A DNA stretch of 48,876 nt from Chara braunii. Lineage: Eukaryota > Plantae > Charophyceae. The translations under genes and the position numbers were made by a program. The notes beneath the pieces were generated by a model. The model saw only the letters and a list, made by a program, of their open reading frames with translations, searched no databases and was not told the DNA's origin. The stretch lies in contig BFEA01000034.1 in NCBI GenBank assembly GCA_003427395.1, forward strand, positions 5,052,690 through 5,101,565. The letters run 5' to 3'. This document shows, piece by piece, positions 1 through 48,876 of this stretch. Numbering within the stretch: position 1 is the first letter of the stretch; every line of letters begins with the position of its first letter.

Positions 1-339
1 ACACACATACACACATACACACACACAAATACACAGTAATCGTCCTTGCAAAATAATAGTACTAGTATTTGTTTTTTTTTTTTTTTTCTTCTCTCTGTGT
101 TTTCTGTTTTTTTTTTTTAATTCCAAAAAAATCATTGTTTCCTTAAAAAAAAATATGGGGTTGGTTGCAGGGTTGAAAAACCCTACAACTCCATATTTAA
201 AGGAAAAAAAAAATCCTATTTTTTTTTACGGGAAAATTTTGTGAAAAACCTGGTTGCGGTGCGGCCGACCTCAGCCGCAGATGTGGCCGCCCTTCGAGCC
301 CGACCCCGCGGCCTCGGCTGCGAGGGATACATAGCATAG
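1..339. mobile_element. Right end of a putative MITE (CA microsatellite, poly-T, GC-rich subterminal region, terminus GGGATACATAGC)
   Basis: The end gagggatacatagcatag (322-339) resembles the reverse complement of catagctatgtatcccc, which starts an insertion at 20009. Both carry (CA)n and GC-rich subterminal sequence. Confidence 0.45.
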
Positions 340-825
340 ATCCATTAACATGCTGTTTGCATTGCACTACCCATCCGTAGGATTGACTAATGCCCCAAAC
401 CATCAATCCCTACAGACAAGACAAAAGGAATATATCGAGTCTCTCGAAGAAAGAACACACAAGATAGATGGCGAAGAAGGGAAGAGAGGGGGGGAGAAGG
501 GTTAACATTGATGGCAGAGCCATCATTATTGGCATAGTAACCAGAACGAGGTGTTCTCCTGCGTCTGTCACAAATACCCATGGAATGTCGTGCGAAGGCC
601 ACAAAGGTAGGACACGGTGAGGCGAACGACAACAAGCAACAAGACATTAGACAACGAGCGGTTGCACGACACAGAGGGTGGAAGACATAAGGGAGGAAGG
701 CGGGCAAACAAGTAGCACAAGGGAAGAGGCATAGAGTGCCAAGTTGAAAAAGCAGAGAGCGAAAAGAATAAAATAGAAACTGATGATGATAGACTGTTTC
801 GTCAGAGTTGCACCGACCTGTGTAA

Positions 826-1190
826 CACACTGTACGTCGTACGGGGCTCTGGTCGTACGACCTTATGAACGGTCTCGTACAACATGACGAACCCCCCCCC
901 CCAATATATATATATATATATAATATATATATATGGGGATGTAGAGCTTTCGTGTTCTACACCCCCATATTTTTTGTTTTATTTTTTGATATTTTTATAT
1001 ATAAAAAAAACAAAATAGGAAAAAAAATAAAATTAAGAAATAACAATCGATTGATTGATTGTCGATTGATCGATTGTTTGTTGATTGATTGATTGATTAA
1101 TTCAAAAAAAAAAAAAAAAGCCTCGCACATAGCCTGACATAGGCGCGCAACTCTAACATAGTTGCGCGCTCCCTCTCTCTCTCTGTCCAT
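826..1190. repeat. Low-complexity insert: (TA)n, poly-A/T, (TGAT)n, (CT)n
   Basis: Microsatellites are directly visible; similar (TGAT)n tract at 20441-20490. Confidence 0.7.
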
Positions 1191-2159
1191 CTCTCAACGC
1201 GAACGTGCTGTCGGAAGGCGCGGTGCCCTGACCCTCCGTTGTGTACCAGGCATCCGCTCACATGCCCCACATTATGAGAGGCATGCAGTGTGTGGCAGTC
1301 GCTACTGAGGCAAGGAAAGGACCCTCCGCGGGCACCAGGCTTACCCCGTTGCTTGACCCCCATATAGTATCGGGCGTCCGCTCAATTACCTCCGCTGTGT
1401 ACCTGGTGCCTGCTCATGTACTTTTCTTATGGGCCAGGCGTCAGCTCACTTACCTCCGTTGGGTACCAGATACCAGTCCACAGGGTCGTGCGGGATGCCA
1501 GACTTCGTCATTGAGCCTCCCTGTTGAAACACGTGGACTTGGAGTCCTGCCATACAGCAGACTAACCCGTGGCTGAAGTAACCGTCGAAGCCACAAAAGG
1601 GGGGAGCCGAGACTATAGTCGGACGATTCCGTAGTTGATGCCTGAGTTTTCGTTTCCCGCCTAATCATGTCACGGGGGAACGAAACGGTTCAGGTTTGAA
1701 ATCGCAAGCCGAGAATAGGTAGTGAGGGCTGCACGACTTTTTGTTTTAGTATTCCATGAGCCCGACCGGCAAGGTACTACTGATGTGAGGGTCTTAAAAT
1801 AGGAGCACCTGCGGCCGCATCGGTAGGAGACTTGTCACCTCCCGTGAGAGGTTATGGGGCCCCTCCTTGCGATCGGACACAGGTACTCATTAGAGACAAT
1901 CCAGTGACTCGTTTTGAAGGGAGGAGGTGCGACCGCCAGTATCCTATTATGGGACCACTACGACGAGCCTGCGGTCGTCTTATGCCAAAAGTGAAACGAC
2001 TAGTGGATGATAGCAAATTGCACCGCTCGTGTTATGACCGTTGAGGTTCAGCCTCCTGTTTTCATTTTATTTCAGTTTATCTTATTTTATATTATTTTCT
2101 ATTTCCATTGAACTGAAAATGTTTCGGGCGTTTCGTTTAGAACGCGTATAGTCCTGCGC

Positions 2160-2966
2160 ATGGCAACCCTAGAAGAGGAGGGGTTGTTATGCTACACAGT
2201 GCTGGCCAACCACGTATGATCTGAGGATGGGGTAGTCGCACTGGAAAGCGCCGCGATCGTTTGGGGGTCTCTGTTCCTACTACTTCCTAGTGCCTCGAGC
2301 GTGTTGCAGAAGTGTGGGTAGGCAGCGGTCTCGAACATTGGCTATTTGTAGAAAAGGTGGCTATGGCAGACCGAAATGGCCTGCGTGGCTATAGGCTAAG
2401 GTACATGACGTACTCCTGGATGTGGGAACGCGAGGATGAGAAGGGCACCTTGGTTGAAACCATTTTGTCCTCGGAAACCTACGAGGGAAGTGAGGTTAAA
2501 AATTAACGTGTGCGGCCACAGGGAGCAGGAGATGAGGAGAGACGAGGGACTTCAGGCAGCTATTACCGAGGCGCGCAGCAGAGCTGAGCGGAGGTGCAGG
2601 CGAGACGGAGTGACTGCGGTCATGCAGGTGACGGTCACCTACCATGAGGATGACTCATCGACTCGGACCACGACCAGGGAGGTACAACGAGTCGAACGAG
2701 ACTCGGAAGGGGAGTCTGAAATAAGTGACGCGGAGACAACTCAGTCCAGACACAATTGGGATCAGTGGCGGCGGGACCATCCACTGGTGGAACCAGTAGA
2801 AGACGGCCCAGAGGCCAGCTCACGGCGAGAGAAGGACCAGAGCCACGAGGCCAAAAGACGCGAGAGTCAACGCACTAGAACAAGGGGAATGGAAGGGCGA
2901 GCGGTTGTGAGTGAGAGAGAGAGAGCGGGAGAGAGGTCAGGTGACCGAAAAGCGAGCTACACGTGA
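2160..2966 (+). pseudogene. Decayed orphan ORF, charged Arg/Glu-rich C-terminus
   Basis: ATG at 2160; ORF pieces 2312-2506 and 2436-2966 join by a frameshift into a protein-like sequence. No family recognised. Confidence 0.45.
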
Positions 2967-5522
2967 GTGACTAGTTGATGTCATCCGTTGATCGGAATGT
3001 CTGCAGCTCACCTGGGGTTATTTATCTGGTGCTCTGAGGTCGTCTCTCTATTACTCTTGGCAAGGGATTGAACGTGCGCGCATTCCTTTCTCTGAGTACG
3101 TGACCATCAGGGAGACAGGAGTCAGGTAGCTGAGAAGCGTGCTCAGCATGAGTGACTATTGACGTTTGTCACTCATGCTTGAGCTTGGACACGAGGGATA
3201 GTCATCCCCTGCACTCCGAAAACAAGAGATCTAACATGCCGAGTTTGTGAGAGGGCGGGATCACTGAGCGAGTGAGCCTGTGAATGATGCTCCGGGGGTT
3301 ATCCCGCAAGGGCGGAGCAGCTAGAGTCACAAGAGAATGGTGGACAAGCGATGACGGTGATCAGACCAGTTTGATGATTTTAGTGGCCTTGATCAGGGCG
3401 ACATTGCGAAGTTGGAGCTGTGAGTGACTTATTTACCCGCGCGTGAGCAATTCGATAGGCTTGCAGTGGCCGGAGTCTACCCTCTCGGTGGTTGTCATCT
3501 CCATTGGATGTCCATAGTTGGGCTTTAGTAACGAGACGCCTTCCTCTACCCATGGCTTTAATCGTTCTTTGATTGGGTTTGGGATGGTAAAAGTGTGCCG
3601 CTGCACGATCTCCGTTCTCATACATGTAACCCGCGCCTTCAACCGTCTTGCTGAGTTCAGCGAGCACGGGGCACGAGTGTGACTTGTTCGAAGAGGAAGT
3701 GCATTCATGAAAAAGTCATGGCCAATAGAGAGTATGAGTACAGGAGTGTGAGAAGCGCAAGAGGGGCCGACGAGGGCAATTTCAGAGGCCATTGACTTCC
3801 ACGCTACCTTTTCCTGTTCAGTGAACTCTGGATCTAACCAGTTTTCAAGGCACTTACTATGCCGTTAACGTAGGAGGGCTCTTCTTGATTGAACTTTGTT
3901 GGACTAATAATTTTTTTACTTGTGTTCGGTTTTCCTGACGAGCGTCTAATGTTGACTCTGAATCAGTAGGTTGGGTAATCCCCTATCAGTCACTCATCAT
4001 CATGACATAGGTCACTGTCAACTGTGGTTGAGTAGCATTGATCAAATGACATCCATTCGTCGACGTTTGCGAGATGGTTGTTTCGAGTACTTAAACGGAT
4101 AAAATTGGAGAATAACAAGAAGGTCTTCAGAGCGATGGATTATAGCCTATGAGAAAATAAGGAGTTCTATGTTTCTTGCTCGTCGGAAAAACTAGTAGGC
4201 AGATGAGTGAATTGGACAGTAAGCAATCATAAGCGTTTGGATTTTCGGGCTTATCAGATAGGTCCCAGCCTGTTTAGTCAGAGTTAATACAAAACCTCCC
4301 CTTTACGCAATGCAAGAGAGGGTATGGTCTTAATGTTTCCTGGTATGTATGTATGGATGATGGATGGGCAAGAAACAACGCACCCTGAAAATGATTGCTT
4401 ATCTACTCACAAAATACCTCTTGGATGGAGACTAAACCCATGATCAACCCGAAAGGATTGAGCCTACGCCGAACAAGCGAAAGATTTGGAATGCGGCGTT
4501 TAAAACCCTCCAGCTTAATCTGTTTGTTTGCTATGTACCCCTATTAGTCTAAACCTATTTGCGATCAATTTGTGATTCTCCCCTATCTTGAATACTACAA
4601 TGTGATGAGGATCATGGTAGCGCCCAATGTGGTATTTAAGGAAGGAGATGGGAACACTAAAGTCGCCCCTTGCCGTGCTCACACGAGGGTTACACCAGCC
4701 TCATCTGGTATGGCGTGAACAAGGGCGCAAGCCCTGACTTACGTTTCCTCATGCTGAGAGAAACAATATTCTTCTTTATTTATTCACCTATTCGGCCATC
4801 TACTAGCTTAGCGTTTTAACTTGATTCAAGGGGCAGGTATTGCCCTACTTCCTGCCTCAAAGTTTGCAGTGTTCCGAGTTACTCCTGAGTAAGGGTTAGG
4901 AGCGTCCACCTATTATATAAAATGCAATGGGTTGGACTTTCGACAAAATACTTTCTCTAGTACAGAGATTGACATGGGGTTCTTGGGGGATGGACATAAG
5001 AAAATGCTCTAGCAGACGTCGAAGTGCTTAGCAAACGCGGAGAAATCATATCTAGCTTTGTATTTAGGACAACCACGCTGAGTAGGGTGTGACTCTATAC
5101 TCTGAGCAGCGGTGTTAGACTCTGATGAACTCAGTACTCGAGACTGTTGTGCTGTTTACAGTCACGTCCAGAGTTTAAAGTCGTTGCCCTTAAGTACAAA
5201 GTGTTCAGCCTCGTACCCCATGGTGGTTTGAACCCGACTAGTGGTTGTTGGCCACACTTAGGGGTTGATCGCTATTCTAGGCTCAGGACGGTTATGGGCT
5301 CGATGAACCCTTAGGCCCCGTCTTTACACCGGCTGCTCGAGACTCAGGAATCGACCTGGTCTAGTAACAGAGGGCCTGATGCCGAATGCTACCTTTAAGC
5401 AATTATAGTCGGCTAACTCCGGTGCAGCGTCGGGGAAAGGCAGTTGAGTCCTACGGTCCTACTCAAACCCGAGATCAATTACCATTTAGTCCCATGGGAA
5501 CTTAAAACCCTGAGTAACAAAC

Positions 5523-6180
5523 TATGAAAATAATAGTTGCTGTTGTAGTGAGAGAAATATGGCTGCAGAGGCTGACCTCCTGCCAACAGAGGACTATTAA
5601 TTTTAAGGCCCAGGTGTCGAGTGTGACAATAAGAAGTCACTGGTAAGGGGCATCTTGGTGACCAGTTTATCCCCTCCGGATCGGTAACTTAAAGTCCTTT
5701 ATGGTGATAACTCAGTAATCTGTAAAGGTCTCGAATACAGACAAAAGTTTCCACAACTCCAATTATCAATCCATGAATCAAACTATCTGTTCAACGCGGC
5801 AATTGACAGTGAAAAGGACAGTGGGTATGTCCAGCGTAAACATTCGTATGATATATGTATCACTTCATTAGGACAGAGGTGAGAACTGAGAAGACAAAAT
5901 TTTCAAAGGTCGAGGGTCACAAAAGGGAACCGAGGGACTTGGTGAAAAGAGGGGTTGAAAATTTACACGAATCCATGAGAATAAGTATCGTGCACCCACA
6001 AGATCTGAGGAGAGAATGCATAACTCAACCTCATCCCATGAGAGCATTCGCACAGCACCGTCGGCTTCTGAGAACCTTTTGAGGACCTTCTGGGCAGTCA
6101 AGTCCATCTCCATTGCAACCACCCACATAGCCGCAACAACTGCAAAGGACAAGTACCTCGTTTGCTTAAGTTACTGTCAG
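5523..6180 (+). pseudogene. Decayed orphan ORF with possible RNase H-like motifs
   Basis: Manual translation ...VICKGLEYRQKFPQLQLSIHESNYLFNAAID... then, after a frameshift, ...FSKVEGHK... Confidence 0.3.
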
Positions 6181-6895
6181 TGTTAGTCCAAATAAACAAT
6201 CGTCGATGAGGCCCCAAACTCTAGGTGTTTCCCAAGAGTGTGTGTTGGGTGTCTTTCGCAGAAGGCATCCCCCTTTCTTCCCTTATAACGGGGATCAGAC
6301 CAGAGCTCAAAAGTGGGGTCCTCCATGCTCTCTATTAATCAACCCTCGGGACTATCACGAGGCTGATACTCACGACAGGATTTCAAGACAGGAGTGAGCA
6401 CCTCTTAGAGCACCCCCTCATGGTTGAGCCTTGGTGAGTGAAGGGAATCATGAGGGAAGAGGAAATACTAATGATGAAATGTGAGGTTATTTTGGAGAAG
6501 CATGAGAACTGGGAGGACGGAGCTATCCTGAGTATGGAGTGTCACAAAAAAGACTTGAGGGAGAATGCAGTTCGAAGGATTAAGGAAGAAAATTTCATTG
6601 AGTTCATGTTTTATTTTCGAGATCAGAATGGCGAGTTGCATAGAACAGCACCTTAAGCTAGCGAGTGTCACTCCATAATTTGCAGTCTCTTCAACTCTCA
6701 TACACTAAGTGACCAGTGTTTATTTCATTATCCAACCAGTATCCAGACAGCATTCAATCAGCATTTAGTCGTTAGAGTTAGTTGAAAGTTTCAGTCAGAG
6801 TCAACCAGCACTCATTCATTCGTATTTGCATCAGAGATCAACAATCAATCATTACTAAAAGACAAAGGGATTGATTTTAGCATCCGACTCTGCTC

Positions 6896-7525
6896 ATGAC
6901 TGCAGTTAAGTCTCTTCTTGTCAGTGAGTCGGTTTTGACCAGCCTTAACAAGATAACCCTCAAGGATGCCTTCCAATACCGATATGTCAGTGCAGTTGGT
7001 TTCAGGCAGGGAAACCTATCAGTTTTTGTGGTTCACATGAAGTTTGCGGGAGGTACCATTCATGACTTAAGGGTCTACCTGAAGAGGGGCAAGGAGACTC
7101 ATGAACACTTCGATTCAGTTTGTGTCTCTACAACCAGGTACCTTGAAGAGAGAGAGAAAGACGTTGGTGAGAACGATGCCAAACTGATCCGTAGCTTCGG
7201 ACCCAAGCTTTACATTGACTACCCCAAGCCTCCGGTACCCTTCACTCTCACAGATGGTTCTTACTAGGGTGACCTGGTGGATCTGGCCAAGAGGTACATC
7301 TCTCCCACAACAATTGACTATGAGGCAGTGACTTAGCCTTCAGAGTTCCGGCATCTCAGACGAGGGATCTTTTCTCAATCTTATATTCCTACTCTATGGG
7401 AGGAATTTTGTGCTATGGTTGACTTCTGTATCATTGGACCTGGGTGGAAGTGTTCAGACCTTGCAGGCTTTAGATGGCTCTGTATTCAGCGACCGCAACC
7501 TCAGAAAGTACAGGGGCGTGGCTGA
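6896..7525 (+). pseudogene. ~209-codon orphan ORF with two in-frame TAG stops
   Basis: ORF 6896-7267 continues in frame past TAG 7265 and TAG 7334 to TGA 7523. An acceptor-like TTTTAG lies just upstream. Confidence 0.55.
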
Positions 7526-8324
7526 AGGCACAGGAAACGCACAACAAAATGAGAGATAGAGTGTATGACTCAAAGGGATGAGTGAGGACCCTTTATGAGT
7601 GTTGGCCACACTCCCTTCATGTGTACTTTCTGAGATTATTATCGGTTCTCACTTTCCCCCCATCTCACTTGTTTCTATCTTGAGTCAATCTGTCTCTGCT
7701 TTGTCTACATTGATTTTGCTCAATGATGATGCTCTCTGGTGATATTGTCATAGTTCTTAAAACAAGTAAATTAGCAAAAGTGATGCATGCATGACACACC
7801 AGGGTTTTATGATCGTTATTTGTATAATCTTTGCTATTCCGAATCAAAATAAAAGATTCATAAGACCGGGGACCGACGAAGACCACAATTGAAGGGTCTC
7901 GCTCGAAGTCGGACCCACATAACAGGAAGGGAGTTGCTGTAATTTATTTATTTATTGCAAAACATCAACAAAATCCTGCGTGACAGCCTGTTGGTTTTCT
8001 GGTCGCCCGAAGAGGCCCGACTAAAAAAAGTGCGACAAAAATGGCGTCGTTGCCAGGGCCATGAAAAATTTTCATGTCCAGAACGAGTTTGGGGCAACAA
8101 CCGTTTTGAGCTTTTGATTAGGACATGAGAACTGTTGACAAATCCTTATTTTCATATTGACTTTGACGTCTTGGTTGAGTCATTATTTTCTTTGAAATCC
8201 TAGTTGCTAACTTAGTCATATCTCCTCATGTGTGAGGTAGTACAAAGTCACAAGGTCATGAACGCAAACACAACAGTGAAGCAATCATAGACAAAGTAAT
8301 TGAGTGCAATTGATGTTGCAAACA

Positions 8325-8843
8325 AGATAGAAAGAATAAGAAGAATTTATGCTAGCGTCCCCGACGCGTTTCAACGGCCGTTACGCCGTCATCATCAGGG
8401 GGAATTCCACCGACAAACCCGTACTAACTAAGCTGACCACTAACCCACTTCCGCCTGCTGAACCTACTGGTCTCCGGACACCGATAGGCATCGCAGGCCG
8501 TCAGTCCTGAAGAGAACAAACAATTGGCTCGGGCGCAATTTATACCCAAAAGACAAGACCACACACTATGACTGAACTTCATCTACCAAAACGCAGGTCA
8601 CCAGTTCGAGCTGGATTCTATAATGCCCAATGTGACCCACATACTGAGAAGGCCAGACCCGTAGGCCTACGAAAGGGGAACCAACCACTTACGTCCGAAA
8701 CCGGATAGTACCAGCCTTCGAAGGTAACCAAAGAAAATACCCTACATGCCAAACACGAGTCATACTCTACGGCCTCCCTAAGAAGGCAAATCAAAACCAA
8801 GCATCAGCAAACAAACAAATACAGAAACGAACGAAAAGAAACA
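8325..8843 (-). mobile_element. ~520-bp non-coding hammerhead-containing insertion (PLE-derived or retrozyme-like)
   Basis: Flanked by the 7-bp direct repeat GCAAACA (8318-8324 and 8844-8850); interrupts an ORF; carries a hammerhead. Confidence 0.65.
8358..8403 (-). ncRNA. Minimal type I hammerhead ribozyme
   Basis: Minus strand reads UCCCC CUGAUGA U GACGGC GUAACG GCCGUU GAAA CGCG UC GGGGA: core boxes, stem I, stem II, palindromic stem III, GUC site. Confidence 0.85.
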
Positions 8844-9200
8844 GCAAACACCCTATCCGAATGCTCAGTGAGGTGTCACACTGGATTGGAGAGGGAGACT
8901 GACATTATTCAGTGAGGAAGATCAGGCTTGATCACATGTATGCCTTATGAGCCCTTGACGTCCTTGAAACATGGAGAGAGAAGAGAAAGGGTCAGAAGTC
9001 TAAAAACTCCGTCGAGAATGCTAACAACTGATGCATTAAAAAAACTCTCAAAATTCACTATTAAAGAGATAGTCCCCTATTAGTATGAGCACTGTTGGGT
9101 TTTTCATTCTGGCAACTCGACCATTTGTGTAGTGCCAACGTGCTTCTTGGAGGGAGATATCTATAATATTCGTCCTTATGTCAAAAATGAAGGATGCAAC

Positions 9201-10050
9201 CAGGGTTGTCGAGCCCCGGCCCCGGGGCCCCGGCGGGGGTCCTAGGGGCCGGGGGTGGGCACCCCTGGCCCCAGCAAAAAAAGTAAAAAAAATAAAANAA
9301 AAAAAAAAATAAAAAAAAAACAAAATAAAAAAAAAAGGGGGGTGCGCAGCCGCAACCTGCACCCCCTGGGCCAAACTGCAATATTGCAGTTTTGGCCCGA
9401 CCTCGCCCCCCCCCCGAGGCTACACTCCACCCTCGTAAGCCCGGGGTAGTGCGGGCGCGGGGCCGGGGNNNNNNNNNNNNNNNNNNNNNNNNNNNNNNNN
9501 NNNNNNNNNNNNNNNNNNNNNNNNNNNNNNNNNNNNNNNNNNNNNNNNNNNNNNNNNNNNNNNNNNNNNNNNNNNNNNNNNNNNNNNNNNNNNNNNNNNN
9601 NNNNNNNNNNNNNNNNNNNNNNNNNNNNNNNNNNNNNNNNNNNNNNNNNNNNNNNNNNNNNNNNNNNNNNNNNNNNNNNNNNNNNNNNNNNNNNNNNNNN
9701 NNNNNNNNNNNNNNNNNNNNNNNNNNNNNNNNNNNNNNNNNNNNNNNNNNNNNNNNNNNNNNNNNNNNNNNNNNNNNNNNNNNNNNNNNNNNNNNNNNNN
9801 NNNNNNNNNNNNNNNNNNNNNNNNNNNNNNNNNNNNNNNNNNNNNNNNNNNNNNNNNNNNNNNNNNNNNNNNNNNNNNNNNNNNNNNNNNNNNNNNNNNN
9901 NNNNNNNNNNNNNNNNNNNNNNNNNNNNNNNNNNNNNNNNNNNNNNNNNNNNNNNNNNNNNNNNNAGGGTGGGCCACCCCCGCGGCGGGGGTCCGGGGGT
10001 CAAACCCCTACCCCGGCTTTGCCCCAAGGGGCCCCCGCCTGACAACCCTG
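9201..10050. mobile_element. Non-autonomous hAT-like DNA transposon (interior partly an assembly gap)
   Basis: TIRs CAGGGTTGTC / GACAACCCTG with a perfect 8-bp TSD GATGCAAC (9193-9200, 10051-10058). Confidence 0.9.
9469..9965. other. Assembly gap (N run)
   Basis: Run of n. Confidence 1.
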
Positions 10051-12053
10051 GATGCAACGACGATGAGACCTTTAATTGGTTACGAGAAATGGCAGTGCAA
10101 TCTATCGATGATGAAGTGACAAAACTAATCAAGCAAAAGAAGAAAGTGGAACGGGGATCAATGTCAGTAACCTCTGAGATCATCCTAATTCCTCCGATCC
10201 CTAACAGTTACACTGTGAAGGAAATAATTGATTGTCAATAATCAATATGGTATTGAGGTGGGAGGAATGCGCGGACTGTCATGAGAACGAAAAAAAATTC
10301 AACAAAGGAAATCAAACAGCGAAGATCAGGATTTGACAGAGGTTCAGGTCTAAGTAAAGAGAAAGTTGAGTGCCTTCTGAAATCATTGAATGTTTTAGGT
10401 AAGAGGGATTCTGAAGTATTCTCATATGAAAATGTTAAATATGAAATGGTCGAGAGTGGATGGAAACATGAACGATTCTATGTTTTAACATTCTACTTCA
10501 TCGAGTTGGACACATATGATGTGAGGATCTATGTTCCCAAGGAAGGAAGAGTTGAGGCAGTGTATGGAAGATGTTGGGGATTTGTTGAGGAAGTTGTATT
10601 AAAACTTTTATTGGTTTTGTTGGTTTTCACGAATCCTTTGTTTTAACTGTATGGCCCTTTGAAAGGTTAAAGCGTCACCGCCCCGGCAACATCTACGTCG
10701 GGCGAGATGGTTATGCCTTTCACCCTCAGCATAACTTCAATGGCCTTAAGCTCCCCCTGGTCACAGAGCGAATGTCAATGTCGTCCCACCCCACCCTTCT
10801 AATAATAGACTTACCACCCTGAACCGCTGATCCCTCCTCTGAGTGAACCCCCCCCCCACTTCCCACCTGCCTCTAATTCAACCTTCCCCCTTTCGTTTGC
10901 AAGACCGCATCATAGCAAATTTGAACTACAACTTCCGAAAAAAATTCAAGAAATGAACGACTTCATGCAAATTAAGTCCAACCTTTGGAAGTTTCCCAGA
11001 TGCAGATCGAGTACAAGATTGAAAATCGTCCGCAACTTTGTGCGTTCCTTTAGAAATATCTTTTAATTTGAAGACAAAATACGAATTTAAAAAACATGTA
11101 AAATATCATTGGAATACATCATCAACTGCCCCAAATAGGACTTTCGACCAATGCTATGAAAATTACAAGTTGAATTATCCGACAAGAACTATCGTTGAGT
11201 ACTTTTGAAACTTACAATAGATAACTAGAAATCAATCCCTAAAGAAAATCTTGAGAATGTAATTCGAGAATTCTTACCTATTTGTAATCAAATTTTCATG
11301 TAGAATTATCCTGCTAAATTTTCCATCAAAAATTGTAATTCAAAACGAGCAGATCATAATCAATCAGTGAGGACTATCAATTAAGAATCAAAGATGAATT
11401 CAACATGAATTATAAATTTTGAATTCAAACAGAAAGCGATTCTATCCCACGTGGGCCAGATCATAGTAGTACGTGATGAACAATCATACGAGCTACGAGA
11501 AATGATACCTTCCTTCCCCTCCTCCTCAACACCAACTTACCTCACCCCCCTCAAACCGTAGCCCAGCGTCTTTGGGGAAAGAGAGACACCCCTCCTCCCA
11601 CTGCTAGTAATGAAAATCAATACACTGCTAATACCGAAAACTTCACCGGCCATCTCAAATCCTCCAAGGAGAGACAGAAATGGTGTGGCACCTCCTCACC
11701 AAGCCCGCCAACGAGTCACCACGCCCACGAATCTCAGAACCCTGCAATGGCAGATTCTTCATCGTTGTCTGCCGACTCCCTAGTGGCTTGTTTTGAGAAA
11801 GGACCTTGAGCAATAAGGGCTACAATCTCCCATCTGCACCTATTGTGACGAGTCAAAACCGCCGGCCCGGCAACACTGGAACAATGCTTGCTGGCTTGCC
11901 AAATGGTCACCCAATTGTGGTAGTGCGAGGACTCTTCCGTCCACTCCCTCACGGGGTTGCACATCCCGTGGCACCTCAAGCTCCTGCTGCCTGGCAAGAT
12001 CCAACATCTGCTGGCACAACGGTCCCCCTTTGCTACCCATCTATTCTCATATA

Positions 12054-13298
12054 TGTTACACGCCCATATGGCCGATGTACATATATAGTGAGGAATCCGC
12101 AATGTGATGAAAAATACTGAACGGATAATGAAGTGCTAGCGGAATCTCAACAAGCAGTATACATCCTGATACATACAAAAATCGTACTTTGTGGTGCAGT
12201 GGCAGACTTAGATATAAGCCCTTACCTGACCGGGACCAACCTCCCTCACTTAGTACAAGACAGCGTAGCGAAATGCTAGAATACCAATGACTAGCCCAAT
12301 CAATGTAACAGTTGCAATGTGGACCAAACATACATCATCCTCATCACAAGGTGCGAAGCGGGGGGTGGCGCTATACAAACGAAGACTGCGCCAGATTCAG
12401 ACCATACACAAACGAAGAGGAGGAGATCAGACAAAGAAGAGGGGGAAGATGGGAATGTCGTTAACACCAAGACTTTGGTACAAGTCCCAGATAATCCCTC
12501 GTCAAATGTCTGAAGCCCAATGTCGAGTCTGGACCAAATGTCACGGATCCCGCTCTCTCGTAGTCTGCTGATGCAGTGAAGTCATAAAGCGAGAGGGTGA
12601 GAGGGAGATGGTGGACTGAGAACAAGAAGAAGAAGAACTCTCTCTTTCTCGCTCTCTCATGTGCCAGGTACTAACCTATGAAGATGGCGCTGTGCTGCAG
12701 GTACCTCGAAGACGAAGTTGGAGCTATGGCGATGCAGGTAAGTCTCCCAGGCCTCCGCCCAATCTCTCTCTCTCTCCAGTACTACTCTAACTCCTACTAG
12801 CGCCCAGCGCTGAAGACTACTGCTAACGCTACTACTACTATTGCAGCGCGCCTCCAGAGTGCTGCTGTCGAATCCTGAAGACTACCTCATGCCTCCTGAA
12901 ATGCAAGTGAAGTGCCTGGGAAGTCCCTATGAACTACCTACAGCCTGCAGGGCGGGCCAATCTTATATAGTGTTGGCCCGTCCAGGAGGTTGCTCTTGCC
13001 AATGCCAAAATGTGTTAGACCCTACCGTTGAAGCTTAAACAAAGGTTGTCATGAAAACAGGCCCAAAATGGCCTGTGCTAAACCCCTGGTCTAGTGCCTA
13101 AGTTTCAGGGCAGGTCGATCTTATGAGGCCCTGAAAATGGCCCTCCGTTTCAGGCTGAAAATACTCAGGGCCCGGAGGGCCCTGTTTTAGGCTGAAACGA
13201 CACAGGGCCTGTAGGCCCTTGTTTTCAGGCTTTCAGGCTGAAAACGACACGGGCCTGAAAATGGCCCTTGCAGCCTATTGCAGGCGCAGCATGTAACA
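12054..13298 (-). repeat. 3' LTR of Ty3/Gypsy element A
   Basis: TGTTACA...TGTAACA termini; adjacent polypurine tract on the minus strand (13299-13309); homologous to 16234-18183. Confidence 0.9.
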
Positions 13299-13309
13299 CC
13301 CCCCCTCCT

Positions 13310-13943
13310 TATGAAGTCAAGTCGGGTCGAGGGGAAGCTGACGATCTCAAGGTGGAACCTGGACATGGGTGCGACGTGCAGCCGAAGATACTGGCTTGCC
13401 TTGCATCTTGCGTTTGTAGAGTGCGAGAACATCTGGAGCTGTTGCTTGGAGTTCCACACGCGTCAACCAATGGTCGGCTTTGTGGGTGCAGTACGCAAAG
13501 TGTACCAAGGAGATGATGTCGCCGACCCGACCGCTTGAAAACCGTCCATAGAGGGTGGGTCTCGCGATCGTCGCCCAGGAAAATCATCATGTTCCGCTAG
13601 CGCGTAAAGAGCCAACTTGGAGCCATGAAAAATCAGGTAGACGGGCAAGTGGGCGGGCACCTGAATGGTGAAGGAAGGTCCTTCGAGTGCATCCCCAGGG
13701 GGTGCCACGATCGGCCAGGGCCCCATCCATTTGGGGAGGAGCTTGCGATAGTGGATGCACAATCATACATCCTCGTTCTTCTTCTGTACGAAGAGAACTG
13801 GTGCTCCATATGGGGAGCTACCAGGGCGGATCCAACCCTTGTCCAACAAGTCATCGCGTTGCACGCAGAGGACTTAGCTCCTCCTCGCTCATGCGGTAAA
13901 TGCAGTCTTTCGGCGGCACGACACCGGCCTCAAGAATGATCTC
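13310..13943 (-). pseudogene. pol: Truncated pol: RT N-terminus fused to integrase C-terminus and chromodomain
   Basis: [11 protein letters not shown]...LCIHYRKL joins directly to LPKWMGPW...IFHGSKL, followed by LVHFAY...ADHWL. Confidence 0.8.
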
Positions 13944-15331
13944 CTAAGAGATCGGCAAATCTGGCACCACACCGGTAGGTGCCTCAAAAATGTCGGTGAA
14001 CTCGTCAAGCATCCACACCACACGGGGGTCTGAAAAAAAAATGTCTGTGGGTGAAGAGTCGGCTACTGCGACGGTCCGTAGGAAACATAGGCCTATCTCG
14101 TCGGGCTGCTCGTAAGCGTAAGTAGCCCGGACTGACTTGGCCATCACCACTTGGCACCAAATCGAAGGGTGCGGAAAAGGAATAGTACACGACACTTCGG
14201 TGCCGAAAGGTTTTCGAACGGTAAGAGTCCGCCGGTGAAAGTTGACCGTGTGATCCGTACTTGCAAGCTGAGGCATTCCCAAAATAACATTGAAGTCCAT
14301 GTCCAAAATGTCGAACGTCACCGATTCGCATGCATAAGGTGCAAAATACATTGGTACGGCCTCGATGTAGAGGTCGATAAGTTGTTGCGTCCTTCCGTCT
14401 GCCAACTTGATCGCCATCGGGTTTGCCTTCCTCCGAACTTGTGCGCTAAGGTCAGCCTTTTGCATAAAGGCCTGGCTCATGAAATTGTGAGACGTGCCGC
14501 TATCCAGCAAAGCGATGTAGGACGCTTGTCCAACTTGGATGCAGACATAAAGGAGCGGTGCATTGCTATCATCGTACCACTGCTTGCTTAACACGCCCCC
14601 CGACCGAAAGTATAAATGTGCTTGATGTTTGTCCTCGCTGATGTGGTGTAGCTGCAACTTGAGCTCGAACTTGTGGAACCATGGAATCGGGTCGATCTTT
14701 GTCGAATTGCAGAAGATCTCATGACCATCGAACTTTGGAGTCGTCTCGCCCTGTGCCGAACTTGGTGTGGCGGCGGCAGCAGAGTTCCGCTGCTCTAGTC
14801 GTTGCGTGGCGGCTTGTTGTAGCTTGGAGGAGTTGGCATCGAGGGCGGCGATGGGCCGTTGCTCCAGCTGCTGGAGGCGGCTGTTGAGTTGAGCTGATTG
14901 TGCGTCTGATCCGCGTCGTCGAGGCTGTGGATGTCCTCCTGTTGTGCAATGCACGTTGCCAGAAGGTTCGTGACATGGGAGAAGAGTAGAGCGATCTTGC
15001 TTTCACTCTCTTCCATCTTACCATTCTCGACCTCGGCTTGCCAGTCCGCTGCCATTGTGAGCAAAGCTCGCGCTCCGTTGAATATCTTCTCACGTCGTTG
15101 ATTTTGTTCTTCATCGGCAGCCTTTGTTGCTGCCTCGTCTTGCTGGCGCTGTTGTTCGATTCCCAACAAACGTGCCTTCTCGGCGTCCTCTGCCTTCTTT
15201 TTCTCTGCGGCCGCTACCTCATCCTCCAGTTTCTTGGATTCGGTAAACAAAGCCATCATCCGGGCCTGATAGGCCTCGGCCGTTTCCCTAGGCTTCTGAT
15301 CCATGCCGGCTGTTTGTAAGTGCGTGAGCAT
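13944..15331 (-). pseudogene. gag-pol: gag and aspartic protease of element A (frameshifted, internally deleted)
   Basis: ORFs 14795-15331 (coiled coil) and 13944-14954 (PKFDG...WFHKFE; ALLDSGTSHNFM; DFNVILGMP). Confidence 0.85.
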
Positions 15332-16233
15332 AGATCAGGCTCGAGGACTGCTGGTGTGGCATCCCTGCTGCTGACGTGGCACTGCTCGGTTGTTGATATG
15401 GCGCGACTGTCGACTGACGTGTCCTGCCGATGTAGTCTGTTGATGTGGCCTGCTGACGTGGTCTGCTGACGTGGTTGACGTGGCAACTCACCAATGTCGT
15501 CGCAGGGGATACCCAGAGACATAGAGAAGACCAGAGGGGGCAACAACATAGGTTGGAAGGGGTGGGTGGGGTAGATCGCCCAGATAAGGAGCCACTAATA
15601 AAAAAGAAAAGTTTGAACTTTGCAACAAAATTTGAGAGACAAAAAAGATACTCGTTTGCAAGTTTGGTAGGCCTCCAAATTCCCCCTGAAGTGCCAATGA
15701 GGAAAAAATTTCAAACTTTCATACTGCAAATGATTATCCAATAACAAAATTCCGAAAATAAAATACAAAAAAAATATTCGTAGTTACTCAGATGAGAGTA
15801 CGCGCAGTTTCGAAAATGATAATTGCAAACGGGATTTCCCATAACGTTTTCAAATCTCGAAAAACGAATGAAAACAAAAAATAAAAATAAAAAATTCCGG
15901 ATAAATAACGGGAAATTGCAAAAGGAAATTGAAATTTCCGAAAAAAAAATATTTCGGATTTCCAACAACTGAATTTCGAATTTTCCGAAGAAAAACGAAA
16001 ACGGAAATTTCAGGTGTTGTGCTATTGCGATTTTCCACAAGAGAAACAGCGGGAAAACAAAATCCAAGAAAAGGAAAAAAAAGTTCAATATTCGGCAGTT
16101 AGGTCAGAATCGTGATTTTAGGGCTAATTACTATGCTCTAATCATCAAACAATCAAAACTAATTAACTGCTTAGTCCCCACACACGTGTCAGATCAACCT
16201 CTCCTGATTCACGTGCGGTGTTCCGATACGAAC

Positions 16234-18183
16234 TGTTACATGTCCATTTGGGCGATGTACATATACAACCAAGAATCCGTAATATGATGAAAAGGATTGA
16301 ATGGACAATTTAGTGCTATTGGAATCTCAACAAGCAGAGTACATCCTGATACATACAAAAATGACACTTTGTAGCGCAGTGGAAGACTTAGATATAAGCC
16401 CTGACCTGACCGGGACCGACCTCCCTCACGTAGTACACGACAGCGTAGCGAAATGCTAGAATACCAATGACTAGCCCAATCAATGATGCAATGCGGACCA
16501 AACATACACCATCCTCATCACAAGGTGTGAAGGGGGGTCTAGCGCTACACAAAGGAAGACCGCGCCAGGTCCAGACCATCACAGACGAAGCGGAGGAGAT
16601 CAGACGAAGAAGAGGGGGAAGATGGCAATGTCGTGAACACCAAGTCTTCGGTACAAGTCCCAGATAATCCCTCGTCAAATGTCTGAAGCCCAATGTCGAG
16701 TCTGGACCAAATGTCACGGATCCCGCTCTGTCGTAGTCTGCTGATGCAGTGAAGTCAAGGAGCGACAGGGTGAGAGGGAAATGGTGGACTGAGAACAGGA
16801 AGGAAAAAAACTTTCTCTCTCTCTCTATCATGTGCCAGATACTAACCTGTGAAGATGGCGGTGTGCTGCAGGTACCTCAAAGATGAAGCTGGAGCTATGG
16901 AGCGGCAGGTAAGTCACCCTGGCCTCTGCCCAATCTCTCTCTCTCTCCAGTACTACTCTAACTCTTATTAGCGCCCAATGCTGAAGACTACTGCTAACGC
17001 TACTACTACTACTACTGCAGAGAGATGGTTAACGGGTGCATATATTTTCATGTCTCCTTTCAAGGCAGTTCAACCACTTTAGGTTACTACACCACTTTCA
17101 GATTGTGTGTGAATCTATACATGGGGTTGTTTGAAACCGCGTTCAGGCAGTTTAGCTGCTTCAGGTTTATACACCACTTTCAGATTGTCTACAGATCCAT
17201 TGCAAATGGTGGGATGCGGGTACCTGAAACCCCTTTCAGAAGCTTCTGCCACTTTAGCGGTCTCAGGTCCCCACCTGAGATTCCTGAAATGACCTGAAGT
17301 GGCTGAAGCTTCTAAAAGGGGTTTCAGGTTCCCCCATCCAACCATTTGGATGGGGGTACCTGAAACCCCATTCAGAAGCTTCATCCACTTCAGCGGTTTC
17401 AGGTCCCCACCTGAAATTCCTGAAACGACCTGAAGTGGCTGAAAAAACAGGCAAAAAAAAAAAAAAAAAAAAAAAAACCCATAAAACTTGTCCTTCAAAC
17501 CACCCGAAACTTCTTAAATGACATGAAGTGTTTTTAGGCCATTTCAGCGGTTTCAGATCACTTCAGAATCTTTCATTCTGAAATTTCAGGTGGCCCGCTA
17601 GTAATACTGTAGCGCTACTCCAAAGTGCTGCTGCCGAATCCCGAAGACTACCTCTTGCCTGCTGAACTGCATGTGAAGTGCCTGGGAAGTTCCTATGAGC
17701 TACCTGCAGCCTACAGGGCGGGCCAATCTTATATAGTGTTGGCCCGTCCAGGAGGCTGCTTTTGCCAATGCCAAAACGTGCCAGACCCTGGCGTTGAAGC
17801 TTAAACAAAGGTTGTCTTGAAAACAGGCCCAAAATGGTCTGTGCTAAAACCCTGGTCTGGTTGAAGCTTAAACAAAGGTTGTCTTGAAAACAGGCCCAAA
17901 ATGGTCTGTGCTAAAACCCTGGTCTGGTGCCTAAGTTTCAGGGAAGTCGATTTTATGAGGGGCTGAAAATGGTCCTCCGTTTCAGGCTGAAAATAATCAG
18001 GGCCTGGAGGGCCCTGTTTTAGCCTTTAGGTTGACACGACACAGGGCCTGTAGGCCCTTGTTTTCAGGCTTTCAAACTGAAACGACACAGGGCCTGTAGA
18101 CCCTTGTTTTCAGGCTTGCAGGCTGAAAACGACACGGGCCTGAAAATGGCCTGTGCACCCTATTGCAGGCGTAACATGTAACA
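16234..18183 (-). repeat. 3' LTR of Ty3/Gypsy element B (contains an insertion and a ~67-bp tandem duplication)
   Basis: TGTTACA...TGTAACA termini; PPT starting at 18184; aligns with LTR A except for 17021-17601 and a duplication at ~17793-17927. Confidence 0.9.
17021..17601. mobile_element. MITE-like insertion in LTR B with many CCTGAAA/TTTCAGG repeats
   Basis: Absent from LTR A; flanked by the imperfect duplication TACTACTGCAG / TAATACTGTAG. Confidence 0.65.
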
Positions 18184-20008
18184 CCCCCCCTCCTTATGAA
18201 GTGAAGCCGGGTCGAGGGCAAAGCTGTTGATCTGAAGGTGGAACCTAGACGCGGGTGTGACGTGGAGCCAAAGATACCGGCTTGCCTTGCATCTTGCTTT
18301 CGTAGCATGCGAGAACATCTGGAGCTGTTGCTTGAAGTTGCGCATGGGTCAACCAACGGTCGACTTTGTGGGTGCCGTACGCAAAGTGTACTAAGGAGAT
18401 GATGCCGCCGACCTCTTGAAAACCGTCCATAGAGGGTGGGTCTCACGATCGTCGCCCGGGAAAACCATCATGTTCCGCTGGCATGGAAAGAGCCAACTTG
18501 GAACAATGAAAGACCGGGTAGACGGGCAAGTGGGCGGGCACCTGAATGGTGAAGGAAGGTCCTTCAAGTGCATCCCCAGCGGGTGCCACGATCCGCCAAG
18601 GCCCCATCCATTTCGGAAGGAGCTTGTGGTAGTCAATGCACATTCGTAGATCCTTGTTCTTCTTTCGTATGAAGAGAATTGGTCCTCCATATGGAGAGCC
18701 ACCAGGGCGGATCCAGCCCTTGTCCAACAAATCATCGCGTTGCCAGTGGAGGACCGTAAGCTCCTCCTCGCTCATGCAGTAAATGCAGCCTTCCGGCGGC
18801 ACGACACAGGCCTCAAGAATGGTCTCGTGACTCGTGAGAGATTGGCCGATCCGGCACCACAACGATATGTGACTCGAAAATGTCGGTGAACTCGTTAAGC
18901 AACCGCATTACACGGGGGTCCGGAGACAAGTCCGTGGGTGAAGAGTCGGCTACCGCGACGATCCGTAGGAAGCATAGGCCTATCTCGTCGGGCTGCTCAT
19001 AAGCNCAAGTANCCCGGAATGACTTGGCCGTCACCACTTTGCAGCGGATCGAAGGGTGCGAAAGAGGAATAGTACACGACACTTCAGCACTAAGCGTCCT
19101 GAACAGTAAGAGTCCACCTGTGGAAGTTGACCGTGGGATCCGCACTTGCAAGCCAAGGCATTCCCAAAATAACGTCGAAGTCCATATCCAAAATGTCGAA
19201 CGTCACCGGTTTGCATACATGAGGTGTGAAATACACTGATACGGCCTCGATGTAGCGGTCGATAAGTTGTTGCGTCCTTCCGTCCTCCAACTTGATCGCC
19301 ATCGGGTTTGCCTTCCTCCGAACTTGTGCGCTAAGGCCAACCCTTTGCACAAAGGCCTGGCTCATGAAATTGCGAGACGCGCCGCTATCCAGCAAAGCGC
19401 TGTAGGACGCTTGCCCAACTTCGATGCGGACATAAAGGAGCGGTGCGTTGCTGTCATCATACCGCTGCTTGCTTAACTCGCGGGCCACCTTGGTAACATA
19501 CGCAAGGATGTCCCCCACCGCAGCTTCATCCTCCGTGGGCGAAGTTGGTGGTGAATAGAAGGATAGATACGTGTGAAGATGAGCGCATAATGTTGCGCAT
19601 TGTGGTCCCGACAAACGGTCAGTGGTCGGGAAGGAAGCCATGCGAAATCCTTGGACGTGAGCGGGTCCAATACCTCTATGTTGAACTCGTGCGCCGAATC
19701 CCGTGAAGAACCACTTGAAGACGAAAAGTTGCAGCTGCCGGACGGGAAAATGTCGCACACACATCTTGTCCTTGAGCATGAGTACCCAACGTAGGAACGA
19801 GCCGGGCAGCATAGTCCTCATAAGAATCTAGAAGAGGAGGACTATCGACTTCCCCATGTGCCTCAGAACGAAGGGTGGTCACTCGCGAAGCGACCGGTTC
19901 CGAAGGCGTCAAGAGTGTTGTCGACTCACTCCCGGCGGTGCTTAGTTTTCCGATTTGCCTTTGCCTTTCAACGGGCAGCCCACTGTGTCGTGGAGATCGC
20001 TGTTACAC
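18184..20008 (-). mobile_element. pol: Internal region of non-autonomous Ty3/Gypsy element B, cut by a MITE and a gap
   Basis: ORF 19090-19821 (ALLDSGASRNFM, DFDVILGMPWL) and ORF 18443-18862 (GWIRP..SPYGGPILF..KK..LRMCIDYHKL|LPKWMGPW). Confidence 0.88.
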
Positions 20009-20455
20009 CATAGCTATGTATCCCCAGCGGCCGCGGTCACCGCGGGCATGACCGCTGCGGGCGCAGTCGAAATCGGCACTCTGTGGCCAAGGGGAGGGGG
20101 GTCCTACCGATCGGGGTCGGGATTCCGGCGGCGCGAACAGGACCCCACCCCCACCCATTGAAAAAAAAGAAAAAGATAAAAAAATGGGGGGGCCCATTTT
20201 GGGGGGGGAGTAATGGACCCCCTCTTTATTTTTTTTACTTTTCTGTTTTCCGTTTAATTAGGCGATTGCGCAGTTTTTTATTGATCATTTTTTTTTTTTT
20301 TTTTTTGNNNNNNNNNNNNNNNNNNNNNNNNNNNNNNNNNNNNNNNNNNNNNNNNNNNNNNNNNNNNNNNNNNNNNNNNNNNNNNNNNNNNNNNNNNNNN
20401 NNNNNNNNNNNNNNNNNNNNNNNNNNNNNNNNNNNNNNNNTGATTGATTGATTGG

Positions 20456-20492
<37 letters not shown>

Positions 20493-20560
20493 GGGGGAGG
20501 GGTCGGCCCCCCCCCCCGGCACACACAAACACACAAACACACACACACATATACACATAT
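20009..20560. mobile_element. MITE-like insertion starting CATAGCTATGTATCCCC, spanning the gap at 20308-20440
   Basis: Abrupt end of Gypsy sequence; terminus related to 322-339. Right end not determined. Confidence 0.45.
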
Positions 20561-22038
20561 ACCCTCTTTATTATTATTATATATTTTTTATTATTATTAT
20601 TTTTTATATATTTTTATAAAAATAAATTTTAAAATATGAAATAATAATTAATAAACTAGTAAAATAAAATTTAGTTTTGGATAATTAATTAAATATTAAA
20701 AATATATATATATTTTTTAAAATAAATAATAAATTAAAAATTAAAAATTAAAAAATTAAAATTAAAATTTTTTAAGTAAAAAATAAAATTAAAAATTAAA
20801 AAAAAAACTTTTTATAAATCAATAAATAAATTATCAAATTTTATTTTATTTTTTTGTTTTTTTTAAATTATCTTTAATTTTTGTAAATAAAAATTAAAAA
20901 AAGTAATAACCATATAAATAGATATTCTTCTTCTTCCCGTTAATTAAAAAATAGAGACTGTTTTCACGTGCCCTGAAAATTTGAAGAATACCATTCCAGC
21001 TAGATTGTAGGTATGCATCTCGTAAAATACACAACATCCTTGGACTAACCCCTGAAGACTAGAACACAACGTCGGTCTACGACAATTGCTTCATCGGTCC
21101 GAACCGACACAAACGCCACTCTGAAGACAACGACACTACAGAAAAGACAAACAAGAAAAGCAACTTTTCCTACGTACTCCATAGCTAATGCTTCACGCGT
21201 ACAACAAAATACTGCACAGAGGCCTACACAGAATACAGAAAAGACAAAACTGAAAGATCCTAGGTGTTCATACATCCCTTACGGAGAAGCTACGAGACAA
21301 ACGCAGTAGAAGATACGTTGAAAGCCCACTTCGACCTACAGTCAAAATCCATACCCTCCTCCTACATTACACCCATACGTACTCCGCCAAACACAAATTT
21401 CATACAATCGTAACCCCGAACAGAGCTAATACAAGGATAATATACCCCCCCCCACATGACAAGCTATCACACAGTAGCCTTCAACAAATATACTAAGCAG
21501 ATCATACCTACCCCCTACACAAAGGATACCCCCATTATGAAAGCGATTCCCAAACAAACATACATGGCATCACCTACCCCCCCAAAGAAATGCTCCAACT
21601 ACACAGCCCGCCTTCATACCCGTGCATTTCAATACCTGCAATTAAGAGTAACACACGCACTACGAAATTATTGCTTTTTATACACACTCGGATATGCTCA
21701 CAAACGCAAGCACACGCATCCTCCCACTGCTATGCTCAAACACCTTTGTTCCTCGTCCTGACACTCTTCTTCTTCCTGTAACTCGAGTCCCCGCTACATT
21801 AGTGAACGAGCTCGTCTGCTCGCGTGCTGCATCGGGTTCCATAGCCTGTCCTCACGCACCACAATGAGTCTTCGCAGTGCTTACATTGTTACCAGCTGAC
21901 GGTACGCTACGGTTACATCTCCAGCTATGGCGACATCTGACATCCCTGTGACACAAGCCATGACAGCTCAGGTGAGACTCGCTAACCGTTGCCCACCCCC
22001 TCCCCCACCCCTTCTTAACAGGAGCCTACTAAGCTAAC

Positions 22039-22089
22039 CCCTCTGATGAGCTGCTATGGGTGCTAGGCGGCAAAAAGCGCGCTTAAGGG
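22039..22089 (+). ncRNA. Degenerate minimal type I hammerhead ribozyme
   Basis: CCCU CUGAUGA GCUGCU...GGCGGC AAAA AGCGCGCU UA AGGG. The GAAA box reads AAAA, consistent with CpG decay. Confidence 0.7.
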
Positions 22090-23275
22090 CATACATCCCC
22101 CCTATGGTTGGGTTTTTTTCCTAAAAAAAACCTCTCCTAACCCCTTAACTCTAACAGCTCCGATCTGCTTACATCATGGTGTTGTGTGTCTGCTGTGTGT
22201 GACTAATATGGACTACATGGCTTGGTCTAATGTCCCAAAGTTTCTTTGGGATGGCTGTGTTGATACACAAACCCCCCCCCACACTCTCCCAGATCATTGA
22301 TCCTGTTGCTATGGTTGGGGTCGACTCCCCTCCACTTTAGACGTGGCCATCTGTCCAACCTAACCCTTCACCACAGATACACCATCCTAACTAAACCTAA
22401 TTCCCCAACCCACAACCCAACTACCCCCCATCCCGCCACCTTCATTTCCCCAGCTCCCCCCTCACCCCTCTCCCCACCCGCCACCTGCAACACTTATAAT
22501 CCATATGGCCACACTATATATATTCAAGTTCTCTTATGATGTTCATAACACGCTATAGCACCACAAAACTAGCATTCTTTCTTGTGATTATACATAAAAA
22601 TACACATGCATGTCATCATTTGGAAATCTATACCTACAATTACTATCTCAATATCATTGCCCAACCTCCCATACACCAGCTACTTATGTCCCCATTAGCT
22701 TTATACTCACTTCTCGCAATTTCGCTACCCCCTCTGTTTTAACATAGTAACCAAATAATAAAAATATTCAATTTATGCAGGCATATTGACTACGATAAGG
22801 CCGACGGTACTTTCACATCGATATTATTTCTGAGTACTTTGCATTGCGATGTCCTAAGCTTGTTTGTTGTCTTCAATATTCCCTGCATAATGATATGAAA
22901 GCTATAGTATCAAAATTTTTAATAACTAGTTATGCGTGATTCCATTGTGTAACCTCAGTCCGTTTTGTGTTTCTCTACTGTGGCTTAAATATAGATGATC
23001 ATTATTAATATTTTTGCGCTCGTATGACCTCAGTCTGTCTTGTTTGCTGCAATATTCCCTTCGTAATTTATTTTGTGGAAAAATGATGTATCAAAATTGT
23101 TAAAACTTAAAAACTAGGTTTGCGCTAAGTTTGGTACAGTCGATTGCCACACAATATAACGAAATCAACCCCCTCGCTATTAATGGTCCCGAACAAGACT
23201 TTACAGAAGCCCCTGTAACTAAAATTTAAACATGGGACTACGCAGCATAAACGCTACCACTTTTTAATTAGTAGC

Positions 23276-25658
23276 CATTCAATACGATGGTAAATCGTTG
23301 ATTAGGTCTACGTCGCCTACCAGACACTCGGATGGTCCTTCCTTGACAAGACCCATAACAAAGAGTAAATATTGTACAACATATGTTTGGATTAGATATC
23401 CTAGATTTAATCAAAAGCGCAATCATGTCTTTTGTGTAAAGAACATCATAGCTTATAATTTCCCGCGCTAGAAATGCATTCGGAACACTTAGTGCGTTAG
23501 AATGTAACTCTTAATGAAACACAAAACATTAACGATTAGAGAAAAATTTCCTCTCTGTTTCCATTTCACCTTTTCTCTAGCCTCGCATACTTATCTTTTT
23601 CTCAATTTTCTTTAATAGTCCACTAATGATGTATTAGGACTAATTTTAATAAATTAGGTGTCTACTTAAGTTCCATAAAAATTCCCTTGACTGTGTGGTG
23701 ACTGAGTACGAGACACATATAGCCTAGTGCTAACGATAAGTGTTTTTTGATATTTCGTAATTTTCCTAAATAAGTAAAGGATATGCGTTATGTACGTAAC
23801 TATGTAATTTTGCATCGTTTTTTATGCATTTGTTATTTTAATTCATGAACGCGAACAAAATTTTCACGAACATACATGTATATTTGCTTATTAAGATAAT
23901 GTCAGTTATCACTCTGAATTTAACAAACGAGGATTTATGTGAACGCTGGTGACATTAATTTGAGTTGCTATATTACGAATAAAGGATTTTTCGCTACTGG
24001 CAGTATAACATGCTTAGGATATCCGCCGCCTCGTAACTTATGAATTCCTCCACGTAAAAAGTATACTCGAAATATTTAAGCACTACAAATCGTGACGTAT
24101 ATTCAATACTAAACTTTATTCTTGTTTATTACCCCTAAAACATAAAATTATAAGAAAATCTTCCTAGCCCTGCTTTGTTACACCTTCTCACCTCCCTTCC
24201 TGTTGAAAGTTTTGCATTATGATATGCTAACTCGTTGCCCCCTCACGTCACCAGTCCCGTGATGATACTCCAGGAATGTTTATCAAGATTGCTTTGTTTA
24301 CGTATTTCATTTTATTATTTTTTCTAACTACACAATACATATGAATTGCCCTCGTATTCGCATCGATTTGCATCATGATTAATCCCGTCATGCATTTGAA
24401 AAGTGTTGATTAATCCGCCTATACGAATAAATATTTTCTCGTGGGTATATACATACTTAATCTTGTAATTACTATGATATTATACTATTGTATTTAAGTA
24501 TACCATATATTATCTTTCGATTGCTTCACAAACAACAGTATATGCTGGTACATGTGTTAACAAGGCACTGTAAAACATTGTACTAAGTATTGAATATCAG
24601 GATTTTATCGCAACTATCCCTGTAAACGTTCTACTGTGTCTGTGAATATAAGAATACATGATGAATGCTTTCACAATCCTGAAAACCGTTGTCCGCATAA
24701 TCGTTGTGGGCTGATACAGTGTTATTGATTCTAAGAGAATCACTGGGTTACTTGTTGTTAAGAGATTATAGCTTTTTGATCGCGTGTTAGATTATACTCC
24801 TTCAATACGATGTTAAATCGTTGATTACGGTTACGACGCCTACCCGACACTTGCATGGTCCTTACTTGGCAAGACCCATAATGAACAGTAAATATCGTAT
24901 ACTGCTTCCATTCCACCTTGTTAATGGTGCCCTGATCTTTTACTCAACTCTCGTTAATGGTGCCCTGATGATGTATTAGAACTAATATTAATAAATTAGG
25001 TCTCTACTTAAATTCTAGAAAAATTCCCTTGATTGTGTGGTGTCTGAGTACGAGACACATGTAGCCTGGTGCTAACGATAAGTGTTTGCATTATGATTGA
25101 TACTTCGTTATTTTCCTAAATAAGTAAAGGACATGCCCTGTGTACGTTATTACGTAGTTTTGCATCATTCGCTCATGCATTTGTTAGTTTAATTCATAAA
25201 CGCGAACAAGATTTTCACGTACATACGTATATATTTGATTATTAAGATAATGTCAGTTATCACTCGGATTTTAAAAAACTAGGATTTATGTGGACGCTGG
25301 TGTCATTAATTTGAGTTGCTACTTTTCCTAAAAGCAACACCCGACAGTACAATAGGCTTAGGATATCCACCGCCTCGTAACTTATGAGTTCCCCCTCATA
25401 AAGTATACTCGAAATATTTAAACACTATAAATCGTGACGCATGATCATTTGCTAAACATTAATCTTGTTATTATAAGGGAATATTCCTAACCCTGCTCTG
25501 TTACACCTTCTCACCTCCCTTCCAGTTGAAAGTTTTGCATTATGATATGCTAACTCAATGCCCCCTTCACGTCACCTGTCCCGTGATGGTATTGTAGGAC
25601 CGATTATCCATTTTGCTTTGTATAAGTGTTTCATTATGACTGATATATATATTTGTGA

Positions 25659-25695
<37 letters not shown>

Positions 25696-26193
25696 AACTA
25701 CACAATACATATGACTTACCCTTGTAATAGTCATGATTAATTCCGTCACATATTGGAAAGGTGTTGTTTAATTCTTTCATACGGATACACACTTTCGCCT
25801 ATGTGTGTACATGCTTAATCTTGTAAGTACTGTAAGTATTTTACTAATTATTATTATATCTAAATATACCATATATTATCATTCGATTTCTTCACTAACG
25901 ACTATATATGCTTGTACAGGTGATAACAAGATACTGTAAAACATTGTATTAAGTACCAGGGCTTAATCGCAATTATCCCTGTAAACGTTCTACTATGTTT
26001 GCGAATACAACAATGCATGATGTATGTTTTCACAATCCTGAGAACTGTTGTCCGCCTAGTCGTTTAGGGCTAATATTCGTATTCATAGAGATAACATTTT
26101 TTTTGAAATATATATACATATAACCTTAACGGTGTTATTGATTCCAACAGAAACACTGGGTTATTCGCTGTTAGGAAATTATAGTTTTTTTTG
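23276..26193. repeat. ~1.5-kb diverged tandem duplication (23276-24778 and 24799-26193)
   Basis: Colinear matching blocks from 'ttcaatacgatg.taaatcgttgatta' to 'gtgttattgattc...ttatag.ttttt'. Confidence 0.85.
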
Positions 26194-28194
26194 GCTTTAT
26201 CGTAGTCAGCGATGGTATCATCATGCCTTTACAATTGATCTGTCTTGAGTAGGCTATCATGAGTAACCATATGAATAGAATTTTCGTACCCTATTGCTAT
26301 AAGTGATGTAACGAGTAAAACCTGAAGTCGTGTGGCATAATACTATTGATTGGGTCAGTACGATTCAACGATTCATGACGAACCATTTGAATGGAATCAC
26401 TTCGTCATAAAATAAGCCGACAAACCCAAATTTACGGGTAGAAAGTCTGATGAAAATCTATAACTACCGGTCATCGAGTGAAGTAGAAAACCATATTTTA
26501 AGAGCGTATGTATGATGTTTACCTTATATATGGGGTAAAGATTATGAGCTACGCCCCACCATAATGAACAATTACTGTATGGTGACATTTGTGGACCGAA
26601 AACATTCACATGCTGATTTGTTCTTAAGATATGGTAGTACCCTCCTGGCTATAACGACTTCAACTACCTCGATTAGGTAGATGGGTAGATATAAAATTAT
26701 TTAGGATTTATTTAATATATATATATATATATAAATTTAAAAATTAAAAATTAAAAATTAAAAATTAAAAAAACAAAAATTAAATTTTTATAAATTAAAA
26801 ATAACCTGTAATAATATTTCTTACAATATAAAATTAAAAATAAGATGTAGAATATTGAGGGAATGTCTTGAAATATGGTTATACAATCAGGCGTATGGGT
26901 CTGATTGATTTTGAATTTTTAAACATATTTTTTATTTTTTCAAAAAGTAATCGGAAGAGACAAACGCACAATCACGATTGCAAACAAAACAAAAAATACT
27001 CTGATGATGACAAAACATCGAAACACAGCCTAGAGAAAAGTAGTTCGACGTAAACAAAACATCAAAATGTACAGATATGCCCAAAAATTATGGTCCATTA
27101 AAATTCCCCCCAAAAAAACCTCAAAAGATCGCCAATTATGATGTAAGCATTCAAACCACGGACAAACTCGCCGCTATTCTTATGATCAATATCGTAAACC
27201 TTTTATACATAGGACTACACAATCATGTACCATTCGGCGCTACTATTTATGCTTTTCGCATCACCCGCTTACCACAGCAAATCCAGACCTACTCTCTAAT
27301 TACCACAATTTGACTCCTAATAGGACACTCATTAGGAACAATCAGATGTGCATAGTATTAGAGAAACTCACATACACACAAATACTCAAATATTAAAAAA
27401 CATGATACACATATAACCTACATACACCTGTATACACATGACCCAAGTTATTTACTAACCATAGATCTACATGCAATTACTTAATTAATGATCCAACCGA
27501 AGCACGTCCAAGAAAAATTTGTTTGTTATACAGACACTCGCCAAACAATATAGGTCATCAATACGTCCCAAGTTAACCCCTACTGTCGTCAAAAATGGAG
27601 AGATCGTCAAATTTTTAACCGAACCCTTAGCTTTTCACTGCCTCATTGCACAAGCCTAACCTTCAAAATTTGTGGGAAGCTCCATTTCAGTACACCCTCA
27701 GGGAACGTACGAAGTACGAGAACAAACGGAGCACATCTTAAAAAAACTTTGGTCATACACTAAAACAGTATGGCGTATCAAGATAAAATCCCCCAGTGGC
27801 GAACAAATTTCACCAAAAAATGATCAAATTATCCAAACACTAAACCGAATCTTCGGTTATTCATTCTCAAGTCCTGTAAATCCATCCCGGATTCACTTGA
27901 AATCTTCCATGCTATACACTATGCATTCATATTAACTCATGTTCTAATGACTGTTACTCATCCTGCTCCAACCGTGCTTAGATTAGTTATTTAATGAACG
28001 CTACCCAACGCTTACTTGGCCCCACACTAGAAACGATCCATAAGGCAACCTACGCTCCTCGTAGTACGCATGCTGCCTTAATCTAGGGGTTTGCAGACAA
28101 AACGCTACCCAACTTTACACCACTCGTATAACCAGGCTTATACTCCAGGCTAGAATAAGACCCCCCTCGAATCCGCAGCAACAAGATCAGTCAT

Positions 28195-29028
28195 GATGAG
28201 CATGCACACTACCCAGAAAAGATAACCCAGCTTATGCTCTCATTACCACTCATAACCATCCCCTATGCTCAATACACCACGCATATTGCTGCGACCGCTC
28301 AAAGGTGCTTCGAGCACAGCCTCCCACTCAACAAAGCCAATCTGCTGCTCCGCATGTTCTTGCAATAGATCGCTTGTCAGTAATCCCACCATCTCCGCCA
28401 ACACATCCACCCCCCCACGTGGCACATCGTTTGGAACATCCCCCGATGTCTTTGTCACGAAGACGGTCACTTCGCAAAGCAGGTCATCCCAACAGCCTAG
28501 GCCCACACACAACTTCAGAACCAACCGCCCATCGGCGGTAACACGATAGTGACGAACATTGCTACACGTCACACGCAGGCTATACCTAAAATCCATATCA
28601 CCTCCTTCACCCCGGCGATGACGAAGCTCCTGGACCTCAATTGTCTTGCCATGAACCTCACCCACGCATGTGGTTACCATATCCATGGTTATACTAAGGG
28701 CAGGCCACACTTATACCTTAGAAAATCAACTCCTGTCCGAGACGAAACACGCACGAGTTGGCCCCAAAATTCAAGTAAAGATCCGCCTCTGAGCACATAC
28801 AAATCATGTATTACACTCTGCAAACTCCAATTGCTTTACTCTGTTTCGCCACGTCAAATGACACTCATGGAATGCGCAGATAGTTGTCCACAACGGAGTA
28901 CATTCTGCCACACACTACTCCGTAGAATCGCTACCATGAAACCCAAGGCTAACTCAGTAACGAGCATACTAACTAGTAGAATGCACGTCCAGTTTTATAC
29001 CTATTCGACCATCAGCCCAACCAGCTGA
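28195..29028 (+). pseudogene. Decayed orphan ORF (His/Thr-rich)
   Basis: ORF 28549-29028 extends upstream in frame through TAG/TAA stops. Confidence 0.4.
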
Positions 29029-29813
29029 ACCCACACATACACCCCTATCGAAAAAGAATTCACCTAGAACAAAACGAGAGCCTAGACAATAATTGAGAAC
29101 TCACTCAAAATATTAACCGCTCTCCGGCTAAGCCCTACGCCCAACACGAAAAAATGCAAAGGCTACCTACTGAGATTAAAAACCATTTAACACAGTCCTG
29201 GGTTTAGACAAGCCCCCTTGCAAGCACCAGCATTAAAACCTGACAAGAATATGAAACTTCAGGGACGTGCGCAGCAATACGCTCACCTTATTCCAAACAC
29301 AGACATATTGCCCTTTAAATTTTGAAAAACAAAATTAATATGAGAAAATAAAATAATAATTAAAAAAAAAAATTAATTAAAATTAATTAAAAAACATAAA
29401 TCTTACACTTAAAAAGCAAAGTAAAATTAACTCTTTTTCACAAAAACCATAAATTATACGCTGTCACACCGCACATCTCCTGTCACATTACCGCAAACAC
29501 AAGGTAACACAACAAGACACCCTATATCCACACTCTGGACACCAATTGGCAATACTCATCACTGTTCGTTCGTACGCGTATACACATACACACCACGATC
29601 CAGATACTACATATATTAGAAATTAAAAATAAAAAACGATGCCTGCGCAGAATGCATAAATCGACCCCTTACCATCCGAATATGTTTGTTACAACACTAT
29701 TACGTGGCAACCGTCATATAGATTATCATATCCCTTTGGGAACGCCATAAGATTGACCAACCGAATACACGTGGTATAACTAATACTAAATATATAACCG
29801 CAACGTGTGCAGG

Positions 29814-32579
29814 ATGAAGAAAACATCCTCATGGGATGACATCCGGAGCTCGCTACTGCCATCAGACCCTTCGCTGCACTACGACCGCCCACAGCACACT
29901 GCTAAATCGCCATGCTCGCAATCCCTGCAGATGTCCCTACTGCAGGTATACCAAGCCACACTGGGACGAACACCTTTTCTGATTGAAAATCTCTCCTTCA
30001 CCGACTTAGCTTCGCTTGTCCATATCATGTAGAACAAGCTAGAGGAGCTCAATGCCAAAATTCAAGACTTCGCCAACAACATCACCGACTCCTGCAGGAA
30101 AGCAGCTATCGAGAACAGGGAACTGAACCTTATGATTGCCAAAGCCGAGAAAATCATTATCGAGCTACACGGATATGATTCGTCTCACCTGGATTCCGCT
30201 AGACACGTTTCCATCACTGAGAGAACCGAAACTTTCAGCGAGACATACATAACTCGCATGTCGCTCTCGCAAGCCGAACTTGACTACTTCAGAAAAAAGG
30301 AGGCAGAACGGAGGAACAATGCATACGCTGAGCCTTCTCTGATCGCAAGAGATGCTGGACACAAATATGCTAAGAAAAACCCATTTTTGTCGTTGGCATC
30401 CGGCATATGGACTGAAAAAGCCGTATTGCGCGTTCATAACAGACTCTGGAAACTTGACACATTCAACTACACTGCACCAATTAGTGTCGAAGCATACATG
30501 GCTCTTGCCAGGATCACAAAAGCAGAAGTAGAGAACTGCCGCGCTGCTGCGAGGAACGGGAACATCTACTTTCCGGCGACCAGGTGCGGATTAGATGCAG
30601 AGTTCCCGCCGATTGTCAATCTCAAGAAGGGTAAATGTCCAAAGAAACCACTCCTCCACCAGAAAGGCATCCCGAAGTTCCCCGCAAACCTCTCTGAGCT
30701 CAAGAAGATTTGGAATGCAGGAAGGCCTTACCTGAAGTGTCCATGCAATGGTTGCGAGAACAATTTCACCTGGTTCGATCATATGATCTGGTACGTCATC
30801 GGCAACCTGGATAAGATAGACCCGCAAGCTCCTTCGGACAAGATCAGGATGCTCGAGTTCCAGGCATTGCTCCAAACAACTTGGAGAAAGCCGGTACTAG
30901 CGCAAATTTCCTTTGTCTTCATGAGAGAATACATGATCAAGATCGTTAACATGATCCTTACACAGAACAACAGAATCTCTGCAGAAGAAGTCATGGAGCA
31001 TGAAGACCTCAGACACGTACCGTTCGCCCAAAAGTTTGATGTTGCCCTGCTCCCCGGCGCCGATGGGGTCCTTCACACCTGACAAACATGAGACCCTCCA
31101 CAAAAGTCGAGGACAATTCGTTGAGAAGATGTAGGCAAATGACTCGGCAGCACGCCGATCCCAAATGCCTTGTTCACCACACCGGGTCGAACAACAGCTA
31201 CCACCCCTATACAGCAGACACAGACTGGCAATACACTCACAAGAGAATCGGGCAACCCGACCTGCAACACGCAAGGTTTCAGCAACACACCTTCCGAAAC
31301 CACTCCCACTGTTACCCCAACAACAGCTACACCTGCCGTGACTACAGCACACGTGATGCCATTACACCAAGACAGACAGACGCCTGCAGCAACAAGCACA
31401 CCTTTGCGAAGCACAACATCTGCTAATCTCAGCCCCGTAACAAATACCACTGCCCACGTGACACACGGCTCTAATAACGGCACGACAATAAACGCCATTA
31501 GCAACACCATTCCAGCGCCACAGCGACACACTGCCGACGCAGCAACCACACTCTGACCAGTAATAGAAGGTTTCGCACATGCACAAACAAGAACTAATGC
31601 CTTCGCAACTTCTGTCGCACAACTCGCCGCACGACAGAACAATGTCGCCTCCACCAACAACTCCGCTCCCACGCCCGCCACCATCTCCATGCAAACTGCA
31701 ACAAGACTAGCCAGCACTACACATAACTGCTACATTACACCCCTGAACGACCAAGCCAACACACACACAGCACACATCATTAATAACACTGCACCCATGA
31801 CCACAATCTCACTTCCAATACACCTAAGCACACACACGATCAACCAAACTACCACAGCCCCCACAGATAGCCAAAGACAAGCCCGACGGAGAGAACAACT
31901 TCTGAGCATAGCCATGAACCCGCTTCCGGCTGAAACTAGAAGAAACCGCAGAAGGGGTAACAAAACACAAAGGGTGCACCTTCCAAAGACAAGGACACAG
32001 GCCAAGAAACAGACAAGAAGGAAGAAGCCACAGTACGACGGGCGACAACCAGACATACAGGAGGCCTTCCTGGCGCAACAGCTATGACAGCCGATGATTG
32101 CGGCTCACCAACATGCACCATCGCATGATACGACTGAGATAGCGATGGCTCTTGCATCGACCAGTGCTCCGAGGCTACAGAGAGGAGAACGAGAATGGAC
32201 ACCACGAGAAGACCTGATCCTTAGACAATGGACGCAGACGGGCACGACTGCGAAAATACCCCCATCCGAGCGACAGACGGCAACAAACGTTGAAGTCATC
32301 CAGGTCATCAGCTGCGACATCAATGACGAAGAAAGAAGACAGCTCCCGATCACAATCAGCTCCCCATCACATGACACGCCGAGCCGTCCTATCTCTGGCA
32401 TTGACGCCCTTAGAACAAACTATGGAGCCAGCAGTGCGGACTCTTCGCTGCTTCGAACCAACAGTGGTAGCACGACGCATATGACAGAATCTCAATCTTT
32501 AGAAGAGTCATGGAAACGCGTTTGTAGAAGGCTTAGTCCAGATTACCAAAACAACCTCCCTAACTTGGGCAGAAGCTAG
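29814..32579 (+). pseudogene. ~921-codon ORF: globular N-terminal half with CxCxxC, Thr-rich linker, basic patch; 7 in-frame stops
   Basis: ORFs 29805, 30132, 31170, 31689 and 32094 share one frame. Stops are TAG 30030 and TGA 31080, 31089, 31122, 31140, 31554, 32085. Preceded by TGCAG|GATG. Confidence 0.8.
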
Positions 32580-33726
32580 CTCAACAGTAAACCGTAACAA
32601 ACTGGAGAACACTGTAGAGACACTGAGCAATTTTTTGGATTATTACTTGGAGCACTATTTAAGAAACTGAGCAACTGCTATAATGGCCAATTAGAGCTTA
32701 TGCAGATATTGATCTCTACCACATATATACAGAATAAAACATAACGGAGTCCCTACGTACAGACACCAGACTTAAAATGTCTTTCAACAGATTAGGATTC
32801 CTAAACAGACTATGACTGCAGACATTTCTACTTCCGTTGATACGAATAAGATAGTATCATGATGAGCTCTAAGCAAACGATTGGATTAATGCTGTTTAGA
32901 ACTCAATATTCTTTTGGATAATAAATGTTTTACGAGTATGAAAAAACGAAATAAGTTATAACTGCAAACCAGATCCGGACTATTTTTCGAATTCTATCTA
33001 CCACATAGGTATTCTTTACTAACCAATAACTATGTTCACTTCTCTGAGCAGTTGTATAATTGGATGAGCATGCATCTTTTGTCCTATAGCACTTCATTCG
33101 GTTATACTGACACAACTAATGATTTTTTCTGAGTCTCAGTTTGAGTGGATATGAATGTAAGCTCTTTTGAATGAATTCATATCAGGACATATGGCGGACA
33201 CCCCAGTTCCATACCTGAGAACCTGCCTTGCTTGGCCGAAAATTTATATACTTGGGTTGTTGTCGTACCCACACGTTCATAATACTTGTCTGCATTGTCC
33301 AGCCGTGCATTGGTAATTGATCTATGCAAACAACTACATACCTGTTTTTACCGCCCAACGAAAATTGATGTTCTGACTAGATATAGTAATAACTAAAGGG
33401 ACTGTCAGGCCTGAATAAGCTCTGGTATAAATGCTGGTAGCTAAAAACGCAGATAGCTCCGCACTACAATTTCTTCATCAATCCAGACATAACTGCATAT
33501 CCCTCAGTTCAAATATGTCCCTGCCTACCTGGCCTCGTGTCTGTTCGGGTTGCTCTTCGTGCTTTCTCCTCCATACTCGCATGACTTCATTTGGTTAATA
33601 TGCCCGTGCAAATGTGCTAGCCATCTATAAATACATGTTATGATAAGACACTAGTACACATATGACTCACAACTGGTCGTCAGCAATCGACCTCGCACTA
33701 TGGGAACCAACCTCCATGGGAATAGT

Positions 33727-34372
33727 CATGCCCTCCTTCTGGTAGCCAGCCGGCCGAGAGTTCGTTAGCATACTGTCTGAATCTCGGTTGCTGACAAAAG
33801 CATTGGTCCGGGATTTGCTCTATCCAGGTAGATATCTTGAAGTCTTGAAAGACGACAGCTGGTTCGTATAGAGCTTTGGCTATGTGGTCGTTGTAGGTCT
33901 ATGAGAAGGTGAATTTGTCTAGGACATGTATGGCTTCAGGGTTGTGTATTTGCATTATAAGTTTAAGTATGTTTTTGAATCTAATTCTGTCCATTATCCG
34001 GTTCGCATAGTGGTAGGAGATGATCTATTTGTCTGTTGTCTTTGTTGTTCTCCAGCCGAGCCTTCCGTCCTCCATTGCGTGAAGCCGTGGATCCTTCACA
34101 TTTGTCGGACAGATGGCTGAAAAGAGTTTAGATTCAATATTAATAGACTTAGGTGTGAGGATCGCTATTGCCATGCTTATTTCGGGGAAGCGGGAGAGTG
34201 TAAAAGGTAGGCTATTTTCAATGTTATCCTTCCAAGTATGCCAGAAGGTGTTTTGAGCCACTAGTGGTAGCGACTGCGTATAATCTGTATATACTAGTTT
34301 GTATGGGGTAAGAGGTTTTAGTTCTGTGTAGTATATTACAAACGGCTGATGTCTGGGTGTGCATGTGTGCAT
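33727..34372 (-). pseudogene. N-terminal fragment of a Penelope-like element RT ORF
   Basis: In-frame read-through gives ...MDRIRFKNIL...FS*TYNDHIAKALYE...CFCQQPRF...EGGH, resembling the pre-RT 'Y..I...L.N...CxC...F...GH' region of PLEs. Recognised from memory, not aligned. Confidence 0.55.
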
Positions 34373-34909
34373 TTTAGTGTTTCAAGCGGTGTTACTGAGC
34401 ATGGTAATTTAACATCTATAGTTGTGTAGATGGTAGTTTATCGGGGTAGTGAGATAGCTACATGAGTACTCTTTGTCTTGGGCAGAGGTCTAGGTGACAG
34501 CAGACAAAGCTACAAAAATGAGCTAAAAATGAAGTAAAAAATGAAGTCATACAGGCGAGTCTTCTCATATCTTATTCTGGGCAACACAGTCGGCGAAGAC
34601 ATGCATGTGTTGGGTTCATGGAAGTGTATGCAGCCGATCATCCGGTACAGTGGAATCAGCTAGTCGAACTTTTTCATTCAGATCTGCTTCCTGAACTTCT
34701 ATTACTATCTGGTCAGAGCGCGAGATCTTTCAGAAACCATATCCATCCATCTGTGTTTGGACATTCACACATGCCAATTTAGACAGAGTAGTCACACATT
34801 TGATTAACAGAATTTTATGTTTGGAATTCATATCATCAGTCTGTAGGGGTCAGACTCCTTAGCCATGTATAGGATATAGGTTTATGACAGACTTTTGTTC
34901 CTTGTGTGA

Positions 34910-35695
34910 TGAAGGCTCCCGTGGAGTCGTCACGTTGCTTGCATGAACTGACTAAGGTAAATAATGGGATACTCCCGAAAGAGTTACCCTGCCATTCACC
35001 CGACTAAGTAATGATCTGGTGAAGTATCTGTCTGATTTTCGGCGTTGGTAACGGGAAGATGTCGTGCGTCTTCTCTGTTACTTTACGAAAGTAGGTGTAG
35101 GAGGTAATCCGGTTCTCCCGTGGGGTACATGTCTTCAACGACTAACAAAAGCAAAGGTGATAGGAGGGCTCTCCTATCACAGATCTGACCAGACTTGGAA
35201 AGGAACTAAGTACCCACTGTGTGAGTACACGAACTCCTAAGTCTGGGGCGATCTGTCCGACCTCCCGTAGGAGTCGGCATACCTTTTTCTCGTTAACAAT
35301 GCATAGTCAAGATAGATGAACGGTCAGGATGACTCAACGAAGAGTTCTTCTTTATTAATCTTCTACACATCAAACTGGTGGTAGGATGGCTCCCGGGAGG
35401 GTTATCCTAATACTTGTTTGATTCGGAGATCAACTAACGAGGGAAGAAATGACGAAATTGTGTTTGGACAGTAGAGGGATACTCTCATGTGAGTAAACCT
35501 ACTACTTGTTTGGGTATGACTGATGAATGACATAAGTAATTACTAACGATCTATTTGGTTAACATTAAATCAGGCTATGGGAGGCTCCCGTGGGGTCGTC
35601 CTATCGCTTGATTAAACGAGTGATATTCACAGTCATTCAGGTAGTAGTAGGATAACTCCCGTGAGGTCATCCTATTACAAGCTCGGACCTGAGCT
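34910..35695 (+). other. Cluster of ~11 hairpins, most capped by a CUCCCG(U/A/G) loop motif
   Basis: Examples: ggctcccgtggagtc, taggatggctcccgggagggttatccta, taggataactcccgtgaggtcatccta. Confidence 0.7.
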
Positions 35696-36298
35696 GGAAT
35701 AGTTAACTGAATTTAACTTTATTTATGCTCGTGCTCAATCGATGATCATACTCGATAGCGTGGTAATTTTCATACTATCTCACCCCTATACAGTTCCCGT
35801 CTAGCAGCGTGCGCATCATCATATCCTTACATCACATAGGCGTGTTGTGTTAACTTATGTATCGCGCCATTATGACCCTTACTTATTAAGCTCCTATTAA
35901 CTATAAACTTACAAGTGTTGTTTTGCATGTGCTGTCTTGCATAAAAATTTGTGTGTTGTGCTGCCAAGACGCAAAAAATAAGAAATCGAGAAAATCAAGA
36001 GAAAGGCCACAATAAAAATTTTCTAAATAGGCTTATTGACTTCATAGAGGAGAAAAAAAAGATTGAAGGAGGAAGAAGAGAAAGGAAAGAGAAAAGAGAA
36101 TGGTATAGGGTTGTACGTTATCATGGTCACTAGCACAAACATACAATCTCCTCTGATAAAATGACTAGATACCTTTTTTTTACATGAAATATTATACCGC
36201 TCATTACCGTGCTTGAGTCGCTTTCCTGTATCCATCCGATGATAAAATTATACTCCTCCCATATTCATCCTACCTCGTTGCAAATACTTGACCGTCAC

Positions 36299-37032
36299 AA
36301 TAACTTATGAACTAAATTAGGTACTCTCTACCGGATCGACTGTCGTCGTGATGGGAAGAGAGTACTAATAATAACTTATGAACTAAAATAGGTACTCTTT
36401 ACCGGATCGACTGTCGTCGTGATGGGAAGAGGGTTTTAACAATAACCTATGAACTAAAATTAGGTACTCTCTACCGTAACGACTCTCGTCGTGACGGGAA
36501 GAGATATCTAACAATAACTTATGAACTAAGTTATGTACTCTCTACTGGATCGACTGTCGTCGTGATGGGAAGAGGGTACTAATAATAACTTATGAACTAA
36601 AATAGGTACTTTTTACCGGATCGACTGTCGTCGTGATGGGAAGAGGGTTTTAACAATAACCTATGAACTAAGATTAGGTACTCTCTACCGTAACGACTGT
36701 CGTCGTGACGGAAAGAGGTATCTAATAATAACTTGTGAACTAAATTAGGTACTTTCTACTGTAGCGACTATCGTCGTGATGCGAAGAGGTATTTGACAAT
36801 AAGTAATGAGTTAAATTAGGTGCTCTTTACCGGATCAACTGTCGTCGTGATGGGCAGAGGTGTCTGACACTAACCTATGGACTAACTCATATGCGAGTTA
36901 CCCTACCATCTGCCGGATCGAATGTCGTCATCACGAGTAGAGATGTCTGACACTAATTTATGAACTAAATGAGGTACTCATGTGTGAGTTACCATACTCT
37001 TTACCGGATCGACTGTCGTCGTGAAGAGGAGA
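36299..37032. repeat. 71-72-bp minisatellite, ~10 units, each with an internal hairpin
   Basis: Unit starts at 36301, 36372, 36443, 36515, 36586, 36657, 36729, 36800, 36871 and a longer last unit. Confidence 0.95.
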
Positions 37033-37149
37033 ATAGTCTGCTTCTTCAATTATCCCACCTTACATTCCCGCCGCCATCGTGCGTACATGATCCACCCTTC
37101 GTTTTGTAAATCGTACCAACGGATCATTACTTATGTATGGAGCTTACGC

Positions 37150-39007
37150 TCTTATTTTGCCGCAACAATCTATGAGAGGTTATCCCTTAACCACCATGTA
37201 GGGGAAATGCCTGAAAAACAATTATAGTAGGTTCGAGTGAAGTTTGTCATGAACTAGCCTGGTGGAAGCACTAGTTCTAATGAGGTTTGAATCTCAAATC
37301 TAGGTCAGTATTAGAAAATATAAGAAGGGTTGAATCTCCTCAATATCTCATCGTTAAAGTACCTCTTCTAAATAACGGGAAATGATGATGCTAAAGTGAG
37401 GGGAAAAAAAGGTGAAGCATACTGATAATTTCCTCCTGAAGTTGGATAATGTATGTGAGTGTCGAAAAAACCTTCAGAACCCTAAAAAGTGCATAGCTGT
37501 TAGGCTAACCACTTAAAGACTATGCGCGTTCACGAAGTCATGTGTCGTGCTTCCTGACTGTAGGTTTGTAAATAAAACTAACCTGATTACTTATTGTTAC
37601 AAAATCTAAATAGATTATCAAATTCTTAAGAGCGATATGATATAGATCCTAATGATGGACTCGGTCTCTCGATAATATTCTGACTCTGAAGATTGCATCG
37701 TGCAACATATGGGCTTAGGACTATTTACTCAGAATAATAACCGTCTAGTTGTCAACATTATACTGTAGCAAAGTCATAGTAGGTATGTTTAGATAGCGGT
37801 GAACTAACGTATATCATGTTCATTCTTATACAAAGAACCTTGATTTTTCGGTATAGCTTTTAGAAGGACAAACTTGGATATGTATGGTAATGAGAGTCTA
37901 GAAAACTGATTATAAACTTAATGTGAATTGATATGAGTGAGTAAATGAAATAAAAGTCGGCGATACTATGTTTAGTAATCTCAACAGTTAAAGACCGACT
38001 AGCTAGTATGAATAAGTTTGTAATATTGAGGCAGTGTGATATGGGGTTTAATTGGCAGAGTTGTTTATTATAATAAGTTAATAACATTTAATCATGAGAT
38101 ATAAATTAATTATTTCATCAACCACTTAGTGACATATTAAGCCTTAGGGGCGAGAAGTATAGCGAGCGTAATATTATGTTATTTATTTGAAACATACGTA
38201 TCCGTTTGAGGTTGTATATAGTAGAGTATGGTAATAAATTTGTTTTAGGAAACATTTCATAAAGAATCTGATTATATTTATTGAATTCTTGAAAAAGATA
38301 TGAATGCACTCGAACTTTATCAGTTGGTCAAGCATTGAAAATTGTATCATGGGACTATTTTCTTGAATGACTATCTCCTTTGTTGTGCTCAATATGATCA
38401 GAGTATGAGAGTATCCACTTGAAGGATAACCTACTCCTCGAATTACAGTATTATCACTACTTATTCCCACTATGGGGAATATATATGACTGGGTATGAAT
38501 GAATGCATGTGAAAATGAATAATATATGTTTCAAGTGATATATCATTGTATATTTTGTTCTTTGTTGAGTAAAAGTTGTAACTCGTTAAGTAAGTATATT
38601 TATCAATTGCTTGGTGATTGTTTGTACCTGACTGACTATGTTTACGAACTGCTTTCTTCAATAAGGGTAGAAAACGGTATGAAATTCACGTTCAACATGG
38701 GGCTGGAGGTGAATGGAGTGACCTACCTTTGAAGAGAAGAAATTCTCTCAAGGGAGGTCAGCATGCTGAATCTGTCATTTGAAAGAATGCATCGTTGATT
38801 GATATTTTTCCAAGCAGCTAAAAAGAGTATAGTAAAGTCCAGTAAGTGGTGTTGAAACTCACGCCGGAACAATGTTCCTGGTCCATAGTGAGGTGTTGTC
38901 CCCTTTTCTGATGAGGAGAAGGTGACTATATTATCATCGAAGGGGAGGAAGATGTTAGGGACTTTGTCAAGACGTTGTCTACAGTGAAGGCGACTGTTGT
39001 TCACCAT
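37150..39007 (-). pseudogene. Highly decayed PLE-like RT remnant
   Basis: Ordered traces across frames: C....DRF...GH; LLPY.TIY...FSPL; SIADF; DLDLRF; DK...RHFP. No intact YxDD seen. Confidence 0.35.
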
Positions 39008-40772
39008 GAGGTAAGGAGTGGTTGCCTAAGCTTGTGTCGGGCAGGGTCACCTCATGTCCATGGTCAAGGCCTAACCAACCATGAGCATGTGAGATGGGTC
39101 CGTTCTACTCTGTTGACAGAAAACTGATAAGATATCGGCATTGGGATCGGAGGGAGAGATGGTGAGGCTCAGTCCCAGAGCAGGGCTCAGGATCTGAGAT
39201 GCTATCCCTTTGGTAGGATTACACCACCCCTCGACACAATATACCTCTGTTAAGCAAAAAAGAGCAAATAAATGTTATGTCATTGTTATTTTGTATCTTC
39301 ATTGCATTTGTTTTTGTGGTATTTAATTGTAATCATTGTTCTCATTGTTCGTGGAAAGTTTATGTTTGTCTGCAGTGATATGATTGAATGGTTTGGATTT
39401 TTCATGAGCTTCCTTTACAGCTCAAACATCTCCTTGTAATATTACTTATTATTCACACTAAAGTATTTCTTTATGGCAGGCGAATGTCGTTTACATTTGT
39501 ATTGTAAAAGTTTCGTGAAGACAGGGGGAAAACCCTGCGTACAGTAAAAGTTGTCTTTGAATAGTTTCTTCAATATTGGTTGTGATTTCATTGACATGAT
39601 ACGATATTTTGATTTTTGATGATCATCTCAAGAAGGTTTAGTCCTCCTTGAGTACGTTCTGATTAATACTCGGACACGAGTATTATAGATGTATTCGTAC
39701 GATACATTATTGAGTCGGTTCTCATTTGAATTATTTAAGATCTGACCCCAAAATGGAAGACTGATGATGAGCTGAAAAATTGAGTCTTATTTTGAATCAT
39801 GAAAATTATTGGAGGGACACCAAAAGATGGGTCCTGCAATGAAAAGACACATGAGATGTGTCCTCTTTTAAGGTTCTTTTAAAATATGGGTATTTTGCAG
39901 AAGGCACCGTTCACCATCCCAATGGGGATAGTCTGAGATAAGATTAAAGGATCCCGAAATAGGATCGTTTGAAATTGTTGATGTTATGAAAGAATATCTT
40001 TTGCATCAATGGTATTGTGGAAGCCAAAAATTTTATATTTATTTTGGGTTTTCGGCTCGTTTTACTTATTTTGAGGGTCCCCGAGACGTGTGTTTGACTG
40101 AGCTGTGATCGAGACAGAAAAACAAGACCACTGAGTGGCAACCTGACGATGCCCCTCGTTCATCCACTATTTGGCAGTCCGACGATGATGAGAATTTTGT
40201 TCTCATTGGTTTATTCATATATTGATTTTTGATATATATTGAAATGCACATCGTTCATTCTATAAGTGGCAACCTGACGAGGGGGGAAAATTTGTCAATG
40301 AATTATGAATTATTTTTTGTATATATTGAAATGAACATCGTTCTTCCACTTCAGGAGGTCAGTCTGAGGGACTAAATTACCAAGCCTATGGTGAAAAATT
40401 AGCATCGTTGGGACGTAACTCCCAGCGTGGGATGCTGACCAAGTATAACCAGGAAACAAACCTTCTGATTGTGGCCCAGAGTTGAAACCTGAAGGGTGGT
40501 TGCCCTATTGGGGATCAACTCAGGTAGTTATCAGAAGGGTCGAGAGTCAGGTTTAGAAGTTGGGTAAAACCCAGGATATGAGGATTTACCCGTTATTGCG
40601 TTACCAATACGGGAACCACTGTTAATATAACAACACAGTGGGTCGCGGATCTGGCCTGATAAACCGGATTGTGGTGGGTTTAGACCGAGACTGCCGATCC
40701 CCTCGCATTAGACTTCGGGTGGGACGGTAATGTGGTTTAGGTTACGATCCGTGTCAAGAGAGGGCAGATTCT

Positions 40773-41574
40773 ATGACTCCGCGGACAACTAACGAGGACC
40801 TTGGAAGAAAGTATAAAGATGTGGAAAATATGATTGTTGTTTCTCTCGGTAACTTTCACCGTTGTAGTACAGATTCAATATCCCCACCATTGGTTTTATT
40901 GAGTTTGGTTTGTGAGTTTCGGTATGTGGGAGACCTGGGTTAGAATCCCAGCGATGGTAGAGTGTACCAAGAAAGACAATATGAATGTTGACCGCATCTT
41001 AATCCAGAGACTCGGATTTGGCTATCCACTTATCAAAGATGCACCTTATTTGGGAAAGGGTTTCACCTTCTCTTTCAAACAGGAAAAGAGAAGGACATGT
41101 ATTGTTTTGTATTGTATCATCTGTCTAGTAGTGTCATCGATCTTGTCATATTTTACCAATTGATTTGATATTGGGAAACGATGTGAACGGGAACTTCATG
41201 AGCGATTGTGATAAAACGCCCTTAGCGACGGGGATGTCGCTTAATGGGGTCTGGGATACTGTCGGACCAAATACCCTTACAAGGGTATTTGGACATGCTT
41301 TTGCATTTGTCACAACGACGATGTCGGCTACCATGACGGAGTCAGTCGGAGATGAAAAGGGTGTGCACGTTTTAGCGTGACATTTGAAATGATTTCCTCG
41401 GTCATCGATGCCAGGGCGAATTGGTGAGGAAAATTTCAAGAGTATGAGCGCGCGTTATTATGACGTGTGCTGTGATGGTTAGGATTGGTATAAATACCCT
41501 CCGACCGAAAAGGTCGAGGGGTTAGTTGGATGAATATTGTGTCGGGTAAAACTACGACACGCACTGAGATTTGA
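40773..41574 (+). pseudogene. Decayed orphan ORF following a structured block
   Basis: MTPRTTNEDLGRKY...SVTFEMISSVIDARANW*GKFQEYERALL*RVL*WLGLV; many TGA stops and probably a frameshift. Confidence 0.4.
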
Positions 41575-41994
41575 TCTGATACCTGTTTACCTACCAGTAC
41601 CAGGTATTTAAAAATGTCAACGTTTGTCTTCCTCTGCTCGGCCTTGAGTACCCGCAACACATTTATCTCTACTTAGTTTAGTAACGACACACCCGCTACT
41701 CGAGTATTTTCCAATTGCTTTCGAGTGTCGTGGAGCTTTTTGTTCGCCACTTAAGTGTTTTCCCCTGCACGACCCTCAAATATCGCGGCCACGGCTAAGT
41801 ACCGGCCCTTCGGGCCCTCCGGTTAACCAAGTACCCTTGCGGGTTACGCATACACTCAAACCGACAAGCATTCCGACAGACATGCAACCCCGGCAAGCGA
41901 GCGCACCCGCAGACTTAGAAACGGGCTCAGACCACTAGGTGGACTGAGCCCCACTTCAATATATACCTGAGCTGCTCTTCTTGTAACCGAAGTA

Positions 41995-42083
41995 GGAGCT
42001 AGCTCAGTGGGTTTCCGTGTGGATTGCAGATTGGAGGACTCGGGGATCGAATCCATCCGACCTCTGAACTAGCTCTTTTTTTT
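41995..42083 (+). ncRNA. Small Pol III RNA copy 1 (vault/VA-RNA-like architecture)
   Basis: A box TAGCTCAGTGG, B box GGATCGAATCC, terminal stem GAGCTAG.TCAG/CTGA.CTAGCTC, T8 terminator, upstream TATA-like motif. Confidence 0.75.
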
Positions 42084-42112
42084 AAAAAAAGCTCAATTTT
42101 AGCCCCGCATTC

Positions 42113-42170
42113 GGCTGACGGGGACTTGAACCCGTGACCTTGTTAGTTAGAGTTAGTAGTTATAGTCAGC
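42113..42170 (-). pseudogene. tRNA-like remnant
   Basis: GCTGAC/GTCAGC acceptor-like stem and T arm GGGTTCAAGTCCC; no D arm or anticodon arm. Confidence 0.4.
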
Positions 42171-43220
42171 TTCGTTTGAAAACGAGGGTTCGACAGTTGG
42201 CATGAGTAGGTATTTAGTTGTTAGATTTGGTTGTTTTTTTTATTTTATTTCTTTTTCGTTGTTAGTTGGATTCGTTTTAATTTTAATTTAATTTTATTTC
42301 TTTTATTATTTCTTATTTCCTTGTTTTCTTGCTAATCCCATAGCTGCCTCAAGTTTCTAAAAGATTCACTATAGTGAATCTACGAAGGAAAGTCCAGCAG
42401 ATTCGTTTTGACGAAATCTGCTCGACTCCATACGTACCAGCCCGAGACTTTGGCCCGCATGCTTGGGCTGAGTGCACGGGCAAACGCAACGAGCGCATAA
42501 CAACACGGGAGGAGAGCTCCGACGGGAAGAAAAAAAAAAAACGCGCGGGGAAGGAAGAGGAGCACGGCGACTAAGGCACCGGCGAAACGCGAGGAGAACA
42601 ACAGAGGGAATACGCGGTGTCAGGGCAGAAACCCTGACAAGGGTATCTGCCCGTGTTTTTCAACATCGGACGTTGTTTGACCTTTTTCTTAATTGGAGGA
42701 CTTGATGAGATTGACGTGCCAAAATTATTCAGACCAGCGCTATGACTGAGAGACTTAAACTTTTTTTGAACCTGACGTCGTCGACGCAGGATGACATCGA
42801 CATCCGTGTGGGATAACGGGAGTCGGCACTGTCATCCGAGGGTCTCGACAAGGCCGCAGTAGTGTGCGGTCATGGGAAAACTAAAATTAAAACTTAGTCT
42901 ACCTATAATAAGGTTGCGCGACTGTTAAGCTGGGCAATTCAGGGCCTATGCGGGCCAAAAAGGGGACACCGCGACGAGATTGGATCGCGGCGTGAAGGAA
43001 CGGTTTAGGGTCCATAGGGCTTATGTGCCGAGGACCCGGGGGCGAAGGCGTCGAGGCCGGCAGGATGGGGCAGCTGTGAAAGTTGTCGGCCATCGACCCC
43101 GCCCGCCAGCCACGGCAACAAGCTGGCTTAGCAGGCGCAGCCTGCTAGGCGCTGGGAAGGGGCCTGCTGGGCACCAGGAGCCCTTCATATAGAAGGGTCG
43201 CTCTTCTTCTGATGTGAAAA

Positions 43221-43312
43221 GGAGCTAGCCCAGTAGGTATTGACGCCAGCTTATCACCCCGCAGATATGGGGATCGAATCCGACAACTTGCACTACCGGG
43301 CTAGCTCCTTTT
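43221..43312 (+). ncRNA. Small Pol III RNA copy 2 (vault/VA-RNA-like architecture)
   Basis: A box TAGCCCAGTAGG, B box GGATCGAATCC, 15/16-bp terminal stem, T4 terminator, same upstream TATA + GCTCTTCTT. Confidence 0.75.
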
Positions 43313-44009
43313 GGAGCAGCCCGTGACTTGACCATGGGTGTGGCCGATTTTCGGCCGTGCGATCTTCGAGATCGCGCGGCTGAAATCAGCCGGGCCGAGA
43401 TAGCATGGCCCCTGTGTAAGGACGACACGCATATATCGAGAAAAGGGCCAAATTTTATTTTTCTTATTTTGGAAAAAAAAAAAAAAAAAAAAAACCTTAC
43501 CTGTTCCGTAGCTGGACGCGTAGGCATCCAGGTACGGGCGCGAAGGAGACAGCAACAATGTCAAGGTAAGTTGGTTCGTTTTTCTTTTGTTGTTTTTCTT
43601 TTGTTTTCCTTTTTTTTTTTTTTTGTGTTTCTGGTGTCATCGGGGTAAAGCGACACGACGAGAAGTGAATGTTGGGGAAGAAGAGGAAAAAAAAAGAGAA
43701 AAAAAGAAAAAAACTAAACTAAACTAAAACGAAGCGCCATCTGGCGCTGGGAGAACTGACGGGGACTTAGTGTCCCCACGAAANGTAACGGGCGCCCGTT
43801 TTTCGGGCAGCCCTTTCAGATCAAGGTAGGGTTTTCCTTTTCTTTTTCTTTCTCTTTTCGATTTTTTTCATTATTAGATTTTGCTTAGATTTTTTTTTTG
43901 TTTCTTTTGTTAGATTTGGTTTAGATTTTTTTTATTTTTTTTTTTATGTCTTTTGTTTTTTCCTGGTACCCGTTCGTTTCAAACGAACGGGCCGACACGA
44001 CTGTGCCAG

Positions 44010-44060
44010 ACTGTTTCGTCGGACTTTCACCGACTCATCAGGAGGCTGAACCCCGACAGT
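44010..44060 (-). ncRNA. Intact type III hammerhead ribozyme
   Basis: ACUGUC^GGGG UUCAG CCUC CUGAUGA GUCGG UGAAAGU CCGAC GAA ACAGU: all core nucleotides and three stems present. Confidence 0.92.
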
Positions 44061-44252
44061 ATGCCCGTGGGCAGTGAATGTGCCGCCTTAGGCGGCTAGG
44101 TTCAGAGAGAGAGAGAAAAAGAGAGAAAAAAACAGAGAGAGAGAGAGAAGAGGAAAAACACACTTACCTGCGCCCGTTGGGCAACGGGCTGCAGATCGCC
44201 GCCACACCTGGCGTAGTAGGCGTCCGGGTCCGGGTGCGCGGAGGGAGGGCAA

Positions 44253-44285
<33 letters not shown>

Positions 44286-44302
44286 ACTCTGTGAAATGAC
44301 TT
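44253..44302 (+). rRNA. 50-nt fragment of 25S/28S rRNA (domain V entry), not a gene
   Basis: AAAGAAGACCCTGTTGAGCTTGACTCTAGTCCGACTCTGTGAAATGACTT matches the conserved plant LSU sequence as I recall it; flanks are not rRNA. Confidence 0.85.
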
Positions 44303-44519
44303 AGGGAGGGGAGCTTGCTCGGTTGTTTCCAAACGACGAGCTGCCCCTGCGGTAGGAAAAAAAAAAAACACGAAAAGGAAAAAAAAAAGGGGGGAAGAAG
44401 TTAGAAAAAAAAAGGGGGGAAACGACCGCGGATCTAGCCACGGCCTCGGTCTAGATGCAAGTTTAGAAGCATCTGGACTATGGATAGATAGCAGACTGTT
44501 GGTTTCAACAGTCTGCTGG

Positions 44520-45518
44520 AAAAAGGCTTGGTACAGCCGTTTCGGGGCTGCGTCTGGCCGCGGGTGAAGGCCAGATGCACTGCCAAGGTTTATGACTTGG
44601 TTCCCCTAGGGGAATATCAAGTTTCCTGGCCCTTGATCGCGATTTTGATCCAGGGCCAGGCTCTGTTCCGAGATTTGGTTGGGGGCAAAGTAGCTGCCCT
44701 CAGCCTTCAGCCAACTATAAGAGCTAGCGTGCCACCCAGCAGCCTCACACTTGTGGCAATGCTGCTGGGGCATTCTACTTGAGTAGATGCTGGTTGGCTG
44801 ACTGCTGGTGTGATGAGGCGAAGTGTTGGAGGTCTGCAGTAGCACTTGGAGGAAGGAGGATGCAGCCATAGCTAAAGGCTAGGAACTTCTTGCCCCACCT
44901 TCCGTGCTGTGTTGCGGGCTGTGGGGAAGCCGTAGCCTTGAGGCTGCTGCTGGATTGGGCGGTACGGCGGAAGCGCTGCCGAAATTGTGCGGCGGCAGCG
45001 CTGGTTTTCTTGGCGGTACAGCGGAAGCGCTGCCGAATTCTTGTAGTGGCAACACCGATTTTCTTGGTGGTACGGCGCGGGTGCTACTGGATTGTGTGGC
45101 AACAGTATTTTGCACAGGACTGCGAGAAGGGGGGTTGGACGTTGCCGCAGGGACGATACCGCCAAGGTGGAAGTGCACTTTGTAATAGAAAGGGTATGAT
45201 GATCGTCTTGTTGAGGACGTTGCGGCACGCGGTACCTATAAGGACTGTTAAGGCCGCTGTTAATTTTTTTGCGGCACACTGAGTAAGCGGGGATTGGGTC
45301 CGAGACCACCAAGTATTGCGGCAAGCAGATGGTGGCCTGGCTTGGTATTTGGTGGGTTGAATCGGTGCTGTCTTTGGTGGAAGGTGTAACATTGAAACTG
45401 TGGGATTTGAGAGTGTGACGCCCTCCTCAACGACGGGCTCGCTTCTGTGTTGGTGAGCGGCGCCTGAGTCAGAGGTGGCGGTCGAAGGAGGGTGTGACCC
45501 ATCCTTGTGAGTGGCCAC
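44520..45518 (-). pseudogene. Frameshifted Pro/Ser-rich ORF, probably part of another TE
   Basis: Overlapping ORFs 45084-45518, 44879-45178 and 44606-44869; internal repeat FGSASAVPP. Confidence 0.3.
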
Positions 45519-46606
45519 AACGAGAGTTTTGCGGCCGAACTTTTTTCAGCAAATACTTGGCTTTCTTGAGTGAGCCTTCAAAAAATTCACTCAAAGTCAG
45601 TGCAGCTCAATTCCCTTGCACACCCGCGTGAACCCACACCTTGCATGACCTTGCTTTGAATTCAGGGGAAGAGGTAGAGTAAGAGTGTGATGTCATGCAT
45701 GTGACGAAAGGGCTGACTTGTTTTGGGGATGGATGGATCTCTGGATTGTTTCTTTTCTTGATTGTGCAGGTAGGTTGGGGGATGCATGAGAAAAGGAATC
45801 AGCATTGTTTGCTTGGGAGAATAATGGGGATGCTCACCTCTCTCCCACTCAACCTGAATGCATGTGACAAAAAAAAGGAGGGAAAAAAAAAAAAAACGGG
45901 AGTGCGAACGAGCGGGTGCCGGAAGAATGAAGACCGTGGGAAAATTAAAAGGAAAGAAGATAAGGAAACACCTTAGTATCCTCCCAAGGGTTTCCCCATT
46001 CTATCCCGAACGACCACTATCCTTCTATGCCCGTCCAAAGTATCTTACTTCTTTCTCTTCTCAATTCGTCTAAGTCGACCCTTAGCCGGGAAGGCATAGA
46101 GCGGTCGTCCGCACCTAGCGTCTAGGCTTCTTCTCTCTAGGAGGCATCCGAGGCGGGGGTTCGTTGCCTTAGGGGCCGGCCCTGTTATCGACTCGAAGCG
46201 GACCGCTTATGCGGGGGGATACCATGCTGTTGCGGTGGAGCCAGCCTAACTTCTGAGTCCTGAACAATGTGTTCGGGCGAGGGGGAGGGGTATTCCAGAC
46301 CACTTCTTAGAGCGTAGGGGGTCTTGAAGCTAGGAGCAGGCGCCTCCTCGTGCTTTCAGGGAAAGGGGAGGCTGAATCTAGTACCCTGCTGGGTGGCCAT
46401 ATTAGGTGCCACCAACGCGTGGGAGGGCTGGCGCTACAAGAAGCCCAACCCGTACTTCAACTAGTGTTAAAGGAAGTGCAAATAGGCACTACTTACGCGG
46501 TCGGACCGTGACATAAGAATCGCGGTCCGAAAAGGGGGGTGAAAATTGAATATGGAAATTGGTATGCCTAAATTTATTTTGACAAAGTTATCACTTCGTC
46601 GTTCAG

Positions 46607-47106
46607 ATGCTTGCGGAGACAGTGACCCCCCGATTGTTCAGCACACGCGAGGCGGCGGCTAATTGGTTAGCGGTGCCGACACGATCCCGCGCCGGTATGA
46701 TACGGAAAGGAAGGTGTACAACCCACTTGAAGTTTACTCGGAACGGGATGTGCCACGATTCTGGGACGGGAGTGTGAGGAAACCACCGTGGTGTTATATT
46801 TTCTTGGTTGAACCAAGCTAGCATATTGTACGATATGACTTCGCACCGCTCTACCCGTCTCGGGATTATGGAGACATGAACCTTGTCGTGATCCACGAGG
46901 ACTGTCCGAGAATAGAGACCATTCTTGAGATTAGAGCGATGTTTATTCACATTGTACTCCACTTGAATGATCTACGAGGTCCGTTCGGCCTCCTTCATCA
47001 TGTGAGACGGGTCTGAGCGAATAGATTTAATATCATTCGCTCGGAACGTTTCGACGTCACCGCGTTTTATGACGAGGCTTGTGAAATTTACGAGCGCCTC
47101 TTCTAA
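46607..47106 (+). pseudogene. Decayed orphan ORF starting at TTCAG|ATG
   Basis: MLAETVTPRLF..., frameshift, then ...RKVYNPLEVYSERDVPRFWD...YDEACEIYERLF* with TAG/TGA stops. Confidence 0.5.
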
Positions 47107-47129
47107 CAGGTGGCTTCTTCGATTTGCAG

Positions 47130-47681
47130 ATGCCTAACGGACGACGAGACTTCACTCAGGCCAAATATCTACTGATTCACGACACTACGGACGAGGAGCT
47201 GATCCGGCGAGCGGAGCGATTACTACTGGTTCGAAATGGAGCACCCACACGTTGGATTGGCTTTATCGGCCTGCTCAGTGATGGGCAGGGATTTTTTCCC
47301 AACTCGCGCGCAGATGTTCGTGCCAATATGACCCGACTTCCGGAAGAAGTTCATGGATATACCTTGTACTTCCATCGCGCGAGCAACCTCCAATGCCTCT
47401 CTCGGGTCATTGTGAGCGTTAAAATTACCCTATCCGGGAAGCGCTACGGCGTCATCCGGATTAAGCACACCACGACCACGCACCTTTTTCGGATGCGTCA
47501 GCCGTTCCGCGCCATAGTCTGGAAGCTCGCCTTACGGATGGCTTCTCTCTATGATATGCGGAAGGTCCGAGTTGTGCGAGGTGGACGTGTTTCCACCTTG
47601 ACATTTGACGATGAGGAGCTAACACGCCTCGGTCGGATAGAGGCTGAGGCCCATGGGGGCCGACAGGTTTATCCCGGCTAA
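47130..47681 (+). CDS. Intact 183-aa orphan basic protein starting at TTGCAG|ATG
   Basis: Open ORF with protein-like composition; CTAAC branch-like site at 47103 and a pyrimidine tract upstream. Confidence 0.6.
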   Translation: MPNGRRDFTQAKYLLIHDTTDEELIRRAERLLLVRNGAPTRWIGFIGLLSDGQGFFPNSRADVRANMTRLPEEVHGYTLYFHRASNLQCLSRVIVSVKITLSGKRYGVIRIKHTTTTHLFRMRQPFRAIVWKLALRMASLYDMRKVRVVRGGRVSTLTFDDEELTRLGRIEAEAHGGRQVYPG

Positions 47682-48778
47682 GCGCACCCTCTCAAATCTG
47701 GTGTCATGGTGAGTTGTCCTTATAGTAGGGTCACGCCTATGTGACTCTACAGGGGTAATAATAACAAAAAAAAACAACGACCTTGTGTAGGTAGGCCAAC
47801 CGGATGGATAGTATCTGGATTGCCCCGATGATAGCACTATCATGTTGATGCATTGAGGGGTAATCAACCACTTAAAAATACGCTGAATAAAGTGAAGGCC
47901 GAACACTTGAAGAGGTGTCGAGCGGAACAACGAGGACGGGGTAACAGAAGACGAAACAGTCCCACGCCAAGTAACTTCGTGTTGGCAATGGCTACTTCGT
48001 CATTCGTGGAACAGAGAGAGTTATTATTGCCTAGGAGGACAAAGCGACAAACAAAATTGTCATTCGCTCCTCCAAGTAGATACGTGCGGTACGACGGCGC
48101 GGTCGGACCGGGAGTTTAAACAGCGACCAGGAAGCAGATCACTTGTTGATCTGCATGTACTTACTTGTAGGGGCTGTGCGCGACGGATCTTCCGTCCTCG
48201 GATGACGGTATAATTATCTCTTTAGTCACGTAGGCAGAAAATGATAACCTTGGCATATCATCTCATCAAGTCGAAATGTTGGTTATGTATCGGTTTCGTT
48301 CATTTTATGAGTAGGGGATTATAAAGGGGCTAGGATTATATGTTGGATTTCGCATTTGGTCGAGGCCGTCCTAGTCGACCGACACTCGTTCGTACCGAGG
48401 AGATCAGCGCCCTCGGGAACGAACAACGTTCGGGTTCACTTGGCGTTGGCCAAGCGTACCTATACTCCAGCGAGCGAGCAAACGCCCTCGGCTGACCTAC
48501 CTCTGCAATTGCATGTAAAAGCTTTCGCACGTGGGTCAGTAGCTCGGTAGGGATACGCCCCTAAGGGTGGTGACAGCCCCTCAGGGAAGATAAGTTGTGC
48601 CCCGCGAAAACCTATCCTGTCGTAGGGGACCGCGGGATGTGTAGCTGGCGCACCCGGCTAGAGCGGCGAAGGGACAATGCGACCACATCCGTCTCGGTGG
48701 TTCGCGGGATTATTTCTGCACCGTCCTAAGTTGTCTCTCGATTACGTTTTTCTAACTCTTGCGTGACATAGCCGGGAG

Positions 48779-48876
48779 CAGGGTTGTCGAACCCCGGCCC
48801 CGGGACCCCGCCGGGGTTCCGGGGTTCCGGGGGTCGGCACCCGGGACCCCGGCCCCCTGTAGGGGAAAAAAAAAAA
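48779..48876. mobile_element. Left end of a second hAT-like MITE of the 9201 family
   Basis: CAGGGTTGTCGAACCCCGGCCCCGGG... matches the start of the element at 9201. Confidence 0.85.

What the first reader, a model, noticed from the sequence alone, without database searches (positions are those of the whole stretch)
1200..48778. Candidate giant multi-ORF, ribozyme- and ncRNA-bearing mobile element (Terminon-like PLE or endogenous virus) forming the matrix of the window
Seen: after removing the Gypsy and MITE insertions, the rest is densely packed co-oriented orphan ORFs (2.1-10.6, 27.5-32.6, 40.8-47.7 kb). They alternate with structured non-coding blocks, hammerheads (22039, 44010, split 790/2037; the 8358 one is in a nested insert), two Pol III RNAs and two PLE-like RT remnants. 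The left and right blocks share a homologous hammerhead region, and the left block shares the CUCCCGUGAG hairpin with the 35-kb array. Known: Penelope-like elements carry hammerheads, and bdelloid Terminons are giant PLEs with strings of accessory ORFs. Inference: these are decayed copies of a comparable, possibly undescribed, giant element family. It may be more than one family, since the 27-32 kb block is C/A-rich and the others are not.
Basis: partly seen in the sequence, partly recalled or inferred. Interest (0 to 1): 0.85.

Follow-up and report, generated by a model that had tools for sequence, protein, structure and literature searches.

The report
Algal retroelement patchwork carrying RNA cargo
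This stretch, likely from a stonewort alga, is likely not one giant element but a pile-up of at least three repeat families: a known Penelope-like type, a likely LTR retrotransposon with unknown small genes, and a multi-copy 14-kb stretch, possibly also LTR-type, that carries a hammerhead ribozyme fold and look-alikes of cellular RNAs.

Summary
The parts are mostly real; the single Terminon-like or viral element is not supported. Host is likely Chara braunii. (1) 29-34.9 kb is a rearranged low-copy PLE-X element (described in 2021): the 349-aa 'orphan' is its ORF1, and the only detectable RT-gene remnant is its ORF2 start, inverted. The 22039 hammerhead resembles PLE-X; 8358 lies in a nested insert. 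(2) The left block holds an LTR end plus an Athila-type tRNA-Asp/Asn primer site at 8030-8054, backed by other genomic copies, with three paralogous orphan ORFs around it. (3) 34.9-48.8 kb is multi-copy throughout, with hairpin and tandem arrays, orphan ORFs biased to third-position change, two homologous Pol III-like RNAs, a U6-like RNA, a 28S-like piece and a type III hammerhead, and stops at a candidate self-priming LTR end. Summed depth differs up to 100-fold between blocks; left and right share only a 27-nt hammerhead piece, a motif found in thousands of places. No capsid, polymerase, gag or pol was detected in the orphan blocks. Long-range linkage could not be tested (no assembly held). 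The RNA-laden right block is the part worth following.

The parts
791..817 (-). 3' half of a type III hammerhead (stem II, GAAAC, stem III), no CUGANGA
   Evidence: 24/27 identical to 44008-44034
2014..2058 (+). Possible 5' half of the same hammerhead type, opposite orientation; marginal
   Evidence: nhmmer E 0.43; score 31 vs shuffle max 33
2118..2966 (+). Decayed orphan ORF region, about 50-125x summed depth
   Evidence: 185-aa open stretch longer than in 99 of 100 shuffles; depth; no family hit
3233..6868 (.). Low-copy segment (about 3-9x), identity unknown
   Evidence: no Pfam hit in the three + frames of 3901-6902
6896..7555 (+). Orphan ORF, paralogue 1 (two internal stops), high copy
   Evidence: 33% identical to 9018-9200 (tblastn E 9e-5); 6 of 8 listed variants at third positions
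7860..8038 (+). 3' end of a likely LTR, ending GTGCGACA; its start was not located
   Evidence: about 4,000-6,000x depth; 84 and 79 contigs run off into unlike sequence at 8037/8038
8042..8054 (+). Primer-binding site of the Athila/OTA type (tRNA-Asp/Asn), after a 3-nt A spacer; 12/13 here
   Evidence: matched in 1 of 100 shuffles; 77% of depth (73 contigs) carries the exact motif
8345..8860 (-). Nested 3' fragment of a likely Chlamys-type PLE with a type I hammerhead (8349-8403); boundaries approximate
   Evidence: core found; layout like Chlamys-2_cBra by eye; skipped by another copy, about 8x depth
9018..9200 (+). Orphan ORF, paralogue 2, cut by the MITE; same frame resumes at 10059
9201..10050 (.). 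hAT-like MITE with CAGGGTTGTC termini and 8-bp target duplication GATGCAAC (insert, not matrix)
   Evidence: empty site 9184->10057 in 2 contigs
10257..10643 (+). Orphan ORF, weaker paralogue 3
   Evidence: leave-one-out E 0.023; 3 of 4 variants at third positions
22039..22089 (+). Type I hammerhead of the PLE-X layout with a broken core (CAAA for GAAA)
   Evidence: sequence compared by eye with the PLE-X1_cBra motif in the supplement of PMC8557442
27500..29300 (+). C/A-rich ORF-enriched stretch, unidentified; possibly the 5' part of the PLE-X copy; not a detectable RT
29804..32576 (+). PLE-X ORF1 (CxCx1-8C motif CPCNGC) with low-complexity tail
   Evidence: 104 relatives, 13 at E<=1e-30; named top hits are Chara braunii proteins; motifs shared with PLE-X1/X2_cBra
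32630..34240 (-). Inverted 5' part of PLE-X ORF2 (linker and CxC at 33734-34237 detected; RT core downstream only suggested by eye)
   Evidence: profile E 3e-16; other copies break off at 32621 and start at 32632
34900..35700 (+). Array of long hairpins capped by CUCCCGUG-like loops
   Evidence: fold z -5.1; about 180x depth
36297..37040 (.). 71-nt tandem array, 8-10 copies
41985..42080 (+). Pol III-like RNA a (A box, B box, terminal stem, oligo-T)
   Evidence: box labels recalled
43215..43312 (+). Pol III-like RNA b, homologue of a
   Evidence: a related contig in run X15, whose RNA status is a guess
43360..43495 (+). U6-like RNA lacking the ACAGAGA box, followed by a poly(A) run
   Evidence: Rfam U6 43 bits, E 2.6e-8
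44008..44062 (-). Intact type III hammerhead fold, antisense to the ORFs
   Evidence: Rfam RF00008 49.1 bits; about 8,500x depth with unlike flanks in DNA and poly(A) RNA reads
44253..44302 (+). About 50-nt piece matching large-subunit rRNA
   Evidence: identity recalled, not from a call; contigs of two runs continue past 44302 with one shared unlike sequence and depth peaks here
46552..47106 (+). Orphan ORF A (three internal stops)
   Evidence: 2 of 2 variants at third positions; no hits
47130..47681 (+). Orphan ORF B, open, 183 aa
   Evidence: stop-free stretch longer than in all 100 shuffles; 4 of 8 variants at third positions; no hits
48650..48778 (+). Candidate LTR end (GCGTGACA, 48761-48768) followed by 10 nt complementary (9/10) to 48651-48660, as in self-priming LTR elements
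   Evidence: about 9,700x depth at 48608

Best explanation
The window is likely intergenic DNA of Chara braunii built from decayed copies of at least three likely unrelated retroelement families stacked next to and into each other, not one giant element. Family 1 (29-34.9 kb, probably also the 22039 hammerhead) is PLE-X, an endonuclease-less Penelope-like element; this copy has its ORF2 part inverted and cut short. Family 2 (6.9-10.7 kb) is likely a Ty3/gypsy-type LTR element primed by tRNA-Asp/Asn, in which small paralogous orphan ORFs stand where gag-pol would follow the primer site; it would move with enzymes borrowed from autonomous Gypsy elements. Family 3 (34.9-48.8 kb) is a repeat of at least 10-15 close and hundreds of partial copies, most likely a large non-autonomous LTR-type element: it would be copied through RNA, its hammerhead would cut the opposite-strand transcript, and its Pol III-, U6- and 28S-like modules would serve as promoters or decoys. 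Shown: the homologies, the primer site, the paralogy, the depth steps. Inferred: separate origins, LTR nature of family 3, non-autonomy, every function.
For: PLE-X; inversion junction private to this copy (exact contig across 32552-33158, other copies end at 32621 or start at 32632). LTR/primer site; 15,904 of 20,634 depth has the exact motif, and contigs diverge at 8037/8038. Paralogues on both sides of that junction. Depth over single-copy level (median 11.5 of 9 exact contigs): 3-9x at 3.2-6.9 kb, 210-4,400x at 6.9-8.1 kb, 4-27x at 29-34.3 kb, 43-273x at 35-40.3 kb, 199-707x outside peaks at 40.3-48.2 kb. No protein or long DNA similarity between left, middle and right blocks. Coding constraint: 15 of 22 listed variants in four ORFs at third positions, p 0.0009. 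Right end. Large plant OTA elements carry extra ORFs, LTRs to about 5 kb and tandem arrays (PMC6317226, passages); plant type III hammerheads sit in non-autonomous LTR elements (PMC4918200, passages).
Against: No second LTR, no LTR start and no target duplication was found for family 2 or 3; no gag or pol outside the Gypsy inserts, so lineage rests on the primer site alone. The self-primer is 9 of 10 nt, and about 1% of GACA sites show an 8-nt match by chance (6 of 514 hits, one site counted twice). Summed contig depth is, by the tool's own note, no true copy number, and depth steps also arise inside one family with deleted derivatives. Depth in the right block varies widely (minima 10-15x), so it may itself be several units. 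The hammerhead halves at 791 and 2014-2058 break within the same core, which would fit one rearranged copy related to the right block. PLE-X2_cBra has 'termini ambiguous' and by eye small extra ORFs, so long PLE-X forms are not excluded. The codon tally uses only the 80 best-supported of 2,282 variant rows, and falls to 15 of 29 (p about 0.03, hand count) if seven rows in ORFs of doubtful frame are added.
Confidence: 0.66

Rival explanations
1. One giant Terminon-like PLE: an endonuclease-less PLE-X lineage that has gathered strings of accessory ORFs and RNA modules, so that left, middle and right blocks are decayed parts of one family copied by its own RT.
For: PLE-X lacks endonuclease and carries hammerheads (PMC8557442 section 9); ORFs are co-oriented; PLE-X ORF2 abuts the right block at 34.9 kb; degenerate CCCTAA-like hexamers follow the 22039 hammerhead (7 near matches vs 1.3 in shuffles, one of 16 tests).
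Against: LTR end plus tRNA primer site in the left block; PLE-X part 4-27x against 43-700x for the adjoining right block; the PLE-X and Chlamys hammerheads listed for Chara are type I, the right one is type III and antisense; none of the 6 right- or left-block motifs sought was found in a Chara PLE hammerhead or RNA context in the published consensus file (one chance 10-mer in PLE-X2); no exact telomeric repeat.
Confidence: 0.1
2. The orphan-ORF blocks are fragments of an endogenous DNA virus or Polinton-like element, whose Pol III RNAs act like adenovirus VA RNAs (resemblance recalled).
For: Tightly packed small ORFs, paralogous ORF family, tandem Pol III-like RNAs with closed terminal stems.
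Against: No hit in Pfam, PHROGs (0 of 17), NCBIfam (0 of 13), viral contigs or solved structures; a tRNA primer site and termini at thousands-fold depth fit retroelements. Sensitivity is limited: ORFs are decayed, minus frames were scanned only in part, and both models were too poor to search (pLDDT 42 and 36).
Confidence: 0.07
3. The right block is no unit at all but an old heap of short repeats (SINE-like Pol III units, a U6 retrocopy, retrozyme-like hammerhead units, ORF scraps) that was amplified together by segmental duplication or Helitron-like capture.
For: Depth swings from 10-15x minima to 8,500x peaks; hammerhead reads have unlike flanks on both sides; U6-like piece ends in poly(A); a contig joins 48632 to 42616, and the 42.6-kb motif recurs at 41.26 kb.
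Against: All ORFs and Pol III-type modules share one strand, GC skew is uniform (+0.12 in all three sub-blocks), no bin falls to single copy, short joints in other copies are mostly colinear, ORFs show third-position bias.
Confidence: 0.17

Closest known systems
PLE-X1/X2_cBra and Chlamys elements of Chara braunii (Craig et al. 2021, PMC8557442)
   Same: ORF1 with CxCx1-8C motif, ORF2 linker with CxC, type I hammerhead layout, inverted partial copies
   Different: ORF1 is 61-80% identical to some Chara proteins but only about 30-38% to those that carry the published PLE-X1 motifs, so it is likely a further family; copy broken and inverted; covers only 29-34.9 kb and perhaps 21-22 kb
Athila/Tat/Ogre (OTA) Ty3/gypsy LTR retrotransposons and their LARD-type derivatives
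   Same: TG..CA-type end, short A/T spacer and TGGCGCCGTTGCC primer site (left); extra orphan ORFs, long non-coding regions and tandem arrays (left and right)
   Different: No gag-pol found; paralogous ORFs on both sides of the LTR end; no paired LTR or target duplication seen; host is a charophyte
Plant retrozymes (Cervera et al. 2016, PMC4918200)
   Same: Type III hammerhead in a likely non-autonomous LTR-type repeat; hammerhead-bearing RNAs in poly(A) reads
   Different: Retrozymes are under about 1 kb, non-coding, with paired hammerheads and a tRNA-Met primer site; here one hammerhead, antisense to the ORFs, inside many kb
Cassandra / Helenus / Ajax TRIMs (Kojima 2024, PMC10886601)
   Same: Pol III-type small-RNA-derived sequence inside a likely LTR-type element
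   Different: Those are under 1 kb with one 5S- or tRNA-like piece; here two Pol III-like RNAs, a U6-like RNA and a 28S-like piece in a 14-kb stretch with ORFs
Terminons of bdelloid rotifers (as described in PMC6431247)
   Same: Strings of co-oriented accessory ORFs and hammerheads
   Different: No RT linked to the ORF strings, no reverse-complement telomeric repeat after the hammerheads, dispersed high-copy ends, tRNA primer site

Membership tests
PLE-X (29-34.9 kb) | N-terminal extension with CxCx1-8C motif | tested here: met
   (profile E 3e-113)
PLE-X (29-34.9 kb) | CxC linker ahead of the RT | tested here: met
   33734-34237(-), E 3e-16
PLE-X (29-34.9 kb) | RT core | tested here: inconclusive
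   not above background; motif-like words by eye only
PLE-X (29-34.9 kb) | 3' type I hammerhead | tested here: inconclusive
   a PLE-X-like one lies at 22039, upstream and unlinked; none 3' of this copy
Terminon | Endonuclease-less PLE RT linked to a string of accessory ORFs | tested here: not met
   no RT signal in left or right block; depth of PLE-X part about tenfold below the adjoining block; long-range linkage itself not testable
Terminon | Reverse-complement telomeric repeats right after the 3' hammerhead | tested here: not met
   no exact or tandem repeat of four common plant/animal units (units recalled; the host's own unit was not looked up); only degenerate hexamers after 22039
Terminon | Telomeric or subtelomeric location | not testable with these tools
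   no assembly
OTA/Athila-type LTR retrotransposon (left block) | LTR end, 3-6-nt A/T spacer, tRNA-Asp/Asn primer site | tested here: met
OTA/Athila-type LTR retrotransposon (left block) | Paired LTRs, polypurine tract, 5-bp target duplication | tested here: inconclusive
   no second copy or clear start in the window; element is cut by other inserts
OTA/Athila-type LTR retrotransposon (left block) | gag-pol of the OTA clade | tested here: not met
   no Pfam hit in + frames of 8931-11803; so it works like an LTR element but is not filed as Athila
Self-priming LTR element (right block) | 10 nt or more after the LTR end complementary to the LTR | tested here: inconclusive
   9 of 10, then cut by a MITE; criterion from PMC6317226
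Retrozyme | Type III hammerhead fold | tested here: met
Retrozyme | Two hammerhead-bearing LTRs within about 1 kb, tRNA-Met primer site, no ORFs | tested here: not met
   one hammerhead; no such repeat or site
Endogenous DNA virus / Polinton-like | Capsid, packaging ATPase or pPolB | tested here: inconclusive
   no hits, but decayed ORFs and unusable models limit the test

The most novel reading that the evidence does not exclude
34.9-48.8 kb is one copy of an undescribed giant (8.5-14 kb or more) LTR-type element of Chara that carries its own RNA toolkit, namely a type III hammerhead, two VA-like Pol III RNAs, a U6-derived RNA and a 28S piece, together with orphan proteins under selection; it belongs to a group of Chara elements that share this hammerhead at thousands of sites, a giant coding counterpart of retrozymes and Pol III TRIMs, with the left block as a second family of the same design.
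Probability: 0.3. Interest if true: 0.78.

Novelty: new variant of a known kind. Interest (0 to 1): 0.52.

Why it matters
The PLE part is known. The rest points at two abundant, apparently uncurated repeat families in a charophyte, the algal sister group region of land plants. If the right block is a unit, it joins in one large element features so far reported apart in small ones: type III hammerheads (retrozymes), Pol III RNA pieces (Cassandra, Helenus) and extra ORFs (OTA elements). A type III hammerhead at thousands-fold depth, with related RNAs in poly(A) reads, would also move the abundant plant-type ribozyme from eudicots back to streptophyte algae, where only isolated examples were reported (PMC4918200, passage). 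It gives direct tests: cleavage, circular RNAs, Pol III transcripts, U6 mimicry.

Tried and rejected
No genome held. Word-index protein searches: PLE-X ORF2 read-through, none; ORF B among longer proteins only, none; left ORF 6893 among near-length proteins only, none; these do not show absence. Atlas gave no answer. Single-sequence folds of ORF B and ORF 6896 were poor; the viral fold search on the first gave no match at E<=0.001 and its weak nuclease-like rows are not used. Viral contigs: nothing. Metagenome scan for the 48.6-kb motif: 0; for the hammerhead core: 9 loci, alike only in the 30-nt core. Run search: no RNA holder listed, no evidence either way; poly(A) reads on the right block were 99% partial matches, so transcription of this copy is not shown. 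Second RT remnant at 21 or 28 kb: rejected. Second PLE-X ORF1 in the window: none. CUCCCGUG hairpins as HDV-like ribozymes: considered from recall; they fold as plain long hairpins and Rfam lists nothing there. The 28S piece as a PLE-X target: the Selaginella target printed in the supplement is another part of 28S. An LTR start at 40293 or 47916: candidates only. Earlier findings of the scan: five look-ups, nothing. No depth data exist for 12.1-29 kb.
Full report
Host and means. No assembly is held. The host is likely Chara braunii: of 10 relatives of the 30-kb ORF that I looked up, 4 are named C. braunii proteins (among them the two best, 80% and 75% identical), 1 is from Riccia and 5 are unnamed or hypothetical metagenome proteins. 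In place of a genome I laid contigs of one DNA run and three further runs on 29,000-48,876 and 1-12,100. Exact-match contigs have a median depth of 11.5 (9 contigs); ratios to this are given as 'x'. The tool warns that summed depth is no copy number, so they are a rough guide.

Observation. The RNA modules are real: a type III hammerhead above Rfam's cut-off, a U6-like RNA just under it, two homologous Pol III-like RNAs and a hairpin array, a 71-nt tandem array. ORF density beats shuffles in the middle block and weakly in the right block, not in the left block. Pfam finds only the two Gypsy proteases above cut-off among 38 proteins and nothing at E<0.05 among 21 read-through frames. Of the 80 variant rows shown by the two lays (of 2,282), 22 fall in four orphan ORFs and 15 of these are third positions (p 0.0009). 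I left out one row in PLE-X ORF1 and rows in ORFs of doubtful frame (1467-1491, 11028-11274, 41156, 45238); adding the seven that lie in listed + ORFs gives 15 of 29 (hand count, p about 0.03).

Middle block: known. The 349-aa ORF at 30033 has 104 relatives and shares its motifs, including the CxCx1-8C motif, with PLE-X1 and PLE-X2_cBra (supplement of PMC8557442). Five of the 104 also match 33.7-34.2 kb on the minus strand; a profile of eight such proteins gives E 3e-16. That is the linker and CxC at the start of ORF2. A frameshift-tolerant scan of the whole window finds only this place above background (77.7; 16 null chunks up to 37.2), so the second RT remnant is not confirmed. ORF1 (+) and ORF2 (-) meet at about 32.62 kb; one related contig stops at 32621, another starts at 32632, and only an exact contig crosses. 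Turning the minus part round would give the published order, so I infer one rearranged copy. Depth is 4-27x. The 22039 hammerhead has the PLE-X1 layout by eye with a broken core; the 8358 one has the Chlamys-2 layout and sits in a stretch that another copy skips.

Left block: an LTR junction. At 8030-8054 the sequence reads GTGCGACA, AAA, TGGCGTCGTTGCC. The Athila primer site for tRNA-Asp/Asn is TGGCGCCGTTGCC after a 3-6-nt A/T-rich spacer (bioRxiv 10.64898/2026.03.20.713144, passages). One mismatch or better occurs in 1 of 100 shuffles. In the DNA run 15,904 of 20,634 depth at 8047 carries the exact motif, and 84 and 79 contigs run off into unlike sequence at 8037 and 8038, as solo or 3' LTR ends would. 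Depth here is 4,000-6,000x. The ORF before this end (6896) and the ORF after the primer site (9018) are paralogues (33%, E 9e-5; leave-one-out E 1e-5 and 2e-5), with a weaker third at 10341 (E 0.023). Both inserts in the block have empty sites in other copies. No gag-pol follows, and no LTR start or second LTR was found. Upstream, 3.2-6.9 kb is only 3-9x and 1.6-2.8 kb 47-125x, so the block is not uniform.

Right block: the open part. From 34.9 to 48.8 kb no bin is single-copy: 43-273x to 40.3 kb, 199-707x outside peaks beyond, with point minima of 10-15x. ORFs and Pol III-type modules are on +, the hammerhead on -. The block stops at GCGTGACA followed by 10 nt of which 9 pair with 48651-48660, before a MITE cuts in; self-primers of this kind are described for Tcn1 elements (PMC6317226, passages). 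About 1% of GACA sites show an 8-nt match by chance, so this is a lead. Depth at 48608 is about 9,700x, like the left LTR end. The hammerhead bin reaches about 8,500x, and hundreds of DNA contigs and poly(A) reads match only the core and leave on both sides: the motif is shared by many other loci. The 28S label of 44253-44302 and the VA RNA likeness are recalled, not from a call.

Links between blocks. DNA self-comparison gives no long match between left, middle and right; six-frame comparison gives only the paralogue pair and one weak hit (E 0.008-0.03). The shared hammerhead is 27 nt plus a marginal 45 nt. The two halves break within the same core, which would fit an inversion of 822-2058; against this, a related contig runs on to 2079. 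I leave it open. The CUCCCGUGAG match is within chance.

Mechanism. Shown: PLE-X homology, primer site, paralogy, depth steps, folds. Inferred: three separate retroelement families. PLE-X would copy itself with its own RT. The left family would be reverse-transcribed from a tRNA-Asp/Asn primer by enzymes of autonomous Gypsy elements. The right family would most likely be a large non-autonomous LTR-type element, about even odds within this reading; its hammerhead would cut the antisense transcript and its Pol III- and U6-like modules would act as promoters or decoys. None of these functions was tested. Overall confidence 0.66; rivals: heap of short repeats in the right block 0.17, one giant PLE 0.10, virus 0.07.

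Literature seen. PMC8557442: passages, sections 9 and 15, supplement rows and parts 48-49. PMC6431247, PMC6317226, PMC4918200, PMC10886601, PMC13570524 and the ATHILAfinder preprint: passages only. Searches for Chara with ribozyme, endogenous virus or LTR terms, and for LTR elements with U6, Pol III and hammerhead (listings only) showed no description of the left or right family. The 2018 genome paper, its supplements and Repbase were not seen and may hold these repeats under neutral names.

Verdict. The finding as framed is partly right. One block is a known PLE type, one is likely an LTR element with an unknown ORF family, and one is an abundant RNA-laden repeat of uncertain unity. Novelty: new variant of a known kind. 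Interest 0.52; the bold reading has probability 0.3 and would deserve 0.78.

Noticed in passing
L002, L009, L006, L007: Metagenome contigs of 2.2-2.5 kb with 123-nt terminal repeats (likely circles), almost no long ORF and a type III-like hammerhead with the same stem II as the window's; viroid-like.
   Followed up: partly
window 44008-44062: Poly(A) RNA reads carry this hammerhead core with a few recurring unlike flanks (one seen in 1,241 reads), pointing to an expressed, possibly retrozyme-like family elsewhere in the genome.
   Followed up: no
window 22090-22290: Degenerate CCCTAA-like hexamers 40-60 nt after the PLE-X-type hammerhead (7 near matches vs 1.3 in base shuffles; no exact unit).
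   Followed up: partly
P0028, P0031, P0037, P0045, P0054, P0063: PLE-X ORF1 relatives of 350-540 aa occur in Riccia and in unnamed metagenome contigs, suggesting a wider spread than Chara and spike mosses.
   Followed up: no
window 12054-20000: Two truncated Gypsy copies in tandem on the minus strand, 85-89% alike, each with LTR, purine tract and protease; a palindromic insert at about 17020-17597 in the second LTR.
   Followed up: partly
window 23270-26190: AT-rich tandem duplication of about 1.3 kb, 76% identical, unidentified.
   Followed up: no
window 41260-41302 and 42618-42660: A hairpin motif present twice in the right block; one contig joins 48632 directly to 42616.
   Followed up: partly
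window 43496-43568 and 44162-44245: Two GC-rich structured units that start with CTTACCTG, complementary to a 5' splice site (U1-like, label recalled), one right after the U6-like RNA and one right before the 28S-like piece.
   Followed up: no
window 75-1046: Unit bounded by degenerate inverted repeats (64%), containing the hammerhead 3' half.
   Followed up: no
window 20570-20900, 26700-26830, 29310-29400: AAATTAA-type tracts stand ahead of each C/A-rich block.
   Followed up: no
window 1467-1491: Three listed variants share one codon phase, third position of the minus-strand ORF 1449-1664 (hand count); too few to judge.
   Followed up: no

What the first reader, a model, noticed from the sequence alone, without database searches (positions are those of the whole stretch)
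41955..43312. Pair of paralogous vault/VA-RNA-like Pol III genes
Seen: two 81-88-nt units, each with an A box, an identical B box, long 5'/3' terminal pairing and an oligo-T terminator. The stem is retained despite sequence changes (GCTCAG/CTGAAC vs GCCCAG/CCGGGC), while the middles are unrelated. Both have an upstream TATA-like motif and GCTCTTCTT. There is no cloverleaf. Known: this layout is that of vault RNAs and adenovirus VA RNAs; VA RNAs act as decoys against host RNA defences. Inference: element-encoded small RNAs that may be silencing decoys, guides or small-RNA precursors.
Basis: partly seen in the sequence, partly recalled or inferred. Interest (0 to 1): 0.8.

Follow-up and report, generated by a model that had tools for sequence, protein, structure and literature searches.

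The report
Algal repeat carrying VA-like hairpin genes
The two look-alike stretches are tRNA-type promoter units inside a many-copy repeat of a stonewort alga that also carries pieces of other cell RNAs, and they likely make roughly 90-base hairpin RNAs, perhaps decoys for the cell's RNA-silencing machinery as in adenovirus, but they are not vault or viral VA RNAs and no such RNA has been seen yet.

Summary
Observation confirmed. Both units have A and B boxes 44-45 nt apart, ATATA 39 nt before the A box, a terminal stem with two compensatory changes, and a T run. They are not stand-alone genes. All of 41.3-45.9 kb is a multicopy repeat in the organism's DNA runs, and a nearby ORF matches only Chara braunii proteins. 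Other copies keep the arms and boxes but change the middle. The same stretch holds a U6 mimic with an altered ACAGAGA box, a 28S rRNA piece and a type III hammerhead. The 'upstream motif' is better read as structure than as a promoter. It is complementary to the A-box arm and is predicted to mask the terminal stem in long transcripts. Membership of vault (12.1 bits against 34), VA, tRNA and Helenus was tested and not met; SINE membership is unproven. Only oligo-dT RNA runs were available: few reads, no discrete ends, and no way to see 90-nt RNAs. Best reading (0.45): element-encoded Pol III panhandle RNAs. Rivals: a composite SINE-like head (0.28) or inert captured relics (0.2). The host element's class is unresolved.

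The parts
41260..41296 (+). Start hairpin of module A (paralog of the module B edge)
   Evidence: 74% alike to 42618-42660; hairpin
41961..41965 (+). ATATA, 39 nt before the A box of unit 1
41967..41983 (+). Upstream anti-arm of unit 1 (contains GCTCTTCTT), complementary to the 5' arm
   Evidence: hairpin z -4.32; duplex -20.8 kcal/mol, 1 of 1000 shuffles as good
41995..42083 (+). Pol III-type unit 1: A box 42000, B box 42044-42054, 3' arm 42061-42076, T8 42076-42083
42114..42170 (-). tRNA-like acceptor + T-arm minihelix without D and anticodon arms (weak)
   Evidence: B-box match at 42132 minus; fold z only -1.47; conserved anchor in other copies (joints to 42117 and 42121)
42618..42652 (+). 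Edge and start hairpin of module B
   Evidence: 50 contigs with loose ends before 42618, agreement 0.41; bin depth 34,749
43187..43191 (+). ATATA, 39 nt before the A box of unit 2, in a hairpin loop
43195..43209 (+). Upstream anti-arm of unit 2
   Evidence: hairpin z -2.73; duplex -15.5 kcal/mol, 9 of 1000 shuffles as good
43217..43312 (+). Pol III-type unit 2: 15-bp perfect terminal stem, A box 43226, B box 43271-43281, T4 43309-43312
   Evidence: z -5.02
43360..43457 (+). Full-length U6-like RNA with a 5' UUCG stem; 3' half close to U6; ACAGAGA box replaced; followed by T5 (43458-43462) and a 22-nt A run (43473-43494)
   Evidence: Rfam U6 43 bits (gathering 44), E 8.9e-10; bridged to unit 2 in other copies (records 2, 3, 10)
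44008..44062 (-). Type III hammerhead ribozyme with intact core
   Evidence: Rfam 49.1 bits, above gathering; shared with a very large transcribed family
44253..44308 (+). 28S (LSU) rRNA fragment, model positions from 2403
   Evidence: Rfam LSU_rRNA_eukarya 35.8 bits, E 7.8e-8; joined to the hammerhead and to 44596-44597 in other copies

Best explanation
The two units are tRNA-type internal-promoter cassettes in two related modules of a multicopy non-coding repeat of a Chara-type alga, and each is likely transcribed by Pol III into a 90-96-nt panhandle RNA that would act, like adenoviral VA RNA or retroviral Pol III pre-miRNAs, as a Dicer substrate or decoy for the element. Shown: boxes, spacing, stem, T runs, multicopy status, conserved arms with variable middles. 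Inferred: TFIIIC binds the A and B boxes; a TATA-positioned start lies a few bases before GGAGC; termination at the T run makes the 3' arm. Predicted by folding: in the short RNA the terminal stem forms, while in a long read-through RNA the upstream anti-arm captures the 5' arm and hides the stem, so the element's long RNA would not display it. Untested: transcription, processing and any effect on silencing.
For: Promoter geometry is the same in two otherwise unrelated modules (the flanks do not align; the pre-unit parts align only through the first 50 nt). Two compensatory pairs occur in 16 stem positions. In run X1, 3009 contigs lay on 41300-43345. Single variant positions near the units are seen in 60, 68, 54 and 33 contigs (41978, 41983, 43204, 43250). 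Joints from the A-box arm to the 3' arm (42012->43298, 42013->43303, 43203->43298/43301) and 43239->42044 with 30 other letters show copies that keep arms and B box with a different middle of the same length. A terminator sits directly after the 3' arm in both units, as in BLV Pol III pre-miRNA genes (PMC4267658, passages). Terminal-stem probability is 1.0 in the short RNAs. The upstream hairpin wins (P at least 0.6) in 25 of 25 long contexts for unit 1 and 18 of 25 for unit 2.
Against: No pile-up of RNA ends was found (table 6). Only 72, 377 and 96 reads lay on 41300-43345 in X5, X6 and X7, with 1, 5 and 0 at 99% or more identity, and reads at unit 1 are antisense. Unit 2 has only T4 and runs into a U6 mimic plus an A run, a SINE-like layout. 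The whole 41.2-44.8 kb is rich in hairpins on both strands (6 of the window's 21 perfect hairpins lie in 3.7 kb), so a hairpin alone is weak evidence. Covariation rests on two full copies plus fragments. The swap test was mixed: each anti-arm pairs better with its own 5' arm, but the unit-1 5' arm pairs better with the unit-2 3' arm than with its own. All four DNA runs are one sample, possibly the window's source.
Confidence: 0.45

Rival explanations
1. The units are only promoter heads of a composite SINE-like or tRNA-snoRNA-like dicistronic transcript. Pol III would read through the weak T4 of unit 2 into the U6 mimic and stop at its T5 or the A run (about 245-280 nt), and that RNA would be retrotransposed or processed.
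For: Unit 2 has only T4, followed by a U6-like RNA, T5 and a 22-nt A run. Other copies bridge unit 2 and the U6 mimic (records 2, 3, 10), with similar depth across 43150-43425. Poly(A)-selected X6 reads over unit 2 are mostly plus-sense (strand calibrated on the 28S piece). SINEs are mosaics, and snRNA pieces are added by template switching (PMC4494074, passages).
Against: No target-site duplication flanks unit 2 plus U6 plus A run. Homology continues far upstream of the head in other copies, unlike SINE insertions. Unit 1 has T8 and no U6 piece. A 3' arm kept complementary to the head is not needed for a promoter.
Confidence: 0.28
2. The stretch is a collage of captured RNA pieces (tRNA, U6, 28S, hammerhead) inside a larger element. 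The hairpins would be kept for folding, packaging or replication of the long RNA or single-stranded DNA, and the units would not be transcribed on their own.
For: Hairpins score on both strands across 41.2-44.8 kb. The upstream anti-arm lies between TATA and start, so it can pair only in a longer molecule. RNA is sparse and comes from both strands. The window copy differs from the family mostly by transitions, as decayed copies do.
Against: Five elements (ATATA, A box, B box, 3' arm, T run) keep their order, and the first three their spacing, while the middle and flanks have diverged beyond recognition. That is hard to explain without Pol III function at some stage.
Confidence: 0.2
3. Genuine host vault RNA genes, or another host small-RNA gene family, that happen to lie among repeats.
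For: Vault RNAs conserve little beyond box A and box B and have a variable central domain, which hampers homology searches (PMC7058938, passages). The vault model was among 3 weak matches on unit 1.
Against: Vault scores 12.1 bits against 34, E 2.9, with no match on unit 2. At least dozens of divergent copies lie in a shared repeat context, against 1-4 validated vault genes per species in that review. Vault proteins in this organism were not tested.
Confidence: 0.05

Closest known systems
Adenovirus VA RNA I/II (PMC5511817, passages)
   Same: Pol III product of a parasite, two paralogs, long terminal stem that can saturate Exportin-5 and Dicer
   Different: VA RNAs are 157-163 nt with apical stem and central domain and are viral. 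These units are 90-96 nt with unrelated middles, lie in an algal repeat, and have no Rfam match.
Vault RNAs, RF00006 (PMC7058938, passages)
   Same: Type II A/B boxes, variable middle, closed ends, oligo-T, similar size
   Different: Model score 12.1 bits against 34; high copy number inside a repeat; upstream anti-arm; no link to vault particles shown
Retroviral Pol III pre-miRNA genes of bovine leukemia virus (PMC4267658, passages)
   Same: Compact Pol III genes inside a mobile genome; A box in the 5' arm; terminator makes the 3' end; long transcripts are poor sources of the hairpin
   Different: BLV B boxes lie downstream of the terminator, here they are internal. No miRNA shown here, and the host is an unclassified algal repeat.
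Helenus / Cassandra / Ajax (TRIMp3; PMC10886601, parts 1-3 of 6 read)
   Same: tRNA-derived A/B boxes without a functional cloverleaf inside a non-autonomous element
   Different: No pair of near-identical LTRs, element much longer than about 1 kb, terminator and panhandle directly after the B box. The only plant host named in that paper is Selaginella.
Composite SINEs incl. SINEU and U6 chimeric retrocopies (PMC4494074, passages)
   Same: Mosaic of small-RNA-derived parts; tRNA-type head followed by snRNA-derived sequence and an A run
   Different: The U6 piece is downstream of the head; no TSD; homology extends upstream of the head and kilobases downstream
Hammerhead-bearing Chlamys / PLE-X Penelope-like elements of Chara braunii (PMC8557442, passages and supplement searches)
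   Same: Same lineage; repeats with hammerheads; Selaginella relatives target 28S
   Different: 0 hits for 5 window motifs in the supplement text (line breaks could hide hits). The Selaginella target (positions 1,121-1,126) is a different part of 28S. No RT or GIY-YIG found in the flanks.

Membership tests
Vault RNA | [quoted passage not shown] | tested here: met
Vault RNA | Match to covariance model RF00006 | tested here: not met
   12.1 bits vs 34, E 2.9 on unit 1; none on unit 2
Vault RNA | One to a few stand-alone genes | tested here: not met
   multicopy repeat, dozens of variant contigs
Vault RNA | Association with vault particle / MVP present | not testable with these tools
   no genome held
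Adenovirus VA RNA | About 160 nt with terminal stem, central domain and apical stem | tested here: not met
   90-96 nt; middles differ in fold; no VA match
Adenovirus VA RNA | Encoded in a viral genome | tested here: not met
   0 matches in viral contigs; repeat context; Chara protein homologs nearby
tRNA gene | Cloverleaf | tested here: not met
   ARAGORN 0; no RF00005 match
Type II Pol III gene | A box, B box 30-60 nt downstream, T4-6 terminator | tested here: met
   44 and 45 nt; T8 and T4; consensus from PMC4267658
Type II Pol III gene | Discrete Pol III transcript | tested here: inconclusive
   only oligo-dT raw reads, 6-13% of each run read, no end pile-up
Helenus (TRIMp3) | Two near-identical LTRs, each with the tRNA-like part | tested here: not met
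   unit flanks do not align; modules share only start hairpin and unit
Helenus (TRIMp3) | PBS, PPT and 4-5 bp TSD | not tested
   looked at by eye only; element ends not defined
SINE | tRNA-type head, A-rich tail | tested here: met
   unit 2 + U6 mimic + 22-nt A run; not true of unit 1
SINE | Copies start at the head and are flanked by TSDs | tested here: not met
   no TSD of 6 nt or more for unit 2; upstream homology continues in other copies
Penelope-like element (Chlamys/PLE-X) | RT ORF or match to published Chara consensus | tested here: inconclusive
   no Pfam RT or EN in 32.6-48.8 kb except the 36.3-37.0 kb array, which was left out of the read-through scan; 0 motif hits; the element may extend or be non-autonomous

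The most novel reading that the evidence does not exclude
A plant-lineage mobile element that carries a whole cassette of host-RNA mimics: VA-like Pol III panhandle RNAs switched off inside its long RNA by an upstream anti-arm, a U6 mimic with a rewritten 5'-splice-site box, a piece of the 28S rRNA and a hammerhead. It would use them as RNA decoys or guides against host silencing and splicing, making it a transposon with protein-free counter-defence.
Probability: 0.15. Interest if true: 0.85.

Novelty: new variant of a known kind. Interest (0 to 1): 0.55.

Why it matters
Parasite-encoded Pol III hairpins are known from adenovirus and a few retroviruses. tRNA-derived promoters are known from SINEs and TRIMs. 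My searches found no report of a streptophyte repeat with terminated panhandle units, an anti-arm switch and an attached U6 mimic; subscription papers and Repbase were not searchable. If the RNAs exist, a transposon in a close algal relative of land plants would have evolved a VA-like RNA strategy on its own, and small-RNA sequencing can test it directly. If they do not, these units and the U6 mimic still matter as false tRNA, U6 or vault-like calls in annotation.

Tried and rejected
No whole genome was held, so copies could be seen only through contig tables. Pattern scans found nothing in viral contigs or metagenome contigs. The run search listed no RNA holder, which is no evidence either way. 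Pfam on 93 stop-to-stop frames and 18 read-through frames gave no RT, recombinase or transposase near the units; only Gypsy protease remnants at 14-20 kb passed cut-offs. Three homolog searches on flanking frames found nothing. The HMMER search on 47085-47678 gave 5 hits: 4 Chara hypothetical proteins and 1 PKD-repeat protein judged spurious. Whether that ORF belongs to the element is unknown. The Atlas gave no answer. LTR pair: rejected. Guide test: the two middles have no match of 12 nt or more elsewhere in the window, and the genome could not be searched. U1 origin of the CTTACCTG motifs: no Rfam U1 match. A plant USE promoter: one loose match at 41950, too close to the TATA by recalled spacing. 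tRNA-Ala or initiator-Met ancestry of the B box with A at position 54 is recalled, not tested.

Full report
OBSERVATION. Unit 1 is 41995-42083 and unit 2 is 43221-43312. Both begin GGAGCTAGC, have the A box at +6, an identical 11-nt B box 44 or 45 nt further on, ATATA 39 nt before the A box, and a T run (T8, T4) directly after a 3' arm. Their similarity far exceeds shuffles (86 vs 23.9, sd 8.1), and both fold better than shuffles (z -2.35 and -4.59). In the first 16 stem positions two change on both sides, one is G.U versus G-C, three are broken in one copy only, and the remaining ten are identical. Stem retention is therefore real but rests on few events. There is no tRNA by ARAGORN or Rfam. 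The vault model gives 12.1 bits against a gathering score of 34.

ORGANISM AND CONTEXT. No genome was held. The ORF at 47085-47678 has 5 HMMER hits, 4 of them Chara braunii hypothetical proteins. Gypsy protease remnants lie at 14-20 kb. In DNA run X1, 3009 contigs lie on 41300-43345, of which 752 are at least 95% alike. On 43150-45900, 11,943 contigs of X1 and 10,206 of X2 were laid. Listed single contigs have depth 8-25, while summed depth is about 2,900 at unit 1 and 4,000-7,000 at unit 2. The tool warns that this is not a copy number. The safe lower bound is the 33-68 distinct contigs that show single variants next to or in the units. All DNA runs are one sample. Fifty contigs break off before 42618 with low agreement, marking an edge. 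A paralog of that edge hairpin starts at 41260. The window thus holds two related modules, each a start hairpin followed 600-735 nt later by a unit. Between these landmarks the modules do not align significantly, so they are not an LTR pair. Other copies keep the A-box arm, B box and 3' arm with a different middle: joints 42012->43298, 42013->43303 and 43203->43298/43301, and one contig with 30 other letters between 43239 and 42044. The window's own middles are 30 and 31 nt. Only 15 of 43 and 15 of 122 joints were shown.

WHAT LIES BESIDE UNIT 2. A U6-like RNA follows 48 nt downstream (43360-43457, 43 bits, E 8.9e-10). Its 3' half and UUCG 5' stem are kept, but the ACAGAGA box is replaced. It ends in T5 and a 22-nt A run. 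Contigs from other copies bridge unit 2 and this piece (records 2, 3, 10). A type III hammerhead lies on the minus strand at 44008-44062, and a 28S fragment at 44253-44308 (E 7.8e-8). Other copies join the hammerhead to the 28S piece and that piece to about 44597. The low-complexity tracts between the U6 block and the hammerhead were skipped by the tool, so one element across them is suggested by similar depth (about 6,000 on both sides) but not shown. No RT, recombinase or transposase domain was found in the flanks. Five window motifs are absent from the supplement of the Chara Penelope paper. The element's class is unresolved.

THE UPSTREAM MOTIF IS STRUCTURAL. In most contig depth the second T of GCTCTTCTT is C (41978: 2187 of 2487; 43204: 3347 of 3581), which improves complementarity to GGAGC. 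The motif belongs to a 15-17-nt arm that resembles the 3' arm and pairs with the 5' arm: hairpin z -4.32 and -2.73, with 1 and 9 of 1000 shuffled arms as good. Each anti-arm pairs better with its own unit than with the other (-20.8 vs -14.4; -15.5 vs -12.3). The 3'-arm swap was mixed. In the short RNA the terminal stem has probability 1.0. In 25 longer contexts the upstream hairpin wins 25 times for unit 1 and 18 times for unit 2. The arm lies between TATA and the likely start, so it can pair only in a longer RNA or in single-stranded DNA. This is a folding prediction, not a measurement.

RNA. Three oligo-dT raw-read runs were laid, 6-13% of each read: 72, 377 and 96 reads on 41300-43345, nearly all from relatives. 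The 28S piece calibrates strand in X6 (first mate minus 584 vs plus 17). By that, X6 reads over unit 2 are mostly plus-sense and extend upstream of it, and reads over unit 1 are antisense. No place shows many starts or ends. Such libraries cannot show a 90-nt non-polyadenylated RNA. The result shows low read-through transcription of relatives and says nothing about discrete products.

MECHANISM. Most likely (0.45), Pol III transcribes each cassette from a few bases before GGAGC (A boxes lie about 8-20 nt after the start, PMC4267658) to the T run. This would give a 90-96-nt RNA closed by a stem of about 15 bp, which would be a Dicer substrate or decoy. In the element's long RNA the anti-arm would hide that stem. 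Rivals: a SINE-like or dicistronic read-through into the U6 mimic (0.28; no TSD), inert captured relics in a hairpin-rich element (0.2), and host vault genes (0.05).

COMPARISON. The units look built like VA RNA, vault RNA or BLV Pol III pre-miRNA genes but belong to none of them, nor to Helenus; SINE membership is half met. What I saw of each paper: PMC8557442, passages, supplement list, part 1 of 59 and term searches; PMC10886601, parts 1-3 of 6; PMC5511817, PMC7058938, PMC4494074 and PMC4267658, passages only; all others, search listings only. Literature searches found no description of this element. Subscription papers, bioRxiv supplements and Repbase were out of reach and may hold a consensus for it. 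Earlier scan notes had no look-alike sequence.

VERDICT. A real feature and a new variant of a known kind: mobile-element Pol III hairpin cassettes in an unclassified Chara repeat with a collage of host-RNA mimics. Expression and function are unproven. Interest 0.55.

Noticed in passing
window 44008-44062 (-): The type III hammerhead belongs to a very large, transcribed family: summed contig depth about 700,000 (X1), about 2:1 ribozyme-sense reads in X6 and X7, many different flanks. Its carrier was not identified.
   Followed up: partly
window 791-817 and 8370-8398 (-): A degenerate copy of the same hammerhead (89% over 27 nt) and another hammerhead-like core.
   Followed up: no
window 43360-43457 (+): A multicopy U6 mimic keeping the 3' half but with the ACAGAGA box rewritten; most copies share a further change at 43393 that also appears in RNA reads.
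   Followed up: partly
window 42114-42170 (-): tRNA-like acceptor + T-arm whose D and anticodon arms are replaced by an A/C/U tract with three CUAAC copies; a related 13-mer recurs at 43756.
   Followed up: partly
window 42210-42343 (+), 44096-44167 (-), starts at 43566 and 43826 (+), 43500 (-): Intron-like GT...pyrimidine tract...AG stretches on both strands; no spliced joints among the rows shown.
   Followed up: partly
window 41783-41880: Very highly conserved block upstream of unit 1 (depth 42,704 in one bin) with the most RNA reads of the module; no Rfam match.
   Followed up: no
window 44872-45110: Degenerate tandem repeats of about 45 nt with variable copy number among relatives (joints).
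   Followed up: no
window 47085-47681 (+): ORF of a Chara-only family with no Pfam match (39-54% identity to four CBR proteins); a stop-interrupted frame at 46603-47412 may extend it (weak, E 0.006).
   Followed up: partly
window 36297-37040: Tandem array of about 71-bp units, about 10 copies.
   Followed up: no
window 12054-19999: Two nested or adjacent Gypsy-type remnants on the minus strand with about 88-92% alike long repeats and protease domains.
   Followed up: no
window 9201-9275 and 48779-48853: Shared GC-rich end of another small repeat (83% over 75 nt).
   Followed up: no
window 30033-31082 (+): 349-aa open frame with a weak GRF-like zinc ribbon match (E 0.002, below cut-off).
   Followed up: no
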